Shown: one piece after another, positions 1 to 64,000 of the stretch
Layout of the letters: each line of letters begins with the position of its first letter
How positions within the stretch are numbered: position 1 is the first letter of the stretch
Virus record (IMG/VR): IMGVR_UViG_3300028364_000014
Span: 173,911-237,910 of that record
Reading direction: 5' to 3' (one strand)
DNA: 64,000 nucleotides
Notes under the pieces: generated by a model
Database searches by the model: none
Told to the model about the DNA's origin: nothing
What the model saw: only the letters and a program-made list of their open reading frames with translations
Translations under genes and position numbers: made by a program

Positions 1-93
1 ATAAGTAACCCAGGACCAATACGCCTTACAGCTTCGTCTTTTTTTATCGAGTCAGACAAAGTAATCTCCTATCCCTTTTTTAACTTCATTAAT

Positions 94-121
94 AATATAA
101 TACTTTTTCCTAAGTTGTCAA
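94..121 (-). promoter_or_regulatory. sigma70-like promoter TTGACA-N16-TATATT overlapping the 3' end of the YqeY gene
   Basis: + strand aatata 94-99 and tgtcaa 116-121; same geometry as 13 other copies. Confidence 0.75.
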
Positions 122-550
122 GTAATTATTTTTACTACTAACGCAACGTTCCATAAGCACCAATCTAACTAAGTTCCCATCAGCACTTCCTTTTAGCTCT
201 GACATAATAAAACCCATTGCTTTTATAGGAGTAGCATAAGAATCAAAGTCAACATTATTAAATATCCAACTCTCTATTTCTTTTTCTGTCATCATAGCAG
301 GTATAAAACTTTTCAATATATTTAGGTATTCAGATTTAGATTCATCAACCCCTGAATACTCTAAAACAATGAGCTCTGATTTAATTAACTTAGTAATAAT
401 ACCATTAATGTCGTCTTTAGTTACTTCTTCCCCTTTCTTCTTATTTAACCTAGGAATTTCCCCTAAGATCATCCTCAATGTGTATTTCTTATTAATATCT
501 TTAGCCTTAGTAGCTTTTTTTAGCATCACCTTTAAATCTTTTTCTTTCAT
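110..550 (-). CDS. GatB/YqeY domain protein
   Basis: LRMILGEI...KLIKSE...YLP/FIP-like MMTEKEI...MGFIM...ADG pattern of the YqeY family; 146 aa. Confidence 0.75.
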   Translation of the reverse strand: MKEKDLKVMLKKATKAKDINKKYTLRMILGEIPRLNKKKGEEVTKDDINGIITKLIKSELIVLEYSGVDESKSEYLNILKSFIPAMMTEKEIESWIFNNVDFDSYATPIKAMGFIMSELKGSADGNLVRLVLMERCVSSKNNYLTT

Positions 551-586
551 AATTATTCCTTTAGTATATATTTAAACTTTACACAT

Positions 587-614
587 AATATAATACATTT
601 ATTCAACTTGTCAA
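587..614 (-). promoter_or_regulatory. sigma70-like promoter TTGACA-N16-TATATT
   Basis: aatata 587-592, tgtcaa 609-614; intergenic, upstream of YqeY. Confidence 0.8.
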
Positions 615-622
615 GTAATTAT

Positions 623-1159
623 TTAAGAATCTGGGGTTTCAGAAACTACTGAGTTATCATCCGTATTTACTGAGTTATCATCTACTGCACTCGAATGATC
701 GTCTATAATAGTTGAATTATCATCGGTGTATTCTGACTTATCAGTTGTACTATGGTCTGAATGATTAGAACTATCTGGATTATAACTATCTTTATAAGTT
801 GTGTCCCCACTACTAGCATTAATCACACGTTCTAAAGCCTTACCTCCCTCTCTAATACCAAACACAGTACCTACGGATGTAATAGCTGTATTAACTGATT
901 TCCAAGCTGGGTGTGGTGGAGGATTATAAGGAGCCAATCTAATAACCTTACGTTCAGGATACATTTTTATCCCTTCTATTCTCCCATCTTCCCCTATTTG
1001 AAGGTCAATTAACGGTTTTGGTTCTTGATTTATTTGAGTAAGCATGGCTTGTTGATACGCGGCATAATTCGGGTCTATTAATGCGGTATTTCTCGAAGTA
1101 CATGATGGAAGTATAAATACAGATAATAAACAACCAATTAAAAAATAGTACCTTATCAT
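623..1159 (-). CDS. putative lipoprotein with Asp/Ser-rich heptad-repeat tail
   Basis: Signal peptide with lipobox-like LPSC; C-terminal DD(N/H)S repeats at 7-aa period. Confidence 0.6.
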   Translation of the reverse strand: MIRYYFLIGCLLSVFILPSCTSRNTALIDPNYAAYQQAMLTQINQEPKPLIDLQIGEDGRIEGIKMYPERKVIRLAPYNPPPHPAWKSVNTAITSVGTVFGIREGGKALERVINASSGDTTYKDSYNPDSSNHSDHSTTDKSEYTDDNSTIIDDHSSAVDDNSVNTDDNSVVSETPDS

Positions 1160-1195
1160 TTTATCACCCCCTTTCTTTTTGTAAGCTTTTAAATA

Positions 1196-1600
1196 CTAAC
1201 TTATTTCTCCTTCATATTGTCCCTCCCCAAAATGGTTTTTGTTTTTAGATCTTCTATGTTTACCGTCCGGAACAGTAGTCCCATCAGTATCTTCAGACGG
1301 TCTATTTCCTGAATCAGCCTCATGAAAATGTTCTTTATTTAAATCAGCGTGATTATTAGTCTCCGCTTGTCTAGAAAATTCCCTCTTACGTATAGAAGGG
1401 TCTGTCATTTCATCTATATCACGCGTAGTTTTATCTACTGGATTCACTTTAGTATTACAATTTCCTCCTACTACTTTTGTATAATCATGTTGTTTTCGTT
1501 GAATACCTGTAGTGTGTTTTCTATTGCCACCAAAATCTCCATCACTAGAATCACTAGATGAATTATTAACTGGATTATCATTAGGACTTAAAAAATTCAT
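1196..1600 (-). CDS. hypothetical hydrophilic, probably disordered protein
   Basis: 134 aa ORF with GGAG RBS; D/N/S/K/R-rich. Confidence 0.55.
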   Translation of the reverse strand: MNFLSPNDNPVNNSSSDSSDGDFGGNRKHTTGIQRKQHDYTKVVGGNCNTKVNPVDKTTRDIDEMTDPSIRKREFSRQAETNNHADLNKEHFHEADSGNRPSEDTDGTTVPDGKHRRSKNKNHFGEGQYEGEIS

Positions 1601-1612
1601 AGTATTACTCCT

Positions 1613-2194
1613 TTATTTTCGTTCTATTATTTCTTTACACCACGATAAATCATCAATAAATTTTTTATAAACTTTGTGCTTAATTCCTCCCAATCTTACT
1701 AGATAAGATGGGTGATAAGTAACTACTATACTTATTTTCTCTGTGAATTTATATCGTTTGCCCCGCATAGAACTAAGAGAAGTAGAAGGTGTTTTATTTA
1801 ATAGGGCTCTGCTTACGTCACCTCCAAGCGCTAGTATAATCATAGGCTCTATAGCATTTATTTGTTCTACTAAATAAGGAAAACAATTATTTATCCATTC
1901 TTCTTCTAATTTAAAACCGGGTTGAATAAAGCATTTAATTAAGTTTGTTATATAAACATCCCGTAAGGATAATTCAGAATCAATTAATGCTTTATCCAAC
2001 AACTTACCCGATCTTCCTATAAAAGGTAATCCAGCTTTATTTGTTATTGTATTTTCATCAGCTCCAGGACACATACCACATATCATTATCTTAGAATATG
2101 GATTTCCTTTAGCAAACACTAAGGATGCACGTGTTTTATATAAATCACATTTTTTACAAAATTTAATTTTTTCTTGTAGCTTGTTTAATTTCAT
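1613..2194 (-). CDS. uracil-DNA glycosylase superfamily protein (family 4-like, Fe-S cysteines) with atypical motif A (GMCPG)
   Basis: CKKC, PFIGRSGKLL, YITNLIKC, later Cys, YHPSY. Confidence 0.85.
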   Translation of the reverse strand: MKLNKLQEKIKFCKKCDLYKTRASLVFAKGNPYSKIMICGMCPGADENTITNKAGLPFIGRSGKLLDKALIDSELSLRDVYITNLIKCFIQPGFKLEEEWINNCFPYLVEQINAIEPMIILALGGDVSRALLNKTPSTSLSSMRGKRYKFTEKISIVVTYHPSYLVRLGGIKHKVYKKFIDDLSWCKEIIERK

Positions 2195-2217
2195 CTTACC
2201 CTACTTATAACAAATAA

Positions 2218-2766
2218 TTAAGAAAAGAATAACCCATAAAAAGGATTAACTAATTTTTCAGGTGTGCTCATATCCATCCAGCCTATTAAAACGCCTTTGT
2301 TTGAAACACATCGTTTGGCCGCGGCTACTAAATCCGCAATCATAGGCAATGTTTCATTAGTAATACGAGAATAACAATCAAGAAAAATAAAATCAAATTT
2401 TTGTTTAGTAGTGTATAGATAAGTAATATAGTTTTCCCTTACAGCGGTTAGCCTTTCATCATAAATTATACCATAATCTACTTGACTGTTTATAATATCT
2501 AAAGACTCTTCAACTACCGTTAATTTTTTCACCTTATTTAAAGATAGAATATATTTAGTAGCAACCCCGAGACCTAAACCTAGTACTAAACAATTACCAA
2601 AAGGCTTACTACTAATTTGCCATATATAGTCACTTAATTCTCGGTCGGAATAAATAAGTTGTTTATCTTGTTCCATGAATAACTCGTTATTCATACTATA
2701 AACTTTAATATTACCGTGTTGTGACACTAAATCACCTTCTATGTAATGAAAACTACCTTGGTCCAT
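2218..2766 (-). CDS. class I SAM-dependent methyltransferase-like protein (spermidine synthase-like fold)
   Basis: LVLGLGLG motif I, TVVE, FDFIFLDCY. Confidence 0.65.
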   Translation of the reverse strand: MDQGSFHYIEGDLVSQHGNIKVYSMNNELFMEQDKQLIYSDRELSDYIWQISSKPFGNCLVLGLGLGVATKYILSLNKVKKLTVVEESLDIINSQVDYGIIYDERLTAVRENYITYLYTTKQKFDFIFLDCYSRITNETLPMIADLVAAAKRCVSNKGVLIGWMDMSTPEKLVNPFYGLFFS

Positions 2767-2797
2767 AACGGTCTCCTACAAGTATTAAATTATATTA

Positions 2798-3157
2798 TTA
2801 AGTGAATTTCATTTCTTTTAGTTTTAAATTATCTGCAAATGTAAAAACTATACGTAACTCAGCACCGTTAGTTAAATCCTCATTATAAACTGTGTATGAC
2901 TCATATACTTCTTTAATTGGATTAAAATATCTGGTGCCCATATTACATTCTTTTGCTACACTCAATAAGTTATCAAGGTACTCATTAACTCGTTCCTTTA
3001 CAGAGAGTTCCCATTGTTCCTCAGAAGTAAGTAAAGCCTCAGTTTCCACAATTTTTTCCTTTTTTTTAGGTGGTATTGTTTTAGCATAGGACTCTTTAAT
3101 TACTTTTTTCTTAGTAATATTCTCAGTATTTGATTCTTTAGATGTAAGTTTTGTCAT
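2798..3157 (-). CDS. hypothetical protein
   Basis: 119 aa ORF within the co-directional gene array. Confidence 0.55.
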   Translation of the reverse strand: MTKLTSKESNTENITKKKVIKESYAKTIPPKKKEKIVETEALLTSEEQWELSVKERVNEYLDNLLSVAKECNMGTRYFNPIKEVYESYTVYNEDLTNGAELRIVFTFADNLKLKEMKFT

Positions 3158-3159
3158 AA

Positions 3160-3654
3160 TTAATTTCCTTTATTGGTTTTATCCAGTAACTTTTTAGCTT
3201 TTTCTGTTTCTTGTTCTTGATCATACACATCTGTAGTCAAACGAACAAGTTTTCTAGCCCATTCCGGATCATCCTCATTTCTTTTTATTTCTTGATAAAA
3301 ATCCTCAATTTCGTGCCCTACAATTTTAGCTTTGTCTTTTTCATCAATATAAATATGCTGCAATTCGTGAGAAATAATTCTTTGTTTGTCTTTTAAACTG
3401 GCTAAATCCCATGCCCTTTTATCTACAAATAAAATATAATCATATCCCTCTTCAGCAGTATTATCAGTAGTAAAAAATTTAATTTTAGCAGAGGCTAGCT
3501 CAATACAAGCTAGTACCATAGCGCCACCGCTCACTTTTTTCTTTAAGTCATAAACTAGTTTAAATTTTAAATAATTATACTGAGGGAATCTTTCAGCTAG
3601 TATATAATAAAATACTTTCTCTAGATCTTCATCCGATGTTTGATATCTTAACAT
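3160..3654 (-). CDS. putative phage metallopeptidase-domain protein
   Basis: HELQH zinc motif followed by GHEIEDF. Confidence 0.65.
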   Translation of the reverse strand: MLRYQTSDEDLEKVFYYILAERFPQYNYLKFKLVYDLKKKVSGGAMVLACIELASAKIKFFTTDNTAEEGYDYILFVDKRAWDLASLKDKQRIISHELQHIYIDEKDKAKIVGHEIEDFYQEIKRNEDDPEWARKLVRLTTDVYDQEQETEKAKKLLDKTNKGN

Positions 3655-3667
3655 AATTTAATACCTT

Positions 3668-3892
3668 TTAATTATTACTTCGTTGATTAAAATGCTCCGC
3701 CAAATTTATCAAACTGTCTGGGGAAGCAGGACCAAATTGTTTATTATTATTTCTATTATTTTTTTTATTACTATTTTTATAATGAGGATTTCCATTACTA
3801 TCGTAACAAATTTTTACTGTTTTGCCATTTTTTAACTTTTTTATTACTATCTTTCCACCGTCTTTTGCACACTCACTAAAATTTTTAACCAT
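3668..3892 (-). CDS. small hypothetical protein
   Basis: 74 aa, AGGAG RBS, C...GG...ICY pattern. Confidence 0.55.
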   Translation of the reverse strand: MVKNFSECAKDGGKIVIKKLKNGKTVKICYDSNGNPHYKNSNKKNNRNNNKQFGPASPDSLINLAEHFNQRSNN

Positions 3893-3955
3893 TTAGTTCT
3901 CCTTAATTAATAATAAAATCTTTTCTTACTGTATAAATATGTTTACTAACAAACC

Positions 3956-5749
3956 TCAAGGAAAATCTATATGGGTTAACTTATTTGCAACCTCAGGTTC
4001 TAACACCCAATAAATTTTAGCTGTATCCGAACTTCCTTTTAGTAATTGAACATTGCCAGTAACTAGTCCACGTTTAATGAGATTAAGTATAGAATCAGCA
4101 CTTTCTGTACAATTATTTGCAAATCCTAATACATTAGTACACTCACCAAATTCATTAAATATAGGTGTTTTTCTTACTCTTAAAATAAACCACTTTGAAT
4201 TACCCTTTTTATGCTCAATGTATCCAGCTTCTATATAATCACAAGGACAGCCTTGATCAATGCAATGCTGATCAGTAATAATACTTATGTCTTTAAATCC
4301 GTGTTCCCTGCCGTTCTTTTTAAACGATTGTAATAACTCTGAGGTAGTTTTACCAACCACTTCTTTACAAGTAGGACCACTTGTTGTTTTAATACCATAA
4401 AAATCTGTACAAAAACTAGAATCTATAAAGGCATATTCAAATTCCTCATTAGCACCGCGCTCTTTATCCCATATATATCCATCCACCGCCTCTGTTAAAA
4501 AATTAATTCTATTATAGGCACTAACCATTTTATTATAATACACTTCTCTATTTAATTTTTCATTCTTTAAATCAGTAATATCTCTTAAATGCTCAATTAC
4601 TTTAACTACTTGACCTTCTTCGTTTAAAATAGGATAAGATCTACAGTCGTACCAACCTTCGAGCCTTTCAATATATCTTTCAAGTTTTTCTGGTTTCTTA
4701 CTTATTTTACACTTAGCTGTTTGGCAGTCATCACAAGGAGCAGTACGACCTATTAACTCATAACACCTACGCTTAACTACAGTAGATTGGTCCTCACCAA
4801 ACATAGCTAAACCGGCTTTATTATAGGCTAATATATTACTATGAGCATCTTGTACACCTATTACATCAGGTATAGCGTCTAATATTCCTTTTATTAGGGC
4901 ACTTGTTTCATCGATTTCTTGTTGTATTAAAACACTCTTCGTAATATCTTGAACTGTACCTACGGATTTTATAGGGCAACCTTCTACAGTATATTCTGTT
5001 TCACACCATCCTACAACATACTTCAAGCGTCCATCAGGCATTGCCAATCTGTATGTAGTAATATAAGGGGTTTTATTGTCTAAAGAATTAATATAGGCAT
5101 CAGATATTTTGTCCCGATCCTCATGATAAACTGATGTTACAAACATACTCCATAAATTTATAGAAGTGTCTTCTTCTACTTCAAATATTTTATACATTTC
5201 ATCTGACCATATTAATTTACCGGGACATGCACCTTCTTTCCAAACATTATTTGGTGCAAGCAAAGACCAGCTACCTATCAAAGCCATTCTTTGTGATTCA
5301 GCTAGTAGATACGACATATCTTGAATTTTTGTATCCGCCTGTCTAATTTTAGTTATATCCTCAATAATAAACATATAACCAATTGTTACATCTCTGTCAT
5401 CCTTTATAGTAGACTTAGTCATATTAAACCATTTATTTATAGCTTGAATATAAAAGGAATCAAATGTATGTGGCTTGTTAATAGCAGGCTCAATTATTTC
5501 ACACTCTTCAGTTATAATTTGATTATTATATAAACCACTTAATTTTTTATTTATGAGTTCTTTTTGGGGGATATCTAAAAAAGCTAAGAAGGGTTTATTA
5601 ACAAATTTAATTTTACAAGAAGGATTAACAATGCAAATAAATTCCTTTACTGAATCGAATGCATATTTCCAGGAATCAGTCTGGTCTTTTAGATAACCAT
5701 TAGTAGTTAGAGTTCTAGTTAGATCTCTAAGTTTATTTAATTCATCCAT
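3956..5749 (-). CDS. multi-PAS/PAC domain protein with no recognisable output domain
   Basis: PAS-like segments at about aa 25-135, 150-270 (IGSW...WSDEMYKIF...VYHEDR...YRL..PDG..KYV), 285-395 (ILDAIPDVIGVQD...YN...G..CY) and a divergent fourth. Confidence 0.85.
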   Translation of the reverse strand: MDELNKLRDLTRTLTTNGYLKDQTDSWKYAFDSVKEFICIVNPSCKIKFVNKPFLAFLDIPQKELINKKLSGLYNNQIITEECEIIEPAINKPHTFDSFYIQAINKWFNMTKSTIKDDRDVTIGYMFIIEDITKIRQADTKIQDMSYLLAESQRMALIGSWSLLAPNNVWKEGACPGKLIWSDEMYKIFEVEEDTSINLWSMFVTSVYHEDRDKISDAYINSLDNKTPYITTYRLAMPDGRLKYVVGWCETEYTVEGCPIKSVGTVQDITKSVLIQQEIDETSALIKGILDAIPDVIGVQDAHSNILAYNKAGLAMFGEDQSTVVKRRCYELIGRTAPCDDCQTAKCKISKKPEKLERYIERLEGWYDCRSYPILNEEGQVVKVIEHLRDITDLKNEKLNREVYYNKMVSAYNRINFLTEAVDGYIWDKERGANEEFEYAFIDSSFCTDFYGIKTTSGPTCKEVVGKTTSELLQSFKKNGREHGFKDISIITDQHCIDQGCPCDYIEAGYIEHKKGNSKWFILRVRKTPIFNEFGECTNVLGFANNCTESADSILNLIKRGLVTGNVQLLKGSSDTAKIYWVLEPEVANKLTHIDFP

Positions 5750-5755
5750 TTTTAT

Positions 5756-6247
5756 CTAAGCTCCTATCCAAGCTTTAATTGCATCTTTAAAGACCATTAA
5801 CACCCCCGTAGCCATTACTCCTAACAAAGAAGTTACACCTATAGTAATCATAGCTATATAAGCGGTCAATTTAGTGCCTATTGCCGTTTGATTAATCGAT
5901 AATACATCCACTTTATTATCCAAACATTTAAAATCCTCTTTACAAAAAACATTTAATTGCCTTTCTACAGCCCTTATTATACATTGTAACCTAGTTTCTA
6001 ATTTTTCTAACTCTTTAGAACTAATAGCCGCATTAGCTTTCAAATCCAGTAAAAGATCTTCTTTAAGTTTTATAAGTTCTTGATGGATTTTATCTCTGTC
6101 TTTTTGTGATTGTCTAGAAGTTTCAGCTATCTGCTCATGAAGCCTATTAAGGGTTTCAAATACATAAGAAAACCATTGTTTTTTCATAATCTCGGCTTCT
6201 TCTAAATGCATGTGCACAATTGGATCAGAGAAATGATCTTCCCTCAT
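5756..6247 (-). CDS. coiled-coil protein with one C-terminal transmembrane helix (holin/XhlA-like architecture)
   Basis: Heptad-rich N-terminus; hydrophobic LTAYIAMITIGVTSLLGVMATGVLMVF. Confidence 0.55.
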   Translation of the reverse strand: MREDHFSDPIVHMHLEEAEIMKKQWFSYVFETLNRLHEQIAETSRQSQKDRDKIHQELIKLKEDLLLDLKANAAISSKELEKLETRLQCIIRAVERQLNVFCKEDFKCLDNKVDVLSINQTAIGTKLTAYIAMITIGVTSLLGVMATGVLMVFKDAIKAWIGA

Positions 6248-6263
6248 TACAGGTTATTTCCCC

Positions 6264-6464
6264 TTATGATTTGATTAACTTCTTACCACAACAGGGACAA
6301 AACGACATGGGTATACAGTATCTACTCACGTGAGTTATCCCGTCCTGGTCTTCTAGGTGTGTCCATTGAATATACCATTTATTAACGTCTGGATACCAAT
6401 AAAAAACCTCACTATAGTTTCTAACATAAGACTCAAAAATCTCACAACAAAAAGCATGTTTCAT
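6264..6464 (-). CDS. small Cys-containing hypothetical protein
   Basis: 66 aa with CC and FCPCCG. Confidence 0.55.
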   Translation of the reverse strand: MKHAFCCEIFESYVRNYSEVFYWYPDVNKWYIQWTHLEDQDGITHVSRYCIPMSFCPCCGKKLIKS

Positions 6465-6486
6465 TTTTTTTTAATCCTTAATTATA

Positions 6487-7026
6487 TTAATGTACACTTC
6501 CTCCACCAACATAAGGAGTAAAATCGTATTTGCCACCTAGAGAACGCCAACCTTCAGTAGGCCAATTCTTACCGGCAACCATACCACTTATAGTAACATT
6601 AGTATCCATAACATCAAAGCCAGGAAGTTCCATAGTAGCTCCAGTAGTACCAGACCCGCTAACAGTAGTAGCTGACAAACCTAGTCTAAAAAACTGGTCA
6701 TCTCTAACTCTATTTATTGTAGAGCCAACTATATAAGGATTATGATCAACATTGATCGCCCTACCACCAATATTTTGACCCATCCCAGTATCCTCCGTAA
6801 TAACATTGTGATCTAACAAGTTATCTTTTGATTCAAAATCAAGAACTGTTCTGGTATAATCCGCACCCATCCTATCTCCAACATTTAATGCGCCAAAATT
6901 AGCAATCTTTGAATCGAAAGTACGCCTGATAGAAGTACTTGTATCGGTTCTAGCAACACCAGACGCCGTAAGTTCAACCTCACTAACTCCTGTAGCATCT
7001 ATTTGATAAAAATCATACTCACTCAT
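6487..7026 (-). CDS. hypothetical, possibly structural protein with three T[AVI]SG motifs
   Basis: 179 aa, AGGAG RBS, G/T/D/S-rich. Confidence 0.55.
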   Translation of the reverse strand: MSEYDFYQIDATGVSEVELTASGVARTDTSTSIRRTFDSKIANFGALNVGDRMGADYTRTVLDFESKDNLLDHNVITEDTGMGQNIGGRAINVDHNPYIVGSTINRVRDDQFFRLGLSATTVSGSGTTGATMELPGFDVMDTNVTISGMVAGKNWPTEGWRSLGGKYDFTPYVGGGSVH

Positions 7027-7106
7027 AATATTTCTCCTTTATATTTTTTAATGAGGGCTACTCCCTCTATATATAGTATAGTACATAAAACAATAAATCT
7101 CAGATT

Positions 7107-8078
7107 TTATTTAAAATTATACAGTCTTACTTTAACTTTACTATTATTTAATAAAAATTCTGAGTTATCATCATAAAAGGTTACACCGGTTACTACCACT
7201 TCTGAAATGCCGGCGTTAATTATCTTAATAATGCATCTAAAACACGGTATTCCGCAACTTAAATAAAGAGTAGCTCCTTTAGTAGCTATACCATGCCAAG
7301 CAGCATTCAAGATTGCATTTTCTTCTGCATGACCTGCTATACATATGTCCAACATCTCACCGGATTTAGCGCCCATAGAGTGTCTAGGGCATATTGGATT
7401 ACATGGATCAATAGGTTTAATTACCTTATCTTTGTACTTATTTATAAAATTAGAATCTAACTCCCATCTACGCTCACAGCTTGGTATCCCTCTAGGAGGT
7501 CCATTATATCCAGTACTTACTATACTTTTATCTTTAACTAGGACAGCCCCTATTCGTCTAGATAAACACTTAGAATGTCTTGCTGCTTGTCTACACACAT
7601 TAAAAAAATACTCATCCCAGTTTTTAACTGGAGGGTCGGTAATAGAATAAACATCTACTGGGTTATTTAATAATTTATCCTTATCTTCATCAGTAACCAA
7701 CTCAACCGGTAAATGTAGCTTCTGAGCAGTAACTTCTGCTACAAAATCCCTACGTTTTTGTATAAAAGCACTAATACCTGTTACTTTAGTCATTATTAAA
7801 TATTTCAAAGTTAATGATAGTATAAATTTATCCAAAATTTCTTTGTCATCATGTAATCTTTCAATTAAAGTATCTTTAATTTCATTATAAGCTTCAGTAA
7901 AAGAATACCCTACTTCTTTTGATACTTTTAATATATTAGCTACGTCAATTATAACAGTAGAATCAAAAGTTAATATAAAACTATCGATTTTTTTTAAAGT
8001 TCTTTCTGTTACTGGACCTTTAAAATACTTATGAAATAAGGTCTTAAAAAAATCATCTAAAATTAATTGGTTTATCAT
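7107..8078 (-). CDS. dCMP deaminase with ~145-aa N-terminal extension
   Basis: WDEYF, SKCLSRRIGAVLV, GYNGPPRG, HAEENA, PCFRC. Confidence 0.85.
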   Translation of the reverse strand: MINQLILDDFFKTLFHKYFKGPVTERTLKKIDSFILTFDSTVIIDVANILKVSKEVGYSFTEAYNEIKDTLIERLHDDKEILDKFILSLTLKYLIMTKVTGISAFIQKRRDFVAEVTAQKLHLPVELVTDEDKDKLLNNPVDVYSITDPPVKNWDEYFFNVCRQAARHSKCLSRRIGAVLVKDKSIVSTGYNGPPRGIPSCERRWELDSNFINKYKDKVIKPIDPCNPICPRHSMGAKSGEMLDICIAGHAEENAILNAAWHGIATKGATLYLSCGIPCFRCIIKIINAGISEVVVTGVTFYDDNSEFLLNNSKVKVRLYNFK

Positions 8079-8091
8079 CTACTACTTATCC

Positions 8092-8346
8092 TTAAGTTAT
8101 ATTATTATCAATAATTATTGGCCAATAATAATCTACATCATTATTATCTTTACCTAGTCTTATTCTTTCTTCTTCCGTATCATACTGCATAATCTTGAGT
8201 CTTTTTTTATCGTTACATATTGGGCAAGTAATATCTAACACCATAATCAAACTACCTGACCTTGGTCTGAAGATACACTCCCCCTGTACTCCACAATCAC
8301 ATGAGTATTTAATCGTGTCGCCGTCTGTTTTAATTATTTTTAGCAT
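8092..8346 (-). CDS. small Zn-finger-like protein
   Basis: CDC ... CPIC. Confidence 0.5.
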   Translation of the reverse strand: MLKIIKTDGDTIKYSCDCGVQGECIFRPRSGSLIMVLDITCPICNDKKRLKIMQYDTEEERIRLGKDNNDVDYYWPIIIDNNIT

Positions 8347-9618
8347 TTAAAATCCTTTTTCATCTATTACAATATCTTTAGGTAACTTATCTTCATGTTT
8401 TTTACTATAAGATGGAAACTGGTAAGCCCCTGTAGGAAATCTTTGTGAATAGGAAATCTCTATAACACACGGTAGTTCCCAATAATCTATTTCGCATTCA
8501 CCTTGTTTAATTTTTAGCCCTGAACCTACTCTACCTAGAGGAATTATCTTACCTACCTGATTATATTTACCTATTAAAAGACTACCGACTTTACCTTGTT
8601 TAGCACCAGTACCTTCCTTCCAATCATAAGCTACAACATCATCTTCTTTAACAGCTTTTACCTTCCAACATGCCCTTCTTGTGGGTTTTCCTGTGTAGGT
8701 AATTTCTGCATTCTCATGAGCGTGCCAAAGAACTAATCCTTCATATTGCATTTTATTTTTATCTACCCACCCATATGCCTCATTATACGAATCAAATAGT
8801 TTCTCTTTGGGTAGTATTACAGAACTATTAGCTATTAAACTTTTTGTAAGAAATCCTAACGAATCCTCATAATTTTCTTCTGTAAAGTCCTCTCTATCTG
8901 AAAACAACACATTAAAAACTACAGCTATAACTTTATGTTTTTCCTGCAAAGCTAGTGATGTTTTAATATCTTCCTTCAATTCACCATTTAAAGTGTCAGA
9001 TTTAGAGATACTTTGCATCAACTTAAACCCTTCCATATGGGATATTTTTAACTCAGGATCGATTACAAATTCAGCAATCAATAAGGTATTATACGGCAAT
9101 TTCATATCTTCTATGGTTTTTACAATGTTTAAGTACTTTTTAGTATGGTCATTAATACGTCTAGTATATATTTTAACTTCTCCTATAGAAGTTACTAAAA
9201 TATAATGACACAAACCATTATATTTTAAAAAAAACCTTGCTAACTTATCCTTAATCAATTTATTACATTTTGTTTTAGAAATACTTGTATTAGGTTTAGA
9301 ACAACAAAACTGGACAGGTAAATTATTAAAATCCATTTGATTATTATTTAAGTCTGGTAAATCATCTAAAGATTTAGCTATTTGTAACCCTTCCTTTAAT
9401 CTAGTTTCAATTAATCTAGTATAGTCAGCTTTAGCAGCCTCATCTGGGTTAAGTTCATTAGCTTTACCTCTATTAATGTAGCCATAGGTATGAAAGGTGG
9501 TTTGAATTTTTCCACCAACTAGTCCCCACTTACGGGTAATTGTATCACCAACCAATGTTAAAATGACAAATTTTACTCTCCCAGTAGAGTGATTTTGTAC
9601 TAAAATTATTTCTTCCAT
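8347..9618 (-). CDS. ATP-dependent DNA ligase with N-terminal WGR domain
   Basis: RKWGLVGG (WGR-like), KYNG motif I, YEGLVL, WKVK, OB-fold GRVGSG. Confidence 0.8.
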   Translation of the reverse strand: MEEIILVQNHSTGRVKFVILTLVGDTITRKWGLVGGKIQTTFHTYGYINRGKANELNPDEAAKADYTRLIETRLKEGLQIAKSLDDLPDLNNNQMDFNNLPVQFCCSKPNTSISKTKCNKLIKDKLARFFLKYNGLCHYILVTSIGEVKIYTRRINDHTKKYLNIVKTIEDMKLPYNTLLIAEFVIDPELKISHMEGFKLMQSISKSDTLNGELKEDIKTSLALQEKHKVIAVVFNVLFSDREDFTEENYEDSLGFLTKSLIANSSVILPKEKLFDSYNEAYGWVDKNKMQYEGLVLWHAHENAEITYTGKPTRRACWKVKAVKEDDVVAYDWKEGTGAKQGKVGSLLIGKYNQVGKIIPLGRVGSGLKIKQGECEIDYWELPCVIEISYSQRFPTGAYQFPSYSKKHEDKLPKDIVIDEKGF

Positions 9619-9654
9619 TTTATAGCTCCTTTAATTTTCCTCAATCTTACACAT

Positions 9655-9682
9655 AATATAGTACATTTTATGGATTTGTCAA
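9655..9682 (-). promoter_or_regulatory. promoter TTGACA-N16-TATATT; the HNH stop codon TGA lies inside the -35 box
   Basis: aatata 9655-9660, tgtcaa 9677-9682. Confidence 0.8.
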
Positions 9683-10542
9683 GTAAATATTTGATCCTTA
9701 ACACATCTAAGTTCATAATACCCACAACCAGGGAGCTTGTGTACGTCCTTATGACATGTTTTGCATAAAGTAATGGTGTTAGCCACATCATTTCCTAAAC
9801 GTGGATTCTGGGTGTATCCTTCGATGTGATGGCAATGAAGCGGAGCTTCCTTTTGGATGGCTCCGCAAATTTGGCACTTCCAGTTGTCACGCTCAAAACA
9901 CATTTGTCTAACTAGAGGATTAACTTCGCGGGATGATGCAGGTTTGAATTCTTTAGGCCATAATTTTTGATTATACACAGGACAAGCTTCTTTACAATTA
10001 TCTGAACAGTATAATGAACATTCACCTTCCATCTGTCCTTTAATTGTTTTAATTCTTGAACTTACTTCTATATTTGTAGGTATAAAGTATTTACCACAGT
10101 ACCTACATTTAACTTCTAAAGAGATACCATCTTTAGAAAGTCTGGGTGACTCATCAACAGTGAGTTTATCTTTATAAGTTTTATAAATAGCAAAATTATT
10201 ATTGTATTCAATACTTCGTGCTTTTATTACTTCTTTATTCATTTCTTTATATATTTTATTTTGTTTGTTTATTTTTATTTTATTATGTGTTCTATATTTA
10301 TATTTTCTACTGCTTATTTCTTTTTTATTGTTATTATAATATTCTTTGTGTTGTTTATTTATTTTTTCTTTGTTATTTTGATAATATAATTTCATAAATA
10401 AAGAGTGTTCTTTTTTATTATTATAATAATAACCTTTCTTACAGTCTTTACATATTGTATAAATACCATCTTTGGAATTCTTATCCTTACTGAACTCACT
10501 AGAATCTTTAACTTCTTTACATTTTGTACACATTTTTTCCAT
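9679..10542 (-). CDS. HNH homing endonuclease (paralog of 48087-48938 and 15369-16394)
   Basis: CTKC..CTICKDC N-terminus; C-terminal CQIC...LHCHHI...N..TLCKTCHKDVH. Confidence 0.85.
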   Translation of the reverse strand: MEKMCTKCKEVKDSSEFSKDKNSKDGIYTICKDCKKGYYYNNKKEHSLFMKLYYQNNKEKINKQHKEYYNNNKKEISSRKYKYRTHNKIKINKQNKIYKEMNKEVIKARSIEYNNNFAIYKTYKDKLTVDESPRLSKDGISLEVKCRYCGKYFIPTNIEVSSRIKTIKGQMEGECSLYCSDNCKEACPVYNQKLWPKEFKPASSREVNPLVRQMCFERDNWKCQICGAIQKEAPLHCHHIEGYTQNPRLGNDVANTITLCKTCHKDVHKLPGCGYYELRCVKDQIFT

Positions 10543-10595
10543 GTAATTTCTCCTTATAAGATATCTAGTTACTCCACTATCTATAAGAAAGTTAG

Positions 10596-10757
10596 TTAAC
10601 TATCACTAAAAATAGGGTAAAGTTCTTGCATAATAACTATTAAATCATCTTGCATTTTTAGTTCCTCTATATTAGACCAACCCATACCATCACTTATAAT
10701 TACCACAGTGTAATCGTCGTAAGGTTCAAGACTTTTTATTAATTCTTTTTTTGTCAT
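10596..10757 (-). CDS. small hypothetical protein (53 aa, not in the ORF track)
   Basis: MTKKELIKSLEPYDDYTVVIISDGMGWSNIE...; fills the gap and starts 3 nt after the upstream stop. Confidence 0.6.
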   Translation of the reverse strand: MTKKELIKSLEPYDDYTVVIISDGMGWSNIEELKMQDDLIVIMQELYPIFSDS

Positions 10758-10759
10758 AC

Positions 10760-11536
10760 TTATTCCTTATAATTAGATGTAATATAATCATACATAATTT
10801 CTTCTACTAGTTTTTCAACTTTTTCTGTCTCTGGTTTTTCTGGTAAATCACACTTTTGATAAATTTCTTTGGTTTTTTCAAATAACATATCTGATTCACT
10901 TTTAACTTCGTCTAGAGTCCATTTACCATTCTTAATATCAATAAGTTCCTGAGAATCTTTAGTTCTATAAACAGTTAACTCGCCTGTGTCTAAGAACTCA
11001 TAACCCATACGAAGTAACCTAATACTATGACTTGCCATTTTTGAATCGTAACCTACTTTATCGACCAACCTCTTTCTTTTAGCCCCCATATAACCTTCAA
11101 ATTTTAACTTATTAACCCTTGCTAGTTGCCCATGAGCATAACCTACATAAGCATTGTACGCTCTCTTAGACGAGAATAAATCCCTATTATTTAGCAAAGC
11201 CTTACCATAAATATTTGTTTTTAAATAGTGGTCTTTGTGCAACCACAAAATAGGCATTACATTAGGGTTAGATTTTAATAACATACTTATCATTTTTTTA
11301 AATTCATAATGAACTACGTCATATTGTCCTATAAAACTTTCTTGTACCTCTTTAATTTTTCCTAAACCAAGATACTCTAATACGGGAGCAAAGTATACAC
11401 CCATAAGGTCAACATCATCAGAGCTGTTTGGTTGGTCAGGAGGTATAAACGTATTGTGGGAAACACTTCCTCTATATGTTGCCAATAAAGTTCTATCATT
11501 GAACATCTCCAACATCTTTTCTTTCTCTCCCATCAT
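10760..11536 (-). CDS. DNA pol beta-superfamily nucleotidyltransferase (RlaP / T4 NrdC.11-like)
   Basis: YRGSVSH...SDDVDLMGVY, KSNPN, YVGYAHGQ, YDSKMASHSIRLL. Confidence 0.8.
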   Translation of the reverse strand: MMGEKEKMLEMFNDRTLLATYRGSVSHNTFIPPDQPNSSDDVDLMGVYFAPVLEYLGLGKIKEVQESFIGQYDVVHYEFKKMISMLLKSNPNVMPILWLHKDHYLKTNIYGKALLNNRDLFSSKRAYNAYVGYAHGQLARVNKLKFEGYMGAKRKRLVDKVGYDSKMASHSIRLLRMGYEFLDTGELTVYRTKDSQELIDIKNGKWTLDEVKSESDMLFEKTKEIYQKCDLPEKPETEKVEKLVEEIMYDYITSNYKE

Positions 11537-11849
11537 TAATCACCTGTAATCCTTTACTATCTATTTTAAACCCATTATCCCTAGCCGCAAAAAACCGTGA
11601 GGTATGTTTAGATTTTTTTAAATTAGTAACATAATCAATTTTATCTTGAGACATTGCACTAGAACCAAAGAACAGTCCTTCGGGGTCATTTCTATAATCC
11701 CACACGCCTCCTAAACTTTCTGAACCATCTTCTTCAATAATTACTTCCAAAGCAAGACCCACGGGGTGAAAAAACTGTCTGTTAGCTTCTTGTAAAAACC
11801 CTAATTCTCTAAACTCCTTTATATTCATTCTTTTAATATCTTCGGGCAT
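11496..11849 (-). CDS. hypothetical protein
   Basis: 117 aa; LQEANRQFFHPVGLAL motif familiar from phage proteins. Confidence 0.6.
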   Translation of the reverse strand: MPEDIKRMNIKEFRELGFLQEANRQFFHPVGLALEVIIEEDGSESLGGVWDYRNDPEGLFFGSSAMSQDKIDYVTNLKKSKHTSRFFAARDNGFKIDSKGLQVINDGRERKDVGDVQ

Positions 11850-11851
11850 CC

Positions 11852-11998
11852 CTAATTCTCCTCATTTAAAATATCTATTGCGTAATCATATCCTTCCCAG
11901 TTATCTACCCCCGCTTGTTCTAAAGCCCTCATAAAACTTGAATCCTCTAAAAGACTTTCATACTCTTTAACTGTAATTGTTATAGTTTTTTCCGTCAT
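11852..11998 (-). CDS. small phage protein with LEQAGVDNWEGY motif (48 aa, not in the ORF track)
   Basis: Manual translation MTEKTITITVKEYESLLEDSSFMRALEQAGVDNWEGYDYAIDILNEEN; GGAG upstream. Confidence 0.7.
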   Translation of the reverse strand: MTEKTITITVKEYESLLEDSSFMRALEQAGVDNWEGYDYAIDILNEEN

Positions 11999-12036
11999 TC
12001 ACCCGTCTCCCTACATTTAAAATTTCCATTTTAACC

Positions 12037-12675
12037 CTATACATAATCTTTACAAATACCAAAAGTTTTTCTATGTAGTTTATTTAAACCATAAGTCTTA
12101 ATTGCGTCTCTATGTTTTTGGGTACCATATCCTTTATTGTTAGCTATGTCCCAAATATTGTAGTAATCGATATCAGGTAAATTTAAAATAGCATTATCTC
12201 TATAAGTTTTAGCTATTATAGAGGCCGCGGCTATTGATAACACTAAAGCATCTCCACCTACAATCGGCTGTTGATACTCATTTACCATCTTAAGATTAAT
12301 AGGACCGTCTATAAGCACACAGTCATAATTAATATCGTTATCCATATATAATTTAGAAAGAGCCAAAGCCATAGCCTGTTCTGTTGCTCTAAGAATATTT
12401 ATATCATCTATAACATCAGGACCAATTTCACCTATACCATAAAAACAATTATCTTTAATTAAATCAGCAAGTTCATTTCTTTTTTTAGCGGTAAGTTGTT
12501 TAGAATCATGCACTTTATTTAATAACTTGGGAATGTTTTGTTGAGGTATGTATACAGATGCGGCTACAACACTACCCCATAAAGTCCCTCTAGCACACTC
12601 ATCTATTCCTACCACACAGGAGAAACCCTTACCATACATCTCATTTTCTAAATCATATGTAGGATAAGCCTTCAA
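12037..12675 (-). CDS. rnhB: ribonuclease HII
   Basis: GIDECARG, DSK, LIDG, GGDA..LSIAAASIIAKTYRD, KGYGT, HRKTF. Confidence 0.92.
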   Translation of the reverse strand: MKAYPTYDLENEMYGKGFSCVVGIDECARGTLWGSVVAASVYIPQQNIPKLLNKVHDSKQLTAKKRNELADLIKDNCFYGIGEIGPDVIDDINILRATEQAMALALSKLYMDNDINYDCVLIDGPINLKMVNEYQQPIVGGDALVLSIAAASIIAKTYRDNAILNLPDIDYYNIWDIANNKGYGTQKHRDAIKTYGLNKLHRKTFGICKDYV

Positions 12676-12680
12676 TATAA

Positions 12681-12917
12681 TTATCCAGCCACATTGGATC
12701 TAAATCTGCTCAAAACATCTGGTTTGCTATAAGCATTAGAAACTGCTTCATCTCTGCGGTCAGCTGTATGTACAACTCTATCTGTTTTATTTATTTCTCT
12801 CTGAACATCAAACACATAGTCATCGCACTTTCTACTCTTATTAAGTTTAATTGTTGTTTTTTTAATAAGGCATTTTCTATTAGATTCGTTCTTACAAAAA
12901 GCACATTTAATTTTCAT
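12681..12917 (-). CDS. small Cys-rich hypothetical protein
   Basis: 78 aa directly downstream of a promoter copy. Confidence 0.5.
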   Translation of the reverse strand: MKIKCAFCKNESNRKCLIKKTTIKLNKSRKCDDYVFDVQREINKTDRVVHTADRRDEAVSNAYSKPDVLSRFRSNVAG

Positions 12918-12961
12918 TATCTATCTCCAATATTTAAAAATGTCATTTAATCTTATGTTAT

Positions 12962-12989
12962 AATATAATACTTAAGTTTAATTTGTCAA
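12962..12989 (-). promoter_or_regulatory. promoter TTGACA-N16-TATATT
   Basis: aatata 12962-12967, tgtcaa 12984-12989. Confidence 0.8.
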
Positions 12990-13002
12990 GTATTTATTTT
13001 TT

Positions 13003-13128
13003 TTAATACCTCATAATATACACAGGTGAGTCATTCATAATACTAAAGTATAAAACAGGTAATTCTATAAACGCTATAAGAAACGTTAATACTAGTATAG
13101 CAATCAACACACTACATGCTTTAGTCAT
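13003..13128 (-). CDS. small membrane protein (41 aa, not in the ORF track)
   Basis: MTKACSVLIAILVLTFLIAFIELPVLYF...; AAGGAGG upstream. Confidence 0.5.
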   Translation of the reverse strand: MTKACSVLIAILVLTFLIAFIELPVLYFSIMNDSPVYIMRY

Positions 13129-13145
13129 TAGAAATTTAACCCTCC

Positions 13146-13748
13146 TTACTTCAATCTATTACCAATCTCAATATTTCGTATAATATCTTGCCAAGTATTT
13201 ACCCTAGTAATAATATCCGGGTTAAAATTAAGCCAACTATTCCAAGGACGAGTAAGCACCATTAACCCTTTACGCCATCTAAGCTGTGCTTGTGCCATTT
13301 CTTCTAAATTAGGAAGACAATCATCGACATAACAATCAAGTTTATATTTCTTAATATGTTGTCCTTTCTCATTACCGTCAGTCATAACCAACTTAGTAAA
13401 CGGTATATTATTATGACATAACCAAGTAGCAGTAGAGTCTTTAAAATCATGCTCACGTTTAGTTATAATATAAATTTTATGACCTGATTTATTTAATATA
13501 TTTAAACACTTAACTGCATTTTTATAGGGCTTTACTGTAGCCAACATATCCTCTGAGTGAACAGCCCATGTCATAGCACTACACATAGCTTTCTGTTTTT
13601 CCTCATTCGCTGTAAATATGTTTTTTTGAAACCAAAAATGATTCAAATCTTCTACCTTAGCATTTGTACCAAGCTCATAATTACAATAATCTATAGCCAT
13701 GTGAGCTGTCTTACTTATTACTTCATCCAAATCAAAACCTAGATTCAT
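13146..13748 (-). CDS. HAD-family 5'(3')-deoxyribonucleotidase (NT5C-like)
   Basis: GFDLDEVI, IITKR, YVDD, TRPWN. Confidence 0.8.
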   Translation of the reverse strand: MNLGFDLDEVISKTAHMAIDYCNYELGTNAKVEDLNHFWFQKNIFTANEEKQKAMCSAMTWAVHSEDMLATVKPYKNAVKCLNILNKSGHKIYIITKREHDFKDSTATWLCHNNIPFTKLVMTDGNEKGQHIKKYKLDCYVDDCLPNLEEMAQAQLRWRKGLMVLTRPWNSWLNFNPDIITRVNTWQDIIRNIEIGNRLK

Positions 13749-13757
13749 TTAATCTCC

Positions 13758-14078
13758 TTAAACATCAGCGTTATAAATATTAGAACCATCTTCGTCTGCT
13801 ACAACCAATCTACCGTTATATTCAATATTTCTTTTATAAGGTCTTGGGTTAAATGAATCTGTTTTAACAGCATAATGTATCTGACATCCTGCCACTAGCA
13901 TGTTACCAATCTCAAGATACCAATTAGTTGACCCTTTATTAGTTTTAATTCCTAAAGTTTCTTCATCGTTTCTAATACCTTTAACCGTACCGAATACAGC
14001 TCTGTACATTTGACCATCTGGAGCAAAAAACCAACCATCAGTAGTCACTACTGCTTTTTGTCCTTCTTCTATTTTCAT
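13758..14078 (-). CDS. hypothetical protein
   Basis: 106 aa; WFFAPDG...Y.AVFG motif. Confidence 0.6.
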   Translation of the reverse strand: MKIEEGQKAVVTTDGWFFAPDGQMYRAVFGTVKGIRNDEETLGIKTNKGSTNWYLEIGNMLVAGCQIHYAVKTDSFNPRPYKRNIEYNGRLVVADEDGSNIYNADV

Positions 14079-15007
14079 TTTAATCCCTCTTCCCTATATT
14101 TCTTTACGTCTAGTAAAAATGTTTTTACACCGGCATTTGGAATAGAAAAACATTTCCCTAAGCGAATCTGCTCCATTACCCACTTATGGCGCATAGGCTC
14201 TCTGCCTTTTACTTGCCCAGTTTCTATCCAATAATTCATAAAACCACCTTTAGAATAATTAACAAACTCAAAACCTAAAACATCCATACTATTACCAATA
14301 TTATGATCATAATCTGAATAAAATTTTAATGTCTCTACATTTACTGTATGTTTTCCTATTTCTATAGTTTTATAATTTTTTATAAAATGTTTTAGTAATT
14401 TAGAAGCACCACCCATAACGTAATAAAATTTTAAAGTACCAACTCTAAGTACTTCTATCATAACATTTGTTTTCCCAAAGAAATTTCTTCCAAAGGTATA
14501 TAACATTAATAGGGTACCTTTTTTTACTCCATTTTTATCTTTTTTAGCATACAAACCTAAACTTAAGCTAGCTCCTCTTTTACCATAAAAACAATTTTCT
14601 GCTTCAAAAGCCCTACCCTCTTTTGTACCTACCTCTTTAATTATACAGTCCCTAGCATAAAATTTATTGGGGGTTACTCCGTAAACATGAAGTATTTGCG
14701 ACTGTAAAACTGATTTTTTTCTTGGGTCATTCCATTCGAAGTCTTTAATCCACAATTTAAATGAATTATTATCTTCGGCTTCCTTGGATTTATTATAAAA
14801 GTAATCCTTATTTACACCTTCAATTCCATACTTAGGATACTCTATGGCAAAATCCAACGAGGGTACATACTCAATTTCGTATCTTCTTTTTTCAGGACCC
14901 GCATCATAAAATAAACAAAAATTCCCATACTCAGTACTATACTCCACCCCATTGTCTTCTAAAAATGTCTTTATTTCTTCCAAATTTTTAATATCGTTTT
15001 CTGTCAT
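14075..15007 (-). CDS. hypothetical phage protein, degenerate nuclease-like N-terminus plus GNAT/Mom-like C-terminus
   Basis: FYARDC..KEV...F..N...G...LGLY...GGASKLLKHF...YSDYD...G...LGF; family assignment from memory only. Confidence 0.45.
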   Translation of the reverse strand: MTENDIKNLEEIKTFLEDNGVEYSTEYGNFCLFYDAGPEKRRYEIEYVPSLDFAIEYPKYGIEGVNKDYFYNKSKEAEDNNSFKLWIKDFEWNDPRKKSVLQSQILHVYGVTPNKFYARDCIIKEVGTKEGRAFEAENCFYGKRGASLSLGLYAKKDKNGVKKGTLLMLYTFGRNFFGKTNVMIEVLRVGTLKFYYVMGGASKLLKHFIKNYKTIEIGKHTVNVETLKFYSDYDHNIGNSMDVLGFEFVNYSKGGFMNYWIETGQVKGREPMRHKWVMEQIRLGKCFSIPNAGVKTFLLDVKKYREEGLK

Positions 15008-15079
15008 AAGCCCCTCTAGTAATTAAAAGTTATAATAGATAATTATATTATAGTGTTATTTTACTTAACGTACTCACAC

Positions 15080-15107
15080 ATTATAAGCATCTTTTTAGTT
15101 TTGTCAA
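15080..15107 (-). promoter_or_regulatory. promoter TTGACA-N16-TATAAT
   Basis: attata 15080-15085, tgtcaa 15102-15107. Confidence 0.8.
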
Positions 15108-15240
15108 GGTTTGTTTATTCTTATATTTAAACCCCTCTACAAACCTTATAAATATTTTATGGAGTAACCCCGATAACTCTGCGGATTCAGTTACTAAGAA
15201 GAATTCCTTAATAAAATAAATTCAGCACAGTAATATTAAA

Positions 15241-15332
15241 GGGGGAGTGAGGGGTTCGATACCCACATACGGTAACTGTACGACCTCTACATTCTGCCCG
15301 TCTCATTTAAGTAACCTCTTGTTAAACTCCCC
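15241..15332 (-). ncRNA. 92-nt tRNA-like element (degenerate class II, tRNA-Tyr-like)
   Basis: Perfect 7-bp GGGGAGT/ACTCCCC terminal stem, T-arm-like GTGGG-TATCGAAC-CCCTC, variable-arm-like hairpin, GCAGA-AT-GTA-GA; GC-rich island just downstream of a promoter; anticodon stem does not pair canonically. Confidence 0.45.
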
Positions 15333-15354
15333 ATTTATATTTTCACATGACTTT

Positions 15355-15382
15355 AATATAAACATCCTTTATGTTTTGTCAA
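15355..15382 (-). promoter_or_regulatory. promoter TTGACA-N16-TATATT encoded in the last codons (LDKT*) of the HNH gene
   Basis: aatata 15355-15360, tgtcaa 15377-15382. Confidence 0.75.
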
Positions 15383-16394
15383 GTATTTTATTTTCTGTTC
15401 TACAGTTATTAACACTTTTCTTCTTTAGTTCCGGCAGCGTACACCCGTATAGTTGATGTGCCACATTATAATGACAGTCTTCACACAAGCCCCATAAATT
15501 ATCTTTATCAAGCTGTAAATGGGGATGAGTAGATACTGCTTTTTCATGGTGTAGATCTGTTATTTTATTTTCACCACACATTTCACATATACCATTAGCT
15601 CTTTTTATTATTTCTTCACGCAGTTCTTGTGGTATAAATTCTCTAAGAGATTTAGTAGGTATAGCCCCATGACTGGCATATATCGGACAAGCTAACTTAC
15701 ACTCTTCAGAACAATAAAGACTATGTTCACCTTGACCTATATTTTCTAAAGCATACACTCTATGATATACCTGTTGTTTAGTTGGAATAAAATAATTTCT
15801 ACAGAACCTACATTTTACCTTTAACGAATTACCGTCTTTAGCTAGTTTAGGGGATTCTTCTTTAGTTAATTTATAATGAGTATTAGTATATATAGCAGAA
15901 GAATTTTTATATAATTTTTTGTATTCTGTTAGATCTTTTGCAATACTTATTTTTTTATTACCAGATAAACATTTTTTAGAACAATTTTTAGAGCAAAATA
16001 ACCATCGTTCTGATCTACCTATTGAATTTAATGCATTTAGTCTATTTGATACCCTTACTGTAGTTGGAATAAAGTAGTTTCTACAATATTTACATTTTAC
16101 TTCTAGAGATACTTCATCTTTAGCACATCTTGGTTGTTCATCTATTGTTAATTTTAACCCATATAAATTATATTCAGCAGGTTTTGTTTGAAAAGATTTT
16201 TGACTTTGTCTTCTAAACAATTTTTGTTTTTTTGTTAAAATCCTAGGATTATTCTGCCGATTTTCTTTTTGTTTTTTGGCTTCACATACTTTACACCAAC
16301 TTCCTACACTGAAAGATCTCTTCGCATATGAACCTACTTTCCAAAATTCCCACAGTGCTTTATGTTTTTTACATTTTGTACAAATTTTCCACAT
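15369..16394 (-). CDS. HNH endonuclease with a duplicated Zn-binding module
   Basis: Two copies of P..AKD..SL.VKC..CRNYFIPT...C...C; C-terminal CEMC...LHHE...N...LCEDCH...H. Confidence 0.85.
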   Translation of the reverse strand: MWKICTKCKKHKALWEFWKVGSYAKRSFSVGSWCKVCEAKKQKENRQNNPRILTKKQKLFRRQSQKSFQTKPAEYNLYGLKLTIDEQPRCAKDEVSLEVKCKYCRNYFIPTTVRVSNRLNALNSIGRSERWLFCSKNCSKKCLSGNKKISIAKDLTEYKKLYKNSSAIYTNTHYKLTKEESPKLAKDGNSLKVKCRFCRNYFIPTKQQVYHRVYALENIGQGEHSLYCSEECKLACPIYASHGAIPTKSLREFIPQELREEIIKRANGICEMCGENKITDLHHEKAVSTHPHLQLDKDNLWGLCEDCHYNVAHQLYGCTLPELKKKSVNNCRTENKILDKT

Positions 16395-17410
16395 TATTTA
16401 TATCCCCATTTAAATCCACCTGCGGTTTTTTGTTTCCCTCTACACACCTTATAAATACCTTCATAATGAATACCAATTATTTTAGCAGCTTTCATTGCAG
16501 ATGGGTATTCTTTAATGAAATTTCCTTCCAGGTCGTACTGTATTGTAGGTTTACTCACAGCTTTTTTTAATTTATTAATATTATCTTTACTTGGTGTTCT
16601 TTTAATATATTCTGGAACGTTTTGTTTTTCTAATGGGTCATCTATATACCGCCATAAAAATTCTTTAGGTAATCTGGTCTTCCCTTCACAGTTATTTAAT
16701 ATTAAAGTAGCACTTAAACCAGTGTCTTGTGAAGCTTTTGTAATAGATGAGTACCCTTTAATTAAATCCCCATCTAAATCATATTGTAAAACAGCCTTTG
16801 GTTTTAGTAAAGTATTCCTAATTAAATTAATATCTAATTTTTTCTTAAAGCCATCAGATTTTAATCGCCACACAAACCCACCAACCTGTTTAACTTTTTT
16901 ACCGTTACAACAATTAGATATATTTGGTCTATCAAGTCCTAATTTTTCAGCCGCACATCTAATAGACTTCCAAGCCTTAATAAAATTACCATTTAAATCA
17001 TATTGTAGTACCGCTTTATTATTCTTTCTAACTCTACTGTTTATAGTATTTTCAGATTGTTTATGTCCTGAACAACCTCCGCCCCCTGACGTAGAGTTAT
17101 ACCCGAAATGTTTATTAAAAGTATTATATTTATTTATATAGTAACACTCAAAAGTATTTAATTCAGCAATATTGTTACATCTAATTATAATATCAATCTT
17201 AAAAGCGTCCAGTCCGTACTTCTTCATTGCCCTATACAAATAGTAATCTTCTCCATTTATTGCGGATCTACGATGTTCATTCATACGTTTTGTAAAATTA
17301 ATAGTTTGCCCTATGTATGACTTACTATTTATTGTATTAGTTAATTTGTAAATAACTCCAAATATTTTCATAATATTTAACTCCTTATTAGTAATATTTA
17401 TATAACACAT
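16394..17410 (-). CDS. GIY-YIG homing endonuclease with NUMOD1 repeats
   Basis: VIYKLTN...YIGQT...R...H...E...GYN; three VLQYDL.G.FIK...S...A repeats. Confidence 0.9.
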   Translation of the reverse strand: MCYINITNKELNIMKIFGVIYKLTNTINSKSYIGQTINFTKRMNEHRRSAINGEDYYLYRAMKKYGLDAFKIDIIIRCNNIAELNTFECYYINKYNTFNKHFGYNSTSGGGGCSGHKQSENTINSRVRKNNKAVLQYDLNGNFIKAWKSIRCAAEKLGLDRPNISNCCNGKKVKQVGGFVWRLKSDGFKKKLDINLIRNTLLKPKAVLQYDLDGDLIKGYSSITKASQDTGLSATLILNNCEGKTRLPKEFLWRYIDDPLEKQNVPEYIKRTPSKDNINKLKKAVSKPTIQYDLEGNFIKEYPSAMKAAKIIGIHYEGIYKVCRGKQKTAGGFKWGYK

Positions 17411-17455
17411 ACCTACTACTAATAAGGAAGTTAGTTAAATATATATATATATATA

Positions 17456-20400
17456 CTAACTACACCCAGCATATCCACAAGAGGGACAAGTAAAGCATCC
17501 ACTCTGAAATATAATGTCTTTAGATCCGCAATCTGGGCAGGACATACCCAGTTCTCCATTTAAATCTGTTACATAGCCCATAAGGTGTTTTTTTAATCTA
17601 AAAACAAGAGTGCCTGGTCCAGCATTGTCTACTCCACCTAACGCCTTAACAATGTCAATCATAGGAGTATTATGACGAAAAAGAAACCCAAGCATACGTC
17701 CTATTTTTACATGATTAGATTGTCTAGCAAACTTCTTTTCTACCTCTTCTAATTTCTCATCATCTAATTTATATTTTTTAGCTACTTTTTTTAACTCATC
17801 AATTGCATCCATAGTTATTTCTGTCTTAGAAACAGTGTTTGTTGAAATAAAACACGCAAATGGTTTTCTCATCTCAATATCCATAAATGAAAAATGTACG
17901 TACCATTTAGAACCATTACCACGTAAAATGACCCCTTTGGATGGGTACTCTTCAGGAAGTTTAACAACATCATGTATAATATTACCATTTTCATGTCCCT
18001 TAAAAGCATCCAAAAACTCTTCTTGCCTTTCTTTAATCTCTTTAACCTTATCTTTCTTTTTAGACTCAAGAACAGCTATAGAAGTACCTTCACGATAAGT
18101 AGTACACCCTTTAATTCCTTGCTTATGGACCTTACTATACAACGCTTTAAAATCATCAAAAGATATGTCATTGGGTAAGTTGATCGTTTTACTACTTGAC
18201 TGATCAATATACTTACTTACAGTATTCAAAATAGTAAAATGTTCTTGTACAGACAGCTTTGTAGCGGTAGTAAATTCAGTTTTGCCGTGCTTCAAAGCCT
18301 GATAATATCCATAATCTCTAATAGTTTCAGCTTTACATAATCCTTGATTCTTATCTATTCTATATTCACCATCTGTAGATATAAGAACAATTTCATCAGC
18401 AATACTTTCTTCTTTTAAATAATCTGTTTCAAACCATTCTCCTTTATGTATAGATGGGTATTTAAAATCCATAGGCTTTCCTTCTATCCTATTCCATCTA
18501 GTATACTCTGTAGAAAATACTGGTTCTAACCCACCAGATACATTGCCAGCAAGAATTGCTAGAGTACCAGTAGGAGCTATAGCAGCAACGGCACTATTAC
18601 GTAAACCGTATTTTCTAATAAGGTCGAGTGTCTCCTCGTCTAAAACTTCCCCATGTTTCACATAACCAGTCTCTAATAATTTTTCATCATAAAGGGCAAA
18701 AGGACCCCTTTCTTTAGCAAGCATGGCGGACTTTTTATATGCGGTATTCATAAACAAATGGAGCATCCATTCTGTAAACTCAACACTTTCTTTTCCACCA
18801 TAACGAATGCCCATCATCATAAACAAAGAAGCTAGTCCACAAAAACCAAGACCAATCTTTCGTTTCATCTTAGAAGCATCTTCATACATAGGCAATGGGT
18901 AATCTGATATGTCGATTATATTATCTAAAGCTTCAACCATAATATTTATATCTAACATAAGAAGTTGGTCATTAAATATACCTGTTTCAATGTCGTAGTA
19001 ACGCACCAAATTTAAGGACCCTAAATTACATACATCACCAAGGTCGTACAAAGCCCCTTTGTGTTCTACAATACCGGTGTTTCCGGGTACTTCTCCACAT
19101 TGTCTGGTACTAAACCCATTACAAATAACAGAGTGATAATCTTCTTGGGTTAAACAATACACATCTTCTTTTCCTATAAACTCTATTGCCTTAATTTTTT
19201 CATAGAATTTTTGTTTGTGTATAATTTTGTCTTCTTTCCAAGAAAAAAACTTATCATTTTTATACGGAAGCATGAATCCTATTTGGCTCATAAAACTATC
19301 TCTACTACCGCTAAAAAGTATCAACTCATAATTATCTTTACACCAATATTTCTTTAGCCCTCCCAGTCCATCAGGAAGTTTTCTATAGTCAGCTTTTCTA
19401 CGTAAGTTAATATTAGATCTAATACCAAAATTAGATAGTAAAATTTGTACATCTTTAATTAGGCTTGGCATAGAACTATTTAATCTAATAGAACAACCTG
19501 ACCTAATAGAACTAATGTTCACAGTACCGTCCGCCTGAAATAACCCCTGAAGATACCCTTTTACAAAATCCTTAGTTCCCTTAAATATAAATTCTGGGAC
19601 TTCTTCTTTAATAGACAATAAACCAAACTCTTCAAAAATTCTGTAAAGAACCGCTGATTTAATCTCATACATATCTTTACTCTTAATATAACGAGCTTTT
19701 ACTGTAGTATCTGAATAGTGTCCTCCGTATTCTCTTATCAAAGTATTAGTGGTCTCTACAAGTTCATCTATTAATACATTATCTTTCCCCCACAATCTAA
19801 TGTAAACTTTATTATTCTTACAATTGTATTTTTTATCCCAACCTTCGTATATAGTACCATCACCTGCTATTATTCCTATAAGTCTCCCAAAAGATAAATT
19901 ACCGTTCTTCCCAAAACCACATAACCCAGAACAAATATCTACGCTATCCCCAACCTTAAGGTCCTTTAATTCTTTTGGACCTTCGGGGGTATTAAACTCG
20001 TGGTAATCTGTAGTTTTAATTTCATATCCCGCAGAAGTAGTCAATTTAAATACATCTCTATCTTCACCAGTCTTATATACATGAGTAGTCTTTAGCAGTG
20101 TGGTGCCTATAGAACCATCTATTTGTCTATTATCAGCATAAACCTCATTAGACCCACCTTCTTTATACAAGTCATATATACGCTCCATACCTTTAGATGT
20201 ATGTAATAACATGTCTCCTGTAAAACAAGGATTAGTTGCGCTAATACTACTACTCAAGTAATTAACATTATCCATTTTTCTAATTGTGTCAATAAACAAT
20301 AACCCTGGTTCATTTCTATTATAACTACTCTTCAAAAGAAGTTCCCACAAATAATTAGCTTTTACTGTACGATATACTACAGTAGGATAACCTTTATCTG

Positions 20401-21124
20401 CCCACTTCTCGAAGTTACCATCCCACTCTTTCTCATACTTTTCAAAATTAATATCTGGAAACCAAAGATCCCAATCAAGATCATTTTCCACACAGTACAT
20501 AAATGCGTCTGATATTAAAACCGACATATTCATTTTAGTCAGTCTATTAGGAGTGGATTTAGTTGTAATAAACTCCTCAATGTCTGGGTGATTTACATTC
20601 ATCGTTACCATAGTAGCACCTTTTCTAATACTATTTTTAGACGGCACCCCTTGATACGAATCATTTTTATCAACACTACCTGATGTAATAACTTCAGAAA
20701 CTTTATCAAAAATCTCTAGGAACTTTATTGCTCCTGGTGAAGCTACACCTATCTTCCTAATCAACGTCTTAGCTGGCCTAAAAAAATTGGCACAGAACCC
20801 AACTCCTCCTTCTGTTTTCAGCGTGCACGCATACTTAGTAACCATATCCATAATCCCTTCTAATGAGTCTGGATCTTTTGTCACAGACTCAATGAAGCAA
20901 TTAAAAAGTGTCAACCCTTTTTCATCTACACCTATATTAGAATTAATTCTTCCACCAAATAAAGTCCTAAAATCTAAAATTGACCCTTTTAGTTGGTGCT
21001 TTTTATCCCCGTCATCTGGGAAAATAGAGGACGAAATCCGTTCACAAAAACCATCGTATGTCTCATCTTTATACTTATACTTATTCTCCCAAATCTTTTC
21101 TTGAAAACTGTCTACAAATGTCAT
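17456..21124 (-). CDS. nrdJ: class II (B12-dependent) ribonucleotide reductase with intein
   Basis: FGGRI, TLFNC, NEPGLLF, TNP|CGE, CNLGSLNL, IGLG, APTGT, DQSSSKTIN, KGCTTYR, C-terminal Zn ribbon. Confidence 0.92.
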   Translation of the reverse strand: MTFVDSFQEKIWENKYKYKDETYDGFCERISSSIFPDDGDKKHQLKGSILDFRTLFGGRINSNIGVDEKGLTLFNCFIESVTKDPDSLEGIMDMVTKYACTLKTEGGVGFCANFFRPAKTLIRKIGVASPGAIKFLEIFDKVSEVITSGSVDKNDSYQGVPSKNSIRKGATMVTMNVNHPDIEEFITTKSTPNRLTKMNMSVLISDAFMYCVENDLDWDLWFPDINFEKYEKEWDGNFEKWADKGYPTVVYRTVKANYLWELLLKSSYNRNEPGLLFIDTIRKMDNVNYLSSSISATNPCFTGDMLLHTSKGMERIYDLYKEGGSNEVYADNRQIDGSIGTTLLKTTHVYKTGEDRDVFKLTTSAGYEIKTTDYHEFNTPEGPKELKDLKVGDSVDICSGLCGFGKNGNLSFGRLIGIIAGDGTIYEGWDKKYNCKNNKVYIRLWGKDNVLIDELVETTNTLIREYGGHYSDTTVKARYIKSKDMYEIKSAVLYRIFEEFGLLSIKEEVPEFIFKGTKDFVKGYLQGLFQADGTVNISSIRSGCSIRLNSSMPSLIKDVQILLSNFGIRSNINLRRKADYRKLPDGLGGLKKYWCKDNYELILFSGSRDSFMSQIGFMLPYKNDKFFSWKEDKIIHKQKFYEKIKAIEFIGKEDVYCLTQEDYHSVICNGFSTRQCGEVPGNTGIVEHKGALYDLGDVCNLGSLNLVRYYDIETGIFNDQLLMLDINIMVEALDNIIDISDYPLPMYEDASKMKRKIGLGFCGLASLFMMMGIRYGGKESVEFTEWMLHLFMNTAYKKSAMLAKERGPFALYDEKLLETGYVKHGEVLDEETLDLIRKYGLRNSAVAAIAPTGTLAILAGNVSGGLEPVFSTEYTRWNRIEGKPMDFKYPSIHKGEWFETDYLKEESIADEIVLISTDGEYRIDKNQGLCKAETIRDYGYYQALKHGKTEFTTATKLSVQEHFTILNTVSKYIDQSSSKTINLPNDISFDDFKALYSKVHKQGIKGCTTYREGTSIAVLESKKKDKVKEIKERQEEFLDAFKGHENGNIIHDVVKLPEEYPSKGVILRGNGSKWYVHFSFMDIEMRKPFACFISTNTVSKTEITMDAIDELKKVAKKYKLDDEKLEEVEKKFARQSNHVKIGRMLGFLFRHNTPMIDIVKALGGVDNAGPGTLVFRLKKHLMGYVTDLNGELGMSCPDCGSKDIIFQSGCFTCPSCGYAGCS
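19100..20227 (-). mobile_element. intein (376 aa) with LAGLIDADG endonuclease in NrdJ, C-terminal Gln
   Basis: Starts CFTGD after NP; IIAGDG and LFQADG blocks; ends NGFSTRQ followed by CGE. Confidence 0.9.
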
Positions 21125-21133
21125 ATTCTTCTC

Positions 21134-22345
21134 CTAATATCTTTTATTTACTATTGCTTGATACCACGCTTTATGCCAGCTCCTATCTTTGTTCGCTTTA
21201 CTATTACAAGAACGACATATGGTTATTAAATTACTAGGTTTACAGTCTTTCTTGTCGTAATTAATGTGATGGATAGTTAAATCGTTTGGATTTTTAGAAT
21301 TACAGTACGGATTTAAACATTTATTTCCATCACGATTTCTTATATCTTTTTTATAATCTAAGTCTTTCCAGACTTCACAATAAAGCTCGAAGGATTTACC
21401 TCCTCTCCATTGTTGATTACCAGCACCAAAACTATCCAAGTGTGAACAAACCGGACACCTATGACCATCCGCCCAATCATAAAACCTAATTGTACCTTTA
21501 TGTCCTAAAGGGCATATATAGTTTAGCTTTGTTTTATTGTTTTTATATTCACCACTTAAAAGGGTATAACCCTCCAATTCAAAAAAACTTCTTACCTCTT
21601 TAATAGTTTTCTTCATTTTACCAGAACATTCTGGGCATCTATTACCTTGTTTCCAATTACCCCAAACCATACTACAGTGATGCCCTTTATCACAAACATA
21701 ATCAAGTTTAGAGTTATTGTTAATATATTCAGTGCTTAGTAATATGTAGCCTGCCTCCTTAAAAGAATTTTTTACAAGATCATAGGATGGTTTAACATTA
21801 TCACTACAATAAAAACATCTTTTACCTTGTTGCCAATCATTCCACATAATACTGTGATGATGCCCTTTTGGGCATTTAAAAATCAATTTAGTATGTGCAT
21901 TTTTATACTTTTCACTAAGTAAAATGTAACCTTCTTTTTTAAAAGAATTTTTAATAAAAGAAAGGCTATGTCTTCTGTTATTTATTGAGCACTTATTACA
22001 TCTACTACCAGACTTCCAATTTTTCCAACTTATCGAACCTACATGCCCATTAACACATCTATAATCTAACTTTGTGTGTGCATTTTTATAACACTCACTC
22101 AATAAAAAGTAGCCTTCTTTATTAAAGGCGGTTTTTATATCACGTATATCAGGCTTAATAACTCCTGAACAGTACGGACATCTATAACATGTTTGCCAAT
22201 TTGCCCAAGTAATACTGTGTTTATGTCCATTAGGGCATATATAATTTAATTTAGTGTGAGCATTTACATACTCCTCACTAAGGAGGGTATAGCCCTCCTT
22301 CTCAAAAGATTTTTTAACAAAACTATATGTTAATTTTTTTGACAT
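21134..22345 (-). CDS. Zn-ribbon-repeat HNH endonuclease (5 repeats)
   Basis: Five ~60-aa EGY.LLS..Y.N...KL...C..GH...W....RC..C repeats; C-terminal IHHI...N...C..CN. Confidence 0.85.
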   Translation of the reverse strand: MSKKLTYSFVKKSFEKEGYTLLSEEYVNAHTKLNYICPNGHKHSITWANWQTCYRCPYCSGVIKPDIRDIKTAFNKEGYFLLSECYKNAHTKLDYRCVNGHVGSISWKNWKSGSRCNKCSINNRRHSLSFIKNSFKKEGYILLSEKYKNAHTKLIFKCPKGHHHSIMWNDWQQGKRCFYCSDNVKPSYDLVKNSFKEAGYILLSTEYINNNSKLDYVCDKGHHCSMVWGNWKQGNRCPECSGKMKKTIKEVRSFFELEGYTLLSGEYKNNKTKLNYICPLGHKGTIRFYDWADGHRCPVCSHLDSFGAGNQQWRGGKSFELYCEVWKDLDYKKDIRNRDGNKCLNPYCNSKNPNDLTIHHINYDKKDCKPSNLITICRSCNSKANKDRSWHKAWYQAIVNKRY

Positions 22346-22926
22346 TACTTATCAGTAGACCCAGAACCTCCAACCCTTGTAACATCGCTATTACAATTAT
22401 CTGATTCAAGGAACTTTTTGAATATACCTTGCACTACCGCATCACCTTTATTAAATACCCTAGTTCTATCACCGAAGTTCCAAAGAAAAATACCTATATT
22501 ACCATCATTTTTTACATTACTATAGTAATCACTATCAATAATTCCTACAATATTTTTAATCCTTATCTCATTTTTATTTGCAAGAGATGACCTAGGGTAA
22601 ACCTCAAGTACTTCATCATCTAGCATATATGCTTTTACATCTGTCCAAATAAACGCACCTTCTCCAGGTAGAATTTCTACATCAGTGGGCAGAAAAAAAT
22701 CGTACCCTGCTGATTTAGCAGTACCTCTCAACGGAAGTGTAACTTCTTCACATACTGAATAAGCCTTCAGGTAATCTTTTGCTACTACTTCAAATCCTCT
22801 AGTTCTTTTTACTTCTTTCATAATTAATTTTCCTTTTACGTCCAAGTTAATTGTATTTGTACCCTGGTAATCTGTATATACTTCTATAGTCTTTTTTTCT
22901 ACTGAATTTTTAATACCTATAATCAT
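22345..22926 (-). CDS. dut: trimeric dUTPase (probable start 22821)
   Basis: SAGYDF, PRSS, GIIDSDY, VVQGIF, RVGGSGSTD. Confidence 0.92.
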   Translation of the reverse strand: MIIGIKNSVEKKTIEVYTDYQGTNTINLDVKGKLIMKEVKRTRGFEVVAKDYLKAYSVCEEVTLPLRGTAKSAGYDFFLPTDVEILPGEGAFIWTDVKAYMLDDEVLEVYPRSSLANKNEIRIKNIVGIIDSDYYSNVKNDGNIGIFLWNFGDRTRVFNKGDAVVQGIFKKFLESDNCNSDVTRVGGSGSTDK

Positions 22927-23998
22927 ATCGTCTATACAATAGCGCTTGATACCAAGACTTATGCCAGTTCCTGTCTGTATTTGCTTTAGAGTTACAAGAA
23001 CGGCACACCGTAATTAAATTACTAGGCTTGCAGTTCTTTTTATTATAATCAATGTGGTGAATTGTTAGGTCGTTTTTATTCGATGAATTACAATATGGAT
23101 TCAAACATTTATTATCATCCCTATTTCTTATATCCTGTTTGTATTCTTTGTCTTTCCAGGCTTCACAATAAGGTTCGAAGGATTTTCCACCTTGCCAATT
23201 AGGGTGCCCTGAACCACATCTAGTTATTGATAGGTTTATACCTTTACAGGTAGGGCACCTATAACCAGTTCTCCAATTACCCCAAGTAATACTATGTCCG
23301 TGCCCTTCAGAACAAACATACTCAAGTTTAATATGTGCATTTTCATACTTTTTACTTAATAAGATATAACCTTCTTTTTTAAACTCCTCTTTTATATATT
23401 CAATTGTTTTTTTATTATTACCAACACAATAAGGACATCTACAACCTGATACCCAATCCCTATAAGTGATACTATGAGAGTGCTTATTAGGACATATGTA
23501 ATCAAGTTTAGTACTGCTATTTTTATACTCCTCACTCAGAAGAATGTACCCCTCTTTTTCTAAAGAATTCCTAACTGTATCAAAACTCGGCTTCAAGTTA
23601 CCATGACAGTAGTAACAACGGTTTCCCGAAGCCCAATCATCCCATCTTATTGAGTGTTTATGCCCTTTAGGACAAATATATTCTAGTTTTTGTTTATTAT
23701 TTTTATAAACAGTAGTTAATAAAGTGTACCCTTCATTATAGAAAGCCTCTCTTATCTTATCTAATGACAGTTTTCTCTTATCGAAGTTACAAAACCTACA
23801 CCTATGTCCTAATAACCAATTACCCCAAGTAATACTATGATAATGACCTCTGGGACACCTATAATCAAGTTTGTTGGTATACCCCTCGTATTCAGTACTA
23901 AGTAAGGTGTATCCTTCTTTTTTAAAATACTCTTTAATGAGTGTAATATTGTACTTCTTATTAGCCATACTATTCCTGGGGTGCACCACATTTAGCAC
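22910..23998 (-). CDS. Zn-ribbon-repeat HNH endonuclease (4 repeats)
   Basis: Same repeat and C-terminal nuclease domain as 21134-22345. Confidence 0.85.
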   Translation of the reverse strand: MLNVVHPRNSMANKKYNITLIKEYFKKEGYTLLSTEYEGYTNKLDYRCPRGHYHSITWGNWLLGHRCRFCNFDKRKLSLDKIREAFYNEGYTLLTTVYKNNKQKLEYICPKGHKHSIRWDDWASGNRCYYCHGNLKPSFDTVRNSLEKEGYILLSEEYKNSSTKLDYICPNKHSHSITYRDWVSGCRCPYCVGNNKKTIEYIKEEFKKEGYILLSKKYENAHIKLEYVCSEGHGHSITWGNWRTGYRCPTCKGINLSITRCGSGHPNWQGGKSFEPYCEAWKDKEYKQDIRNRDDNKCLNPYCNSSNKNDLTIHHIDYNKKNCKPSNLITVCRSCNSKANTDRNWHKSWYQALLYRRYDYRY

Positions 23999-26900
23999 AC
24001 ACTAATTTAGTCCCATAATGGGCATCATTTACAAACTCCATATCACAACACCCACATTCTTCACCATCAATTTTATTTTCACAAGATCCTTTTAACCAGC
24101 AAGGACCTAAAAGCGCATCAGTCTCCATAGTAATTTTACTAAAGTATTTACCAAAACCATCTATTAAAGAATTAGCTACAAGTTCTCTTACAGCATCTAC
24201 TTGATCATTTCTTACCTCTACAACTACTTCATCATGTACTGTTAATAAAAGTTTTGCATCATAATCACTAGCTTCTAACCTATTCACCGTCAAAATCATC
24301 GCTTCTTTAACAGTGTCGGCATTCGCACCTTGCACCCCTGCGTTTTTAGCCGCTCTTTCAACTGCACGTTGTTTAGTTACCCTATCTGGATGTCCATATG
24401 GGGGTATATTATAATATCTTTTTCTCCCACTTATAGTCTGCGAAAAACCATTTTTAACTGCACCCCGTGCCGCGTGCTCTAAATAAGTTTTAACCCCACT
24501 ATACCGTTCAAAATAAGTATTAATCATATTATCTGCTTCTTTTTCTTTTATTTTAAGTCTAGCTGCCAATCCATATTTTGATAGCCCATAACAATTATGA
24601 ACTACAAACCCATTGGCTGAAAAATACGGGTGCTCATTTACTGATATATCATATACTTTAGCAATACCAACCCTTTTAATGCTTTTAATATCTAAAGGAA
24701 TAATATTATTGGAGTAAATAAAATCTAAAAATTTATCTAATTTGTGCAGTCTTTTAATACATATATTTCCTATAGCATTATTAGTGTATTTACTACAATT
24801 ATATAGTGTATCATAATAAACCCTGTTAGACTTTAAATCACTAGGGATAGATTTAATCATTTTATTTAATATCTTAGATTGATTACGTAATGAATAAGAA
24901 GACTCGTTATATTTACTTTTTACTTTATATTTATTATTTTTGTAAGCCGTTACAAAACCGATATCGTTAATAAATTTTTGCCTAAACTTATTGGTAATTA
25001 TGTCTAATGTATAATATAACTCTCCCGGATAATTTTTTCTTGTTTCTTTTAAAATAGAAGAAACATAACCAAAATTTAAAAACATTAATTGGATATCCTT
25101 TATAAGGGCTATAGATTTACTACTGTATTGAATTTTTACTGTATTACCATTTTTCTTTATAGTACCATCACCCTCCATTAACCAACGTAAAAACATTACT
25201 TGCACATCTTTTTTACTACATTTTACACACTCCGGTACACATACTGAATCTGTTTTTAATTTCTCAGAGTACTTAAAAATACTATACAACCATTCACAAA
25301 ATAATACTGAGTTAATACTATATTGTATTTTTTCAGCACTACTCACTCTTGAAAATCTAGTACTAAACAATTTAACAAATAGTTTATCTATATTTTGTAT
25401 GAATTCTGAAGACGCTTTTTTAGAAAAACAAAAAGACACTAAACTATATTTATCCCTACCTCTAACTTTTATTAAAGAACCTTCTGAAACAAACAGCCCT
25501 AAGAAGGCCGCCCAATCTTTAGTTAGGTATTTAGGTAAATTAAAGTGCTTATAATTCGTATTTTTTTGCACATCAAATTTATCATACTTATATAAACTAT
25601 TATTAAATAAATTAGAATTATTTTTTATACAAAGTTGCTCTGTACTAATATCAATATCTTTTAATTTTTTATCTACATAGTTCCCCTCCTTATCAATAAC
25701 CTTCATTACATGATCTAAGGTAGTTTTTAATGTATATCCAAATTGGGTTTCAATTTCGAATACTTCTTTTTTGCCCATATATCTATGAGCTTTTACACTA
25801 TTAGACCCTTTATCGTGAGATACCACATCACCTATTTCTACGTCTTTAATTGCTTTAATCCCACTATCCGTGATAATCTCAGTATCTCCATGAATACAAA
25901 GACCAAAATTAATTGCTTTAGCCTTACTTCTACTATCATGCTTAACTTCCTCTATAGGAATACTAAATACTTCAGAAGCAGTTCTAGTATGTAAGTCGAT
26001 CCCATGAGCATAACACTCAATAAAAACAGGATCTTCTGAAAGATTACCAAGAATCCTAAGCTCGGCACCAGACATATCTGCAGTAACTAAACTATACCCT
26101 GGCTTAGCGATAAAACAACTTCTAAATCTTTGTTTCTTTGGTATATTCTGTAAATTTGGAGCACTAGAACTCATACGCCCAGTTTGTACCATCTGCCTAA
26201 AACGAGTATGAAGTCTACCAGTTAAAGGATGAATCTTTTCTAGCAACGTTTCACCGTACGTAGACATTAATTTATTAAGTTTTCTATAAGAAAGAATTTT
26301 TTCAATAATAGGGATATCTTTATACTTTTCTAGTGAGCTGGCAGAAGTACTATCTAGTTTTACCCCTTGAGTTCTTAGTGCTTTTAATAATTGGGAAGGG
26401 CTATCTATATTAACAACAGGTATACCAAATAATATATTTTGTCCATGGTCAGTAGATAATAACTGATTGATGTCTTCTTGAGCCTCATCACGTTCTTGCT
26501 CAATATCTTTCATCATTATTCGCCACTTATCTATATCTAATGTTATCCCATTTAACTCCATCTCACACATTGGTTTAGTAAACTCAAACTCTAATCTACA
26601 AACATTATCAAATCCTTCCGCGTGTATACGAGGTAATTGTAATTCTCTAATTAAAGCAAGAATCGCAACATCATTAGCAGCGTATTCAATCTGGTAAGGT
26701 TTAAACACCTGATTATAATCCTGAAAAGTTCCGCCAGGCTCTTTAGCCATAGAAAGACCTAAATATTTTTTAACTAGGTCCTTCAAACTAGCTCCCTTCG
26801 CATTAACTCCTAAATTAAATAACTGCTCTACCAGCATAGTATCATAAATATTCTCAAGATAGTACCCAGCGTGTACCTTTAACATTTTCATATCAAATAC

Positions 26901-27200
26901 AGCATTCTGTAATAATTTAAGTATCTTAGGATTATTAAGAACTGGTGCCAATTGGTCAAGATGTACAGTTGAATGTTCTGTGTCACTTCTCACATCAAAA
27001 ACAAATGACTTATTTGGAATACCTATTTGTACTAAAACAATCTTCTTTGTATAAGGGTCAAAACCTGTTGTTTCTGTATCTACCTCTATCATAGGATGTC
27101 TAAGAATCTCAGCTATTACTGAGGCTACATCCTCTGCCCTAGTAATATAAGCAAAGTTCGGCTTAGGTAGAAAAAATTCTTCTACATCAAAAGTACTCAT
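23970..27200 (-). CDS. polA: family A DNA polymerase (3'-5' exonuclease plus polymerase) with intein
   Basis: VDTETTG, RMSSSAPNLQNIP, ADMSGAELR, KAINFGL|CYG, TVHDEV. Confidence 0.93.
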   Translation of the reverse strand: MSTFDVEEFFLPKPNFAYITRAEDVASVIAEILRHPMIEVDTETTGFDPYTKKIVLVQIGIPNKSFVFDVRSDTEHSTVHLDQLAPVLNNPKILKLLQNAVFDMKMLKVHAGYYLENIYDTMLVEQLFNLGVNAKGASLKDLVKKYLGLSMAKEPGGTFQDYNQVFKPYQIEYAANDVAILALIRELQLPRIHAEGFDNVCRLEFEFTKPMCEMELNGITLDIDKWRIMMKDIEQERDEAQEDINQLLSTDHGQNILFGIPVVNIDSPSQLLKALRTQGVKLDSTSASSLEKYKDIPIIEKILSYRKLNKLMSTYGETLLEKIHPLTGRLHTRFRQMVQTGRMSSSAPNLQNIPKKQRFRSCFIAKPGYSLVTADMSGAELRILGNLSEDPVFIECYAHGIDLHTRTASEVFSIPIEEVKHDSRSKAKAINFGLCIHGDTEIITDSGIKAIKDVEIGDVVSHDKGSNSVKAHRYMGKKEVFEIETQFGYTLKTTLDHVMKVIDKEGNYVDKKLKDIDISTEQLCIKNNSNLFNNSLYKYDKFDVQKNTNYKHFNLPKYLTKDWAAFLGLFVSEGSLIKVRGRDKYSLVSFCFSKKASSEFIQNIDKLFVKLFSTRFSRVSSAEKIQYSINSVLFCEWLYSIFKYSEKLKTDSVCVPECVKCSKKDVQVMFLRWLMEGDGTIKKNGNTVKIQYSSKSIALIKDIQLMFLNFGYVSSILKETRKNYPGELYYTLDIITNKFRQKFINDIGFVTAYKNNKYKVKSKYNESSYSLRNQSKILNKMIKSIPSDLKSNRVYYDTLYNCSKYTNNAIGNICIKRLHKLDKFLDFIYSNNIIPLDIKSIKRVGIAKVYDISVNEHPYFSANGFVVHNCYGLSKYGLAARLKIKEKEADNMINTYFERYSGVKTYLEHAARGAVKNGFSQTISGRKRYYNIPPYGHPDRVTKQRAVERAAKNAGVQGANADTVKEAMILTVNRLEASDYDAKLLLTVHDEVVVEVRNDQVDAVRELVANSLIDGFGKYFSKITMETDALLGPCWLKGSCENKIDGEECGCCDMEFVNDAHYGTKLVCAKCGAPQE
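24594..25898 (-). mobile_element. intein (435 aa) with LAGLIDADG endonuclease in PolA motif B
   Basis: Starts CIHGD; LFVSEG and LMEGDG blocks; ends NGFVVHN followed by C. Confidence 0.92.
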
Positions 27201-27203
27201 AAG

Positions 27204-28259
27204 TTATCCTCTCATTATTTTAGTTATCTTGTAGAAATAATTCACTAAGATATGGTGTGCAGGTTTTCCTGTATAAAGTATAGGAGTTGTGATTACATCT
27301 AAAACAGCAGAAAGCTTGTCGCCCTCAGTAGTAGTCTTGCACCACTTTAAACGGGCAGTAAAAAATCCAGCAGTAGCAATTCTAATTTGTTCTTCTGGAA
27401 TACTTTTTAACTTTGTTAATATGGCGACAGCATCTTTAAATTTTCTACCATAAAGGCACTTACCTATTTCCATTATATTAGGATGCTCTTCGTCCAAAGC
27501 GTGATTCTCTAGTATAAGCTTCACATTTTCAAGCTCCCAACTTTCTTCGTCAATTACCTTTTTTAAATTAGCAATTGCCTCTCTTGGGACACCTTTAGCT
27601 GTAGCAACTATGTACTCCACAATATCAAGCTTATAAGTAATACCCTCAAAATCACAAATATTAATGAGGGCACCTCTAATTAAATCATCTGTCATATACC
27701 CAAAATGCATATTAATATTTCTGCCTGTGAACTCAACTAAAAGTTTTTCAGGTTTATTAGTACAAAAAATAAAATACACATGGCTAAATCCATCTTCAAT
27801 TTTCTTAAGTAATAAATCCTGAGCAGCAGTAGTAAGTTTATGTGCCTCATCAAAAATTAAAACTTTATTTCTACTCATAACAGGACTATATGAAAGATCT
27901 TGTGTTATCTTGTCTACTGAATCCTTACCCCCAGCCTCACCCACATTAATTTCAAGTACGTCAAAACTAGCGTGGTTTAATATACTCACACAACTGTCGC
28001 AAGTTAAACACGGCTCGGCTGTTGAACCTTCTTTTATTGACTCACAATTTAATCCAAGAGCAACTACTCTAGCGGCAGTAGTTTTCCCACACCCTGAAGG
28101 ACCAGTAAGTAATAAATTATGCGGTGTAGTCCCCTTAGTAAGATTATTTTTAATAATTTTTTTATTTATTTCTTGCCCGATAACTTCATCTATTGTGCAA
28201 GGTCTATAAATAGTAATTAAATCGTTTGCTCCACTTTCTGTCATTCTTCTAATTAACAT
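27204..28259 (-). CDS. dnaX: DNA polymerase III gamma/tau-like clamp loader subunit
   Basis: YRP...GQE, GPSGCGKTT, CLTCDSC, FDEAH, LLKKIE. Confidence 0.88.
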   Translation of the reverse strand: MLIRRMTESGANDLITIYRPCTIDEVIGQEINKKIIKNNLTKGTTPHNLLLTGPSGCGKTTAARVVALGLNCESIKEGSTAEPCLTCDSCVSILNHASFDVLEINVGEAGGKDSVDKITQDLSYSPVMSRNKVLIFDEAHKLTTAAQDLLLKKIEDGFSHVYFIFCTNKPEKLLVEFTGRNINMHFGYMTDDLIRGALINICDFEGITYKLDIVEYIVATAKGVPREAIANLKKVIDEESWELENVKLILENHALDEEHPNIMEIGKCLYGRKFKDAVAILTKLKSIPEEQIRIATAGFFTARLKWCKTTTEGDKLSAVLDVITTPILYTGKPAHHILVNYFYKITKIMRG

Positions 28260-28296
28260 TATTACTCCTTTTATTTCTTGGTCATAAGGTTAATAT

Positions 28297-28324
28297 AATA
28301 TAATACATAAAACTAATTTGTCAA
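28297..28324 (-). promoter_or_regulatory. promoter TTGACA-N16-TATATT upstream of dnaX
   Basis: aatata 28297-28302, tgtcaa 28319-28324. Confidence 0.8.
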
Positions 28325-28330
28325 GTTATT

Positions 28331-28831
28331 TTACATTAACCTCAGTCTTCTATCTATTTCAGGAGTTAATAAATGGAGCACATCAGATAATACACCCTTA
28401 CCTTCTGAACAGTTTATCATTTCACTATTATCAACTTTAAATAATCCTTTAGGAGCACTAATAGTATAACAGCTAGCTTCAGCTAAATTCATACATTCTA
28501 TATCAGATAACTTACTTCCAATGTACAGTAAGTCCTCAGGCTGCATATTATATCTTGGTAATATATTACTTGTTAAAATCTTACGTTTCGAATCTCTAGA
28601 TTTTACGTAGAAGAAAGGAATACTCCTTTTCTGCATAACCCCTAAAGATATATTAGGGTCGGTAGAAAGAAAAACAAAAGTAAATACCTTTTTTAACTCA
28701 TTAATAGCCTCAAAGTCCCTTTCGCAGTAATTTTTAAACAATACATTATTTAAATTATCCAAAGCTAATACACCATCAGTTATAATCCCGTCTACCTCAC
28801 TAACTATTATATCTATTTTAGTTAAATCCAT
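28331..28831 (-). CDS. KdsC/YrbI-like HAD protein with degenerate catalytic motifs
   Basis: SEVDGIITDG (canonical DxDG), YIGSKLSD (canonical GDDxxD), GKGVL. Confidence 0.7.
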   Translation of the reverse strand: MDLTKIDIIVSEVDGIITDGVLALDNLNNVLFKNYCERDFEAINELKKVFTFVFLSTDPNISLGVMQKRSIPFFYVKSRDSKRKILTSNILPRYNMQPEDLLYIGSKLSDIECMNLAEASCYTISAPKGLFKVDNSEMINCSEGKGVLSDVLHLLTPEIDRRLRLM

Positions 28832-28836
28832 TATAT

Positions 28837-29016
28837 TTAATCTCCAATATTATACTTTTCTTTAACCCTTCTAAGTTTTAAGAGTACCTCTTCTTTTTCT
28901 CTATTAATACGTGCTGAATACTCTCTTAAAACAACTCCAGCCCGTAGGCTTAATTCTTTGGTCTTTTGTAATTTTTTAAGCTGTTCATCTGTATAACCAT
29001 ATTTATTTTTGCCCAT
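28837..29016 (-). CDS. small basic hypothetical protein (59 aa, not in the ORF track)
   Basis: MGKNKYGYTDEQLKKLQK...; fills the gap exactly; GAGG upstream. Confidence 0.55.
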   Translation of the reverse strand: MGKNKYGYTDEQLKKLQKTKELSLRAGVVLREYSARINREKEEVLLKLRRVKEKYNIGD

Positions 29017-29019
29017 AGT

Positions 29020-29958
29020 TTACCTCTTCTTTATTCCTGTAGGACTAACTTCCTTCAAACGTCTACCGCATTTATTACAATTTACTCTCTTTTGAAAACC
29101 ATCAATTACTTCTTTACCACAACTACTACATACGTAATTTACTTCCAAATTTTCGTAAACCAATTGATTCATTTTTAAAAACTCTTTTTGTTCTTTTAAT
29201 TGCGTCATTAATTCTGAAATTTTAAAATCAATATCAGGGATAATAGTTGCTAGTGTTCTATCACAAAGAGACGAAGTCTCAATAGGTATAACTTTAATAT
29301 TTAAATCATAAACTTTTGAAATCATTTTTACCAACTCATATTTTGATACAGAAGATGGTGAGTAAATATGTCTTACACCGCACCAAAATAAATCATGTTT
29401 AATTATTTTTTCACATATTTTCGCAAACTGAAGACAAGTAATCCCATTCCAATAATGATTAGTAAAACCATTTACTTTTTTATTTTTGTTTGACTTTACC
29501 CATTCTAATAAAGAAAGTTTATTATTTATCTCTTCCCCTAGGATTGATGTACGTATTACAGTAGAATTAAGAGGCTCACCTAATGATTTTGACTTACCAT
29601 AGTCATCTAAAGAAGTATGATCCGAAACTTCTGTGTAACTCCCTTCTGAGCCATCAAACACACAATCTGATGTAGGATGAATTAACTTAGCTTCCCTATT
29701 GTAACAAAACTCTTGTACCTTCAAAGGAAATGCAGTATTAATTATAGAAAATTGTTGTTGACTAGTATTACCCCTCTGCGGAATCCTTCCTATACAATTT
29801 ATAACTACATCACCACTTTTAACATCCAGTTCATATAAACTATTGTCATCAGCCCTCAAAGTTTGTCTCGTTGTGCCGATGGTATTAAAGTTTTTTTTCA
29901 AATAGGTATATACATATCTTCCTAACATACCGTTTTTACCTAAAACTATAATTTTCAT
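29020..29958 (-). CDS. RmlD-like NDP-sugar 4-reductase (SDR) with C-terminal Zn ribbon
   Basis: GKNGMLG, INCIG, TSDCVFDG, YGKSK, IRTS; C-terminal CSSC...CNKC. Confidence 0.85.
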   Translation of the reverse strand: MKIIVLGKNGMLGRYVYTYLKKNFNTIGTTRQTLRADDNSLYELDVKSGDVVINCIGRIPQRGNTSQQQFSIINTAFPLKVQEFCYNREAKLIHPTSDCVFDGSEGSYTEVSDHTSLDDYGKSKSLGEPLNSTVIRTSILGEEINNKLSLLEWVKSNKNKKVNGFTNHYWNGITCLQFAKICEKIIKHDLFWCGVRHIYSPSSVSKYELVKMISKVYDLNIKVIPIETSSLCDRTLATIIPDIDFKISELMTQLKEQKEFLKMNQLVYENLEVNYVCSSCGKEVIDGFQKRVNCNKCGRRLKEVSPTGIKKR

Positions 29959-32045
29959 ACTAAAAATCCCCCATTATTAAGCAACTTCGTTAAGTATTCT
30001 TGGGACTGTACATCGTCAGAAGAAGAAAAACTATCAAAAAGCACTTTAGGTTTTGAGCTTAAATGACTATAGTCTCTACCCATATCAAGCTCTGGCAACA
30101 TAATGTAATAATCCTCATTAAACACATGTGCTCTATGCGACTCATGCTCAGAAATTAAAACCTCGTGTTTCTTTTCTCCTTCACGTAAACCTATTATATC
30201 TATTGAAGTATGTTCATTACCGTAATGATTTATTAACACTTTAGCTAAATCACCGATATAGAACCTAGGCATATTCATTACAAACGTCTCTCCACCCACA
30301 CTATTTTCTGTGGCCTGAAATAATAAAGTTATAGCCTCAGGCAGTGTAAGAAAAAATCTTGTCATGTCAGCATCTGTGACTGTTATTTTATTAAACTGTT
30401 TTATCTGATCTATAAACAAAGGTACTACACTTCCATTAGACCCAAGCACATTACCACCTCTAATGCACACGAAGTCTGTATCTTTAGATAATGTGTTGGC
30501 ATGAATGATTAATTTTTCTCCTACGGCTTTTGTGAAACCATAGGTGTTGGTTGGGGCTACAGCCTTATCTGTACTAACATCAATGACCTTCTTTATCTTA
30601 TGTTTAATAGCTGAATTTATCACATTTATTGTACCAGTTATATTAGTTTTTATAGCTTCCTGTGGCTGATTTTCACATACAGGTACATGTTTTAGGGCTG
30701 CACAATTATGTGTAGCATAACCATACACATTGTAGGTATGATCTCCAGATACACTTAAATTATATACTACGACCTTTTTCTTTTTTTTACTTACGCTTTT
30801 GACAAGATAAAAAATATAATCATCAGTTATAAAATGTTTATAACTATTGGTTGAGCCATCAACATAAAAATTTTTATTTTTATTACTACTACCTATAGAA
30901 ATTTGATAAGTTTGTTTAAGATTTTCTTTTTTAACAGTTCTTCCACCTATAATTAAATCTTTTTTCGCTCTTGGTAATTTCATAAACCCTGTAGGAATAT
31001 TAATCATGCCAAACAATAATCTTAATTGATATGCCAAATTTTCAGATACTGTAGACATTTTACCATTAGAATAACACCCATCACCACAGAAGTACCCTAG
31101 CAATAACTGTTCAATTTTATTCATATCTTTTAATTTAAAAACCCACGATGGAATTATTTTATTTTCTGCCCCTTTACCAAACTCTTCAAATTTTTTTACT
31201 ATGTCTTTACCACACACCGTAATGGTACAAGAATTGTGATTAGTGTAGTAACGACTTCCTTTTTTTCCAAAATTTTCCAATAAAATATTTTCAACATCAG
31301 TAAGATAATCATCTTCTTTACTGTTAAAAGTAAATCTAACCGCATATTTACGTAAGTCTCCTTCCGCAAGGTAATATCCGAACAACCTCATCATTGCACT
31401 GTTATATTTTGTGTCTTCAGAATTTATTCTTACCTTTGGTATCGCAATATAATCACCTTTTTGTATTTCACCTGCCTTAATCCACTCAGCGCTATCTTTT
31501 TTATAATGTTCTGGGCATTCTCCCTTTAATTTATTATTACATGCAGGAGAACACGCAGTTCTATATGATTTTGGACACTGTTTAGAAGGTTTCCATACAA
31601 AATGTGTATGATCACTTGTAGATGTTATAGGAATATTAGAAAAATAAGAAGCAACATCTACCATCTCTTCATCAATTTTACGACTTATTAAGTTTTCAAC
31701 TTTATTTAGTCGCCCATCAGATGAAAAAACATAATCATTTATTTTAACATCCTCTATATTTTTAACTTCATTTTCACAAACAACTTTAGTTTTAACTGGA
31801 AAACAATGATACACATAATCTATACCCATACTAAATAATCTATCAATAGCTTCTGCATCTCTAACATCTCCTATTATAAACTTAAGTCTATCATCATTGA
31901 ACTTTCTATCAGTAGTCACTTGAGCTAATTCCCCTCTTGACAATAATATAATCATCTTTGGATCTTTGTCAAGCAACTGCTTTGTTAATTCATGAGCCCA
32001 TGAACCTGTCCCACCTGTAATCAATATTGTTTTATCTTTAAACAT
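29955..32045 (-). CDS. UDP-GlcNAc 4,6-dehydratase (FnlA/CapE/PseB-like) with intein
   Basis: ITGGTGS, GDVRD, H|CAALKHVP, STDKAV...YG.TK, RGGNVLGSNGSVVPLF, MTRFFL, GLREGEK.HE. Confidence 0.9.
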   Translation of the reverse strand: MFKDKTILITGGTGSWAHELTKQLLDKDPKMIILLSRGELAQVTTDRKFNDDRLKFIIGDVRDAEAIDRLFSMGIDYVYHCFPVKTKVVCENEVKNIEDVKINDYVFSSDGRLNKVENLISRKIDEEMVDVASYFSNIPITSTSDHTHFVWKPSKQCPKSYRTACSPACNNKLKGECPEHYKKDSAEWIKAGEIQKGDYIAIPKVRINSEDTKYNSAMMRLFGYYLAEGDLRKYAVRFTFNSKEDDYLTDVENILLENFGKKGSRYYTNHNSCTITVCGKDIVKKFEEFGKGAENKIIPSWVFKLKDMNKIEQLLLGYFCGDGCYSNGKMSTVSENLAYQLRLLFGMINIPTGFMKLPRAKKDLIIGGRTVKKENLKQTYQISIGSSNKNKNFYVDGSTNSYKHFITDDYIFYLVKSVSKKKKKVVVYNLSVSGDHTYNVYGYATHNCAALKHVPVCENQPQEAIKTNITGTINVINSAIKHKIKKVIDVSTDKAVAPTNTYGFTKAVGEKLIIHANTLSKDTDFVCIRGGNVLGSNGSVVPLFIDQIKQFNKITVTDADMTRFFLTLPEAITLLFQATENSVGGETFVMNMPRFYIGDLAKVLINHYGNEHTSIDIIGLREGEKKHEVLISEHESHRAHVFNEDYYIMLPELDMGRDYSHLSSKPKVLFDSFSSSDDVQSQEYLTKLLNNGGFLV
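30705..31805 (-). mobile_element. intein (367 aa) with LAGLIDADG endonuclease in the dehydratase
   Basis: Starts CFPVKT; YYLAEGD and YFCGDG blocks; ends VYNLSV...YATHN followed by C. Confidence 0.9.
31945..31972 (-). promoter_or_regulatory. promoter-motif copy inside the dehydratase CDS
   Basis: aatata 31945-31950, tgtcaa 31967-31972, N16 spacing. Confidence 0.55.
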
Positions 32046-32514
32046 TGTATACTCCTACAAAATAATTATCCAAACCAGTTAAACCAGTAATTCTATTCCA
32101 TCCTATAAAATCGTCTGTAACCCAAAGAGATTTATGATGATCGTACTCATTTTTATAACACCACAACTTAGGATTATTTACATTTATTGAATTATCCGTC
32201 CACCATAATGGTGTCAATAATATAATATTTCTACATGTAATATTTTTTGCTTGTTCTAATATAATACATCCCCGCTCTTTGTCAAGGTGCTCTATAAAAT
32301 CTATCATTAATACGACATCAAAACTATTTTTCAAAAAAGGTAAATCTTTTTCTGTTAAATCTAATAAAATATCAGGATTAACCTTGTCCCAAGCATCTAA
32401 CGTAATTACTTTATTACATACTAAATCAGAAGAACGTCGCTTGTCTCCACATCCTACATCAATAACATTATCTTCCTTCTGTACATAAGCCTTAATCAAA
32501 TCATTTATATTCAT
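32038..32514 (-). CDS. class I SAM-dependent methyltransferase
   Basis: VIDVGCG, FDVV...IEHL. Confidence 0.8.
   Translation of the reverse strand: MNINDLIKAYVQKEDNVIDVGCGDKRRSSDLVCNKVITLDAWDKVNPDILLDLTEKDLPFLKNSFDVVLMIDFIEHLDKERGCIILEQAKNITCRNIILLTPLWWTDNSINVNNPKLWCYKNEYDHHKSLWVTDDFIGWNRITGLTGLDNYFVGVYNV
32258..32285 (-). promoter_or_regulatory. promoter-motif copy inside the methyltransferase CDS
   Basis: aatata 32258-32263, tgtcaa 32280-32285, N16 spacing. Confidence 0.6.
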
Positions 32515-32517
32515 AGT

Positions 32518-33315
32518 TTATTCTCCTATAAAACTATTTTTAACTTTATAATTAGATGATTTTACACACTCATCGTACAACCTTCTATTAGTAGCTTCCT
32601 TACTAGGTATAGCGTTATGCTTATGAAATTGGTGAATACAAAAAGGACTCTCTATAAATTTAATGTCCATATTCTTTTTACTAACCCTAGCAGCAAACTC
32701 AGTGTCATCGTAACCATAACCATTAGCGAACCGTTCATCAAATCCTCCTAGGTCTAGTAAGTCTTTAGTAGGTATGGATGTAAGAAAATTATAATGTGCT
32801 GGCCTATAAATAGGATGTATAAACCAAGAATTATCTTTACCCACCTCAATAGTACTTTTAGCACGTAGTTTTACAACTATATTATCCACATCTAATTTGT
32901 TCGAAGCCTCTTCACTTAATGAATAGCAACAAAATACAAGGTATTGATTATCCTTAGAATTATTGTTAACAAAAGATAAAACGTCACCAACATGTAAGCA
33001 TTCTGGTGCTTGTATTATTACTATATCCCCTCTAATTAAACTAAATCCCATGTTGAATGGTATACAAGGATTTATATGGTGCTTATCTTCAGGTTCTATT
33101 CTTACTAATTTAACGAAACTAAATTCATCAGCAAAGTCTTCTATACGTTGGGAAGGTTCACTCGCATCATCCACTATTATATATTCAAAATCCTTATATA
33201 CTGACTGCTTCATAGTTTTCAAAGTCTTTAATAAAACCTCTTTACGATTATGATAAGCAGACACTATTGATATTTTTGTCATATTAATTAAACACCTTAT
33301 ATAAAATTTTTTCAA
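32518..33315 (-). CDS. GT2-family glycosyltransferase (probable start 33282)
   Basis: ISIVSAYHNR, IVDDAS, GGFDERF..GYGYDD. Confidence 0.85.
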   Translation of the reverse strand: MKKFYIRCLINMTKISIVSAYHNRKEVLLKTLKTMKQSVYKDFEYIIVDDASEPSQRIEDFADEFSFVKLVRIEPEDKHHINPCIPFNMGFSLIRGDIVIIQAPECLHVGDVLSFVNNNSKDNQYLVFCCYSLSEEASNKLDVDNIVVKLRAKSTIEVGKDNSWFIHPIYRPAHYNFLTSIPTKDLLDLGGFDERFANGYGYDDTEFAARVSKKNMDIKFIESPFCIHQFHKHNAIPSKEATNRRLYDECVKSSNYKVKNSFIGE

Positions 33316-34190
33316 ACTGATCTACTCTATTCATTACACTGTGGTTCTCATGAACAAACCTCAGGCCCTCTTCTCTAACATCCATATTAGTTATTTGGAT
33401 TTTTTAAACACTCATCCACTACACTCAAAACATTCTCTTTTGTTATTGGTATATAATGTTTATGAGCAAGCATTCCAGATAGTTTAAAATCTTCCGTCTC
33501 TTCGGCAAATAATAAAGACCCTGTTGCAGGTATTTCAAAATATTTTGCTAGTACATACTTAAATATAGAGGCTGTGGCTATACCACAGTAGTAAGAATGT
33601 AATAAATTAGAATAAGAATCACCCTGGTATTGTGGCGGTCTGTAATCAATAGTACTATGTTTCTTATTAACTATAAACTGTCGAAAAGTATATACTTCTT
33701 TATTGAGGGACCCAGACAACAAACACTTCATTATAGGCTTTTCATTTAACTTAAAATTAATATATCTTTCATGTGGAGAAAAAAAATGCAACATAGTTTC
33801 ATTTTTTGCTAGAAATTGAGGGTACATCTGCTTAAAATACTCAGCTGTCTGCGATAGTATAATATCACACCTATTAAATACTTTTATTTTATTTACTAGA
33901 CAGTCTTTATTACCATAACATTGTAAATCTCCTGACCACATTATTAATTTTATACGCTTATTAAGTTCTAAAAGTCCAGGTATCAACCCTGGTCTATTAT
34001 GATAAGGAACTGCCCACATCAAGACCACATCAGTATCATCATCTACGTAAACCTTATTAGCAAATCTTATTTCAAAATTAAATCGTTTTTGTATTTCATA
34101 CCATAAAGGAGCCATAACACTTAGCGTACTTTTATAGTCAGGTGTCCACAAATTCTCATAGAATTTAGGAATTATTATTACACCTTTCAT
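33284..34190 (-). pseudogene. CgeB/Glyco_trans_1_2-like glycosyltransferase with apparent +1 frameshift near 33387
   Basis: KYFEIPATG motif; ORF stops at NPNN*, while the expected tail MDVREEGLRFVHENHSVMNRVDQF continues in another frame (33385-33284); real or an assembly error. Confidence 0.7.
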
Positions 34191-34191
34191 A

Positions 34192-34737
34192 TTATAACTC
34201 TCCTATTATTGTATAAAGAGAAGTTCGGTCATCTTTTACATACGGCTCTACGGTAACTTTTCCCTGACTACGTAATTCTCTAAACTCCTCTCTACTACTA
34301 GTGGTGTGTTGAAAATCTATAATATTTATTTTTCCATTACCAACTAAAATTTCTTCTATTTTAATATCATTATGACTAACCTCTATTCTATTTAAAGCAT
34401 CAAGTATGTATTCAACCTGATCCTGCCAATCAATAGGTCTTGAATGTTTATTTATCTCCATCCCCATGTAATCCATTACTATTGAATTAGTGTTAAAACT
34501 AATTACTTTAGGCACCCTATCAAAATCTTTCATCTTGTTCAACCAAAAAACTTCTTTATTAACAAAGTCATAATGGCTATACTTATCATGTATAACTTTT
34601 TTAACAAAGACAGCTTTAACTTGAGAAGTAACTTGTAAAGATGCATCAAGGTAATATATTATAGACGTATTATTAGATCGCATTACAGATGTATAACCTC
34701 CTATCATGCTGTCCGGGATCATCCAAAGATTTAGCAT
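34192..34737 (-). CDS. protein-kinase-like sugar/LPS kinase (probable start 34683)
   Basis: VFVKK, E..WL, HNDIKIEEIL, IIDF. Confidence 0.65.
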   Translation of the reverse strand: MLNLWMIPDSMIGGYTSVMRSNNTSIIYYLDASLQVTSQVKAVFVKKVIHDKYSHYDFVNKEVFWLNKMKDFDRVPKVISFNTNSIVMDYMGMEINKHSRPIDWQDQVEYILDALNRIEVSHNDIKIEEILVGNGKINIIDFQHTTSSREEFRELRSQGKVTVEPYVKDDRTSLYTIIGEL

Positions 34738-35317
34738 AAATTAAATCAACATTAGTATAAATAGTTTTTATAACTTCTAACTGAGCGTCTTGATTTTCAC
34801 CATTAAGTTCTATTAGTAGATGATTAGAAATTGATTTTATATAATTTAATACTTCTCTCCAATTTTTAATCCACATTATCATAGATAGAAAAAAACATAT
34901 ATCAATTTTTTCTGAAAGTACAAAATCACTTACGTTTGAAATGGGCCTATTGTCTAAGTCAAAGTTATAAAAATTAATATTATGTGTATCATTATAATCT
35001 CGTATAAGATTAGCAGTATTAATACAATTAAAATCTCGATCAATTCCTACACCGTAGCGTATAACTGGTGCCAGCTCATGTAACATTCCTCCAACATTGC
35101 AGCCTATATCTAACACGGTTTTATCTTTAAAATCAAATTTTACATCTACTAATCTCATTTGATTATCTCTTTGTCCCTTATACACTTCTCCCTTCAATTT
35201 CAAAGTATGGTAGCCAGCATCATATTTGGTACCACCATAAGGTTGTTTTGGGTTTTTAGCATGCATAGCCATCCTTAATACTTTTTCTTTTGTCATATCT
35301 CCTATTCTATAAGTCAT
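34673..35317 (-). CDS. class I SAM-dependent methyltransferase
   Basis: VLDIGCNVGG, GIDRD. Confidence 0.8.
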   Translation of the reverse strand: MTYRIGDMTKEKVLRMAMHAKNPKQPYGGTKYDAGYHTLKLKGEVYKGQRDNQMRLVDVKFDFKDKTVLDIGCNVGGMLHELAPVIRYGVGIDRDFNCINTANLIRDYNDTHNINFYNFDLDNRPISNVSDFVLSEKIDICFFLSMIMWIKNWREVLNYIKSISNHLLIELNGENQDAQLEVIKTIYTNVDLIYAKSLDDPGQHDRRLYICNAI

Positions 35318-36150
35318 TATATATACCCCTCCTGTTTTAATAGAGTAGTCATGCTACAATTTCTTTTAAATCCATTAGTATTAACATATTGCTTACTCTC
35401 TTTTCTTCCATTATACCAATGAACACACATAACATTATTATTTATACAACTTAAATCTACACCCCTGTAAAGCTTCTGTATCGTAACATTTGGTGGATGA
35501 ATGTTATATGGGTAATAAGTCTCAAACCTAGTACCTATAACATTACCAAACTTATATAAAGAATCTAACGTAGGGTAATGAGTATTAAGCAGACTAGCCC
35601 CAAAAACTTCATGAGTATGCGGAGGTTTAACATTTTTAACAGCTTTAATCACAGACTGCAAATATACCGTATTCTTGGCGTGTATCATGATTCCTATACT
35701 ATGCCCTCCACCTGTACCGTATATGAACGAAACAATATCAGTAACCTCTTCTATCGGGACATTACCATGGTATTCTATGTTACGAAAATGTTCCATAGGC
35801 TTTAACCAAAGAACATCAAAGTCAGACCACACACCCCCTATGGTATAAAGTATGTAATACCTAAATATATCAGACCTTAGTATACCATGAAGTGCTGATG
35901 ATATACCATAATCATCTAAATCTATAGTTACTATATTCACATAGCCTAGTTTTTTTACTTCCTGAAAATAATCTTGGCCTGTATAATCGGGAATGTACCT
36001 AGCTTTCCCTTTGTAACCTTGTTTCGCAATGTAAACATTTATTTTCCATTCAGGATTATATTTATGAAATGAAACTACAGTAAGCATCTGTAGTTTTGAC
36101 ATTGGACTTCCGTCCCAATATAAGTGTAATTCGTGAGGTATAAGATCCAT
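35317..36150 (-). CDS. DXD glycosyltransferase (GT32/Gb3-synthase/Och1-like)
   Basis: LHLYW, SDIFRY..LY..GGVWSDFD, HWYNG. Confidence 0.82.
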   Translation of the reverse strand: MDLIPHELHLYWDGSPMSKLQMLTVVSFHKYNPEWKINVYIAKQGYKGKARYIPDYTGQDYFQEVKKLGYVNIVTIDLDDYGISSALHGILRSDIFRYYILYTIGGVWSDFDVLWLKPMEHFRNIEYHGNVPIEEVTDIVSFIYGTGGGHSIGIMIHAKNTVYLQSVIKAVKNVKPPHTHEVFGASLLNTHYPTLDSLYKFGNVIGTRFETYYPYNIHPPNVTIQKLYRGVDLSCINNNVMCVHWYNGRKESKQYVNTNGFKRNCSMTTLLKQEGYI

Positions 36151-36725
36151 TATATCACTAGCTCCTCTAAAATCCCCTCTAAATCATACGTACGTTGTTC
36201 ATGCACACACTCATAAAACCCTTTTCTATCTACCTCTTCTAATTTTTGGATAAGATATGTTTCTACTCTACCACTTAATTTTTTAGAAGACTCAATCATA
36301 TGTGCAGGACGTTTATTAGTATTAAAGTCTTCCCGTTTAATAGTTTCAATAGATAATCTATCCATCATCTCACCAACACTGTATACTATATCATCACTCA
36401 TCCAGTTCTCAAGAGAAGGAATTTCTTTAGATGTTCTCACATTATGAATAAATCTATTAATATTAGCCTTAGATGCTACACGATATTCACCCACACTGCG
36501 AGCCACCCACTCCATTGCCGCGATTGATTCATAACCCTTTGTACCAGATTTTCTAATATCAATCACAACAGCATTGGCAACATAACAACGGAAATTAGCA
36601 TCGGCCAGTATATAAACGAACTCCATTATATTTTTTGTTTCTTCTGCCGAAAAATGATTACAAAAAATACCTTCTATGTGTTTAAAAAAATCTGTAAAAT
36701 CTAAATCTTCTAATATCATTATCAA
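36150..36725 (-). CDS. hypothetical protein, DUF4254-like
   Basis: GEMMDRLSIE.IK motif. Confidence 0.45.
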   Translation of the reverse strand: MIMILEDLDFTDFFKHIEGIFCNHFSAEETKNIMEFVYILADANFRCYVANAVVIDIRKSGTKGYESIAAMEWVARSVGEYRVASKANINRFIHNVRTSKEIPSLENWMSDDIVYSVGEMMDRLSIETIKREDFNTNKRPAHMIESSKKLSGRVETYLIQKLEEVDRKGFYECVHEQRTYDLEGILEELVI

Positions 36726-36734
36726 CTGCCCCCT

Positions 36735-37802
36735 TTATTTCCCTAAAAGTATGTTTATTACTGTGTCTGATACATCGTCTTTTGTATAGTCCTCGGGAGG
36801 AACCCAAAAATATGTCCTATCTTTAATAACATTAAACACATTTACTATTTGAGCAGTATCTGTGCCTACTAAAATATTAGAGCCGCACTCTATTGTTTCT
36901 TGTCTTTCTGTACTCTCTCTAATAGTAATAGAGGGTACATTAAAAAGGCAAGCTTCTTCTTGGCAGGTGCCAGAGTCAGAAATAATAACTTTTGCACTTT
37001 GTTCTAGTTTTATAAAATCAAAGAAGCCAAAAGGCTCGGACATTAATACACCATCAGCCACAGTAATCTTAAATTTATCAATTTTATCTTTAGTTCTAGG
37101 ATGCACAGAAAAAATTACTTTCATCTGCTTACTGATAATATTCAAAGCACTCACTATACCTAGTAACGACTCTTTATTGTCTACGTTCTCAGTTCTGTGT
37201 GCGGTCACAAGCACAAAATCCCTATACCCAAGACCTAGTTTATTAAGTATATCACTATTATCTATCTCATTAATATAACTCTGAATAACTTCATTAATAG
37301 GATTACCTATTTTAAACACAAAATTCTTATGGAAACCTTCAGCCAATAAGTTTTGTTTACTATTATCTGTGTATGGTAAATTGTACTTCGACACATGATC
37401 TATAATACGCCTATTAGTTTCTTCTGGAAGACGTTCATCATAGCATCTATTCCCCGCTTCCATATGATAGACAGGTATATTATATTTTTCTGCTATTATA
37501 GATAGTAAGCCAGAATTAGTGTCGCCTAACAATAATACCTTATCTGGTTTCTCTTTTAATAAAACTCGTTCAAATTGAATGATGGCACTGGATAAGAAGG
37601 TTCCAATAGAGTGCCCTTCGTTAGTAAAATAATAATCAGGCTTACGTATTTTTAGCTCATCAAAAAATTTACCACTCAAATTATAATCATAGTTCTGATT
37701 TGTGTAAATAAATATATGATCTACTACCCCATCCAACTTATTTATTAACACACTAAGGCGGATTAATTCTGGTCTTGTCCCCGCTACTGTTAAAATTTTC
37801 AT
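36735..37802 (-). CDS. non-hydrolysing UDP-HexNAc 2-epimerase (FnlC/CapG/WbjD-like)
   Basis: GTRPELIRLS, QNYDYNL, LGDTNS, HMEAGNRC, HRTENVD, SDSGT.QEE. Confidence 0.92.
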   Translation of the reverse strand: MKILTVAGTRPELIRLSVLINKLDGVVDHIFIYTNQNYDYNLSGKFFDELKIRKPDYYFTNEGHSIGTFLSSAIIQFERVLLKEKPDKVLLLGDTNSGLLSIIAEKYNIPVYHMEAGNRCYDERLPEETNRRIIDHVSKYNLPYTDNSKQNLLAEGFHKNFVFKIGNPINEVIQSYINEIDNSDILNKLGLGYRDFVLVTAHRTENVDNKESLLGIVSALNIISKQMKVIFSVHPRTKDKIDKFKITVADGVLMSEPFGFFDFIKLEQSAKVIISDSGTCQEEACLFNVPSITIRESTERQETIECGSNILVGTDTAQIVNVFNVIKDRTYFWVPPEDYTKDDVSDTVINILLGK

Positions 37803-37803
37803 A

Positions 37804-38019
37804 TTAACTCCACATATGTTCTTGGTATAAATATTCTTTTGGCATTGACAAATTCAAGCTAACATAGTTAATTTTTCCACATTTTCTACATTTTTCTATG
37901 ACCCTACATCCAGGGCAATTACCAATACCAAAACCTATTCTTTTTGTCATTTGTATTTTAATTTCCTTGTAGTCATGCCAACAGAATTTAAAAAAATTAT
38001 TAATCATTACTTTATCCAA
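37804..38019 (-). CDS. small Cys-rich hypothetical protein
   Basis: CWHDY...CPGC...CRKC. Confidence 0.5.
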   Translation of the reverse strand: MDKVMINNFFKFCWHDYKEIKIQMTKRIGFGIGNCPGCRVIEKCRKCGKINYVSLNLSMPKEYLYQEHMWS

Positions 38020-38759
38020 TCCGCTGTCTCCCTTGACATACCTACCAAATTAAAATCTGTTATACGTTCAGTAGTATTCCATTTTAACGGAGTATAATGT
38101 GTGTCATGATGTAACACAGTACAACAAGTACCACCTAACCTACCATTATGCTGTGTTCTATTTATAAGGGGACGTAAAGCTTTATAACCATACTCTTTAA
38201 AAAACGCTTGTACTGACCAATCCCAACCCCAAGCTTTATAATATTTTTTAACTAGTGTAGTATCATTCCATGCTTTCTGAAAACAGCCCTCCCAACCTTC
38301 CTTAAATGTACACCAACCGAGCCCTTCAAAAAAAGGTACCTCTTCTAAAGCAGAGTAATCCTCACCTCTAGGGTTAAACCCAAACAGCCCATAGGACATA
38401 AATGTAGTAGGCTTATCTCTAAAATTATTATAATACCAATTAGCTAAATCAATAGCATCAGGAGCTAATAAAAAATCATCCTCTAAATGAACATTAAATG
38501 TAGACCCTGCTGCAAAGGCAGAACTCAGCACATTAAACATATTATCAATAGCACCTTGATGATCGTTTCTACCAATGGAGTTTTTTTTATACAAAATATT
38601 TAAAGCTAATTTAGACTCTTTTAATATTTTAATACATTCCGGAGAATTTTCGGCGCTACAAAAAATTGTATAATCATCCAGCTTTTGTTTTTCTAAACAT
38701 ATTAAAAACTCTTTCAAGTAATTTGGTCTATATCCAACAGGAAAAGTTATAGTTTTCAT
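38007..38759 (-). CDS. GT-A fold glycosyltransferase
   Basis: YRPNYL, HLEDD, GWDW, RTQHNG. Confidence 0.7.
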   Translation of the reverse strand: MKTITFPVGYRPNYLKEFLICLEKQKLDDYTIFCSAENSPECIKILKESKLALNILYKKNSIGRNDHQGAIDNMFNVLSSAFAAGSTFNVHLEDDFLLAPDAIDLANWYYNNFRDKPTTFMSYGLFGFNPRGEDYSALEEVPFFEGLGWCTFKEGWEGCFQKAWNDTTLVKKYYKAWGWDWSVQAFFKEYGYKALRPLINRTQHNGRLGGTCCTVLHHDTHYTPLKWNTTERITDFNLVGMSRETADWIK

Positions 38760-39394
38760 ATTTTTATCCTTATTTTTTTATATTTATCAATTATATCCGT
38801 AGCGTAAATACACTTTTTCAGCCCCACTAAATTAGCCTTTATAGGATCAGTTAATAAGGGTTGAACTGCCAGCCAAGGCATCAGTCCGAGAATAAATACC
38901 TCATTACATAATAAATCATGTACATAAATAAACGCTGTTAGTGCCTCTAGCTCCTTATTTTTAAACAATGAGTCTTCTCCATACTTATTATGGAGATTGG
39001 ATTTTTGATAAGTCCAAGAAGGGTTGTCATTACCTGTATAAATTAAAGTAGATTTACTGCATGTTTTTATATGTATGCCAGGAAAAGTACTTTTTGGGTA
39101 TGGTAAGTCACAAGACCAACTTTTCTTACCAACAGGAAGCACTGTTAAATCAGGAGCCGCACTTGGATAGCCGAGCTTTTTTTCCAAATATTCGGCCACA
39201 ATAAACTCTCCAACTTTACCAATTACAATATCGTGGTGTGCTTTTAACGCTCTTCTTTCATTTTTATAATAAGTTTTACTTTGTAAACTCGCACTGGCAA
39301 ACCTACGTGATTTTTCTACATAGTCATTAAATTTTAATTTATCTACCGTATATGGGTCTAAAAATAATACAGTGTTATCGCTATAACAATACAT
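38756..39394 (-). CDS. PD-(D/E)xK-like hypothetical nuclease
   Basis: GKVGEFIV..YL...PD...HIKT. Confidence 0.45.
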   Translation of the reverse strand: MYCYSDNTVLFLDPYTVDKLKFNDYVEKSRRFASASLQSKTYYKNERRALKAHHDIVIGKVGEFIVAEYLEKKLGYPSAAPDLTVLPVGKKSWSCDLPYPKSTFPGIHIKTCSKSTLIYTGNDNPSWTYQKSNLHNKYGEDSLFKNKELEALTAFIYVHDLLCNEVFILGLMPWLAVQPLLTDPIKANLVGLKKCIYATDIIDKYKKIRIKI

Positions 39395-39401
39395 AATTCC
39401 C

Positions 39402-40241
39402 TTAAAAATTACTTATAAGTAGTTCTGTTTTAAAATTACGGGCTGTGTTTATAGAGTAATTTATATTATTAATAATTTCTATATTTGCCCAACCCATATA
39501 CAACGAACTTATTTCTTCACAATTATCGTAAGACAAGGTCCAAAAATGCTTAGTGTTTTTTAAAGAGTCAGCCAATCTTATATGATCTTGATAATTAAAC
39601 CCACACTGATATAACTCTTGCCCCTTAACAAAATAAGGTGGGTCTAAGTACAACAAAGCAGTAACTTCGTCATCAGTAATCAACTCAGAAAAATCCAAAG
39701 ACGAACATTTTATATGTTTGTTTTTAAATAATGAATTTAATTTATTAATATTTTTAGATAAATGCCCTGGGGACCATCTACAATCTATTTTATATTTAGA
39801 TTTCTGTTCTTTTCCGCCTAAAGGACCTCCGGATTTAGTTCCTAGTCCTGAAAAAGAAAGTTGATGAATAGTTAATTTCTTAAACCCATACAGTAACCTT
39901 TCTTCGTTGGTCAAGTCATTAAATTTTATATCTTCCAATAGTTGTTTCTTAGCAGTATAAAAATAATCCACAGAAGGGGTAAACTTCTGTATCAATTCTA
40001 TTAACCCGATAGGGTTATTTATAACAGTAAACCACAAACAAGCTATCCCAAAATCAAAATCATTTATCCAAAAACTATTTATACCTGATATAGTGAGTAA
40101 CTCAGTGGTAATTTTTCCACCACCTAAAAAAGGTTCCCTGTATTCAATTATTGTATCATCCTTGCTCAATCCTTCACATAACTTACTAAGTATCTGGTCC
40201 CTTAGTTTAGCTTTACCTCCTGGGTATCTAAAAAACGACAT
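39402..40241 (-). CDS. Dam-like (D12 class) N6-adenine DNA methyltransferase
   Basis: RYPGGK, EPFLGGG, INDFD, YLDPPY, LSYD, ELLISN. Confidence 0.9.
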   Translation of the reverse strand: MSFFRYPGGKAKLRDQILSKLCEGLSKDDTIIEYREPFLGGGKITTELLTISGINSFWINDFDFGIACLWFTVINNPIGLIELIQKFTPSVDYFYTAKKQLLEDIKFNDLTNEERLLYGFKKLTIHQLSFSGLGTKSGGPLGGKEQKSKYKIDCRWSPGHLSKNINKLNSLFKNKHIKCSSLDFSELITDDEVTALLYLDPPYFVKGQELYQCGFNYQDHIRLADSLKNTKHFWTLSYDNCEEISSLYMGWANIEIINNINYSINTARNFKTELLISNF

Positions 40242-40245
40242 AAAA

Positions 40246-41364
40246 TTAAATATCCTTTATTTCAGTAATAATTTTATCTGCTATAACTTCCCAAGAAAAA
40301 TTCTCTTTAATATAATTCTTTAGGGTCATTCCTTTCTCTTTTGCTTTATTTTGATTTTCATATACATACTTCATTTTGTTAGCCCCGTCTAATACATCAG
40401 GCTCAGCCCATAACTGTGTTCCATCATACCACGGACTCCAAGGCATGCTATGTACGGGCGTCAACATATGGTTTACTAGATAACTATTGTCTTCTTTTGC
40501 ATACTCTGTTGCGCCGCCAAATCCGGTAACTACGATTGGATTACCAGCAGCTCCAGCAGTAAAACTGGAGAGTCCAAAACCTTCACCCCTATCTAAAGAC
40601 ACATAACAATCACCCCTAGTATGTAAAGAGGTTATTTCATCCTCAGACAGCATATTACCAATAAGAACCATCTTAGGAAAATCAGACATAGGCATATTAT
40701 ACTTTAGAGATTTGATCATTCTAATCACACCTTCTTTTTGCTGATCCGAGTAGTCATTACCGTATGTTTTTAAAACCAGTACTACATCTTTATTACCATT
40801 AAATGCGTGGTAATAAGCCCTTATGAGTGCTTGAGGGCACTTTCGTTCAGTCCACTGACAGATATTATAAAAAACAAAATCAGTGTCTTTTACACCAGCA
40901 ATTTTAAAAGAATCAAAAGAATCAAAAGCTTTAGTACTAATTCCGTGAGGAACTACCCCTATCGGAATAGTCACACCACTATCTTTAAATATCTCCCTAT
41001 TCCACTCACAGCCTACTAATACTTTATCAACAGAATTATTTATAAAAGGCGTCCAATCAGAATGTAACTTAGTAGTCTCCCAAATTGTAAACCCACAATT
41101 TATTTTACCCACTTGTCTATACTTAGACCAAAATTCTGGAGTAGTGTGTATAAAATTAATATTATATAGAATTGAATTTTCAACTAAACTTTTTAATAGT
41201 TTACCATCTTCTCCTAAGTCTGGCTTGCTGTTTTCAAAAGAAATAGGATTGATAGTAATAGGCACACCGGCTTGGTGTAACGCTAGTATATTACCCCTAC
41301 ACGCTTTACCATAACCGCTTGAATCAAAAACCGGTCCTGTATATCTAATTCCTGTTATATCCAT
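40246..41364 (-). CDS. GT4 (GT-B) glycosyltransferase
   Basis: SGYGKA, PHG, RGEGFGL...A..G.P. Confidence 0.85.
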   Translation of the reverse strand: MDITGIRYTGPVFDSSGYGKACRGNILALHQAGVPITINPISFENSKPDLGEDGKLLKSLVENSILYNINFIHTTPEFWSKYRQVGKINCGFTIWETTKLHSDWTPFINNSVDKVLVGCEWNREIFKDSGVTIPIGVVPHGISTKAFDSFDSFKIAGVKDTDFVFYNICQWTERKCPQALIRAYYHAFNGNKDVVLVLKTYGNDYSDQQKEGVIRMIKSLKYNMPMSDFPKMVLIGNMLSEDEITSLHTRGDCYVSLDRGEGFGLSSFTAGAAGNPIVVTGFGGATEYAKEDNSYLVNHMLTPVHSMPWSPWYDGTQLWAEPDVLDGANKMKYVYENQNKAKEKGMTLKNYIKENFSWEVIADKIITEIKDI

Positions 41365-41985
41365 TTATACCTTCTCCTTCGTTATAAAATATGGATGGTC
41401 TACTTGAGCTAGTACTTGCTTACAAAATGAAGGCCATTCAGGCTCTTTATGTTTATATCGTTGGTGTACCATATGCTGTAAATTCATATAATTTAAATGA
41501 ATAGTTCTTATGTACATATAACCAGATGGTAGATTACGTTTTAATTTAATTAAGTCAGCTCCTTCTTCAAGCAGTTCTTTATACCTATTTAAAATCACCT
41601 CATCTACTAAATGATCTATACCATTAGCTAGTTCTGATTTCTTTAACATATGCATAGTAGATGTTGATTGGACCGCTGCTATAGTAGTGTAAGTAGCTTG
41701 TTGCTGCCACCAATCGCAGGGGGCTTGGACAATAAGGTCTACATTCATAGCTCTAAGAAATTTATTATGTCCCATACCTTTAAAGGCCATTTTTTTAGCC
41801 CGCTCTAACATTTGATAATACAACTCATTATAATTACCAACACCGTCTAAAAAAATAGAGACGCCTTCATCCAAACCCTTTACTGTCTTATCAAAAGCTA
41901 ACCCCATTCCTACCAGAGCAGACAAGAAATTACCTGATGATTCATGTAATTTTTTAACTTTAATCATATTGTCCTCCATAACCAT
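41365..41985 (-). CDS. divergent ThyX-fold protein (probable start 41967)
   Basis: GH.KFLR...AP..WW.Q..TY...STSTMH, RNLP, NY...R..H...EW; lacks the RHRX7S motif. Confidence 0.5.
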   Translation of the reverse strand: MVMEDNMIKVKKLHESSGNFLSALVGMGLAFDKTVKGLDEGVSIFLDGVGNYNELYYQMLERAKKMAFKGMGHNKFLRAMNVDLIVQAPCDWWQQQATYTTIAAVQSTSTMHMLKKSELANGIDHLVDEVILNRYKELLEEGADLIKLKRNLPSGYMYIRTIHLNYMNLQHMVHQRYKHKEPEWPSFCKQVLAQVDHPYFITKEKV

Positions 41986-42020
41986 CAGTTACACCGGACG
42001 GAACCTATGCAACTGATGGT
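41981..42020 (-). promoter_or_regulatory. leader hairpin between a promoter and the RBS of the ThyX-fold gene
   Basis: Perfect 10-bp inverted repeat ACCATCAGTT/AACTGATGGT with a partly pairable 20-nt interior. Confidence 0.6.
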
Positions 42021-42036
42021 GTTATTATTACTATAT

Positions 42037-42064
42037 AATATAATACATTTTTCTAGTTTGTCAA
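42037..42064 (-). promoter_or_regulatory. promoter TTGACA-N16-TATATT
   Basis: aatata 42037-42042, tgtcaa 42059-42064. Confidence 0.8.
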
Positions 42065-42065
42065 T

Positions 42066-43358
42066 CTAAAAAGTTTCAGCTGTTATAACCTTTCTGTCTA
42101 TACCAATTTCATTGACCGCAGTAGGATTTTTAAGGTCTCTTACAGCCTTATCAAAAATACTAACCCAAGCTTTGGCTATCTTACCCTGCCAATTCAATTC
42201 CGACTTCACCCACCCATAGGCTGTCTCCGCTTTCGCCTCAGCTTCTACGTAATTGTTGTAAATATACACCATCTTCTTCGCCATATCTTCGACATCAACA
42301 AGCGGCCTAATAACTTCATTGTCATTTGGTAGAACAGTATGTAATCCAGGAGTAGTCCCACTATCAATTAGGTAGCCCTTATCTTCAGTAATGTATTCTC
42401 CCATAGCTGTATTATTAGGCATTAAAACAGGGGTCTTAGTAGCCATAGCCTCTACCCAAGAAAGACCAAAACCCTCCCCTAAAGTCGTACTAACAACAAG
42501 ATCAGAGACATTGTATATTAAATTAACAATTTCTTTAGGATACCCTTGATTAGGCCCAAAATTCTCTGGAAAAACAACATCTTCTCCAACAACTAGACCA
42601 TAGGACTTACAAACCTCATCCAGACTCCAACCCTGGTCTTTCATTGCCATATGTAGATATAAAATAGAAGTTGGCACTTCCTTTCTAAACTCCACAAATG
42701 CAGCTATAGTTCTAGGTATATCTTTTCTATGCTGATTTCGATTAACATTAGTAATAATAAATTTATCTGCGTGCTTACCAAAATACTGTGCCTTAAACTT
42801 TTTAATAATATCCTTAGGTAGAGGTTTAAAATCATCAATATTAGCGCCATGAGGCACTACTTGCATGTCTTGTACAGCAGGGTATACTTTCTTAGCCTCG
42901 TTAGCTCCAAACTTGGAATAAGCCACTAAGTAATCAACGGCATCCACATTTTTAATCCATTGCTCTTTAGGAACACCATCAATAGGAAAATAACAAATTG
43001 ATTTAAAGGCTTTCCCACTCGCTATTAGGGCTGGTATAAGTTTAGGTAAAAAATCTAAAATAAAAGTATCCTGCAAACAAAACAAGATGTCATACTCCAT
43101 TTGCTGGGCCATGCTTACAAATTTCTGTCTTCCGTATGGGTCCTTTTGTGTGTTAGTACCGGCTGGGAACTGGCGATAAGGGAAGGTATGCGGATCGCCC
43201 CAGTAGTTGATAGCAAATATATCGATATCATATCTTCCAGTTTTAAATAACGCTTCACAAATATTTCTAGACACAGATCCAAAACCTGTTGCACATGAGA
43301 CTGCATCAGCATATACAAGTACTTTAGTTTTCTTATTTACTTTTTTGTTTTTTGCCAT
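42066..43358 (-). CDS. GT4 (GT-B) glycosyltransferase
   Basis: TGFG, PHG, NRNQHRKD, GEGFGL..VEAMA. Confidence 0.88.
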   Translation of the reverse strand: MAKNKKVNKKTKVLVYADAVSCATGFGSVSRNICEALFKTGRYDIDIFAINYWGDPHTFPYRQFPAGTNTQKDPYGRQKFVSMAQQMEYDILFCLQDTFILDFLPKLIPALIASGKAFKSICYFPIDGVPKEQWIKNVDAVDYLVAYSKFGANEAKKVYPAVQDMQVVPHGANIDDFKPLPKDIIKKFKAQYFGKHADKFIITNVNRNQHRKDIPRTIAAFVEFRKEVPTSILYLHMAMKDQGWSLDEVCKSYGLVVGEDVVFPENFGPNQGYPKEIVNLIYNVSDLVVSTTLGEGFGLSWVEAMATKTPVLMPNNTAMGEYITEDKGYLIDSGTTPGLHTVLPNDNEVIRPLVDVEDMAKKMVYIYNNYVEAEAKAETAYGWVKSELNWQGKIAKAWVSIFDKAVRDLKNPTAVNEIGIDRKVITAETF

Positions 43359-43377
43359 AATTTATTTTATTTCCTTT

Positions 43378-44418
43378 TTAATAATTATAATTATATCGTT
43401 TATTTAATACCGCCCGATACCAAGCTTTGTGCCAGTTTCTATCTTTATTGGCCTTAGAATTACACGAACGGCATACTGTAATTAAATTTGACGGACTACA
43501 ATTCTTTTTATTATAATCAACATGATGTATTGTTAAATCATTTGGATTTTTAGAATTACAGTATGGGTTTAAACATTTATTTCCATCTCTATCACGAATG
43601 TCTTGTTTGTATTCTTGGTCTTTCCAAGCTTCACAGTAAGGTTCAAAGGATATTCCACCTTTCCAAGAGTTATTACCAGAACCAGATATCCTAATAGACC
43701 AACAAGTAGGACATCTATATCCAGTTTTCCAATCACTCCATGTAATATAATGCACATGACCAAAAGAACATCTATAACTCAACTTGGTTTTATTATTTAC
43801 ATAATTTTTACTCAGGAGGACATATCCCTCCTTTTCAAATTCATTTTTAATATAATATATATCGTGTCTAACATTTCCTGCACAATACTTGCACCTATAT
43901 CCTTGCTTAAAATTACCAAACGTCATAGAAGTTTCATGACCATTAGGGCATACACACTCCAATTTAGTATTAATATTTACATACACATTAGATTTTAATA
44001 TATAACCTTCTAATTTAAAAGCAAGTTTAACATCTTCTATAGTAGATTTCCCTTGTCCAGTACAATAAGGGCATCTATGTCCTGTTGACCAATTAAACCA
44101 AGTAGTACCGTGTTCGTGCCCATTTGGGCAAGTATAATTAAGTTTTTGTCTATTATTTATATACTCTTCACTAAGTAAAGTGTACCCCTCATCTTCAAAA
44201 GATTTTTTTATAAATTCTATATGTAATTTTATATTTCCAGCACACGAAGGGCATCTATGATTTGCTGACCAATTTTGCCATGTAATATTATGACGATGAC
44301 CCTCAGGACAAATATATTTCAGCTTTGTTTTCGAATTAACATACTCACTACTTAATAATTCATAACCCTCCTTCTCAAAACTTCCCTTAACAAATTCATA
44401 GGTTAACTTTTTTGGCAT
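43378..44418 (-). CDS. Zn-ribbon-repeat HNH endonuclease (4 repeats)
   Basis: Same family as 21134-22345. Confidence 0.85.
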   Translation of the reverse strand: MPKKLTYEFVKGSFEKEGYELLSSEYVNSKTKLKYICPEGHRHNITWQNWSANHRCPSCAGNIKLHIEFIKKSFEDEGYTLLSEEYINNRQKLNYTCPNGHEHGTTWFNWSTGHRCPYCTGQGKSTIEDVKLAFKLEGYILKSNVYVNINTKLECVCPNGHETSMTFGNFKQGYRCKYCAGNVRHDIYYIKNEFEKEGYVLLSKNYVNNKTKLSYRCSFGHVHYITWSDWKTGYRCPTCWSIRISGSGNNSWKGGISFEPYCEAWKDQEYKQDIRDRDGNKCLNPYCNSKNPNDLTIHHVDYNKKNCSPSNLITVCRSCNSKANKDRNWHKAWYRAVLNKRYNYNY

Positions 44419-44427
44419 ACCTTATAC

Positions 44428-45585
44428 CTACTTTTTAATTGCTTTAGTTGCCAAAAAAGGCATAGTGAAATTAGTTACAGCACCTTCTTCTATCTTTTCT
44501 CTAGCTCTAGGATTTTTTGAACAATAATTATCTACATCTTTTTTCTTAAGATTAACCATTTCCACAAACTCCTCAGCTGATGTATTCTCCTGCACCACCT
44601 TAGGGTCGTAATTAACTCTAGCGTTCTGTCTTATATAAACCTGCTTGTTCTCCCCATATAAATTAGTTCCAGCCTCCTTAATCTTTTCCATAATTACCAT
44701 TGCAATTTCTCTTTTCCTTGTATCAAGAATCCTAGCTGTACTAGAAATCTGGTCGTACTCTTCAATTAATTGATCATTTGTAAGTTTAGCTGTAGGTAAA
44801 AATTCAAACTTTTTATTACTACAAGCCTTTTGATATTTATCGCAGTAATCCCGAAAATCACACCAAGGACAAAAAATATTCAAAGAAGCTACAGCATCCT
44901 TTTCTTTTATATTACACATCTCATCATACACAGTAACTAAATAATTATTAGTCTCATTACGTTGCTCATCTGTACGATAACTAAATACTGGAGAAGATCT
45001 CAACATATCTAGACAAAGTATTATCCTCTCATACTTAGGCCATAGTTTATGCGCTACTAAATCATATAAAGATAACTGCAAATCATCCTGTAATTGATCT
45101 GGAGTAGGGGCAGTTTTAGATGTTTTATAATCCACAATCATAAGTGTTTCATCATCTAGCTTAACTACTTTATCCATAGCACCAATCAAAGGCACACCCA
45201 TATCTGTCTCTAGATCTGGCCACCTACTATCTGCAAAACCAAAAGTCTCCTCTAAACTAATAATCTCTCTACCTAAAGCAAAATCCTCTACTCTATTTTT
45301 TACGAGTGCTTTACCCTCAACATGTACTTGCATCGATTCAATGCCTTCCCTAACTGACACTTTATCGTACACATCATATATTTTTTTGTAATCACTTTCA
45401 TCAAACTTCCCCTTCTCTGCCCAAATATGACCAGCAAATTCTAAAGCCTCATGACAAGTAGTACCCAACTTAAACGCTGGATTAGACAACTTTGGCATAT
45501 GCTCAACATACTGAAACCAGTACTTCCTTTTACAGCGCATATATGAACTAACTCTTGTAGCACTTAATTTAATCGGTCTTGCCAT
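44428..45585 (-). CDS. PD-(D/E)xK nuclease (RecB/Cas4-like exonuclease)
   Basis: LSAT...C.RKY, G.MD, VDYKT, QL.LY, CPWCDF...C. Confidence 0.85.
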   Translation of the reverse strand: MARPIKLSATRVSSYMRCKRKYWFQYVEHMPKLSNPAFKLGTTCHEALEFAGHIWAEKGKFDESDYKKIYDVYDKVSVREGIESMQVHVEGKALVKNRVEDFALGREIISLEETFGFADSRWPDLETDMGVPLIGAMDKVVKLDDETLMIVDYKTSKTAPTPDQLQDDLQLSLYDLVAHKLWPKYERIILCLDMLRSSPVFSYRTDEQRNETNNYLVTVYDEMCNIKEKDAVASLNIFCPWCDFRDYCDKYQKACSNKKFEFLPTAKLTNDQLIEEYDQISSTARILDTRKREIAMVIMEKIKEAGTNLYGENKQVYIRQNARVNYDPKVVQENTSAEEFVEMVNLKKKDVDNYCSKNPRAREKIEEGAVTNFTMPFLATKAIKK

Positions 45586-45588
45586 ATT

Positions 45589-45996
45589 TTATCCTTCCTT
45601 TTTTACTTCTTCAATGTGTGCGGCTAATTCGTAAGAAATAACTTGCAACATAAGCTTAGCGATGGCAGTTCTAAAAAGATCTGACACCTCATCAAATTCG
45701 TCCATACTTACAAAAAATTCCTTTTCTCCTGTAGTATCAGAAACTACTTTATATTTAGTAATAGCAAGACTAGAATCCATTTTATTCTCTCTCATTAACT
45801 GTTCTGTTGCTTGAATTACAAAATCTTTTGAGTCACCTGCCATTGTAATACCAGCCTCATTAAACATCCCTACAAAAACATCTAACATACTTGATTTCAT
45901 ATTTTCTACAGTAATATGCGCCTTAAAATCGTTTGTTAAAATCATACCCATAATCATACTCCTCCCTATATTTTTCAATTTGTAAAATCTCATCAC
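45589..45996 (-). CDS. hypothetical protein
   Basis: 135 aa ORF; true start may be downstream. Confidence 0.5.
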   Translation of the reverse strand: MMRFYKLKNIGRSMIMGMILTNDFKAHITVENMKSSMLDVFVGMFNEAGITMAGDSKDFVIQATEQLMRENKMDSSLAITKYKVVSDTTGEKEFFVSMDEFDEVSDLFRTAIAKLMLQVISYELAAHIEEVKKEG

Positions 45997-46456
45997 AATA
46001 ACAAAGTAATTGAGCTACGCTATCTGTTATATCATTCCAATCTTTAAACCTAATGTCTTGATTTCCAAAATTAATAAGGTCTTTTATTAAAACAAACAAT
46101 AAATCCTTAGACTTAGCTTTAAAAAAAGCCTTTGGTTTAGTATTACTCATTATATAAGGGGCTTTATTACAATACTCAAACACGGTTTGCTCTGCTATGC
46201 CCCCAAATTTAGCTAAAAGTTTTGTAACTTTAGGGTTTAATCCCACAAATGTATCTTCAAGTACTATATCAGTAGGTTTATATTTTTTTAATACCTTTAT
46301 TAGTTCTTTACGGAAATAAGTAAGTTTCTCTGTAAGTTCTGATTTCTTATTAGGAACAATTTTACCATACTTTAGAATATTATCATCAGTAGAAATAAAA
46401 GACCATCCTGTAGAAGTAGAAGACACATCTAGGCTCATTACTCGGCGTATTTTCAT
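45923..46456 (-). CDS. RuvC-like Holliday junction resolvase
   Basis: [19 protein letters not shown]. Confidence 0.8.
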
Positions 46457-47214
46457 AGCTTCTTAAGCATCTCAAGCTCTTCCTCAGTTAGATTAGTCGT
46501 GTCTGGCCAAACAATTCTTACTTGTACCACAACATCCCCTCTTGGGCCACCAAAAATACCATTACCCCCAGCCCCAGATAGTAAAAGTTGCTTACCCTCT
46601 GGGGATCTAGCTGGAACTGTAATACTTAATTCCTTATCTCGTACATTAATACGCCCAGTACCACCACAGCTATCACAGGTATTTTTAGGAATTTGCCCTG
46701 TTCCCCTACACTTATTACACGGAACATGGGTAGACATAAACATACCATTAATTCGCTCTTGTTTTAAAAATATACCCTCTCCGTCACACTCTGAACACGT
46801 CTCAAACTCAGTAGCCCCCTTAGCGTTGCATTTAATACAAATATCTTGATAAGAAACCGTAAACGCCTCTTTGCCACCAAAAATAGAAGTATAAATACTA
46901 ATAGGAACTACAACCCTTAAAGAGGCACCTTTTTGAGGAGCATTAGCTCTTCGTTGAAATCCACCAAAAGGATTATGCATACCAAATCCTTCGAAAGGGT
47001 TAAATCCACGAGATTGTTGTTGTTGATGTTTTTCTGGATTATTTAATACCTCGTACGCTTCTGAAATCTCTTTGAACTTTTCTTCAGCTTTATTGTCATC
47101 AGGATTTTTATCTGGATGGTACTTTAAAGCTAGTTTTCTATAAGCTTTTTTAATATCATCTTTAGAAGCCTCTAGAGACACTCCTAAAATATCATAATAT
47201 TTTTTAAGATTCAC
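46453..47214 (-). CDS. dnaJ: DnaJ chaperone (J domain, Zn finger, short C-terminal domain)
   Basis: YYDILGV, HPD, CxxCxGxG repeats, G.GG...GP.GD. Confidence 0.9.
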
Positions 47215-47350
47215 AATCTATAATCCTCCATATTAAACCACACTCTTCACTAGAGCATTTAAATTCATTAGGCGCTACCTCATAAGCAGGGCTTCCACAA
47301 AATAAACATTTGTGTATCGTATCCACCATCTGCATTTCATTGCTTTCCAT
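47204..47350 (-). CDS. small Zn-finger protein (48 aa, not in the ORF track)
   Basis: [20 protein letters not shown]...KCSSEECG...; GGAG upstream. Confidence 0.5.
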
Positions 47351-47359
47351 AATTATCTC

Positions 47360-47689
47360 CTATGGTTTAGTATCAATGATCTCCAATATACTACCAGGAA
47401 TTTTTACAACATCTTCCCCAAGTTCAAGACCTACTGGAGTAAATACTTGATTAGCTTCTAAATCTGGGTACTGTTTAGTTGCGAGTAATACCTTAGTAAC
47501 TGCAGGAAAATAAATAAAATCTTGAGAAAAATCAAACTCACCAGACTCATCAGGAAAAACCCCTGGCGCAATTTCATTATAGTCTCCTCTTACTGGAATT
47601 TCCAATTCGATCTGCCGTACCACTTTAAATTTACATGGTTTCATTGGAAAAAGTGATAAGGTGGGTACTCCTGTGTATACTTCAGTCAT
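47360..47689 (-). CDS. hypothetical protein
   Basis: 109 aa, stop/start overlap with the SSB-like gene. Confidence 0.55.
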   Translation of the reverse strand: MTEVYTGVPTLSLFPMKPCKFKVVRQIELEIPVRGDYNEIAPGVFPDESGEFDFSQDFIYFPAVTKVLLATKQYPDLEANQVFTPVGLELGEDVVKIPGSILEIIDTKP

Positions 47690-48015
47690 TAGTCTTCTCC
47701 TTTTATTATAATAAATGTGTCCACAAAAACTTCAGTCCAGTACTTTTTATCGGGTCCATTACAGTGCCTACACTTCCCATTAAAAGAACTCTCTTCGATA
47801 TGTCCGTGCAATTTTATGTACGAATTTTTAGGTACTTCATCCAACGCATCGGCTAAATCATTCCAAGCTGCTATTTTTATATATTGATAAGTATTATCTG
47901 GCGTAGGTATAGCCAAACTTCCTTTAAATAAACTAGTATTGTATTGACCAACCTGCTGTAACTTAGGTCTTGTTATCTTACCTTGTAGAATTACAAAATT
48001 TTCACCTTGTGGCAT
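47689..48015 (-). CDS. ssb: single-stranded DNA-binding (OB-fold) protein
   Basis: NFVILQGKI...P...AW..LA...K...I.L.G...TEV. Confidence 0.7.
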   Translation of the reverse strand: MPQGENFVILQGKITRPKLQQVGQYNTSLFKGSLAIPTPDNTYQYIKIAAWNDLADALDEVPKNSYIKLHGHIEESSFNGKCRHCNGPDKKYWTEVFVDTFIIIKGED

Positions 48016-48050
48016 TATTCGTCTCCTTTAATTAATCTTAATTATAGTAT

Positions 48051-48078
48051 AATATAGTACATTTTATGGATTTGTCAA
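48051..48078 (-). promoter_or_regulatory. promoter TTGACA-N16-TATATT, identical over 36 bp to the copy at 9653-9688
   Basis: 48049-48084 equals 9653-9688. Confidence 0.8.
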
Positions 48079-48086
48079 GTAAATCT

Positions 48087-48938
48087 TTAGGCTTTATTAC
48101 ACCTAAGTTCATAATACCCACAGCCAGGTAATTTATGCACCTTTTTATGGCACGTTTTACAAAGTGTGACGGTATTAGTTACATCATTGCCCAAACGTAG
48201 ATTTTGGGCATATCCTTCAATATGATGACAGTGTAGTGGTGCATTTTCTTGACTAGCTCCGCAGATCTGACATCTCCAATTGTCTCGTTCAAAACACATT
48301 TGTCTAACTAAAGGGTTGACTTCACGAGATGTTACTTTTTTAAAACCTTTAGGGTACTTCTTTTGATTGTATATTGGGCAAGACGTTTTACAACTATCTG
48401 AACAATAAATAAACACATCACCAAGTTTAACACTATTCAATGCATTAATCCTGTGCCTTACTGCTATATTAGTAGGTATAAAATACTTACCACAATACTT
48501 ACATTTAACTTCTAAAGAGATACCATCTTTAGAAAGTCTGGGTGATTCAGCTACTGTTAGCTTTTTACCATAAGTCTCATACACAGCCTTAGAAAGTCTA
48601 TAGTCATCAGCCATTTTAATAATTTTTTCTTTATTAGCTTGATAATATTTCTTTTTATACTTGGTATAAACTTCTTTATTATTCTTATAATGTTGTTTAA
48701 TACGAATAAGTATTTTTTCTTTGTTTTCTTGTCTATATATTTTTGACTGTAGAGCTATTGACCTCTTATTCCTTTCATAATAACGTTTACTATATTCCCT
48801 CATTTCTTCTCTTTTTTCTTTCCTGTCTTCTTTTCTACACTCTTTACATCTATTAGCAATACCAGAACTACGTGACTTATTTTTATTAAATTCATTTTCA
48901 TCCTTATGAATTTTACACTTCGAACATCTTTTTCTCAT
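48087..48938 (-). CDS. HNH homing endonuclease (paralog of 9679-10542)
   Basis: SREVNPLVRQMCFERDNW.CQICG...LHCHHIEGY...LCKTCH..VH. Confidence 0.85.
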   Translation of the reverse strand: MRKRCSKCKIHKDENEFNKNKSRSSGIANRCKECRKEDRKEKREEMREYSKRYYERNKRSIALQSKIYRQENKEKILIRIKQHYKNNKEVYTKYKKKYYQANKEKIIKMADDYRLSKAVYETYGKKLTVAESPRLSKDGISLEVKCKYCGKYFIPTNIAVRHRINALNSVKLGDVFIYCSDSCKTSCPIYNQKKYPKGFKKVTSREVNPLVRQMCFERDNWRCQICGASQENAPLHCHHIEGYAQNLRLGNDVTNTVTLCKTCHKKVHKLPGCGYYELRCNKA

Positions 48939-49988
48939 TCAAACGGTTTTCCTCCTCATATAACTCTCTAGGTAGTAAAATATTTGTTCATCAGTTAAAT
49001 CGGCTGGATCAAGCCCTTTGCCTTGTTTATCTACCTCTGTTATTATTTCTGCATATATAGGTAACTTACCTTCTAGTAGATCTATAGACCGCCCAATAGC
49101 GGAAACCCCAGCCACATCACCATCATAAAATAAAGCTACCCCTTTATGCGCGTATGAACATAATAAATCAGCTTGTCCTGTGGTTATACCTGCGCCCATA
49201 CAAGCCACTACATTCTTAATACCTAAACTATACAGTCTCCAAACACTCTTAAACCCCTCCACTATAATAATAGGCACCTCTGCCCCAAGCTCTTTAATAT
49301 TATGTAAGTTATAAAGCACGGTATTTTTGTCGAATCCTGGAGTAAGTTTATATTTTTGGTCTGTATTGATAGGGTTAGCCCGTATATCTCTTAAACTATA
49401 CGCGACTAATAAACTCTTATCATCTCTAATAGGTATAATATCTCTTACAAGCCCATCACGATCAGTATACCCACCAGCTATTTCAAAAAAATCTAGAGTG
49501 TCTACACTAAATCCATCCTCTATAAAAAAAGAAGATCTGTATGGTTTATAATATTTTAATTTAATCTCATCTACTACAGAAGGGCGCTCAGTTGAATTAC
49601 CGTAAGTATTAATAAAATCTTTTCTTTCTTTTTGTTCTTTAAATCGTATCAAATCAGTTTTATTAATGCTTTTACTACCAGTTAAATCCTCTAAATAATC
49701 TAATGCGTCCATAAACCCGCAGTCATTTACTGATCTTACTAAACCAAACATATCATTTCCATAAGCCTTCTGACACCCGTGAGTGAAACAAACCCAAGTT
49801 TTTAAATCCTTATTAAGTCTAAAACTAGTAGTATTATCACCACCATGTATTATACAAGCGGCTCTTAATTCCTTAGAAGTTTCTCTCGCAACTGTAAATC
49901 CAAGCTGACTAACTAGATAAGCTGGATCAATTAATTGTTTAACTGTGGCTACTCTGTCTTTAAAACTACTGTCTTTAGGAAAGCTCAT
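48939..49988 (-). CDS. dnaG: DNA primase (CHC2 Zn finger plus TOPRIM)
   Basis: CIIHGGDN...CFTHGC; IVEG; YDGD.AG. Confidence 0.88.
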   Translation of the reverse strand: MSFPKDSSFKDRVATVKQLIDPAYLVSQLGFTVARETSKELRAACIIHGGDNTTSFRLNKDLKTWVCFTHGCQKAYGNDMFGLVRSVNDCGFMDALDYLEDLTGSKSINKTDLIRFKEQKERKDFINTYGNSTERPSVVDEIKLKYYKPYRSSFFIEDGFSVDTLDFFEIAGGYTDRDGLVRDIIPIRDDKSLLVAYSLRDIRANPINTDQKYKLTPGFDKNTVLYNLHNIKELGAEVPIIIVEGFKSVWRLYSLGIKNVVACMGAGITTGQADLLCSYAHKGVALFYDGDVAGVSAIGRSIDLLEGKLPIYAEIITEVDKQGKGLDPADLTDEQIFYYLESYMRRKTV

Positions 49989-51390
49989 CTAGTACCTCCG
50001 TATTATACCTAGCCTCATCAGCATCTTCATGGTTGGTTACCTCATCCCCTGAAGTTATAAAGTATTGATCTGGTGCTTTAACTTCTCTAATATCTAGATG
50101 CTGTTTAAAAAACCAGTAACCTATACCTTCTGGACCAGTACTTCCACCTCGTCTAGTATCTTTAATGGTAAGCTTATAGTTACCACACTCAAGCCCACCC
50201 ATCTTACGCTCTTCTTCTGTACGCGCGCCCCATAAAGCAATAACATCACCAAAACGCGCTATTCTATCACTATCGGCAATATCATTTTGCCTATTGAGCT
50301 GTACCGCAGTCAGTGCAGGTATATCCAGAGAACCCGCTAAATCCTTAAGTTTTGTAGTAATATCACCAAGTAACTGATGTTCTTTCCTATTACCATCAGT
50401 CGTAGATAAATCAGGTTCTTTAATGTAGTCAAATACAATTAATCCAATGTTTTCTTTAATTTTCATTTTTTTACACATAGCCACTACCTTATCTACACTA
50501 TACCCTGGCATATACATATGAAATAATTTACCATTAGCAGTCAAATTTTGAGCATATTTCATCTTAGAATACTGCTCAGGGTTCCATCCTCCGTGCTTAA
50601 CGTCTCTTTCTTTAACACCAGACAGTTTAGATAAAGCCCTAGTTCGCCATTCACTAAAAGTTAACTCAGTATCAATATATAAAACAGGTACATGCTCATT
50701 GAACGCGGCGTGAATGGCTATATTAGTTAGATAAGCACTCTTACCCATCTTCTTTCTTGCTGCTATTACAGTTAAAGTTCCTGGTATTAATCCATCTATT
50801 TGTCTGTCTAAAATAGGAAATCCCGAAGATAAGCCGGTCATAGTTATTTTTGAATTAAGCCTATCCTCCATAAATTTATCTAAACCATTACCTAAATCTA
50901 CAGGGTCTCCATTATTTTTAAAGCCAGTGGTCATATCTAACATACTTGTTTCTACATGACCAATCAAATCATTTCCAGAGACGCCGTCTTTAGCATTACC
51001 CTCTACTAAAGTTATATGCTGTTTAAGAGCTACGTATAACTTAAATTTAGTACTTGCCTCGGTAATATTATCTAAATACACATTAAAATTGGAATCCGAA
51101 GTAACAATATTTCCTATGGATTGCAGATATCCGACACCACCTAGCATGTCTAGAACTTCGTTATTCTGAGCTTGGGTAATGACCATTGCCAAATCAATAG
51201 AAGTTATCCCCCTGTTAACTAAATCCTTCATCAAAGCAAATAATAACTGATGCGGTTCAGAAAGAAAATCAAACTCATTTATTTTAGACGAAAGATCATA
51301 AAAATAGTCTACACTTTTAAAACAGTATGATAGTACAATCCTTTCATCCGCCGGTCTACAAAATTTATTTTTTATTTCGTCTATATTCAA
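49975..51390 (-). CDS. dnaB: replicative DNA helicase DnaB-like
   Basis: G...LD...G..PG.L.VIAARKKMGKS, IDTE, VFDYI, QLNR. Confidence 0.9.
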   Translation of the reverse strand: MNIDEIKNKFCRPADERIVLSYCFKSVDYFYDLSSKINEFDFLSEPHQLLFALMKDLVNRGITSIDLAMVITQAQNNEVLDMLGGVGYLQSIGNIVTSDSNFNVYLDNITEASTKFKLYVALKQHITLVEGNAKDGVSGNDLIGHVETSMLDMTTGFKNNGDPVDLGNGLDKFMEDRLNSKITMTGLSSGFPILDRQIDGLIPGTLTVIAARKKMGKSAYLTNIAIHAAFNEHVPVLYIDTELTFSEWRTRALSKLSGVKERDVKHGGWNPEQYSKMKYAQNLTANGKLFHMYMPGYSVDKVVAMCKKMKIKENIGLIVFDYIKEPDLSTTDGNRKEHQLLGDITTKLKDLAGSLDIPALTAVQLNRQNDIADSDRIARFGDVIALWGARTEEERKMGGLECGNYKLTIKDTRRGGSTGPEGIGYWFFKQHLDIREVKAPDQYFITSGDEVTNHEDADEARYNTEVLDELS

Positions 51391-51392
51391 TA

Positions 51393-51851
51393 TTATTTCC
51401 TCTCTGCTCTTATAGCGTATAATTCGTTCTCTCTTCTTGTCAATTCTCTTTTAAATGTAGCAATATACTCACTTATCGTTTTATCAATTCCATCTAATTT
51501 TATTAACTCTAACTTTAATTCGTCTATTTGATCATTTAGCCTAGATAAATCCACATTAGTACTAATAAGATAGTCTGTAGCGGCAGATTTAGTCTTATAT
51601 TGTTTTAGTACTTCTTTGTCGAGAACTATAGCTATAGAGGACTCAAAGAGTTTATTTTTTTTAGCAATTTCAGCTTTAGTTTGATTTTGTTCAGACTTAA
51701 AATAAATTAAAAACTGAGCTAGTGCAATTGAGTACATACTAATAGTTGCCCCATCTAGATTATTAAGACTTCTAGGGTTAAAATTCCAAATCTCATCAAC
51801 AAGGGTGTTATTTATTTTTATATTTTGAAAGGATGTTATTGCTTGGTCCAT
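51393..51851 (-). CDS. coiled-coil hypothetical protein (possibly UvsY-like)
   Basis: Helical, heptad-rich, lies between RecA and DnaB. Confidence 0.4.
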   Translation of the reverse strand: MDQAITSFQNIKINNTLVDEIWNFNPRSLNNLDGATISMYSIALAQFLIYFKSEQNQTKAEIAKKNKLFESSIAIVLDKEVLKQYKTKSAATDYLISTNVDLSRLNDQIDELKLELIKLDGIDKTISEYIATFKRELTRRENELYAIRAERK

Positions 51852-51859
51852 ACTACCTC

Positions 51860-52162
51860 CTATGATGCTTTATCATCACCATCTATTCTTTCTTCGTATG
51901 ATCTGTGGTCATGTTTACCAGTGCAATAATAGTCCCATTCCACTACTTTATTAGTTTTAGGATCAATTACAGGGCAGTAATGATTCTCCATTGGTACCGC
52001 TACCCCGTTCACATAATCAGCTTGTATACAAAACTTACTAAGGTCGCAATATTTACTATCCCCGAGGATTGTTCCATCCCTGAGACAACAGAAGTCTTTA
52101 CAGTCTTTATTGTACTTAGTAGAATCAGACGTAATTAAAGTATTTACATCGTATTTATTCAT
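51860..52162 (-). CDS. Cys-rich hypothetical protein
   Basis: 100 aa with seven Cys. Confidence 0.5.
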   Translation of the reverse strand: MNKYDVNTLITSDSTKYNKDCKDFCCLRDGTILGDSKYCDLSKFCIQADYVNGVAVPMENHYCPVIDPKTNKVVEWDYYCTGKHDHRSYEERIDGDDKAS

Positions 52163-52166
52163 AACA

Positions 52167-53210
52167 TTATCCTTTATCGTTAAAATATCTTCTATATATA
52201 ACAGCCTGATACCAGGCTTTATGCCATGTTCTATCTTTATTGGCCTTAGAATTACACGAACGGCACACAGTTATTAAATTATTTGGTTTACAGTTCTTTT
52301 TATTATAATCAATGTGATGGATGGTTAGATCCCTTGAATCAGGTGAGTCACAGTAGGGGTTTAAACATTTATTCCCGTCTCTATTTCTTATATCTTTTTT
52401 ATATTCTAAATCTTTCCAAGCTTCGCAATACGGTTCAAAAGAAATACCTCCTTTCCAAGACGGATGATTTTCTCCCATATTATTAATACAGTAACAAGTA
52501 GGACATCTAACCCCTCTAGCCCAATCAGTCCATATTATACTATGCTTGTGACCGTTATGACAAATATATTTTAACTTAGTGTGATTATTAATATATTTAG
52601 TACTTAGTAATATGTAGCCCGCAGACTCGAACGAATTTCTCACATCTTTAATAGTTTTTTTTATTTTTTTAGAGCAATAAGGACATCTCCTACCAATGCC
52701 CCATTTACCAAATGATATGGAATGTCTGTGCCCTTTAGGACAAACATACTTTAACTTAGTTCTATTATTTATATACTCTTTACTAAGTAATATATACCCT
52801 TCTTTCTCAAAAGAATATTTTACAAAATCATATGTGGGTTTTATATTTCCATTACAATACCAACATCTTTTACCATAATGCCAATCAGTCCAAGTAATAG
52901 AATGCTTATGCCCCTTAGAACAAATATAATCTAACTTAGTGTAAGCGTTTTTATACTCATTGCTAAGAAGTACATAACCCTCTTTCTCAAAAGATTTTCT
53001 AACTTGTTCTATATCTAATTTAGTATTTCCGTAACAATAAGGACATCTATTACCTAAGGTATTCCAACAGTTCCAAGATACCCTATGTATATGTCCTTTA
53101 GGACAAAGATAATCTAGCTTAGTCTTATTATTTTTATACTCCTTACTAAGGAGGGTGTACCCCTCCTTTTCAAAAGATTTTTTAATAAAATCATAGGTTA
53201 ATTTCTTCAT
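52167..53210 (-). CDS. Zn-ribbon-repeat HNH endonuclease (4 repeats)
   Basis: Same family as 21134-22345. Confidence 0.85.
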   Translation of the reverse strand: MKKLTYDFIKKSFEKEGYTLLSKEYKNNKTKLDYLCPKGHIHRVSWNCWNTLGNRCPYCYGNTKLDIEQVRKSFEKEGYVLLSNEYKNAYTKLDYICSKGHKHSITWTDWHYGKRCWYCNGNIKPTYDFVKYSFEKEGYILLSKEYINNRTKLKYVCPKGHRHSISFGKWGIGRRCPYCSKKIKKTIKDVRNSFESAGYILLSTKYINNHTKLKYICHNGHKHSIIWTDWARGVRCPTCYCINNMGENHPSWKGGISFEPYCEAWKDLEYKKDIRNRDGNKCLNPYCDSPDSRDLTIHHIDYNKKNCKPNNLITVCRSCNSKANKDRTWHKAWYQAVIYRRYFNDKG

Positions 53211-53587
53211 TTCTTTTTTCTACCTGAATAATTTGTTCCATTGTTCATAGCTTCAGTAATTCTGGTAAGCATAAGGTCTTCCGTAATTTCATCATCGTAG
53301 TTTATATAAACTAAATAAAAATCTTCTTCTTGTATATATTCTATCTTTAGATTATCCCTGTTTACTTGCCCTTGAAATTTTTCTTTGTCCCCATGAAAAT
53401 GACTAACAAATTTAAAATGCTGTTGCCCCTGTACTTCCACGAATAAACGCAGTTCTCTCACATAAAAATCAAAAAACAGTTTATGCTTTTTGTAATTAAT
53501 AAAATGCTCTTCAAAAATACGTTTATTTGGTACTGCCGGAAAAAGCTTCACCAGTATAGATTGGACCAGTTTGGCAATGTAGCTCAT
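53207..53587 (-). CDS. Vsr/DUF559-like PD-(D/E)xK endonuclease
   Basis: FDFY...FVEVQG.QH...D..K. Confidence 0.7.
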   Translation of the reverse strand: MSYIAKLVQSILVKLFPAVPNKRIFEEHFINYKKHKLFFDFYVRELRLFVEVQGQQHFKFVSHFHGDKEKFQGQVNRDNLKIEYIQEEDFYLVYINYDDEITEDLMLTRITEAMNNGTNYSGRKKK

Positions 53588-54680
53588 AAGCCTCTTTTAA
53601 ACCAGAAAGATTTTTAATTTCTTCAACCACTTTATTAAATAACTCTTCATTGGTTCTTAATGTTTCTAATACATTGATTTCACCTTGGCCTATATTTTCA
53701 TCATTGTACTTAAACCAAGAACCAGCTTTCTCAATTATATTAAGACTGGTTGCCATAGACAAAACTTCCCAATACATATCGTACCCTTTACCATAAACCA
53801 ACCGCAATGTGGCTTTTCTGAATGGCTCACCAAGTTTATTTTTTACTACTTCGTGTATAGCCTCATGCCCTATAATCTCCCCAGTTACTGGATCGGCGAT
53901 TCTACGAGATCTTGCTTCTGGACCTTTCAAAGAAATCCTACCTGTAGCATAAAAGCCTAAACTTTCACCACCACTTGTAGTATCCGGTGGAGCATACGGA
54001 GATAGATTTTTCCTAATCTGATTAACAAAAATTAATAACGTCTGTGTTTCAGCGGCTTGAGGAGATATCTTTCGTAATGCTTTACTCATCAACCTAGCCT
54101 GTAAAGCCATAGTATCTTTCTCAATTTCTGCTTGAGCTTCGGCATTGGGGATCAGCGCAGAGACACTATCAACTACAATAACATCGTATGCCCCTGTCTT
54201 AATCAACCTCTCAAGAATATCTAGGTTAGGTTCTCCGCCATATACCTGAACTAGCTCAAGTTTTTCAGAATCAACTCCGTACCTTTCAAAAAGTTTAGGA
54301 TCAACAGCCTGTTCGGCATCCAAATAAGCACACTTCATACCCCTTTTCTGAGCCTGTATAACCACACTGACACCCAGTGTACTCTTTCCACTTGAATTGG
54401 GACCATACACCTCATAAACGCGCCCTAATGCCATACCCCCTCTACCTAATGCCAAGTCAAGACTTAATGAGCCAGTACTAATTGTCCTAATACTGTTTTG
54501 ACTCTCAGAAAGCGGTTTTAATATGTCACCATACTTCTTTTTAATGGCAGCTAAAGCGAACTCTCTAGTTTTATCCATTATAACAAGCTCTACTTTCTTT
54601 TTTGTATCTGTGTCTATTTTCTTTTTAACTTTAGCTTCTTCAGCTTTAGTAAGCTTCTCAACATTTTTTTTATCACTCAT
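53523..54680 (-). CDS. recA: RecA-family recombinase
   Basis: STGSLSLDLALG, YGPNSSGKST, DAEQA, VVDSV, QARLMSKALRK, NQIR, GSWF. Confidence 0.95.
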   Translation of the reverse strand: MSDKKNVEKLTKAEEAKVKKKIDTDTKKKVELVIMDKTREFALAAIKKKYGDILKPLSESQNSIRTISTGSLSLDLALGRGGMALGRVYEVYGPNSSGKSTLGVSVVIQAQKRGMKCAYLDAEQAVDPKLFERYGVDSEKLELVQVYGGEPNLDILERLIKTGAYDVIVVDSVSALIPNAEAQAEIEKDTMALQARLMSKALRKISPQAAETQTLLIFVNQIRKNLSPYAPPDTTSGGESLGFYATGRISLKGPEARSRRIADPVTGEIIGHEAIHEVVKNKLGEPFRKATLRLVYGKGYDMYWEVLSMATSLNIIEKAGSWFKYNDENIGQGEINVLETLRTNEELFNKVVEEIKNLSGLKEAYELHCQTGPIYTGEAFSGSTK

Positions 54681-55288
54681 CTATGGCTATCTATCTCCTC
54701 TGATATTTGTTGTAAATTCGGTAAACCAAACTCCACCTCGTGGGTTCTTAAATATTCTTCTGCCTGTAAATCAGCCAACCATACTAAACGGTCCTCGTTC
54801 TTATTAAAATTATTCATAATCTGTAAAGCTTTTTCAGTAATCCAACCTAACTTATCTTGACCGAACATTGCAAAAGATACAAATATTTCATTATTAAATT
54901 TAAATTCCTCTTCATTATTAAACACTGTAGTAACAATCATAGCACACTTAATTAACGACTCTTTATACCCTAATCCAGTAGAATCACTAATCTTTTTTAC
55001 AAAGTGCTTTGCAATAGATCCATCCTTCTTGGTATCCCGATATGCAGTAAGTTCTGGATGTTTATGGTATAAGACACAATAAAAGTGCTCAATTAAATCA
55101 GATAATTTTTTTATATCTTTATAACCTTTAGGAGGGGAAATAATAGCCATCCCTTCATCTTTTAATATTTTCCTACAGGTACTAATCAACATATTAAGTT
55201 TATCTTCTTCTGGGATCATAACCAACTGAGTTAACTCCGCTAACATCGCATATAATTCTACTGAATACCTATCTAAATTAGTCGTCAC
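54677..55288 (-). CDS. hypothetical protein (GTG start)
   Basis: 203 aa ORF between dnaN and recA. Confidence 0.55.
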   Translation of the reverse strand: MTTNLDRYSVELYAMLAELTQLVMIPEEDKLNMLISTCRKILKDEGMAIISPPKGYKDIKKLSDLIEHFYCVLYHKHPELTAYRDTKKDGSIAKHFVKKISDSTGLGYKESLIKCAMIVTTVFNNEEEFKFNNEIFVSFAMFGQDKLGWITEKALQIMNNFNKNEDRLVWLADLQAEEYLRTHEVEFGLPNLQQISEEIDSHR

Positions 55289-55289
55289 A

Positions 55290-56513
55290 TTATCTCCTGA
55301 CTAAGTTTACTACATAAGCTTTTTGATCGTCATAGCCTTTAGAAACTACAATCAGCCCATTTTTTTCATCTAAACACTTTAATTCCACATTATCATCTGT
55401 CATAGAATGCAGTGTATTCAATAAATCTTTACCGTCCACGTCTAAAATAAAATCAATATCCTTATTACCTACATTATCATACTCAAATAAAGAATTATCA
55501 GTACTCAACGATAGTTTATTATCGTTAACTTTTAAACTTACCCTATTATAATCCTCACCATTAAGTACGTCTACAAAAGAAGATAAACCATTAACTAACA
55601 TCTCTCTATTAATTTCCACAGTTTTATCAAAAACATCAAACATTTTTTGGTAATTAGGGTAGGTTTTTAGTACATTACTTTCTCCCCAAAATAAAACGTT
55701 ATCAAACGATACTTTAATCGATCTATCACTAAATTCCATAAAAAGTTGTGCGTCATCTATAAGTACACGGCGGAGCCCCATAATAAAACTGTGTTTTAAT
55801 AAGTATTCTTGATCTTCAATAGTATTTTCATTTTTAACTATAAACTCAGAAATAAGTTTACCGTTAGTACTCACAAAATTTATCTTATCCTTAGAAAAAG
55901 CCATACGAATCCCTTTAATATACGCCGTAGGGCCATTAGGATCTACAGCATATAAGACTTTATCAATCGCTGACTTAATTATGCTTGAATTTAAAATGAG
56001 ATTGGGTTGATCTATCGTAGATATAGCAATAAATCTAGCAGCTTTAATAGTATCTAATTTAAGGTTAGACTTAGAAGTGCTGTCATCTAAATGACTGTTT
56101 ATAACCTTAACATGTAGGCGTGGAGGTTTAGAAATAAAATGAAAATCTTTAACTCCAATCTCCCCATCCCAAGACGCAAATGTCATAATATAAGATTTAA
56201 TTTTACTAAAAATTACAGTTTGTTCACCGGGCTTTACTACTTTGGCAGGAACTTTACAAGAAATGCCTGTTTTACCATTGTTTGAAAGAAAAAGGACAGA
56301 GTCTTCTTCAGCTTTTATAACAATCTGCCCCTCAAATGAAGTAGTGTTCATTTTAGCTGTAACACTTAACAGCTTAATAGCACGCTGAGCTTCGTGCGTT
56401 TTAACAAAAAATTCCATTAATACCCCTTTTAAATTAATTATCTCTATTAGTATATCCATAGATAAACTAGTTAAATATGGATACTCCAAAACCATACATA
56501 CAATATAACTCAC
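55290..56513 (-). CDS. dnaN: DNA polymerase III beta sliding clamp (probable start 56417)
   Basis: Three-domain clamp pattern: STNG..IS, YPNY..MF, F.LDV..K.L...L; about 375 aa from 56417. Confidence 0.85.
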   Translation of the reverse strand: MSYIVCMVLEYPYLTSLSMDILIEIINLKGVLMEFFVKTHEAQRAIKLLSVTAKMNTTSFEGQIVIKAEEDSVLFLSNNGKTGISCKVPAKVVKPGEQTVIFSKIKSYIMTFASWDGEIGVKDFHFISKPPRLHVKVINSHLDDSTSKSNLKLDTIKAARFIAISTIDQPNLILNSSIIKSAIDKVLYAVDPNGPTAYIKGIRMAFSKDKINFVSTNGKLISEFIVKNENTIEDQEYLLKHSFIMGLRRVLIDDAQLFMEFSDRSIKVSFDNVLFWGESNVLKTYPNYQKMFDVFDKTVEINREMLVNGLSSFVDVLNGEDYNRVSLKVNDNKLSLSTDNSLFEYDNVGNKDIDFILDVDGKDLLNTLHSMTDDNVELKCLDEKNGLIVVSKGYDDQKAYVVNLVRR

Positions 56514-56698
56514 TTTTTAGATTTGTCAAGTAGTTACTTTAATTTAATTAAATAGTATATATATAGATATATATATTGAAATAAACAGGTATAATATAAT
56601 CACCTTTTCTAGTTTGTCAAGAACTTATTTTAGACTTAGCTAAATAATGTATGTCGAGGTGAACAGGTATAATATAACACAGAAATGCTACTTGTCAA
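56502..56698 (-). promoter_or_regulatory. three tandem TTGACA-N16-TATATT promoters heading the replication block
   Basis: Copies at 56502-56529, 56593-56620, 56671-56698. Confidence 0.85.
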
Positions 56699-56701
56699 GA
56701 G

Positions 56702-58570
56702 CTAACCAGAAATAGTTACCCAAGGTATTACCCCATCAAACCAAACCTCCTTATGGTCAAAATTATGAGATTTTAATATAACATCCACGTATCTTGTACC
56801 AGATACTAAAGTGGTATCAAATTCATCATAAGTCCAATATACTTCTGTCGGTAATGTGTACCAAACTGTTCCAGAAACAGTAAGAGGGTTATTAACACTT
56901 CTTATACCTAGATAGGCAGACGCAGAGTAGGTTTTGTATTCAGCTTTAAAATGAAAAGTCGCTTTACCTTGATCAATATCCGAACCACTTATACCCCCTA
57001 ATAATAAATCCACCCTCTGTGATAAAATATAATCCGCATTAATATAATCTGAAAAAAACACAGAACCATGAGAGGCTGCTGACGCTATTCCAAAATTTTG
57101 GTCTCCTTCATTAGTCCAGCCAGCAAGACTATTGTAATCAGCTGATGAGTTAATTAACTCTATATATTTTAATTTATCTAACTCTTCATAAGAGGTGCTC
57201 GGAATACGTATAAAAGTTTCAACATCATCAAAATAAGTAACACGTGACCAATCAGGGTGGTATGCTTTACATAACAAATCTACATACCGAGTGCCTGAAG
57301 TAAGGGTACGTCTATAGTAGGACTCTGTCCAAGAACTAGCAGACGCTGCTTGAACAACATAATTATCACTTCCAATCACAACTCTATTTTCATCTAAAAG
57401 TCTAGAGCCTATATACATACTACCACTTTGTTTCTGAAGAGTGGTAACAAATGAATATAATTCACTATCTATACCTGAAGCCGTAACACCTTGGGCAATC
57501 AAATCAATTTGTTGTGTCATAATATGAGTACCAGGAGCATTAACAGCCCTACCAAATTTATATGCGCTATTATACCCTTCACTATAAGTAGATATACTTC
57601 CCTCCTCTTTCTCCCAACCTACCAAACTTCTTTGCTCCGCACCCGGGTTAGCTAATGAAAACTTTTTATTAATAAAAGCATGAGAAATAGCATCTCCCGA
57701 CTCTACTGGATAACAATCAGACTTAAGAAGATCATTATAATAAGGAGAAATTGAATCATCTAAACAAATCATATAGTGTGGGCCTCCAAAAGATGTGCCT
57801 ATTTCATAGGCGCCATCACTTGAAGTAACAGCACCTAGAAAAACATCATTGTCTTGCCTAAATATCCTAAGTTCCCTATTAACTAAAAGGTCATCTTGCC
57901 TTATATTTCCAGTAAATTCATATAAAGGAGGATTAATAACAACTAAAGAAGTCCCATACTTAGCGCCATAGCCGTGGAACTTCTTAGAAGTACTTATGTA
58001 ATCACTATCTCCCGATCCAAAAGCTGTAACACCCACAGCGACAGAAGAAGCGTCTACTCGGCACTTTATCATTTGTCTATTATCAATAGAATAAAAGTAA
58101 CTTGCTCCTAAATTGCCTTCAAATAAATAACAGTCACAGTTCTGTATAACTAATGATTCTATACTATGGACAGAATTACTAAAAAAAGAACCTCTACTAG
58201 AGGACGAAGAATCTAAAATACATTGACTAAAAATAGTGTCAAACGTAGGAGAACCATCCCCTGCCCTAAACCTAACCGCAGAATACGCATCAGTACGAGT
58301 CGTTCTAATTTTAACTTTATCAATTAAAATAGGGTTACTTCCGTTATATACTATATCTAGTACACCAAAATAATTATTACTAGTAAGTTCTACCTTACCT
58401 TCAGCAGGGTAATCAGTGTTTCCTACTAAATTAACCACTTTATACTCCATAATTATATGCTCATCATAAACCCCTTCATCAATCCATAGGGTGTCACCAT
58501 CAGCCGCCTCATTATACGCTGAAATAATAGTAGTGTATAATTTATCTGGTCCTACGGGTAATATCGCCAT
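56702..58570 (-). CDS. putative virion/tail protein: beta-helix-like N-terminus plus two FBA/CBM-like domains
   Basis: YTTIISA...GDTLWIDEGVY; two N.GAE/SAD...GW...Q..DL repeats. Confidence 0.6.
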   Translation of the reverse strand: MAILPVGPDKLYTTIISAYNEAADGDTLWIDEGVYDEHIIMEYKVVNLVGNTDYPAEGKVELTSNNYFGVLDIVYNGSNPILIDKVKIRTTRTDAYSAVRFRAGDGSPTFDTIFSQCILDSSSSSRGSFFSNSVHSIESLVIQNCDCYLFEGNLGASYFYSIDNRQMIKCRVDASSVAVGVTAFGSGDSDYISTSKKFHGYGAKYGTSLVVINPPLYEFTGNIRQDDLLVNRELRIFRQDNDVFLGAVTSSDGAYEIGTSFGGPHYMICLDDSISPYYNDLLKSDCYPVESGDAISHAFINKKFSLANPGAEQRSLVGWEKEEGSISTYSEGYNSAYKFGRAVNAPGTHIMTQQIDLIAQGVTASGIDSELYSFVTTLQKQSGSMYIGSRLLDENRVVIGSDNYVVQAASASSWTESYYRRTLTSGTRYVDLLCKAYHPDWSRVTYFDDVETFIRIPSTSYEELDKLKYIELINSSADYNSLAGWTNEGDQNFGIASAASHGSVFFSDYINADYILSQRVDLLLGGISGSDIDQGKATFHFKAEYKTYSASAYLGIRSVNNPLTVSGTVWYTLPTEVYWTYDEFDTTLVSGTRYVDVILKSHNFDHKEVWFDGVIPWVTISG

Positions 58571-60498
58571 TAGTATAACTCCTTTGGTATTAATCTTCCT
58601 AGAATTAAATCATCATAGATAGGCTCACTTGCAACATCCTCACAAATAACAAAATGCTCCCCACTATACGTAGTTACCACCTGGTAATCAGTAGTTAGTG
58701 GTTCAGAAAGAGCTATACCTTCAACTTGATTTGTTACAGCATTAATGGCTTTAACATTCCAAAGTGAATTAGTACCATAAAAACTAAACCCTTCAGGTAT
58801 AGGGTGAGATAACTTAGTGTATGAAGTTAAAAAGTCTACTTTAGAAGCGTAACCGTCAGAAGAATATAAAGAAAACATAGGAAATAATTCCGCATTATCA
58901 ATCTCAAATATAGGATTGGTACCCATACTAGGATCTCCACCTAACATCCACTCACCATTCTTCGACCACCAAAGCCTACTATTAAAAGCATCATAAGCTA
59001 TACCTATCACATCAGCAGGACTGCTGGATTCTCCTACTTTTACTCTTACATTATCCGTATAAAAACCACCATCTCTAGGACGATACGCCCAACTTTTAGT
59101 ATCTACACCTAAGGCACCATATAAACTAGAGCTATCAGTACCTAAACCACACCTACATTCACCATAAGTGTCATCAATAACTACTTCCCAATACCACTTG
59201 CCCGTAGCTCTACCAACCGTAGCCCTGATACCGTGATGTTCATACCTATAAGTGGTAGGAAGTGTTGCCTGCTTAGCATCTACTAAAGAAATTCGATTAG
59301 ACTTATCATAAAAATTTAAAACTACACTATCAATTAAAGTGTTAGTACTAAATATATCAGATATATTTCCTGCAAAATAATATTGCTTAGGTATATCAAA
59401 TAAAGATTCACCATAATTAGGCCCATAACTATACTCTTCTCTTTGTATAACAAAATCATGTGTTGAAAGGTCTTTAGCGCTGTCCTCTTTGTTCATTAAG
59501 TAATAAATATAAAATCCCATAGGGTAACTTGAACCATCACCATAAAGGGTATCCAATACTTCAAACTTATAATATCTATAAGCAGTGTCATTAGCAAACC
59601 GAAACATAGCATTCTGTTCATTACAATCCACAGTTTCAAAAAGTATATTCCAACTAATAAAGTCATTAGATGCACTTAGACGAAACCTATCATAATAAGT
59701 TGTTCTATTCCTAAAAACCAATGTTGTTGCGATCTCCTCTAATCCCAGACCAAAATCAGTAATAATACTATATTCAGCAGCCGCAATAGGCATACTACTA
59801 TAACTATTATAAACATTCTGATCAAACATATTACCAATCGAAGTAAAAGCGGCACTCGTAGTGTTAGATGTATTTAATAAATTATATAAGAAACCAGTAG
59901 AGTAAGGAAGAGAGTAATAGTTAACAAACATAAGGTCTATAGGAGCTATTGATTTTTCTATTATAAAATCAGTAACTTGCATACCAAGTGCAAAAAAGTC
60001 TGGATATAATGGGGAATAAGAATCAGAATCATTTCCAGTATAGCATATAAACCTACAATTTCGAAGCCTCACACCTCTAGCATATGTGTCATAACCGGAA
60101 AATAAATAAAAATTTTTGTTAGAAGCGCTTATTATACAACGATTAAAAATAAAATCAACAGTCTCACATGAATAAAAATAAACTGCTTCATCATATCTGC
60201 CAGGATTACTTACAGGCGGAAATTGAATATTTATATTTTCTATATACACTGATTGTGTGGCTAACCAGACATTTTTAAAATATAATACCGGTTTACTAAC
60301 TATACTATTCGTTAGTATTACCTTGCCCTCACCAGGATACCTGGTGTTCCCAATCAAATGAACAACCTTACCGTCCATCCGTATATCTTCATCATAGACA
60401 CCTTCATCAATCCATAAGGCATCCCCATTAGCAGCTCTATTAAAAGCACTAATTATTGTTGTATAAGCCCGTGTAGGCCCCACTCTAATCATCGTCAT
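58570..60498 (-). CDS. putative virion/tail protein: paralogous N-terminus, discoidin-like and SPRY/ConA-like domains
   Basis: N-terminus paralogous to 56702-58570; F.LSASND...W...YRYYKF; GKWYWEV...GLG...DVIGIAYD...W..KNG. Confidence 0.65.
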   Translation of the reverse strand: MTMIRVGPTRAYTTIISAFNRAANGDALWIDEGVYDEDIRMDGKVVHLIGNTRYPGEGKVILTNSIVSKPVLYFKNVWLATQSVYIENINIQFPPVSNPGRYDEAVYFYSCETVDFIFNRCIISASNKNFYLFSGYDTYARGVRLRNCRFICYTGNDSDSYSPLYPDFFALGMQVTDFIIEKSIAPIDLMFVNYYSLPYSTGFLYNLLNTSNTTSAAFTSIGNMFDQNVYNSYSSMPIAAAEYSIITDFGLGLEEIATTLVFRNRTTYYDRFRLSASNDFISWNILFETVDCNEQNAMFRFANDTAYRYYKFEVLDTLYGDGSSYPMGFYIYYLMNKEDSAKDLSTHDFVIQREEYSYGPNYGESLFDIPKQYYFAGNISDIFSTNTLIDSVVLNFYDKSNRISLVDAKQATLPTTYRYEHHGIRATVGRATGKWYWEVVIDDTYGECRCGLGTDSSSLYGALGVDTKSWAYRPRDGGFYTDNVRVKVGESSSPADVIGIAYDAFNSRLWWSKNGEWMLGGDPSMGTNPIFEIDNAELFPMFSLYSSDGYASKVDFLTSYTKLSHPIPEGFSFYGTNSLWNVKAINAVTNQVEGIALSEPLTTDYQVVTTYSGEHFVICEDVASEPIYDDLILGRLIPKELY

Positions 60499-62671
60499 CG
60501 ATATCTCCTAAACCAAATATGAAAGAAGCGTCGTCACTCTCTGGTGGACCTACTTCAGTGTTTAAAAAAGTAAAATCAATATGCCCTTGATTCGGTGAGA
60601 GGTAATCTAAACCGGTTATTGTTGAAAAAAGATCTGTAGTGGCTTTTAATGCTATAGGCACAACTACTAAAGGTAAATTAGATTCTACTGAATACCCCGG
60701 TTTTATTACACCTCTTAAAACTCTATTAGTTTTGTATATTCTTTTTATAGAAATTCTCATATTTAAATTAGAGCACCTATCATTAGTACCTTCTATACTC
60801 ATAGGTAAATCTAAAATCTTTAACTGAGTTACTCTATCAACCATATCCTTTATAGCTGCATCTATACTCTCGTAGGCTTTTAGGTTGAAAATATATTTAC
60901 GTTTTACTTTTGTCTTTTCATACCCTTTACCTACAGGAAGTAGCTTGTGACCTTCAACTCTGATAACCCAATGATCGCCACTAAAATCTCTATATGCCTG
61001 CTTATTCCTTGAGAAATAAGAATAACTTTTAGCGTAACTATTAAAAGTTAATTCTGCGTAACGTCTGAAGTCTTCCTTATTATTTTTTAACTTAAGAGTC
61101 ATAAATTTTTCTCTAACATTCACAGCTGGATAATGCCTATTAGAGTAGGCTCTAATAAATACAGGTAAATCTCGTTGTATAAACGCACCATTTATACTAG
61201 TACCCAAATCAAAATAAGTTCTATTATTAGAAAAAGCAGCCAATAAAATAATATTACTAGTTTGATAGACAGTCTTCTTTTCATACTTTAAAGTAGTATA
61301 TGTAGTAGGTTTTTCTAAGTGAAGATATTTAACAGTAATAGTATCTTGGGCTAAATAGGCTGAAGCATTGATACTACACGATAAGTCCACTACGTTACTA
61401 TTATCAAAGGCATAAATAAGTGCCCTTAAGTCTTTATTATTATTAACAGCTATCATAAAAGATAAATCTCTAAAAGCAGAACCAAAGCATGGGAAATTAA
61501 TTACAGCGGCCAAGTCTCTATTCTCTAGAAAAGAAATATTTATACGATGTTTTACATTTATTACTTTTGGATATATTTTAACTATTAAATCCACAACTTG
61601 TCTTGAAGAAGCAAGCATAAAATTTAAATCCATATACTGCATGACATTTAGATAAGAAACTAGATCATACACCTTTAAATTGGTCAATCTAGCATTAAGA
61701 TCACTTATGATTTCAAAACCCTTCCTAACATATAAACTAATATTTAAATCTTTTGGAGCTATACCATAAATATATTTATTCAAATCTCCTGGATGAGAAA
61801 TTTCTTTAATAGATATACTTAAGTCATTAAAATCCCAAGCACTTATACTGGCTTGTATATCTACTGGCTGTATTGTATTTAAATACGCACCAATGTTCAT
61901 AAAATAAGTTGATCTAACAAGTACAGGAAGGTCCACTATATGTAATGGCTGAAGGAGCTTTTGAAGCTGTACCTCTTGCCAGCCATGCAATAAGAAGTCA
62001 ACAGAGTCTTGGCTAGTCTGCCATATTTTAAATATATCCATAGGCAAATCTGCGGCTTGCTCTATAAATGATTTTAAGTACCCTGACAAATTAGTAGTAT
62101 CTTTACGCCATATACGAATAGTATTTATAATATCTATTACATTACCTGTTCGCCAACCTTTAACAGTGTTAAATAAGTCCACCTGTTGCTCTGTAAAACT
62201 CTTTATATAAGTAAGTATATTAGTTTCTGTAGAATACCCTTGTTTAATAAGAGCAGCTAAATCCTCTGTAGCTACTGTCCAACCCTTTACTACTATTGGA
62301 AAATCGATGTACTGAGGAGCCCAACCCTTAATGGTCTTAGTTACATCTATTTGGCCTGTATATACTTGTTTTATATAAGCGGCTAAATCATTAAGGTGCG
62401 AGGCAATAGACAATGTAGCAGCTAGATCTCGTATACCACCATAAATGCAATTTGATCTAAGAATCTGTACATTATTTTGAGTAAACCCTAAAACATATGT
62501 TTCGCAGTGTTTTAAATAATCTCTTTGTAAATCCATACCTACAATCGTAGACTTTAAATTCACATTATTTGCAGCAAAACTAAAATTTACAGCACTAAAG
62601 TCTGGAGGAGAATATCCAGAACTGCTAAATTTAAAAGGTATGTCGCTATTTGGTGGGTTACTACTATACAT
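60485..62671 (-). CDS. large hypothetical, probably virion structural protein
   Basis: 728 aa with many short DL...I/V repeats, within the structural block. Confidence 0.5.
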   Translation of the reverse strand: MYSSNPPNSDIPFKFSSSGYSPPDFSAVNFSFAANNVNLKSTIVGMDLQRDYLKHCETYVLGFTQNNVQILRSNCIYGGIRDLAATLSIASHLNDLAAYIKQVYTGQIDVTKTIKGWAPQYIDFPIVVKGWTVATEDLAALIKQGYSTETNILTYIKSFTEQQVDLFNTVKGWRTGNVIDIINTIRIWRKDTTNLSGYLKSFIEQAADLPMDIFKIWQTSQDSVDFLLHGWQEVQLQKLLQPLHIVDLPVLVRSTYFMNIGAYLNTIQPVDIQASISAWDFNDLSISIKEISHPGDLNKYIYGIAPKDLNISLYVRKGFEIISDLNARLTNLKVYDLVSYLNVMQYMDLNFMLASSRQVVDLIVKIYPKVINVKHRINISFLENRDLAAVINFPCFGSAFRDLSFMIAVNNNKDLRALIYAFDNSNVVDLSCSINASAYLAQDTITVKYLHLEKPTTYTTLKYEKKTVYQTSNIILLAAFSNNRTYFDLGTSINGAFIQRDLPVFIRAYSNRHYPAVNVREKFMTLKLKNNKEDFRRYAELTFNSYAKSYSYFSRNKQAYRDFSGDHWVIRVEGHKLLPVGKGYEKTKVKRKYIFNLKAYESIDAAIKDMVDRVTQLKILDLPMSIEGTNDRCSNLNMRISIKRIYKTNRVLRGVIKPGYSVESNLPLVVVPIALKATTDLFSTITGLDYLSPNQGHIDFTFLNTEVGPPESDDASFIFGLGDIDDDD

Positions 62672-63999
62672 TAGCTACCACTCTCAATAGGACTAATATA
62701 GTCAAATATAAGGGCATTAAAATCGTTGTCTGGATTTAATGCAACTATAAAATGATCTTCAGCATAAACAGCTTCAATGGAAAACACCCCAGAAGAATTA
62801 GTTACCGTTCTTCCAACAAGACTTCCATCCGATCTTCTATATAAATTCACTCCTACATCGGCTAAATTAATATCAGTCGAATCTTTAACTACACCTTCGC
62901 AGGTCATTGAACTTACATCTGCATAGTATTGGCCATAGGTAGGCCCATAACTAAAGGTAGGTGTAGTTACAACGTTTAGTAAATCTAAATTACCAACACA
63001 AGAAGTATATAAATAATTAGTATCTAATTGAGTATACGTAATACCTTTCTCATTAACATTATCCCAACTAGCATTAGATACATGTTCAAAACCATTAGAG
63101 TTTATATAACCATTTTTAATAAAAAATTTATTAAGAAGCATATTATTCAAATTAACCGCCCCATCAGCATCAATTGCTCCCGAAATATGGCATTTATTTA
63201 TATAAACACCTAATTTATTATTTGTCTCATGAAAATAAACAGGGGCATAACTATTATAATCACTTTTAGATATACCAAAGCCTTCTATATTTATATCCTC
63301 ACTTACTTCTGGGGAATACATCACTTTAATAGTCTTATTTGCTGCTGTAGATAGCCTTACATTATCTACCCAACAACAGTCACTACCGGTGTCTGCACTA
63401 CGATCCTTTGAGTAACACCACTTTAAGTCATGATCTCCTGCTGGCAAAATATACATTTTATTAACCCAATCAACCGTTCCTGATATTTTTCCAACCTGTT
63501 CAACATCATCAATATAAAATTTTAACCAATCACAATTAACCTCAGAACTAATTTTACCATAAAACGAAATAAGCCCATCTTCTGACGTAGTAATAATCTT
63601 ATGCATGCATGTTAGTTGGTTATGTGTTATATCTCCGCTTTTAGCAGCAAAAGCACTCCCATACCCATTTCCACTAGCAGTAACTACCCAATCTAAGTTC
63701 CCAGAGAAACTAAAGCCATCTAAAGTCCCATCCTCAAAAGTACTCTCATCAAACAAAGAAAACTTATCAATTATAATATTATCTACCCAACAACAGTCAC
63801 TACCAGCACTTACACTACTATCCTTTGAGTAACACCACTTTAAAACATGGCTTCCCGCCGGTAAAAGAAACAATATTTTAGCCCAATCAACCGTTCCTGA
63901 TATTTTCCCATCCTGCTCAACATCATCAATATAAAATTTTAACCAATCACAATTAGCCTCAGAACTAATTTTACCATAAAACGAAACAATCGCGTCTAC
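62671..63999 (-). CDS. putative virion protein with tandem beta-sandwich (ConA/MAM-like) repeats; 5' end lies outside the window
   Basis: Frame stays open from 63873 to the right edge; repeat ISSE.NCDWLKFYIDD...WCYSKD...WVDN. Confidence 0.65.
   Translation of the reverse strand, partial: VDAIVSFYGKISSEANCDWLKFYIDDVEQDGKISGTVDWAKILFLLPAGSHVLKWCYSKDSSVSAGSDCCWVDNIIIDKFSLFDESTFEDGTLDGFSFSGNLDWVVTASGNGYGSAFAAKSGDITHNQLTCMHKIITTSEDGLISFYGKISSEVNCDWLKFYIDDVEQVGKISGTVDWVNKMYILPAGDHDLKWCYSKDRSADTGSDCCWVDNVRLSTAANKTIKVMYSPEVSEDINIEGFGISKSDYNSYAPVYFHETNNKLGVYINKCHISGAIDADGAVNLNNMLLNKFFIKNGYINSNGFEHVSNASWDNVNEKGITYTQLDTNYLYTSCVGNLDLLNVVTTPTFSYGPTYGQYYADVSSMTCEGVVKDSTDINLADVGVNLYRRSDGSLVGRTVTNSSGVFSIEAVYAEDHFIVALNPDNDFNALIFDYISPIESGS
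63361..63990. repeat. 417-bp-period intragenic direct repeat (139-aa domain duplication)
   Basis: 63361 onward and 63778 onward begin attatctacccaacaacagtcactacc and stay highly similar for about 210 bp. Confidence 0.9.
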
Positions 64000-64000
64000 A

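Follow-up and report, generated by a model that had tools for sequence, protein, structure and literature searches.

Few mechanisms are known by which phages sense conditions inside the host; examples are the arbitrium peptides, the VqmA/DPO receptor and T4 lysis inhibition. VqmA of phage VP882 is a phage-encoded PAS receptor with one PAS domain plus a helix-turn-helix, acts on transcription and links a sensed signal to the decision to lyse. In T4, the antiholins RI and RIII act on the holin T; RI senses superinfection in the periplasm, and RIII is a small cytoplasmic protein without a sensor domain. PAS domains without a fused effector occur in stand-alone proteins such as the short LOV proteins PpSB1-LOV, PpSB2-LOV and SBW25-LOV, while tandem-PAS sensor histidine kinases (FixL, ArcB, CckA-like) carry DHp and catalytic domains. 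The sigma-54 activator OrpR of Desulfovibrio vulgaris Hildenborough contains a [4Fe-4S]-binding PAS domain (PMC8359166).

To determine how a PAS protein encoded by a lake phage compares with these systems, a window of 64,000 nucleotides was analysed, comprising bases 173911-237910 of the 237,910-bp IMG/VR virus record IMGVR_UViG_3300028364_000014. The record carries a terminase, and the window carries RNR, PolA, DnaB, ligase and dCMP deaminase. All frames are open under table 11, and no alternative genetic code was needed. An earlier note, made from the sequence alone, had described a protein of three clear and one divergent PAS repeats without an output domain, encoded beside a holin-like, single-TM membrane protein, and this observation held on re-examination except for the label holin-like, which is not an observation. 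The PAS protein (P0001, 597 aa) is encoded 6 nt (5750-5755) downstream of the gene for the membrane protein (P0002, 163 aa). The features of the locus are collected in Table 1.

Table 1. Features of the PAS gene locus; positions are those of the 64,000-nucleotide window
Position	Strand	Residues	Feature
3956..5749	-	597 aa	Gene for the four-PAS sensor P0001 (fourth PAS predicted)
5345..5749	-	aa 1-135	N-terminal cap helix plus PAS1; specific to the jumbo-phage clade; aa 1-50 are the best-conserved stretch
4946..5269	-	aa 161-268	PAS2, PAS_3 type; an exchangeable insert that differs from the PAS2 of most relatives
4565..4897	-	aa 285-395	PAS3, the Cys-motif PAS shared with bacterial kinases, sigma-54 activators and HD-GYP proteins
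4709..4765	-		Cys motif C329-Y-E331-x7-C339-x2-C342-x4-C347, a putative Fe-S or metal/redox site
4109..4489	-	aa 421-547	PAS4 (predicted fold), divergent and Cys/His-rich; core of the family-defining C-terminal module
3959..4108	-	aa 548-597	C-terminal tail: a helix, a beta-hairpin with YW and a disordered end LTHIDFP (predicted structure)
5756..6247	-	163 aa	Gene for the tail-anchored membrane protein P0002: conserved N-terminus, helical stalk of variable length, C-terminal TM and an FKDAIKAWIGA end
5786..5869	-	aa 127-154 of P0002	Single transmembrane helix (Kyte-Doolittle scan)
5761..5764	-		GGAG Shine-Dalgarno-like motif inside the last codons of the upstream gene, 11 nt before the PAS start codon; suggests coupled translation
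6264..7026	-	66 aa and 179 aa	Two conserved upstream neighbours of unknown function, a Cys-rich protein (6264-6464) and a second protein (6487-7026), completing a syntenic four-gene block

To examine the domain composition of P0001, the protein was compared with Pfam and NCBIfam profiles. Pfam matches were found for PAS at aa 31-132 (E 4.7e-10, 39.9 bits), PAS_3 at aa 179-266 (1.5e-9, 38.4 bits) and PAS_4/PAS_9 at aa 290-395 (about 1e-22; 77.3 and 80.2 bits), all above the curated cut-offs, and TIGR00229 matched with 59.3 bits. The fourth PAS domain had only a weak PAS_9 match (aa about 455-549, E 0.02). However, an AF2 model of aa 396-597 (pLDDT 86.6) showed a PAS fold, a five-stranded antiparallel sheet flanked by helices, which matched LOV/PAS structures in Foldseek (E about 1e-5) and over 40 PAS structures in VIA (Z 8-10.9). 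The four PAS domains are joined by long helices. The earlier note had named the discovery of a C-terminal output domain as grounds for refutation, and no HisKA, HATPase_c, GGDEF, EAL, HD or HTH domain was detected in P0001 by Pfam or NCBIfam. The linker helices carry no H-box, and no HisKA or HATPase was found anywhere in the phage record. Thus, P0001 is a tandem-PAS protein without a canonical output.

To test the designation of P0002 as holin-like, the protein was compared with Pfam and PHROGs. Only weak coiled-coil-type or unknown-function matches were obtained, no holin family matched, and its look-alikes in a protein atlas are viral hypothetical proteins. A hydropathy scan revealed one hydrophobic helix close to the C-terminus (peak 2.04), which is conserved in an alignment (A3). 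In this phage the pair lies in the DNA-metabolism block, and the only endolysin-like gene found, a candidate SLT endolysin with an N-terminal TM, is 75 kb away; in two distant phages described below, an architecturally equivalent small protein directly follows the endolysin, so that the criterion of a small membrane protein encoded beside the endolysin gave a mixed answer for P0002. The two genes upstream of P0002 had no family matches. A scan of positions 3000-8400 for promoters and terminators gave matches no more frequent than in shuffled sequence, and no operon boundaries were drawn. These data do not support the label holin-like.

The earlier note had also specified that a recent, decaying host fragment without conserved synteny would contradict its reading, and had proposed to examine synteny of the pair in other huge phages. 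About 25 full-length homologues (33-41% identity), with conserved length and C-terminal end, sit in the same place in related jumbo phages. In 8 related jumbo-phage loci the context is collinear, a gene equivalent to P0002 lies directly upstream of the PAS gene, and the pair sits between dCMP deaminase/ligase and metallopeptidase/UDG genes; homologues of the next two upstream genes are in the same order in most of the related jumbo loci examined. The dN/dS ratio was about 0.07 for the closest pair (loci L011 and L012), although synonymous sites are near saturation. Mean pairwise identity was 0.71 for aa 1-50, and PAS1 is present in every architecture of the clade, including the 330-aa forms. 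In contrast, PAS2 is only 12% identical to the relatives' PAS2 and is absent in the 470-aa and 330-aa forms. The phage occurs in lake-water and salt-lake metagenomes, but no RNA run holds it, and expression was not checked. The condition of a decaying host fragment without synteny is clearly not fulfilled.

PAS3 is 45-55% identical to about 90 bacterial PAS domains. It keeps an invariant Cys-x9-Cys-x2-Cys motif with Glu at +2: C329, C339 and C342 are invariant in 17 phage homologues and in all bacterial matches tallied, and many sensors named as coming from anaerobes share the motif. The motif resembles that of the [4Fe-4S]-binding PAS of OrpR (PMC8359166), and redox sensing is therefore plausible, although no cofactor was assayed. 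The phage PAS3 domains form one clade (SH-aLRT 99), separate from all sampled bacterial copies. The nearest host kinase homologues had been suggested in advance as a means to reveal the host; this was rejected, because the phage PAS3 clade is deep and equidistant from many phyla.

To extend these findings, the C-terminal 200 aa were examined separately. A word search with this region found only the phage family, and a profile search was needed to see the wider family: among 1.84 billion representatives it returned 427 proteins. In every listed hit that covered most of the module, it lay at or near the C-terminus of proteins of about 170-1230 aa, behind zero to about seven PAS/GAF sensors. Ten hits were scanned and carry only PAS and GAF domains, with no canonical output domain. 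P0001 aa 400-597 aligned over its full length with 27 diverse members, with a G-Y-x-W-x-K start, TD-x-HC...C-x-Y-I-E, a V-x-K-T-P strand, a helix, a YW hairpin and a tail that ends in FP or LPR in many distant members. W427, K429, E507, K527 and P529 are invariant in this alignment, and C447, H495, C496 and C503 are conserved. In the jumbo clade, the 330-349-aa forms keep only PAS1 and this module. However, some members of about 390-406 aa (for example at locus L008) lack the module but keep the membrane neighbour, so that in that clade PAS1, rather than the module, might be the contact. The description of P0001 as having no output domain therefore needs rewording: the C-terminal 200 aa form the family-defining module and are probably the docking or output part.

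This family, which we term PAS-tail, is undescribed and was found here only in phage-like metagenomic contigs. A tblastn search of GenBank phages with five family members (P0001, P0131, the P0140 module, P0169 and P0136) found nothing, and no cultured representative was found by BLAST. Pattern scans of 185,579 species genomes with two alignments (A2 and A6) found no relative, which is weak evidence of absence, since the method depends on its patterns. Searches for further viral loci with the single proteins P0153, P0160 and P0146 gave nothing, and the context sample stayed at nine distant loci. A literature search found no paper on phage PAS-only proteins or on this pairing; only the OrpR paper was of use. 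An alignment of the family (A4) and the gene pairing now provide a concrete definition for several hundred representative metagenomic proteins; those for which a label was seen are called only "PAS domain" or "hypothetical".

To determine whether the gene pairing recurs, the nine unrelated phage contexts were compared. In 6 of 9 (loci L014, L016, L020, L021, L022/23 and L026) the gene directly upstream again encodes a small tail-anchored, single-TM protein, and a single-pass or membrane protein is adjacent in L015, L018/19 and L024. The background rate of such tail-anchored genes in the lake phage is 7 of 344, giving a probability of about 6e-9 for at least 6 of 9. Homology between the jumbo-clade membrane proteins and the small ones is not shown, as hhalign gave a probability of 14% over the TM region only; they share architecture. 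In four of seven informative contexts, endolysin or holin genes lie within about four genes. In L016 an endolysin (phrog_894, 1e-13) and a holin (phrog_3427, 8e-31) are followed by a 68-aa TM protein and a 231-aa PAS-tail protein, and in L020 an endolysin (2e-15) is followed by a 70-aa TM protein and a 236-aa PAS-tail protein. L024 has a GH108 endolysin, with a weak holin match on the directly upstream membrane protein, and in L015 an SLT endolysin-like gene is two genes away. In L022/23 the pair lies between the portal and MuF genes, so the lysis association is not universal. The contexts of L016, L020, L024 and L015 lend indirect support to the idea of lysis timing.

The interpretation in the earlier note, that the protein senses host redox or metabolic state and acts by protein contact, for example on lysis timing or as a decoy of host kinases, was partly supported. 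As a real, conserved, phage-encoded tandem-PAS protein without a canonical output, P0001 most likely acts by protein contact, whereas the decoy idea was not supported, since the parts kept throughout the family are phage-specific and PAS2 and PAS3, which resemble those of bacterial kinases, are optional inserts. In our reading, to which we assign a probability of roughly 0.45, P0001 is the long, four-PAS member of a family of cytoplasmic sensors and would be made together with P0002, whose helical part would be cytoplasmic, to form a membrane-tethered sensing unit. The PAS or GAF inputs would read the infected cell's redox, metal or metabolite state, and the C-terminal module would pass this on by protein contact at the membrane rather than by catalysis. 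The most likely process under control would be the timing of lysis, with the pair acting as a holin partner or antiholin-like regulator. The analysis itself established the domain anatomy, the lack of a canonical output, the conservation and purifying selection, the recurrent gene pairing and the lysis-gene neighbourhood in several small phages; binding between the two proteins, the cofactor, the signal and the controlled process are inferred, and binding, cofactor and function are all untested. A complex prediction, the modelling test put forward in the earlier note, was run once for P0001 with P0002 using their own alignments; it gave an ipSAE of 0.00 without controls and is evidence neither for nor against binding. 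Against this reading stand the lack of direct evidence of binding, the location of the pair among DNA-metabolism genes in this phage and its jumbo relatives, the lack of a holin-family match for P0002, the unproven homology between the jumbo-clade and the small membrane proteins, the jumbo-clade members that lack the module but keep the membrane neighbour, the difference in Cys spacing from OrpR, and a lysis association that is not universal and rests on only seven informative contexts.

A bolder version, which we consider doubtful, is that the pair is the founding example of a widespread, phage-only sensor-gated lysis switch, in which the tail-anchored protein is a holin-like or antiholin-like element whose activity is set by a partner that docks through the PAS-tail module and reads oxygen, redox, metal or metabolite signals through freely exchangeable PAS and GAF inputs. 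Uncultured phages could then time lysis to the physiological state of the host. More generally, the family suggests another route for sensing conditions inside the host, with a modular set of inputs bolted onto one phage-specific C-terminal module that is paired with a membrane protein. If the pair gates lysis or another membrane event in response to redox or metabolite state, it would explain how phages of stratified lakes and other changeable habitats match their life cycle to host physiology, and would provide a natural, swappable sensor-to-membrane switch.

The strongest alternative, although unlikely, is that the membrane-tethered pair controls something other than lysis, such as a switch in replication or nucleotide metabolism, superinfection exclusion or host takeover at the membrane. 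This is consistent with its place in the early/middle DNA-metabolism block of jumbo phages, with its position in the head-morphogenesis block in L022/23 and with the absence of a lysis gene nearby in the window. However, no neighbour suggests a specific alternative target, and the four lysis-associated contexts speak against it. Less likely still is a modulator or decoy of host two-component signalling, in which the PAS array would heterodimerise with host PAS-containing kinases, sigma-54 activators or HD-GYP enzymes and a phage receiver would drain phosphate. In its favour are the similarity of PAS3 to bacterial signalling proteins and a stand-alone receiver in the phage record, with the acidic pocket and the phospho-acceptor Asp but no HisKA, HATPase or Hpt in the record; in relatives, the receiver gene lies four genes downstream of the PAS gene. 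However, the 330-aa forms and single-module members lack PAS2 and PAS3, the only parts resembling bacterial proteins, the PAS3 clade is old and not a recent host copy, the conserved membrane partner is not explained, and the receiver is 147 kb away in this phage and was not seen in distant contexts.

An accessory input to a phage-encoded phosphorelay, in which the PAS protein would regulate a phage hybrid histidine kinase and the receiver-only protein, is improbable. A related 189-kb phage record (G002) encodes a 947-aa hybrid kinase with a solute-binding domain, a PAS_3 domain, DHp/CA and a receiver, and the clade also carries receiver-only genes. However, no kinase was found in the window's own record (87% complete) or in two other records, G001 and G003, which are incomplete; the kinase gene is far from the PAS gene; P0001 has no His-phosphotransfer helix; and small phages with the pair show no two-component genes in the flanks read. 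A ligand-gated transcription factor like VqmA, with the C-terminal tail binding DNA, is very improbable, since the VqmA match (VIA Z 10.9; also listed by Foldseek) is barely above plain PAS domains (Z 10.5), the modelled tail is not a helix-turn-helix, and no DNA-binding family matches. A recently captured, decaying fragment of a host sensor kinase, suggested only by the PAS2-PAS3-like segments shared with bacterial kinases, is contradicted by the full-length conservation, the synteny, the monophyly of phage PAS3, the dN/dS ratio and the phage-specific C-terminal module.

Comparison with the described systems shows what is shared and what is different in each case. As in OrpR, PAS3 has three cysteines, invariant in PAS3, within 14 residues and an acidic residue two positions after the first, at the same place in the PAS fold, and sigma-54 activators with an N-terminal PAS carrying the exact motif of the window (C50, C60 and C63) are among the bacterial hits. 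The spacing is C-x9-C-x2-C in P0001 and C-x8-C-x3-C in OrpR (C52/C61/C65, with an acidic residue at 54), a difference of one residue; the OrpR sequence was not aligned and cluster binding was not measured, which does not settle whether PAS3 is an OrpR-type sensor. P0001 has no AAA+ or DNA-binding output. Phage VP882 VqmA (PDB 7dwm), likewise a phage-encoded PAS receptor, is the top structural match of the C-terminal module at about 11% sequence identity, but P0001 has four PAS domains, no DNA-binding domain and a membrane-protein partner. The short LOV proteins, the best Foldseek matches of the C-terminal model, share a PAS core flanked by an N-cap and a C-terminal helix without a fused effector. 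However, the similarity is of fold only, identity is 12-18%, no flavin-binding motif of the GXNCRFLQ type with its adduct-forming Cys is present in P0001, and the hairpin and FP tail, the Cys/His cluster and the tandem array are not features of short LOV proteins. The proposed logic resembles that of T4 RI and RIII, in that a small phage protein, or pair of proteins, binds a membrane lysis protein and delays or gates lysis in response to a signal; there is no sequence or fold relation, and here the sensor is a PAS array and the membrane protein is tail-anchored. The comparison with RI and RIII was not tested in this analysis. Finally, as in the dimeric sensors of tandem-PAS histidine kinases, the PAS domains are linked by long helices with the DIT junction motif, and PAS2-PAS3 is 30-40% identical to such proteins, but the DHp and catalytic domains are absent and the C-terminal module takes the place of the kinase core.

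To determine whether the tandem-PAS gene and its neighbor are genuine, the two open reading frames were translated and compared with domain libraries. The ORF for the PAS protein (P0001) begins with ATG, lies on the minus strand and is separated by 6 nt from the ORF for the membrane protein (P0002). A GGAG lies inside the last codons of the upstream gene, 11 nt before the PAS start codon, which suggests coupled translation. No alternative genetic code was needed. Pfam identified three PAS domains above its curated cut-offs, at aa 31-132, 179-266 and 290-395, and NCBIfam added only the generic PAS S-box model and partial matches to the PAS regions of kinases and cyclases. The presence of a C-terminal output domain would have counted against the earlier note, but no HisKA, HATPase_c, GGDEF, EAL, HD or DNA-binding family matched the protein. 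The one divergent PAS repeat described in that note is also real. A weak PAS_9 match was found at about aa 455-549 (E 0.02), and an AlphaFold2 model of aa 396-597, built on 25 homologues, had a pLDDT of 86.6 and a PAS fold. This model matched LOV/PAS structures at E about 1e-5 by Foldseek and gave Z scores of 8-10.9 against more than 40 PAS structures by VIA-align. The full-length model (pLDDT 69.9) showed four PAS cores joined by long helices at aa 133-159, 270-292 and 392-419, the usual layout of dimeric tandem-PAS sensors. P0002 is helical, with one hydrophobic helix at aa 127-154 followed by ten residues. Thus, what the note reported seeing, three clear and one divergent PAS repeats without a canonical output domain beside a membrane protein gene, is confirmed.

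The 64-kb window is the last part of a 237,910-bp IMG/VR virus record that CheckV rates 87% complete. All large ORFs in the window lie on one strand, and the GC content is about 32%. The window carries genes for RNR, family-A DNA polymerase, DnaB helicase, DNA ligase and dCMP deaminase, and the record carries a terminase. Three genes of the window appear to be interrupted by homing-endonuclease inteins: the RNR large subunit has Intein_splicing plus LAGLIDADG_3 at about aa 311-671, the family-A DNA polymerase has the same at about aa 467-869, and a Polysacc_synt_2/epimerase gene has a LAGLIDADG insert at aa 218-288. The window also encodes a YqeY-like protein, an RlaP (RNA-repair pathway DNA polymerase beta family) nucleotidyltransferase and, among large unannotated genes (622, 728 and 400 aa) at its end, a protein with a SPRY domain (aa 434-549). 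The same DNA occurs in lake-water and salt-lake metagenomes from 24 studies, and no RNA run was found to contain it.

Coordinates of the genes discussed, in the window, in the whole phage record (G000) and in related phage loci (L numbers)
Sequence	Coordinates	Strand	Feature	Length
Window	110-550	-	YqeY-like protein	
Window	3668-3892	-	Small gene directly after the PAS gene	74 aa
Window	3956-5749	-	PAS protein, P0001	597 aa
Window	5756-6247	-	Membrane protein, P0002	163 aa
Window	10760-11536	-	RlaP nucleotidyltransferase	
Window	17456-21124	-	RNR large subunit with apparent intein	
Window	23970-27200	-	Family-A DNA polymerase with apparent intein	
Window	29955-32045	-	Polysacc_synt_2/epimerase gene with LAGLIDADG insert	
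Window	58570-60498	-	SPRY-domain protein	642 aa
G000:C1, outside the window (L003)	30437-30814	-	Stand-alone response-regulator receiver	125 aa
G000:C1, outside the window (L013)	102392-103165	+	SLT lytic transglycosylase	257 aa
L029 (related phage record G002, bases about 8716-11559)	1217-4060	+	Hybrid histidine kinase	947 aa
L001	12388-14196		Tail-sheath-like gene	roughly 602 aa
L017	159-1798		bAvd plus reverse transcriptase (RVT_1)	
L015	4576-5091		Second small PAS protein	171 aa
L015	6718-7317		Guanylate-cyclase-domain protein	199 aa

To examine whether the gene is a decaying host fragment without conserved synteny, the outcome that the note had said would overturn it, homologues and their gene neighborhoods were compared. 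A word search found about 25 proteins of 588-597 aa that align over the whole length at 33-41% identity, on contigs of up to 313 kb, and their ends are conserved down to the last residues (LTHLDFP). Eight related jumbo-phage loci (L001, L002, L007, L008, L010, L011, L012 and L017) showed the same gene order: ligase, a small gene and then dCMP deaminase (in most); a protein of about 175 aa, a protein of about 70 aa and then the membrane protein; the PAS protein; and HSP20 or a small gene, a phage metallopeptidase and onward to UDG. Most relatives carry the HSP20 small heat-shock gene directly after the PAS gene, where this phage has only a small gene, and a Pfam "putative phage metallopeptidase" gene follows in all of them. 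In L017, bAvd plus a reverse transcriptase (RVT_1), the hallmark of a diversity-generating retroelement, lie a few genes upstream of the ligase-to-PAS block. A tree of 120 PAS3 domains placed all 33 phage copies on one side of a branch with SH-aLRT 99, which points to one old acquisition and not a recent capture. For the closest pair with DNA sequence (L011 and L012), dN/dS was about 0.07, a rough figure because synonymous sites are near saturation. The gene is not a decaying host fragment.

To identify which parts of the protein are constant, architectures were compared within the jumbo clade. The 590-aa form is PAS1-PAS2-PAS3-PAS4-tail, the 470-aa form lacks PAS2, the 715-aa form has extra PAS domains, the 330-349-aa forms consist of PAS1 plus PAS4-tail only, and the forms of about 390-406 aa are PAS1-PAS2-PAS3 without PAS4-tail. 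In P0001, PAS2 is a PAS_3-type domain that is only 12% identical to the PAS2 of most relatives, so it has been exchanged.

The C-terminal 200 residues define the family. A profile of aa 396-597, scored against 1.84 billion representative proteins, gave 427 hits at E up to 1e-3 and 72 at E up to 1e-10. Beyond the jumbo clade, the best hits fell into two groups: proteins of about 170-250 aa that consist of little more than this module, and proteins of 330-1230 aa in which the module lies at or near the C-terminus. Ten of these were scanned with Pfam and carried only PAS and GAF domains in front of the module, with no kinase, cyclase or DNA-binding domain. An alignment of 28 diverse modules showed invariant W427, K429, E507, K527 and P529, a frequent FC...C..TD.HC...C.YIE cluster of Cys and His, a KTP strand, a helix, a YW hairpin, and a short tail that very often ends in FP, FPR or LPR. 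The ESM Atlas contains clusters of about 233-aa proteins with this shape, which are labelled viral where taxa are recorded. Look-alikes in BFVD were "PAS domain" proteins of uncultured Caudovirales, uncharacterised proteins of Cellulophaga phages phi19:1 and phi18:3, and a multi-sensor protein of Agrobacterium phage Atu_ph07; with TM-scores of 0.43-0.50, these are leads only. BLAST of five members against 50,697 GenBank phage records found nothing, and neither did pattern scans of 185,579 species genomes. Thus, the protein has no canonical output, but its C-terminus is a distinct module, found here only in phage contexts, that sits where an output domain would be.

Synteny of the gene pair in other huge phages had been proposed in the note as a check, and the upstream gene was examined within and beyond the jumbo clade. 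In the jumbo clade, the upstream protein has a conserved N-terminus (HLQESE..QKQWFTYVF), a helical stalk of variable length, and a conserved C-terminal TM helix with an FKDAIKAWLG end. In six of nine contexts outside that clade (L014, L016, L020, L021, L022/23 and L026), the gene directly upstream encodes a protein of 62-86 aa with a helical N-terminal part and a single TM helix at the extreme C-terminus, and it often overlaps the PAS-tail gene or sits a few bases from it. In the other three (L015, L018/19 and L024/25), an adjacent gene encodes a single-pass or multi-pass membrane protein. By the same criterion, only 7 of 344 genes of the window's own phage are tail-anchored, and six of nine by chance has a probability of about 6e-9. 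A profile comparison did not establish homology between the long and short membrane proteins (14% probability). What is conserved is the arrangement.

To examine which process the pair might control, genes flanking the distant family members were annotated. In L016, an endolysin (phrog_894, 1e-13) and a holin (GTA_holin_3TM, 4e-17; phrog_3427, 8e-31) are followed by a 68-aa TM protein and a 231-aa PAS-tail protein. In L020, an endolysin (phrog_894, 2e-15) is followed by a 70-aa TM protein and a 236-aa PAS-tail protein, preceded by small membrane and lipoprotein-like genes. In L024/25, the directly upstream membrane protein has a weak holin match (phrog_199, 5e-5), and a GH108 endolysin lies four genes away. 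In L015, an SLT endolysin-like gene lies two genes from the 638-aa GAF-PAS member; a YqeY-like gene also appears near this member, and the second small PAS protein and the guanylate-cyclase-domain protein encoded on the same contig hint at nucleotide second-messenger signalling in that phage. In L018/19, a weak M23 peptidase match lies two genes downstream. Against a link with lysis, L022/23 place the pair between the portal and MuF genes, and the jumbo clade places it among DNA-metabolism genes. In the window's own phage, the only endolysin-like gene found, after three endolysin families were searched, is 75 kb away and encodes an SLT protein with an N-terminal TM helix, which resembles a signal-anchor-release endolysin. 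Lysis control is therefore the best-supported guess, and it rests only on gene neighborhood.

Two-component parts of the phage were also sought. The record has one receiver-only gene, between the terminase large subunit gene and a 659-aa gene, which has the acidic pocket and the phospho-acceptor Asp, but no HisKA, HATPase or Hpt was found in the record. In relatives, the receiver homologue lies four genes downstream of the PAS gene and is followed by a tail-sheath-like gene (phrog_15433, 2e-69). This gene occupies the same place in L001, L002, L007, L008, L010-L012 and L017, although one small gene intervenes in L007 and L017 has no receiver. A DNA-metabolism block is an odd place for a structural gene, and BLAST found no homologue of it in the window's own record. 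One related 189-kb jumbo phage (record G002) encodes a complete hybrid histidine kinase with a solute-binding-protein domain, a PAS_3 domain, DHp/CA and a receiver, whereas none was found in the window's own record. These facts keep alive two rival readings, that the protein is a decoy in host signalling or that it serves a phage phosphorelay, but they do not explain the conserved module or the membrane partner.

Collectively, the finding is real and more than a lone PAS protein, but its function is unproven. The anatomy of the protein, its conservation and its pairing with a membrane protein are well supported, whereas the mechanism and the controlled process are inferred. The overall mechanism, a membrane-tethered sensor acting by contact, is given a confidence of 0.45, and a specific role in lysis timing is a possibility that we consider more doubtful. 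The interpretation offered in the earlier note, a sensor acting by protein contact on lysis timing or as a decoy of host kinases, is supported only in part.

PAS3 is the only part of the protein that is close to bacterial proteins. It is 45-55% identical to a PAS domain found in about 90 kinases, sigma-54 activators and HD-GYP proteins, and where those proteins are named, many come from anaerobes. PAS3 keeps the motif C329-Y-E-x7-C339-x2-C342, usually followed by C347, and the three cysteines are invariant in the phage family and in every bacterial match tallied. The internal spacing of this motif differs by one residue from that of OrpR, an activator of Desulfovibrio vulgaris, and OrpR itself was not aligned. 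The resemblance is a lead and not a membership. OrpR binds a redox-sensitive [4Fe-4S] cluster through three PAS cysteines (C52, C61 and C65), with an acidic residue at position 54 (PMC8359166), and the motif of P0001 sits at the same place and has the acidic residue.

What the first reader, a model, noticed from the sequence alone, without database searches (positions are those of the whole stretch)
21134..53210. Four-member endonuclease family with a conserved nuclease and variable ~60-aa Zn-ribbon arrays
Seen: genes at 21134, 22910, 43378 and 52167 have 5, 4, 4 and 4 repeats fused to a near-invariant HNH/HNN domain (37 bp identical at 43437-43473 and 52229-52265). Repeat scaffolds are conserved while residues around the W..W..G.RC segment vary. 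Several overlap neighbouring start or stop codons. Inference: modular DNA readers where repeat number and sequence set target specificity, reminiscent of ZF/TALE logic.
Basis: partly seen in the sequence, partly recalled or inferred. Interest (0 to 1): 0.62.

Follow-up and report, generated by a model that had tools for sequence, protein, structure and literature searches.

The report
CapR-repeat HNH homing endonuclease family
A large lake-water phage carries at least seven related selfish nuclease genes (four in this window). Each joins a conserved HNH DNA-cutting domain to a string of 3-5 zinc-binding "CapR" repeats that probably choose the DNA target. This is a clear example of a gene type already described in phages, not a new kind of system.

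Summary
Four minus-strand genes encode 5, 4, 4 and 4 tandem 60-aa zinc modules followed by a C-terminal HNH (H-N-N type) nuclease, and the 37-bp identity is exact.

The repeats are the CapR homology domain (Pfam PF21817). This is a DNA-binding zinc domain known from the PLE satellite repressor CapR and from phage homing endonucleases.

The whole 238-kb phage genome holds seven such genes. Public metagenomes hold over 900 relatives, and the best 120 carry 2-7 repeats.

The genes sit tightly packed between replication and nucleotide-metabolism genes: RNR, dUTPase, PolA, an exonuclease, and two genes downstream of RecA. Related phages have empty sites for two of them and positional orthologs for two. 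This fits free-standing homing endonuclease genes.

Synonymous sites between paralogs are saturated, while the HNH core stays 69-85% identical. So "near-invariant" reflects purifying selection on old copies, not recent duplication. Identical patches of 59 and 77 bp show occasional gene conversion between paralogs.

Variable residues cluster on one β-hairpin/helix stretch of each repeat. Whether they set specificity is untested.

The "modular reader" idea was already published for CapR/DUF723/DUF4379 arrays (Barth et al. 2023).

Verdict: real, well described, and a new member of a known kind.

The parts
21134..22345 (-). W1: 403-aa CapR x5 + HNH homing endonuclease gene, between dUTPase and the RNR large subunit
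   Evidence: Array aa 1-300 = 21446-22345; linker plus HNH = 21134-21445.
22910..23968 (-). W2: 352-aa CapR x4 + HNH gene, between PolA and dUTPase. The ORF is open to GTG 23998, but ATG 23968 matches the paralog N-termini.
   Evidence: Array = 23246-23968; linker plus HNH = 22910-23245. Positional orthologs are found in L031 and L032.
43378..44418 (-). W3: 346-aa CapR x4 + HNH gene, between a PD-(D/E)XK exonuclease and a GT4 glycosyltransferase
   Evidence: Array = 43702-44418; linker plus HNH = 43378-43701. The site is empty in relatives L018 and L020. Folded.
52167..53210 (-). W4: 347-aa CapR x4 + HNH gene, between orf126 (downstream of recA) and a 100-aa ORF
   Evidence: Array = 52494-53210; linker plus HNH = 52167-52493. 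The site is empty in L026-L028 and holds an ortholog in L025. A 99% allele, P0061, differs at 3 residues, all in the array.
43437..43473 (-). 37-bp stretch identical to 52229-52265, in the HNH helix coding region (CRSCNSKANKDR)
52229..52265 (-). 37-bp stretch identical to 43437-43473
52878..52954 (-). 77-bp stretch in repeat 2 of W4 (about codons 86-111) that is identical to repeat 2 of out-of-window paralog B (genome 18237-19085). This is a gene-conversion patch inside the DNA-binding array. The window coordinates are computed from the codon positions.
   Evidence: The maximum under the synonymous-resampling null was 44 bp.
21281..21342 (-). 59-bp stretch in the W1 HNH region (about codons 335-354) that is identical to out-of-window paralog A (genome 14868-15929). 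About 180 nt around it are about 90% identical. The window coordinates are approximate, computed from the codon positions.
   Evidence: Contigs break and word depth doubles here in four metagenome runs.

Best explanation
The four genes belong to a family of free-standing homing endonuclease genes, with seven members in this 238-kb lake/salt-lake phage.

Each protein has an N-terminal string of independently folded 60-aa CapR-homology zinc modules. Their zinc ligands are Cys-x3-His ... Cys-x2-Cys. A flexible 12-20-residue linker joins the array to a C-terminal zinc-stabilised HNH (His-Asn-Asn) nuclease.

Inferred mechanism:
- The basic array binds a long, asymmetric DNA site in a related phage genome that lacks the gene. 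The site probably lies in or beside the adjacent conserved gene (PolA, dUTPase, RNR, the exonuclease or the recA region).
- The tethered HNH domain nicks or cuts nearby.
- Recombinational repair from the endonuclease-carrying genome copies the gene, and flanking markers, into the cut genome.

The exposed face of the β2-β3 hairpin and the following short helix (x-W-x-x-W-x-x-G-x-R-C) is hypervariable. It is the best candidate for base contacts. Conserved Lys/Arg residues (repeat positions 1, 8, 29 and 52) are candidates for backbone contacts.

Shown here: domain identities, the architecture, intact catalytic and zinc residues, intergenic placement, presence/absence among relatives, old age with purifying selection, and recombination patches between paralogs. 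Inferred: DNA binding by these particular arrays, their targets, nick versus double-strand cut, and homing itself.
For: Domains:
- Pfam CapR PF21817 matches all four proteins (E 3.5e-16 to 2.7e-10, 4-5 stretches each), and HNH PF01844 matches the C-terminus.
- In the genome search the HNH matches are over the curated cut-off in all seven copies.
- PHROG 559/681 'HNH endonuclease / endonuclease' match.
- H298, H299, N311, N320, N324 and the four Cys C282/C287/C316/C319 are invariant in 51 four-repeat members.
- The HNH part of the AlphaFold model matches the ScoMcrA HNH domain (Foldseek probability 1.0).

Structure and charge:
- Models are confident for each domain but not for the whole (pLDDT 85.7, pTM 0.36; single repeat pLDDT 85.3).
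- The arrays are basic (pI 8.8-9.6, net charge +9 to +27).

Context:
- Neighbours are RNR (with an intein), dUTPase, PolA (with an intein), a clamp loader, an exonuclease and recA.
- Junctions are tight or overlapping.
- Sites are empty in relatives for W3 (L018, L020) and W4 (L026-L028).
- Positional orthologs exist for W2 (L031, L032, which share a linker signature) and W4 (L025).
- W1 lies at a synteny break, where an RNR cassette is bounded by endonuclease genes.

Evolution:
- pS is 0.72 against pN 0.12 in the HNH core, and pN is 0.37 in the repeats.
- Identical patches of 77 bp and 59 bp exceed the null maximum of 44 bp.
- The family has 954 hits, with protein lengths clustering near 286, 346, 407, 467 and 526 aa.

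Literature:
- CapR binds DNA specifically and needs its four Cys residues (PMC8096241).
- CapR-type arrays in homing endonucleases are repetitive and recombine (PMC10448857).
- Hef-like homing endonucleases carry related zinc modules.
- Hef is reported to have endonuclease activity with cleavage sites near its own gene (as cited in PMC3322345).
Against: - There is no biochemical or expression evidence for any of these proteins.
- Contigs from four independent metagenome runs showed W1 and W2 present at 99% identity or more, with no joint that skips them. Contigs drop rare variants, so this is weak evidence.
- The W2 site is occupied in all three relatives found, and orthologs are as diverged as their neighbours. 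This could mean long vertical residence or a domesticated function rather than active homing.
- Hypervariable repeat residues are not conserved between positional orthologs, so they may simply be weakly constrained surface positions.
- The CapR repeat model has no convincing match to any solved DNA-binding fold (best Z 4.2).
Confidence: 0.8

Rival explanations
1. The genes are domesticated nucleases. They descend from homing endonucleases but are now kept for the phage's own benefit. Possible roles are excluding or degrading co-infecting relatives or satellites, degrading host DNA, or starting recombination-dependent replication. They would no longer move.
For: All seven copies are intact, their synonymous sites are saturated, and the nuclease is under strong purifying selection. 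Positional orthologs have persisted at the PolA and recA sites in phages whose neighbouring proteins share only 59-86% identity. There are precedents for CapR-type modules being reused, in PLE CapR and in origin-directed nucleases (PMC8096241, PMC10448857).
Against: The W3 and W4 sites are empty in relatives, and W1 lies at a synteny break. The genome also carries many unrelated selfish nucleases and inteins in the same module. Homing and exclusion of competitors are not mutually exclusive.
Confidence: 0.15
2. The repeat arrays are not sequence-specific DNA readers. They might act as spacers or molecular rulers (as the I-TevI zinc finger does), as generic DNA or RNA clamps, or as protein-interaction modules. 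Specificity would then lie in the HNH domain or the linker.
For: Variable residues are not conserved between positional orthologs. No solved DNA-binding fold matches the repeat. The I-TevI zinc finger mentioned in PMC8096241 acts, by my own knowledge, mainly as a distance determinant.
Against: CapR itself binds a defined promoter segment, and loses binding when its Cys residues are mutated (PMC8096241). The same type of array is fused to three unrelated nuclease folds: T5orf172, HNH and PD-(D/E)xK (PMC10448857). That is what a portable targeting module would look like. The HNH cores are too similar to explain seven different insertion sites.
Confidence: 0.12
3. The paralogs are recent duplicates homogenised by gene conversion, so the similarity of the nuclease domain would be a recombination artefact rather than the result of selection.
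For: Identical patches of 37, 59 and 77 bp occur between paralogs.
Against: Outside those patches, synonymous sites are saturated in the HNH core (pS 0.54-0.84, mean 0.72) while pN is 0.12. Overall DNA identity in the core is only about 77%.
Confidence: 0.03

Closest known systems
CapR-domain T5orf172 homing endonucleases of ICP1, T5-like and Vibrio phages (Netter 2021 PMC8096241; Barth 2023 PMC10448857)
   Same: The DNA-binding module is the same (CapR homology domain, often in tandem arrays). The genes are free-standing and sit next to essential genes such as RNR, polymerase and terminase. There is evidence for recombination between repeats and between paralogs. The 'beads on a string' specificity idea applies to both.
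   Different: The nuclease here is HNH, not T5orf172 (GIY-YIG-like). The zinc ligands are C-x3-H / C-x2-C rather than the CxxC...CxC reported for CapR. The arrays are more regular (60 aa each, 3-5 copies) and the gene family within one genome is larger.
Hef-like homing endonucleases (Hef of T4-like phage U5; Campylobacter phage CP30A, LIMEstone F-LimIII/VII/VIII/X)
   Same: The Campylobacter phage CP30A 'Hef-like' protein aligns with residues 18-240 of W3 (30% identity) and has DUF4379/CapR-like zinc modules. These genes are also free-standing and lie beside nucleotide-metabolism genes.
   Different: The Hef-like nuclease domain is PD-(D/E)xK-like (REase_MTES_1575), not HNH. This genome has one such gene outside the window (genome 21125-21991). 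I could not read the original Hef paper, so the domain make-up of U5 Hef itself was not checked.
Phage HNH homing endonucleases such as I-HmuI, I-BasI and T4 MobA-E
   Same: They use an HNH/HNN ββα-metal nuclease tethered to a separate DNA-binding region, and they are encoded free-standing or in introns next to conserved phage genes. Several are nickases (my own knowledge).
   Different: Their DNA-binding parts are NUMOD or helix-turn-helix modules, or a single zinc finger, and the HNH is often N-terminal. No sequence match to I-HmuI or any other solved HNH was found.
C2H2 zinc-finger arrays and TALE repeats
   Same: Tandem modules of constant length with a conserved scaffold and a localised set of variable, mostly polar residues. 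The module number varies between proteins.
   Different: There is no homology, the module is much larger (60 aa), no recognition code is known, and the repeats are far more divergent than TALE repeats (48% identity).

Membership tests
HNH (ββα-metal) endonuclease superfamily | Profile match to the HNH family over the curated threshold | tested here: met
   In the genome search, PF01844 scores 23.0-29.4 bits for all seven copies, above the 21.4-bit cut-off. In the whole-protein hmmscan, W4 scores 23.9 bits and W1-W3 score 20.5-21.1, just under the cut-off.
HNH (ββα-metal) endonuclease superfamily | Catalytic His, structural Asn, a final metal-binding His/Asn, and a CCCC zinc site | tested here: met
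   H298/H299, N311, N320/N324, and C282, C287, C316, C319 are invariant in 51 family members. The last catalytic position is Asn, giving the H-N-N variant.
HNH (ββα-metal) endonuclease superfamily | ββα fold | tested here: met
   The model shows strands 295-299 and 312-316 followed by helix 317-325. Foldseek matches the ScoMcrA HNH domain with probability 1.0 (E 4e-3, about 110-140 aligned columns).
HNH (ββα-metal) endonuclease superfamily | Metal-dependent DNA cleavage | not testable with these tools
   Needs a biochemical assay.
CapR homology domain (PF21817) | Profile match over the gathering threshold | tested here: met
   Whole-protein scores are 40.7-59.6 bits against a 24.2-bit cut-off, with 4-5 stretches per protein. 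The genome has 25 matches, all within the seven genes.
CapR homology domain (PF21817) | Four conserved zinc ligands in two pairs about 15-26 residues apart | tested here: met
   C-x3-H followed 14-15 residues later by C-x2-C is present in all 28 repeats. One ligand is His, where CapR is reported to have CxxC...CxC (PMC8096241).
CapR homology domain (PF21817) | Sequence-specific DNA binding | not testable with these tools
   Shown only for PLE CapR (PMC8096241). Here it is supported only by the basic charge of the arrays and by the fusion to nucleases.
Free-standing homing endonuclease gene | Stand-alone nuclease gene in an intergenic position beside conserved genes, not inside an intron or intein | tested here: met
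   See the neighbours and junctions. No Rfam intron family is found in the window.
Free-standing homing endonuclease gene | Presence/absence polymorphism at the same site in related genomes | tested here: met
   W3 is absent in L018 and L020. W4 is absent in L026-L028 and present in L025. W2 is present in both relatives that keep the PolA neighbourhood. W1 lies at a synteny break.
Free-standing homing endonuclease gene | Cleavage of the allele lacking the gene, followed by gene conversion | not testable with these tools
   Needs cleavage mapping and mixed-infection crosses. Contigs from four runs showed no allele lacking the gene, which is uninformative.
Hef-like homing endonucleases | CapR/DUF4379-type zinc modules plus a PD-(D/E)xK-like nuclease | tested here: not met
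   The zinc modules are shared, but the nuclease of the four window genes is HNH. The Hef-like architecture appears in genome ORF 21125-21991 and in phage CP30A.
T5orf172-CapR homing endonucleases | C-terminal T5orf172 / GIY-YIG-like nuclease | tested here: not met
   No T5orf172 or GIY-YIG match is found in the four proteins.
TALE-like one-repeat-one-base code | Near-identical repeats that differ at one or two specificity residues | tested here: not met
   Mean repeat identity is 48%, and at least 12 positions have entropy of about 2.8 bits or more.

The most novel reading that the evidence does not exclude
Each 60-aa CapR repeat reads a fixed short DNA subsite through the hypervariable face of its β-hairpin and short helix. 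Arrays of 2-7 repeats would then form a decipherable recognition code that can be recombined, and that phages shuffle by gene conversion to retarget a constant HNH cutter. This would be a third natural programmable protein-DNA code, beside zinc fingers and TALEs.
Probability: 0.2. Interest if true: 0.75.

Novelty: new member of a known kind. Interest (0 to 1): 0.36.

Why it matters
The CapR-type zinc module is among the commonest targeting domains of phage homing endonucleases. Yet no structure of it has been solved, no DNA complex exists, and no recognition rules are known.

This genome offers seven natural paralogs with the same nuclease but different arrays of 3-5 repeats. The wider family has more than 900 members with 2-7 repeats. 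Together they make a ready comparison set for working out how the module reads DNA and whether arrays can be re-engineered.

The locus is also a clean example of endonuclease genes marking the boundaries of gene exchange in a phage replication module. For genome annotation, these ORFs should be named CapR-repeat HNH homing endonucleases rather than hypothetical proteins.

Tried and rejected
- Megablast of the W1-W2 region against GenBank phages found no near relative.
- The dUTPase neighbourhood search mostly returned non-syntenic relatives. L001, L016, L017, L022-L024 and L030 are identical copies of the same phage from other assemblies, so they are not independent.
- Fold searches of the single CapR repeat against the PDB gave nothing convincing. 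The best VIA-align Z was 4.2 (trypanosome mitoribosome factors) and the best Foldseek E was 0.07. A profile search of PDB sequences gave no significant hit. The HNH tail has no close solved relative by sequence.
- Laying contigs of four metagenome runs on 20000-25900 found no joints that skip W1 or W2. Contigs cannot show rare alleles, so this is not evidence that such alleles are absent.
- Rfam found no group I/II intron or other RNA family in the window, so the genes are not intron-encoded.
- Promoter and terminator scans around W1/W2 gave nothing above the shuffles that could be interpreted. Several terminator-like hits are palindromes created by the CPxGH codons.
- Recent duplication or wholesale homogenisation is rejected by the saturated synonymous sites.
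- A test of whether variable residues are conserved between positional orthologs gave no support for conserved specificity.
- Failed calls: script error, repeated; timed out, repeated; Sandegren 2005 paper not held.
No alternative genetic code and no spliced model were used.
- The large representative protein search and the complex predictor were not used, because the family scans and the word search had already settled the identity.


Full report
**What is there.** The window is the last 64 kb of a 237,910-bp IMG/VR virus record. It has about 32% G+C and nearly all genes lie on the minus strand. W1 is 21134-22345 (403 aa). W2 is 22910-23998 as an open frame, but its likely start is ATG 23968 (352 aa), which aligns with the N-termini of the paralogs. 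W3 is 43378-44418 (346 aa) and W4 is 52167-53210 (347 aa).

Each protein has 5, 4, 4 or 4 tandem units of 59-61 aa, then a 12-20-residue linker and a roughly 91-aa HNH core. The 37-bp identity at 43437-43473 and 52229-52265 is exact and maximal.

**Domain identity.** The repeats match the Pfam CapR homology domain PF21817 (whole-protein E 3.5e-16 to 2.7e-10, 4-5 stretches each). The C-termini match HNH PF01844. In the genome-wide search the HNH matches are above the curated cut-off in every copy. PHROGs 559 and 681, annotated 'HNH endonuclease' and 'endonuclease', match strongly.

CapR is the capsid-operon repressor of the Vibrio cholerae satellite PLE. It binds a defined promoter segment, and a mutant with all four conserved cysteines changed to serine no longer binds. 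Its domain is shared with putative homing endonucleases of phage ICP1 (PMC8096241).

In the present repeats the four zinc ligands are Cys-x3-His and Cys-x2-Cys. The HNH part has invariant His-His, Asn, Asn/Asn and four Cys residues across 51 four-repeat family members, so it is an intact H-N-N type site.

**Family size.** The whole genome contains seven full members. All 25 CapR matches in the genome lie within these seven genes. The three members outside the window are at genome 14868-15929 (4 repeats), 18237-19085 (3 repeats) and 38954-39994 (4 repeats).

One further ORF, at genome 21125-21991, combines a CapR-like zinc module with a PD-(D/E)xK-like nuclease (REase_MTES_1575, below the cut-off).

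A word-based search of 5.8 billion proteins returned 954 relatives at E ≤ 1e-5. The best 120 are 48-63% identical to W3, and 91 of them align over at least 97% of its length. They carry 2-7 repeats, and their lengths cluster near 286, 346, 407, 467 and 526 aa. Almost none has a name.

Among sequenced phages, the array matches 289 records from Escherichia/Salmonella T5-like, Bacillus, Campylobacter, Lactococcus, Vibrio and cyanobacterial phages. They are variously annotated as HNH endonuclease, homing endonuclease, group I intron protein or Hef-like homing endonuclease.

**Structure.** AlphaFold2 with 51 homologs gives confident domains but no fixed arrangement between them (mean pLDDT 85.7, pTM 0.36). 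The lowest confidence is in the linker before the HNH domain.

A single repeat folds as follows (pLDDT 85.3):
- helix α1;
- a short strand;
- a β-hairpin whose turn carries the Cys and His ligands (CPxGH);
- a short helix α2 (W-x-x-W);
- the CxxC knuckle.

The HNH part matches the ScoMcrA HNH domain (Foldseek probability 1.0). The repeat has no convincing match among solved structures, either by fold (best Z 4.2) or by sequence profile. The arrays are basic (pI 8.8-9.6).

**Variation.** The 28 repeats of the genome average 48% identity. Repeats within one gene are no more alike than repeats from different genes (0.478 against 0.476). Only the first repeats tend to group together.

Across 490 repeats of the family, the scaffold F11, Y16, L18, L19, Y23, N25, K29, L30, Y32, C34, G37, H38, W44, W47, G50, R52, C53 and C56 is 83-100% conserved. 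Positions 6, 9, 27, 31, 39, 43, 45, 46, 48, 49, 51 and 55 reach about 2.8-3.4 bits of entropy and are mostly polar or charged residues.

From the alternation pattern, the variable residues occupy the exposed face of the β2-β3 hairpin and of α2. This is an inference, because model coordinates could not be inspected.

**Age and selection.** In the 91-aa HNH core, amino-acid identity is 69-85% (78-84% among the window copies) and DNA identity is about 77%. Synonymous sites are saturated (mean pS 0.72) and pN is 0.12. In the repeats pS is 0.67 and pN 0.37.

The paralogs are therefore old. The nuclease is held by purifying selection and was not recently copied, so 'near-invariant' overstates its conservation.

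Against a null that keeps the proteins and resamples synonymous codons, the 37-bp run is unremarkable family-wide (p about 0.07). Two other runs exceed the null maximum of 44 bp:
- A 77-bp identity lies inside repeat 2 of W4 and of paralog B, with flanks about 65% identical.
- A 59-bp identity lies within a roughly 180-nt, 90%-identical stretch of the HNH regions of W1 and paralog A.

These are gene-conversion patches, and one of them is inside the DNA-binding array.

**Genomic context.** The gene order is: GIY-YIG/NUMOD1 endonuclease (16394-17410) | RNR large subunit with a LAGLIDADG intein | W1 | dUTPase | W2 | family-A DNA polymerase with a LAGLIDADG intein | clamp loader. W3 lies between a GT4 glycosyltransferase and a PD-(D/E)XK exonuclease. 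W4 lies between a 100-aa ORF and orf126, which is next to recA.

Junctions are tight: W1/dUTPase overlap by 1 nt, W4/orf126 overlap as ATGA, and the W2 3' end overlaps the annotated dUTPase start by 17 nt. No intron RNA family is present in the window.

The genome has 18 HNH ORFs in all.

**Comparison with related phages.**
- Relatives with 52-66% identical neighbours have the exonuclease directly followed by the glycosyltransferase (L018, L020). The W3 site is empty there.
- Relatives L026-L028 have orf126 directly followed by the 100-aa ORF homolog. The W4 site is empty there.
- L025 (RecA 86% identical) has a four-repeat member at the W4 site that shares W4's C-terminal tail.
- L031 and L032 (PolA 59-65% identical) both have a four-repeat member directly after PolA. 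It shares with W2 a linker signature found in no paralog.
- In those two relatives the RNR cassette with W1 is not at this position, so W1 lies at a synteny break bounded by endonuclease genes.

Arrays of positional orthologs have diverged more (42-61% identity) than their HNH tails (68-76%). Their hypervariable positions are only 10-40% identical, against 17% for non-orthologs.

**Population data.** Near-identical DNA occurs in many lake-water and salt-lake metagenomes. In four runs the contigs cover W1-dUTPase-W2 at 99% identity or more, with no joint skipping a gene. Contigs break, and word depth doubles, at the conserved HNH stretches (about 21246-21352 and 22978-23027). This is expected for sequence shared between paralogs. 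A 99% allele of W4 (P0061) differs at three residues, all in the array.

**Interpretation.** The evidence fits free-standing homing endonuclease genes built as a CapR array plus an HNH nuclease. The inferred mechanism has three steps. The array binds a long site in a genome that lacks the gene. The tethered HNH domain nicks or cuts nearby. Recombinational repair then copies the gene in.

The same type of array is fused elsewhere to T5orf172 (PMC10448857) and to a PD-(D/E)xK-like nuclease in Hef-like genes. That argues the array is a portable targeting module. Whether the hypervariable residues or the repeat number set specificity remains untested. The ortholog comparison neither supports nor excludes it.

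**Novelty.** Barth et al. 2023 (PMC10448857, section 23) already report three points:
- Most T5orf172 homing endonucleases carry one or several CapR/DUF723/DUF4379 zinc domains.
- The authors interpret these as 'beads on a string' whose combination gives specificity.
- Repeats recombine within and between genes.

Hef-like endonucleases are annotated in T4-like and Campylobacter phages (PMC3296691, PMC3322345). The CapR-plus-HNH combination itself is already present in annotated phage genomes and in PHROG 559.

The finding is therefore a well-observed new member of a known kind, and a large and regular one. Its main value is as a natural comparison set for solving how the CapR module reads DNA.

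Noticed in passing
window 17456-21124 and 23970-27200: Both the RNR large subunit and the family-A DNA polymerase carry LAGLIDADG inteins (about aa 311-671 and 467-869). Relative L032 has an intein-less PolA. In four metagenome runs the contigs become divergent from about 24192 and leave the window sequence at 24657, near the intein's C-terminal junction. This suggests another PolA or intein allele, with a possible co-conversion tract, in the population.
   Followed up: partly
window 48087-48938 and 9679-10542: A second, unrelated HNH endonuclease family (283 and 287 aa, HNH at aa 223-269). The copy between primase and SSB is absent from the eight relatives whose fetched loci cover the primase-SSB junction (L018-L021 and L025-L028), so its site is empty there.
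   Followed up: partly
window 15369-17410: A GIY-YIG + NUMOD1 homing endonuclease (16394-17410) and a 341-aa ORF with a weak HNH match lie on the far side of RNR. The RNR gene is thus bracketed by endonuclease genes and is missing from this position in L031 and L032.
   Followed up: partly
window 53207-53587: orf126 is conserved in all seven relatives whose fetched loci extend past recA (L025-L028 and the identical-copy contigs), including the three that lack W4. It has a PD-(D/E)xK-like motif (E-V-Q-G-x-Q-H), matches PHROG 9084 'homing endonuclease' and positions 324-410 of PHROG 559, and overlaps the recA 3' end by 65 nt. It may be a stand-alone or domesticated nuclease domain.
   Followed up: partly
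genome C1:21125-21991 (L033:7126-7992), outside the window: A 288-aa ORF has one CapR-like zinc module and a REase_MTES_1575-like nuclease. The 744-aa 'Hef-like' endonuclease of Campylobacter phage CP30A has the same kind of architecture.
   Followed up: partly
genome C1:~40437-40985 (L034:2437-2985), outside the window: An ORF matches the Volactin actin-like family (Pfam PF25216, E 1.6e-34, profile positions 143-321). The phage therefore appears to encode an actin-like protein.
   Followed up: no
L014:6001-7493, L015:5486-7062 and L021:6304-8808: In distant relatives the dUTPase is split between residues 132 and 133 by about 1.1 kb, and the glycosyltransferase is split by about 1.15 kb. These are further insertions (intron, intein or endonuclease gene) in the same gene set.
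   Followed up: no
window 21499-21516 and 22222-22239: The terminator-like palindromes TATGTCC-nnnn-GGGCATA are the reverse complement of the codons for the CPxGH zinc knuckle. They are a by-product of the coding sequence rather than terminators.
   Followed up: no
genome C1:14000-14523 (L033:2-523), outside the window: A free-standing LAGLIDADG_2 endonuclease with a helix-turn-helix domain lies next to paralog A. With 18 HNH ORFs as well, the genome is unusually rich in selfish nucleases.
   Followed up: no

What the first reader, a model, noticed from the sequence alone, without database searches (positions are those of the whole stretch)
28331..43358. Self-contained glycosylation island in a phage, with an apparent route to a 2-acetamido-2,6-dideoxy-L-hexose
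Seen: about 15 kb co-directional cluster with a 4,6-dehydratase, RmlD-like reductase, 2-epimerase, six GT-like genes (GT2, CgeB-like, GT32-like, GT-A, two GT4), two SAM methyltransferases and a kinase-like gene, set between DnaX/PolA and the recombination genes. Known: the FnlA/B/C (Cap5E/F/G, WbjB/C/D) trio makes UDP-L-FucNAc; the Vibrio WbvB/WbvR/WbvD variant with an RmlD-like reductase makes UDP-L-RhaNAc/L-QuiNAc, and Megavirus uses a similar route for its fibril glycans. The epimerase here has the FnlC-type GTRPE.IRLS...QNYDY signature. Inference: this phage makes its own rare amino-sugar donor and builds a methylated/phosphorylated glycan. I see no flippase, Wzy or initiating phosphoglycosyl transferase, so virion proteins (or DNA) are a more likely target than host LPS.
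Basis: partly seen in the sequence, partly recalled or inferred. Interest (0 to 1): 0.85.

Follow-up and report, generated by a model that had tools for sequence, protein, structure and literature searches.

The report
Jumbo-phage rare-sugar glycan gene island
A large uncultured phage carries a 15-kb block of soluble enzymes that most likely turns the host's UDP-GlcNAc into a rare 6-deoxy-L-N-acetylhexosamine and builds a decorated glycan with it; this resembles what giant viruses do for their fibrils, but what the glycan is attached to is still unknown.

Summary
It lies between DnaX/PolA and recombination genes, on the last 64 kb of a 238-kb IMG/VR contig.

The dehydratase is interrupted by a 366-aa LAGLIDADG intein. 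The block also holds a Dam methylase, a divergent ThyX-fold protein, a degenerate KdsC-like HAD protein and a strongly conserved orphan protein.

The sugar route is not FnlABC. The dehydratase keeps the catalytic Tyr, like PseB and Megavirus Mg534, where FnlA/CapE have Met. The reductase is RmlD-like rather than CapF/FnlB-like. Its bacterial relatives sit in dehydratase-reductase-epimerase operons. The best fit is therefore a WbvBRD / Mg534-536-type route to UDP-L-RhaNAc and UDP-L-QuiNAc.

Related phages keep the same frame around a variable cassette that carries a sulfotransferase, a pyruvyl transferase, GDP-mannose dehydratase and other glycosyltransferases.

No membrane, flippase or polymerase genes are present. 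The acceptor is unresolved: virion protein is favoured, and DNA or host envelope are not excluded.

This is a new variant of a known kind, of moderate interest.

The parts
28331..28831 (-). KdsC/KDN-9-P-phosphatase-like HAD protein (166 aa). It is probably degenerate, with Glu in place of the nucleophile Asp (SEVDGIITDG). It is conserved next to the reductase in L003.
   Evidence: NCBIfam KDN-9-PPhBT E 6e-8 and KdsC family E 7e-8, both below their cut-offs. The motif was read. The L003 homolog is 54% identical.
29020..29958 (-). RmlD-like SDR, predicted UDP-4-keto-6-deoxy-L-HexNAc 4-reductase (WbvR/Mg535-like). It has GxxGxxG and YGxSK motifs. A ~45-aa C-terminal CxxC...CxxC zinc-ribbon tail is unique to this phage.
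   Evidence: RmlD_sub_bind E 7.5e-19. rmlD equivalog 52.9 bits against a cut-off of 224, and no FnlB/WbcJ hit. Alignment with relatives of 239-272 aa, plus one 492-aa GT2-reductase fusion in L006. Bacterial relatives lie in D-R-E operons.
29955..32045 (-). UDP-GlcNAc 4,6-dehydratase (inverting, PseB/Mg534-like, Tyr-type), 696 aa including an intein. N-extein 31806-32045, C-extein 29958-30707.
   Evidence: Polysacc_synt_2 E 6.6e-91. PseB 282.8 bits and FnlA 237.7 bits, both below cut-off. NTYGFTK aligns with the YxxxK of FlaA1 and Pen, against NAMGISK in FnlA and CapE. Intein-free relatives are 329-338 aa. Tree.
30708..31805 (-). Class-1 intein (366 aa, residues 81-446) with a LAGLIDADG homing endonuclease. 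It has Cys1, a terminal His-Asn and a +1 Cys. It is inserted between DYVYH and (C)AALKHV.
   Evidence: LAGLIDADG_3 E 1.1e-8; Intein_splicing and Hint hits. Boundaries come from the alignment with intein-free homologs. Related intein-bearing alleles are P0391-P0394, and P0399 has an intein at a second site.
32038..32514 (-). Small SAM methyltransferase (158 aa). It is conserved immediately upstream of the dehydratase in L013.
   Evidence: Methyltransf_11 E 3.2e-5. 52% identical homolog next to the L013 dehydratase.
32518..33315 (-). GT2 (GT-A) glycosyltransferase with a beta4GalT-like C-terminal region.
   Evidence: Glycos_transf_2, Glyco_tranf_2_2 and Glyco_transf_7C. Homologs lie next to the epimerase in L006, L007, L009 and L013.
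33387..34190 (-). CgeB-like GT-B glycosyltransferase (267 aa).
   Evidence: No Pfam hit. Atlas PF13524 clusters at 0.96, structure TM 0.81.
34192..34737 (-). Small RIO1/Kdo-kinase-like kinase (181 aa), a candidate sugar or glycan kinase. It is specific to this phage.
   Evidence: RIO1 E 4.4e-7 and Pkinase E 9e-4. No homolog in the related loci.
34673..35317 (-). Class I SAM methyltransferase (214 aa).
   Evidence: Methyltransf_23 E 3.7e-8.
35317..36150 (-). GT32-like DXD glycosyltransferase. Part of the conserved frame.
   Evidence: Gly_transf_sug E 1.5e-8. 63-74% identical in L003, L004 and L008.
36150..36725 (-). Orphan all-helical protein (191 aa) that always lies beside the epimerase in close relatives. 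Function unknown.
   Evidence: 255 close homologs only, none with a Pfam domain. AF2 pLDDT 84, no PDB match.
36735..37802 (-). Non-hydrolysing UDP-HexNAc 2-epimerase, CapG/FnlC/WbvD-like.
   Evidence: Epimerase_2 E 9.8e-87. wecB equivalog 251.6 bits against a cut-off of 210. CapG 7ya2 324 bits against E. coli WecB 123 bits.
37804..38019 (-). Small CxxC...CxxC ORF (71 aa), unknown function.
   Evidence: Weak phrog_8294 hit only. Sequence.
38007..38759 (-). GNT-I/MGAT2-like GT-A glycosyltransferase with an EDD motif.
   Evidence: Atlas clusters carrying PF03071/PF05060 at 0.98. 60-79% identical in L003, L004 and L008.
38756..40241 (-). Inserted pair absent from all related loci: an unknown 212-aa ORF (38756-39394) and a D12-class N6-adenine DNA methyltransferase (39402-40241).
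   Evidence: MethyltransfD12 E 2.7e-22. No homolog in L003-L014.
40246..41364 (-). GT4 (GT-B) glycosyltransferase 'GT4a'.
   Evidence: GT4-conflict and Glycos_transf_1. phrog_2170 E 4e-26. Homologs in Streptomyces phages lie beside RNR and ThyX-like genes.
41365..41985 (-). Divergent ThyX-fold protein (206 aa) without the RHR motif. It is either a thymidylate-synthase relative that belongs to nucleotide metabolism or a base-modifying enzyme.
   Evidence: Atlas 0.97. AF2 pLDDT 91.7. Foldseek against ThyX prob 1.0, TM 0.71. Family of 1564 representative clusters. Motif columns.
42066..43358 (-). GT4 (GT-B) glycosyltransferase 'GT4b'.
   Evidence: Glycos_transf_1 E 9e-11. 40% identical to the Tetrasphaera phage TJE1 GT and 31% to the Synechococcus phage S-CBS4 GT, which lie in packaging and head modules.
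42035..42064 (-). Promoter-like element TTGACAAA-N8-ATGTATTATATTAT, 50 nt upstream of the ThyX-fold gene. Further copies are at 32256-32285 and 28295-28324.
   Evidence: 9 copies on the minus strand against 0.03 expected. Alignment.

Best explanation
This is a cytoplasmic glycan-biosynthesis island of an uncultured jumbo phage (at least 238 kb).

**Sugar pathway (inferred from homology)**
1. The intein splices out of the dehydratase precursor.
2. The Tyr-type, PseB/Mg534-like enzyme converts host UDP-GlcNAc into UDP-2-acetamido-2,6-dideoxy-beta-L-arabino-hexos-4-ulose, by 4,6-dehydration and C5 inversion.
3. The RmlD-like reductase reduces C4, probably after C3 epimerisation as in Megavirus Mg535. 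This gives UDP-L-RhaNAc.
4. The CapG/WbvD-like 2-epimerase converts part of that to UDP-L-QuiNAc.

**Glycan assembly (inferred)**
Six soluble glycosyltransferases assemble an oligosaccharide from this donor and host NDP-sugars. They are one GT2, one CgeB-like, one GT32-like, one GNT-I-like and two GT4 enzymes. Two SAM methyltransferases and a small kinase decorate the product.

**Acceptor (inferred)**
None of these proteins is membrane-bound, and no lipid-carrier, flippase or polymerase genes are present. The acceptor should therefore be a cytoplasmic macromolecule, most likely virion protein.

**Diversification**
The middle of the island is a swappable cassette. Relatives carry a sulfotransferase, a pyruvyl transferase, GDP-mannose dehydratase or other glycosyltransferases there. 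The lineage therefore diversifies the glycan while keeping the donor pathway.

**Shown versus inferred**
- Shown here: gene content, family assignments, the active-site type, the intein boundaries, synteny and the absence of membrane proteins.
- Inferred: substrate, stereochemistry, splicing, glycan structure and acceptor.
For: **Gene content and families.**

**Dehydratase.**
- It has the YxxxK motif, as in FlaA1 (2gn4), Pen (6bwc) and Mg534 (PMC9614988 read).
- Close intein-free relatives are about 330 aa.
- It belongs to a Tyr-type clade distinct from the Met-type bacterial partners.

**Reductase.**
- It has the RmlD fold and motifs. Intein-lineage relatives measure 259-272 aa, and Mg535 is 270 aa.
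- A profile scan of 185,579 genomes gave 80 loci with 30-48% identity. A dehydratase is adjacent in 45, a 2-epimerase in 44, and both in 26, typically in the order D-R-E.
- This is the gene set that makes UDP-L-QuiNAc in V. cholerae and is conserved in Rickettsia (PMC6765297).

**Epimerase.** CapG scores 324 bits and the next hit, 4hwg, 283 bits, against 123 bits for WecB.

**Co-occurrence in phages.** The three genes occur together in L003, L006-L009 and L013.

**Variable cassette.** It encodes glycan-decorating enzymes in L003 and L008.

**Soluble machinery.** No TM segments in the island.

**Leaning toward a virion target.**
- In L010-L012 the homologous epimerase, dehydratase and GT2 genes lie between the portal and major head genes and the tape measure.
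- GT4b's best isolate homologs lie between portal and head protease in S-CBS4. In TJE1 they lie beside terS/terL, together with a sugar epimerase, a methyltransferase and a nucleotidyltransferase.

**Conservation.** Inteins have colonised two different conserved sites of this dehydratase in the lineage. That fits a conserved, selected gene.
Against: - No enzyme has been assayed. The dehydratase and reductase fail every NCBIfam equivalog cut-off, so stereochemistry (RhaNAc/QuiNAc versus 6-deoxy-L-AltNAc, PneNAc or FucNAc) is open.
- The epimerase passes the wecB equivalog cut-off. It could simply make UDP-ManNAc from UDP-GlcNAc.
- I could not compare directly with WbvR or Mg535 sequences.
- The island sits in the replication module. 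It carries the same promoter-like element as DnaX, ligase, RNase HII and clamp genes. That is not what one expects of a late, virion-directed function.
- GT4a homologs in Streptomyces phages sit beside RNR, ThyX-like and DNA-methylase genes.
- A ThyX-fold gene lies between the two GT4 genes here and in L003 and L008.
- No structural genes or acceptor candidates were identified in the window.
Confidence: 0.55

Rival explanations
1. DNA hypermodification. All or part of the island, especially GT4b, the ThyX-fold protein and GT4a at 40246-43358, glycosylates a modified pyrimidine in phage DNA. The ThyX-fold enzyme would make the modified nucleotide. The GT-B enzymes would add sugars on DNA, supplied by the phage's own NDP-sugar genes.
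For: - Known phage DNA-glycan clusters combine a thymidylate-synthase homolog, GT-B (BshA/MshA-like) transferases, a HAD phosphatase, a protein-kinase-like sugar kinase and NDP-sugar genes (PMC13326640).
- Here a ThyX-fold protein lacking the RHR motif sits between two GT4 genes whose best NCBIfam hits include BshA, MshA and glycogen synthase. The trio is kept in L003 and L008.
- The island lies in the replication and nucleotide-metabolism module and shares its promoter class.
- GT4a homologs neighbour RNR, ThyX-like and DNA-methylase genes in Streptomyces phages.
Against: - No ThyA-type hydroxymethylase or hydroxylase, dCTPase or dNMP kinase was found in the window.
- The phage encodes UDG, dUTPase and dCMP deaminase, which together with a ThyX-like enzyme look like ordinary dTMP supply.
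- L004 keeps both GT4 genes without the ThyX-fold gene, and L005-L013 keep the sugar trio without either.
- tblastn of GT4a and GT4b found no RB69, T4-like, DLP3 or Pootjesviridae homolog.
- Sulfo-, pyruvyl- and methyl-decorating cassettes are typical of surface glycans.
- The genome assembled in at least five metagenomes, which argues weakly against a heavy modification.
Confidence: 0.2
2. Host-envelope remodelling. The phage makes the rare sugar and transferases to alter host LPS, capsule or S-layer glycan during infection, for example to block superinfection. It would borrow the host's lipid carrier, flippase and polymerase.
For: - Large polymorphic sugar and GT clusters in jumbo cyanophages have been interpreted this way (PMC7824862).
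- L-QuiNAc and L-RhaNAc are classical O-antigen sugars (PMC6765297).
- Early or middle-type promoters would suit modification of the host before lysis.
- The cassette varies between relatives.
Against: - No initiating phosphoglycosyl transferase, Wzx, Wzy, ligase, ABC exporter or any multi-TM protein occurs in 64 kb.
- All six GTs are predicted soluble.
- Homologous clusters in other phages sit inside head and tail modules.
- The phage looks lytic (no integrase in the window), so any benefit from serotype conversion would be brief.
Confidence: 0.17
3. The three enzymes are a true FnlA/FnlB/FnlC (Cap5E/F/G) set that makes UDP-L-FucNAc.
For: - The epimerase is closest to CapG.
- The dehydratase scores 161-163 bits to CapE and FnlA structures.
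Against: - The dehydratase has Tyr, not the Met that marks FnlA, WbjB and CapE (PMC5774825).
- FnlA equivalog: 231-238 bits against a cut-off of 730.
- The reductase does not hit the FnlB/WbcJ model NF047837. It is a ~260-aa RmlD-like catalytic domain, not a ~370-aa CapF-type enzyme.
Confidence: 0.05
4. The dehydratase is PseB and starts a pseudaminic-acid (nonulosonic acid) pathway. The KdsC-like HAD protein would then be a sugar-phosphate phosphatase of that route.
For: - PseB is the best NCBIfam model (283-300 bits).
- The HAD protein resembles KDN-9-P and Kdo-8-P phosphatases.
Against: - The score is below the PseB cut-off of 407.75.
- No PseC aminotransferase, PseH, PseG, PseI synthase or PseF cytidylyltransferase was found in the window.
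- The HAD protein has Glu in place of the nucleophile Asp.
- The dehydratase is always paired with the RmlD-like reductase.
Confidence: 0.03

Closest known systems
Megavirus chilensis Mg534-Mg539 fibril glycosylation cluster (UDP-L-RhaNAc / UDP-L-QuiNAc; PMC9614988)
   Same: - A virus-encoded trio: a Tyr-type (YxxxK) UDP-GlcNAc 4,6-dehydratase/5-epimerase, a ~270-aa RmlD-like reductase and a 2-epimerase.
- The trio is clustered with glycosyltransferases and glycan-decorating enzymes. A pyruvyl transferase is present in relative L008 and methylation genes here.
- The cluster content is clade-specific.
   Different: - The host virus is a tailed phage, not a nucleocytoviricot.
- The dehydratase is more similar to Pen, FlaA1 and CapE (161-176 bits) than to Mg534 4tqg (126 bits).
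- It carries an intein.
- No UDP-GlcNAc synthesis genes are present.
- The acceptor (fibrils in Megavirus) is unknown here.
- I made no direct sequence comparison with Mg535 or Mg536.
Bacterial WbvB/WbvR/WbvD (V. cholerae O37; Rickettsia Rc0456-0458) UDP-L-QuiNAc operon
   Same: The same three enzyme types are present. The phage reductase family is found in bacterial dehydratase-reductase-epimerase operons.
   Different: - The bacterial partner dehydratases are almost all Met-type (NAMGxxK). The phage enzyme is Tyr-type and falls in another clade.
- The phage genes are not contiguous: the epimerase lies 4.7 kb from the dehydratase-reductase pair.
- The phage has no O-antigen export or polymerisation genes.
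FnlA/B/C = Cap5E/F/G = WbjB/C/D (UDP-L-FucNAc)
   Same: Both start from UDP-GlcNAc with a hexameric-type short dehydratase, and the 2-epimerase is closest to CapG.
   Different: The dehydratase active-site type and the reductase family both differ. See the membership test.
Virion glycosylation genes of actinobacteriophages and cyanosiphoviruses (Freeman et al. 2023, as cited in PMC12619734; S-CBS4, TJE1)
   Same: Soluble GT4 or GT2 transferases, with or without methyltransferases, are encoded by the phage. GT4b is 31-40% identical to the S-CBS4 and TJE1 enzymes.
   Different: Those genes sit in head or packaging modules and number 1-3. Here there are 18 ORFs plus a dedicated rare-sugar pathway, inside the replication module.
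Jumbo cyanophage sugar/GT clusters (P-SSM2 type; PMC7824862)
   Same: Large, polymorphic clusters of NAD-dependent epimerases/dehydratases, kinases and several GT families in big phages.
   Different: - The enzyme set differs. There is no PfkB kinase or nucleotidyltransferase, and this island has a specific D-R-E trio.
- Those clusters were interpreted as host-polysaccharide modification, which is not favoured here.
Phage DNA glycan hypermodification clusters (RB69, DLP3, RL38J1; PMC13326640)
   Same: A thymidylate-synthase-superfamily-like gene next to GT-B transferases, a HAD-like protein, a kinase-fold protein and phage-made NDP-sugar.
   Different: The neighbour here has a ThyX fold, not a ThyA fold. 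No dCTPase or dNMP kinase was seen. The transferases have no detectable homologs in those phages.

Membership tests
FnlA (UDP-GlcNAc 4,6-dehydratase/5-epimerase/3-epimerase; CapE, WbjB) | Score at or above the NCBIfam TIGR04130 equivalog cut-off (730 bits) | tested here: not met
   237.7 bits for the window protein. 231-237 bits for intein-free relatives P0001 and L003.
FnlA (UDP-GlcNAc 4,6-dehydratase/5-epimerase/3-epimerase; CapE, WbjB) | Met replaces the SDR catalytic Tyr (M134-x3-K; PMC5774825) | tested here: not met
   NTYGFTK in the window aligns with NAMGISK of 4j2o and 3vvb. All phage relatives keep Tyr.
FnlB / CapF / WbjC-type reductase | Match to NF047837 (UDP-2-acetamido-2,6-beta-L-arabino-hexul-4-ose reductase, about 370 aa) | tested here: not met
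   None of the reductases scanned hit this model (window protein; four relatives). The window protein and three of those relatives hit only rmlD, at 26-64 bits; the L005 relative hit nothing. Catalytic domain about 260 aa.
FnlC / CapG / WbvD-type 2-epimerase | Closer to CapG than to WecB/MnaA-type UDP-GlcNAc 2-epimerases; GTRPExIRLS and QNYDY motifs | tested here: met
   CapG 7ya2 324 bits against 1f6d WecB 123 bits, with the motifs aligned. 43% against 31% identity to the two S. aureus paralog loci. Substrate not testable.
WbvB/WbvR/WbvD-type pathway (UDP-L-RhaNAc to UDP-L-QuiNAc) | An RmlD-like 4-reductase genetically coupled to a UDP-GlcNAc 4,6-dehydratase and a 2-epimerase | tested here: met
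   D and R are adjacent and E lies in the same island. The trio recurs in 6 related phage loci. Among bacterial relatives of the reductase, 45 of 80 have D, 44 of 80 have E, and 26 of 80 have both.
WbvB/WbvR/WbvD-type pathway (UDP-L-RhaNAc to UDP-L-QuiNAc) | The dehydratase is of the WbvB (Met-type, C5+C3 epimerising) kind | tested here: not met
   The Tyr-type clade is separate from the 33 Met-type bacterial partners.
WbvB/WbvR/WbvD-type pathway (UDP-L-RhaNAc to UDP-L-QuiNAc) | Product is UDP-L-RhaNAc / UDP-L-QuiNAc | not testable with these tools
   Needs an enzyme assay with NMR or LC-MS.
Megavirus Mg534/Mg535/Mg536-type pathway | A Tyr-type YxxxK dehydratase, a ~270-aa RmlD-like bifunctional 3-epimerase/4-reductase and a 2-epimerase | tested here: inconclusive
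   Motif and sizes agree (PMC9614988). Mg534 (4tqg) is only the 11th-best PDB hit at 126 bits.
PseB (pseudaminic acid pathway) | TIGR03589 equivalog cut-off (407.75 bits) and the presence of PseC/H/G/I/F partners | tested here: not met
   283-300 bits. No partner genes in 64 kb.
Class 1 intein with LAGLIDADG homing endonuclease | N-terminal Cys, C-terminal His-Asn, +1 Cys/Ser/Thr, Hint and LAGLIDADG domains, and precise interruption of a conserved host-protein motif | tested here: met
   C81...HN446/C447. LAGLIDADG_3, Intein_splicing and Hom_end_hint hits. Homologs are colinear across the gap. Splicing itself was not tested.
Wzx/Wzy- or ABC-dependent O-antigen/capsule locus | An initiating phosphoglycosyl transferase, a flippase or ABC exporter, and a polymerase (all multi-TM proteins) | tested here: not met
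   No ORF in the window has more than one hydrophobic segment. No such Pfam hits.
Phage DNA glycan hypermodification cluster | A ThyA-type dNMP hydroxymethylase or hydroxylase, a dCTPase or dNMP kinase, and DNA glycosyltransferases | tested here: inconclusive
   Only a divergent ThyX-fold protein is present. No ThyA, dCTPase or dNMP kinase occurs in the window. The other 174 kb of the genome were not examined.
ThyX (flavin-dependent thymidylate synthase) | ThyX fold plus the RHRxxSxxxxSxR signature | tested here: inconclusive
   The fold is met (prob 1.0, TM 0.71). There is no Pfam or NCBIfam hit for this protein. The RHR motif is absent, and the Arg residues common in the family are replaced by Cys and Thr here.

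The most novel reading that the evidence does not exclude
The island, or at least its GT4b / ThyX-fold / GT4a part fed by the phage-made 6-deoxy-L-HexNAc, builds a complex, decorated glycan on a pyrimidine base of the phage DNA. The divergent ThyX-fold enzyme, rather than a ThyA homolog, would create the attachment point. This would be a new chemical class of DNA hypermodification and a new activity for the ThyX fold.
Probability: 0.12. Interest if true: 0.9.

Novelty: new variant of a known kind. Interest (0 to 1): 0.55.

Why it matters
If the prediction holds, tailed phages, and not only giant eukaryotic viruses, would make bacterial-type rare amino sugars (L-RhaNAc/L-QuiNAc) themselves and assemble strain-variable, methylated, phosphorylated, sulfated or pyruvylated glycans without any membrane machinery.

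The lineage is abundant in metagenomes. It includes hundreds of close dehydratase homologs and contigs of 300-500 kb. It keeps a fixed donor pathway around a swappable cassette. That makes it a natural system for asking what phage glycans are for: shielding from defence or predation, adhesion, or DNA protection.

The Tyr-type dehydratase plus RmlD-like reductase pairing also offers a second, independent test case for the Mg534/Mg535 division of labour.

Inteins at two different sites in a sugar-nucleotide dehydratase are an unusual marker of how conserved this accessory gene is in the lineage.

Tried and rejected
- **Megablast of the 15 kb against GenBank phages.** No match. No cultured relative is available.
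- **Bacterial O-antigen locus.** Rejected. The flanks are phage replication genes with inteins and homing endonucleases, and there are no multi-TM proteins.
- **FnlABC assignment.** Rejected.
- **Pseudaminic-acid route.** Rejected for lack of partner genes.
- **ThyX-like ORF by sequence.** Single-sequence and profile searches against PDB sequences gave nothing convincing (E 0.56 to ThyX). Only the AF2 model with Foldseek settled the fold. Context look-ups of two family members were uninformative.
- **Orphan 191-aa protein.** No Pfam or PHROG hit and no structural match (best Foldseek E 0.19). Function left open.
- **MT-dehydratase fusions as a Rosetta-stone link for the window's methyltransferase.** The fused MT domain is not significantly similar (E 0.096), so I dropped this argument.
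- **Generic sigma-70 promoter and terminator scan.** Counts are at chance level. Only the specific 30-nt motif is significant.
- **tRNA scan.** None found.
- **'Moraphage' lineage (PMC12619734).** It shares DnaJ, several core GTs, homing endonucleases and an aquatic origin. I could not test whether this phage belongs to it.
- **Reference sequences for a tree.** I could not obtain WbvR, Mg535, PseB or FnlA sequences as files. The tree uses the Tyr/Met motif as a label instead of named references.

Full report
**Observation.** The region 28331-43358 holds 18 tightly packed ORFs, all on the minus strand. GC content is the same ~31-35% as the rest of the window.

- a Polysacc_synt_2 4,6-dehydratase (29955-32045);
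- an RmlD-like SDR (29020-29958);
- an Epimerase_2 2-epimerase (36735-37802);
- six glycosyltransferases: GT2, CgeB-like GT-B, GT32-like, GNT-I/MGAT2-like GT-A and two GT4;
- two SAM methyltransferases;
- a small RIO1/protein-kinase-like ORF.

The flanks are a DnaX-like clamp loader and PolA on one side. On the other are a PD-(D/E)XK nuclease, RuvC, DnaJ, primase, DnaB, RecA and the beta clamp.

**Is it a phage?** The epimerase gene is 100% identical in two IMG/VR contigs, of 64.9 kb and 237.9 kb. By coordinate arithmetic the window is the last 64 kb of the 238-kb contig. The same sequence occurs in at least five metagenomes.

The window holds only replication, repair and nucleotide-metabolism genes: RNR, dUTPase, dCMP deaminase, ligase, RNase HII, UDG and NT5C. 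It also has three inteins (in RNR, PolA and the dehydratase) and at least eight free-standing homing endonucleases. It has no tRNA, no multi-TM protein and no cellular housekeeping operon. No structural gene was identified in the window. The phage call therefore rests on IMG/VR, the gene content and the relatives. Megablast finds no cultured relative.

1. The dehydratase ORF is 696 aa because residues 81-446 are a class-1 intein with a LAGLIDADG endonuclease. It has Cys1, His-Asn and a +1 Cys, and it is inserted between DYVYH and AALKHV. Close homologs are colinear and intein-free at 329-338 aa. Other alleles in the lineage carry the same intein or one at a second site after STDKA.
2. A D12 Dam methylase and an unknown 212-aa ORF (38756-40241) are present only in this phage. 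They look like an insertion.
3. The ORF between the two GT4 genes (41365-41985) has a ThyX fold (AF2 pLDDT 91.7; Foldseek prob 1.0, TM 0.71). It lacks the RHR signature.
4. The first ORF (28331-28831) is a KdsC-like HAD protein with Glu in place of the nucleophile Asp.
5. A 191-aa helical orphan (36150-36725) is strongly conserved beside the epimerase in relatives. It has no detectable relative of known function.

**Which sugar pathway?** The C-extein scores almost equally against four solved enzymes: Pen (6bwc, 176 bits), FlaA1/PseB (2gn4, 168), A. baumannii FnlA/WbjB (4j2o, 163) and CapE (3vvb, 161). Megavirus Mg534 (4tqg) scores 126 bits.

The alignments show that the phage enzyme keeps the SDR Tyr (NTYGFTK), like Pen and FlaA1. 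FnlA and CapE have Met there (NAMGISK). That Met is the published hallmark of the FnlA/WbjB/CapE group (PMC5774825). Mg534 has Y140-x3-K144 (PMC9614988).

Intein-free relatives score 285-300 bits on the PseB equivalog (cut-off 407.75) and 231-237 bits on FnlA (cut-off 730). The enzyme is therefore a member of neither equivalog.

The reductase hits only rmlD, weakly (53-64 bits against a cut-off of 224). It does not hit the FnlB/WbcJ reductase model. It has the GxxGxxG and YGxSK motifs. Its relatives are 239-272 aa (259-272 among the closer ones), and Mg535 is 270 aa.

A profile scan of one genome per species returned 80 bacterial and archaeal loci with 30-48% identity. In these loci a dehydratase is adjacent in 45, a 2-epimerase in 44 and both in 26, usually in the order dehydratase-reductase-epimerase. 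This is the gene set that makes UDP-L-QuiNAc via UDP-L-RhaNAc in V. cholerae and is conserved in Rickettsia (PMC6765297).

Almost all those bacterial dehydratases are Met-type. In a maximum-likelihood tree the jumbo-phage enzymes form one clade (100/100). That clade lies inside a Tyr-type group together with two Patescibacteria genomes, apart from the Met-type clade.

The epimerase is clearly CapG-like: 324 bits, against 123 bits for E. coli WecB.

My reading is a WbvBRD-like gene set with a Mg534-like division of labour. The dehydratase would do only the 4,6-dehydration and C5 inversion. The RmlD-like enzyme would do the C3 epimerisation and C4 reduction. The 2-epimerase would interconvert L-RhaNAc and L-QuiNAc. 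'A 2-acetamido-2,6-dideoxy-L-hexose' is the robust statement. The exact epimer is an inference.

**Comparative anatomy.** Twelve further IMG/VR loci carry a 54-76% identical epimerase. The two closest, L003 and L008, share the window's surroundings and its frame. That frame runs:

PD-(D/E)XK - GT4b - ThyX-fold - GT4a - GNT-I-like GT - epimerase - orphan191 - GT32 - [variable cassette] - dehydratase - reductase

In L003 the frame continues into the HAD-like gene and DnaX; the L008 locus ends inside the reductase gene.

The cassette differs in each phage:
- Window: methyltransferase, kinase, CgeB-like GT, GT2, methyltransferase.
- L003: GT2, a second GT32-like gene, methyltransferase, sulfotransferase.
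- L008: polysaccharide pyruvyl transferase with its FrhB-like partner, CgeB-like GT, FtsJ-like methyltransferase, GDP-mannose 4,6-dehydratase.

More distant contigs of 77-501 kb keep the trio plus a GT2 beside other genes. A fixed donor pathway with a swappable decorating cassette is how O-antigen loci and the clade-specific Megavirinae clusters are organised.

**What is the acceptor?** None of the 18 proteins has a TM segment, and the window has no flippase, polymerase or initiating transferase. Assembly on a cytoplasmic acceptor is therefore the simplest reading.

Evidence for virion protein:
- In L010-L012, from smaller phages, the homologous epimerase, dehydratase and GT2 genes lie between the portal, head-morphogenesis and major-head genes and the tape measure.
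- GT4b's best homologs in cultured phages lie between the portal and the head protease in Synechococcus phage S-CBS4, together with a second GT and a methyltransferase.
- In Tetrasphaera phage TJE1 they lie next to terS/terL, together with a sugar epimerase, a methyltransferase and a nucleotidyltransferase.
- Sulfation, pyruvylation and methylation are surface-glycan features.

Evidence against virion protein:
- The island is embedded in the replication module.
- A 30-nt promoter-like element (TTGACAAA-N8-ATGTATTATATTAT) occurs 9 times on the coding strand, against 0.03 expected. It precedes the DnaX, ligase, RNase HII and clamp genes. It also precedes the ThyX-fold gene, and a copy lies inside the small methyltransferase gene, 211 nt upstream of the dehydratase start.
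- GT4a homologs in Streptomyces phages sit beside RNR, ThyX-like and DNA-methylase genes.
- Recently described DNA-glycan clusters combine a thymidylate-synthase homolog, GT-B transferases and phage-made NDP-sugars (PMC13326640).

DNA glycosylation therefore remains a live rival for at least the GT4b/ThyX-fold/GT4a block. Several findings count against it:
- The window has no ThyA-type enzyme, dCTPase or dNMP kinase.
- L004 keeps the GT4 pair without the ThyX-fold gene.
- The sugar trio occurs without either in other phages.
- The transferases have no homologs in RB69, T4-like, DLP3 or Pootjesviridae phages.

Host-envelope remodelling is the published interpretation of jumbo-cyanophage sugar clusters (PMC7824862). 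It cannot be excluded but lacks any membrane component here.

My estimates are: virion protein about 0.4, DNA about 0.2, host envelope about 0.17, and the rest other or unknown.

**Known versus new.** Several kinds of virus-encoded glycan systems are already described:
- phage-encoded glycosyltransferase and sugar clusters;
- virion glycosylation in actinobacteriophages;
- DNA glycan hypermodification;
- the Megavirus L-RhaNAc/L-QuiNAc pathway.

In the literature I could search, I found no tailed-phage example of the dehydratase / RmlD-like reductase / CapG-like epimerase trio. I also found no description of this conserved-frame, variable-cassette island or of inteins in this dehydratase.

I rate it a new variant of a known kind. 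It is real and fairly widespread in one jumbo-phage lineage. Its chemistry and target remain purely predicted.

Noticed in passing
window 17456-21124 and 23970-27200: The ribonucleotide reductase and the family A DNA polymerase each carry a LAGLIDADG intein. Together with the dehydratase that makes three inteins in 64 kb.
   Followed up: partly
window 92-121, 585-614, 9653-9682, 12960-12989, 28295-28324, 32256-32285, 42035-42064, 48049-48078, 56669-56698 (all minus strand): A 30-nt promoter-like element, TTGACAAA-N8-ATGTATTATATTAT, occurs 9 times against 0.03 expected. Most copies lie 35-50 nt upstream of start codons of replication and nucleotide-metabolism genes. Its sigma-70-like -35 and extended -10 boxes argue against a Bacteroidota-type promoter and may bear on host identity.
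   Followed up: partly
window 41365-41985; family P0121-P0270: This is a large phage family (1564 representative clusters) of ~200-aa ThyX-fold proteins that lack the RHR signature. The copies in the window, L003 and P0121 have additionally lost two Arg residues common in the family. Function unknown.
   Followed up: partly
window 29020-29160 (C-terminal ~45 aa of the reductase): A CxxC...CxxC zinc-ribbon tail is fused to the reductase only in this phage. In L006 the same reductase is instead fused to an N-terminal GT2 domain (492 aa).
   Followed up: partly
window 28331-28831; L003:19246-19782: The KdsC-like HAD protein has a conserved Glu in place of the catalytic Asp, and a GS in place of GD in the last motif. 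It is possibly a non-catalytic sugar-phosphate-binding module.
   Followed up: partly
window 21134-22345, 22910-23998, 43378-44418, 52167-53210: Four paralogous CapR-repeat plus HNH endonuclease genes are scattered between core genes. One forms the upstream border of the island. Further HNH, GIY-YIG and LAGLIDADG endonucleases lie at 9679-10542, 14075-17410 and 48087-48938.
   Followed up: no
window 3956-5749: A 597-aa protein made of several PAS domains is encoded among nucleotide-metabolism genes. This is unusual for a phage.
   Followed up: no
window 56702-63873: Four large ORFs (622, 642, 728 and 400 aa) have almost no family hits. One has a SPRY domain. They lie where the AT skew changes sign. 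They may be structural or fibre-like proteins and thus candidate glycan acceptors.
   Followed up: partly
P0399 (and P0396, P0398, P0400, P0401); P0402-P0417: Some alleles of the same dehydratase carry an intein at a second site, after STDKA in the active-site loop. Other relatives are methyltransferase-dehydratase fusions of about 530 aa.
   Followed up: partly
L059, L077 (Patescibacteria genomes): The closest cellular relatives of the phage's Tyr-type dehydratase (48-53% identity) are in Collierbacteria and Nomurabacteria genomes, next to the same reductase family.
   Followed up: partly
L010:1-11549, L011:1-16324, L012:1-14464: These smaller phages carry a homologous epimerase, a short (284-aa) dehydratase and GT2 genes inside the head-tail structural module. 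No RmlD-like reductase was detected by BLAST.
   Followed up: partly
window 46453-47214: The phage encodes DnaJ. Together with several core glycosyltransferases and many homing endonucleases, this recalls the aquatic 'moraphage' jumbo lineage (PMC12619734). Membership was not tested.
   Followed up: no
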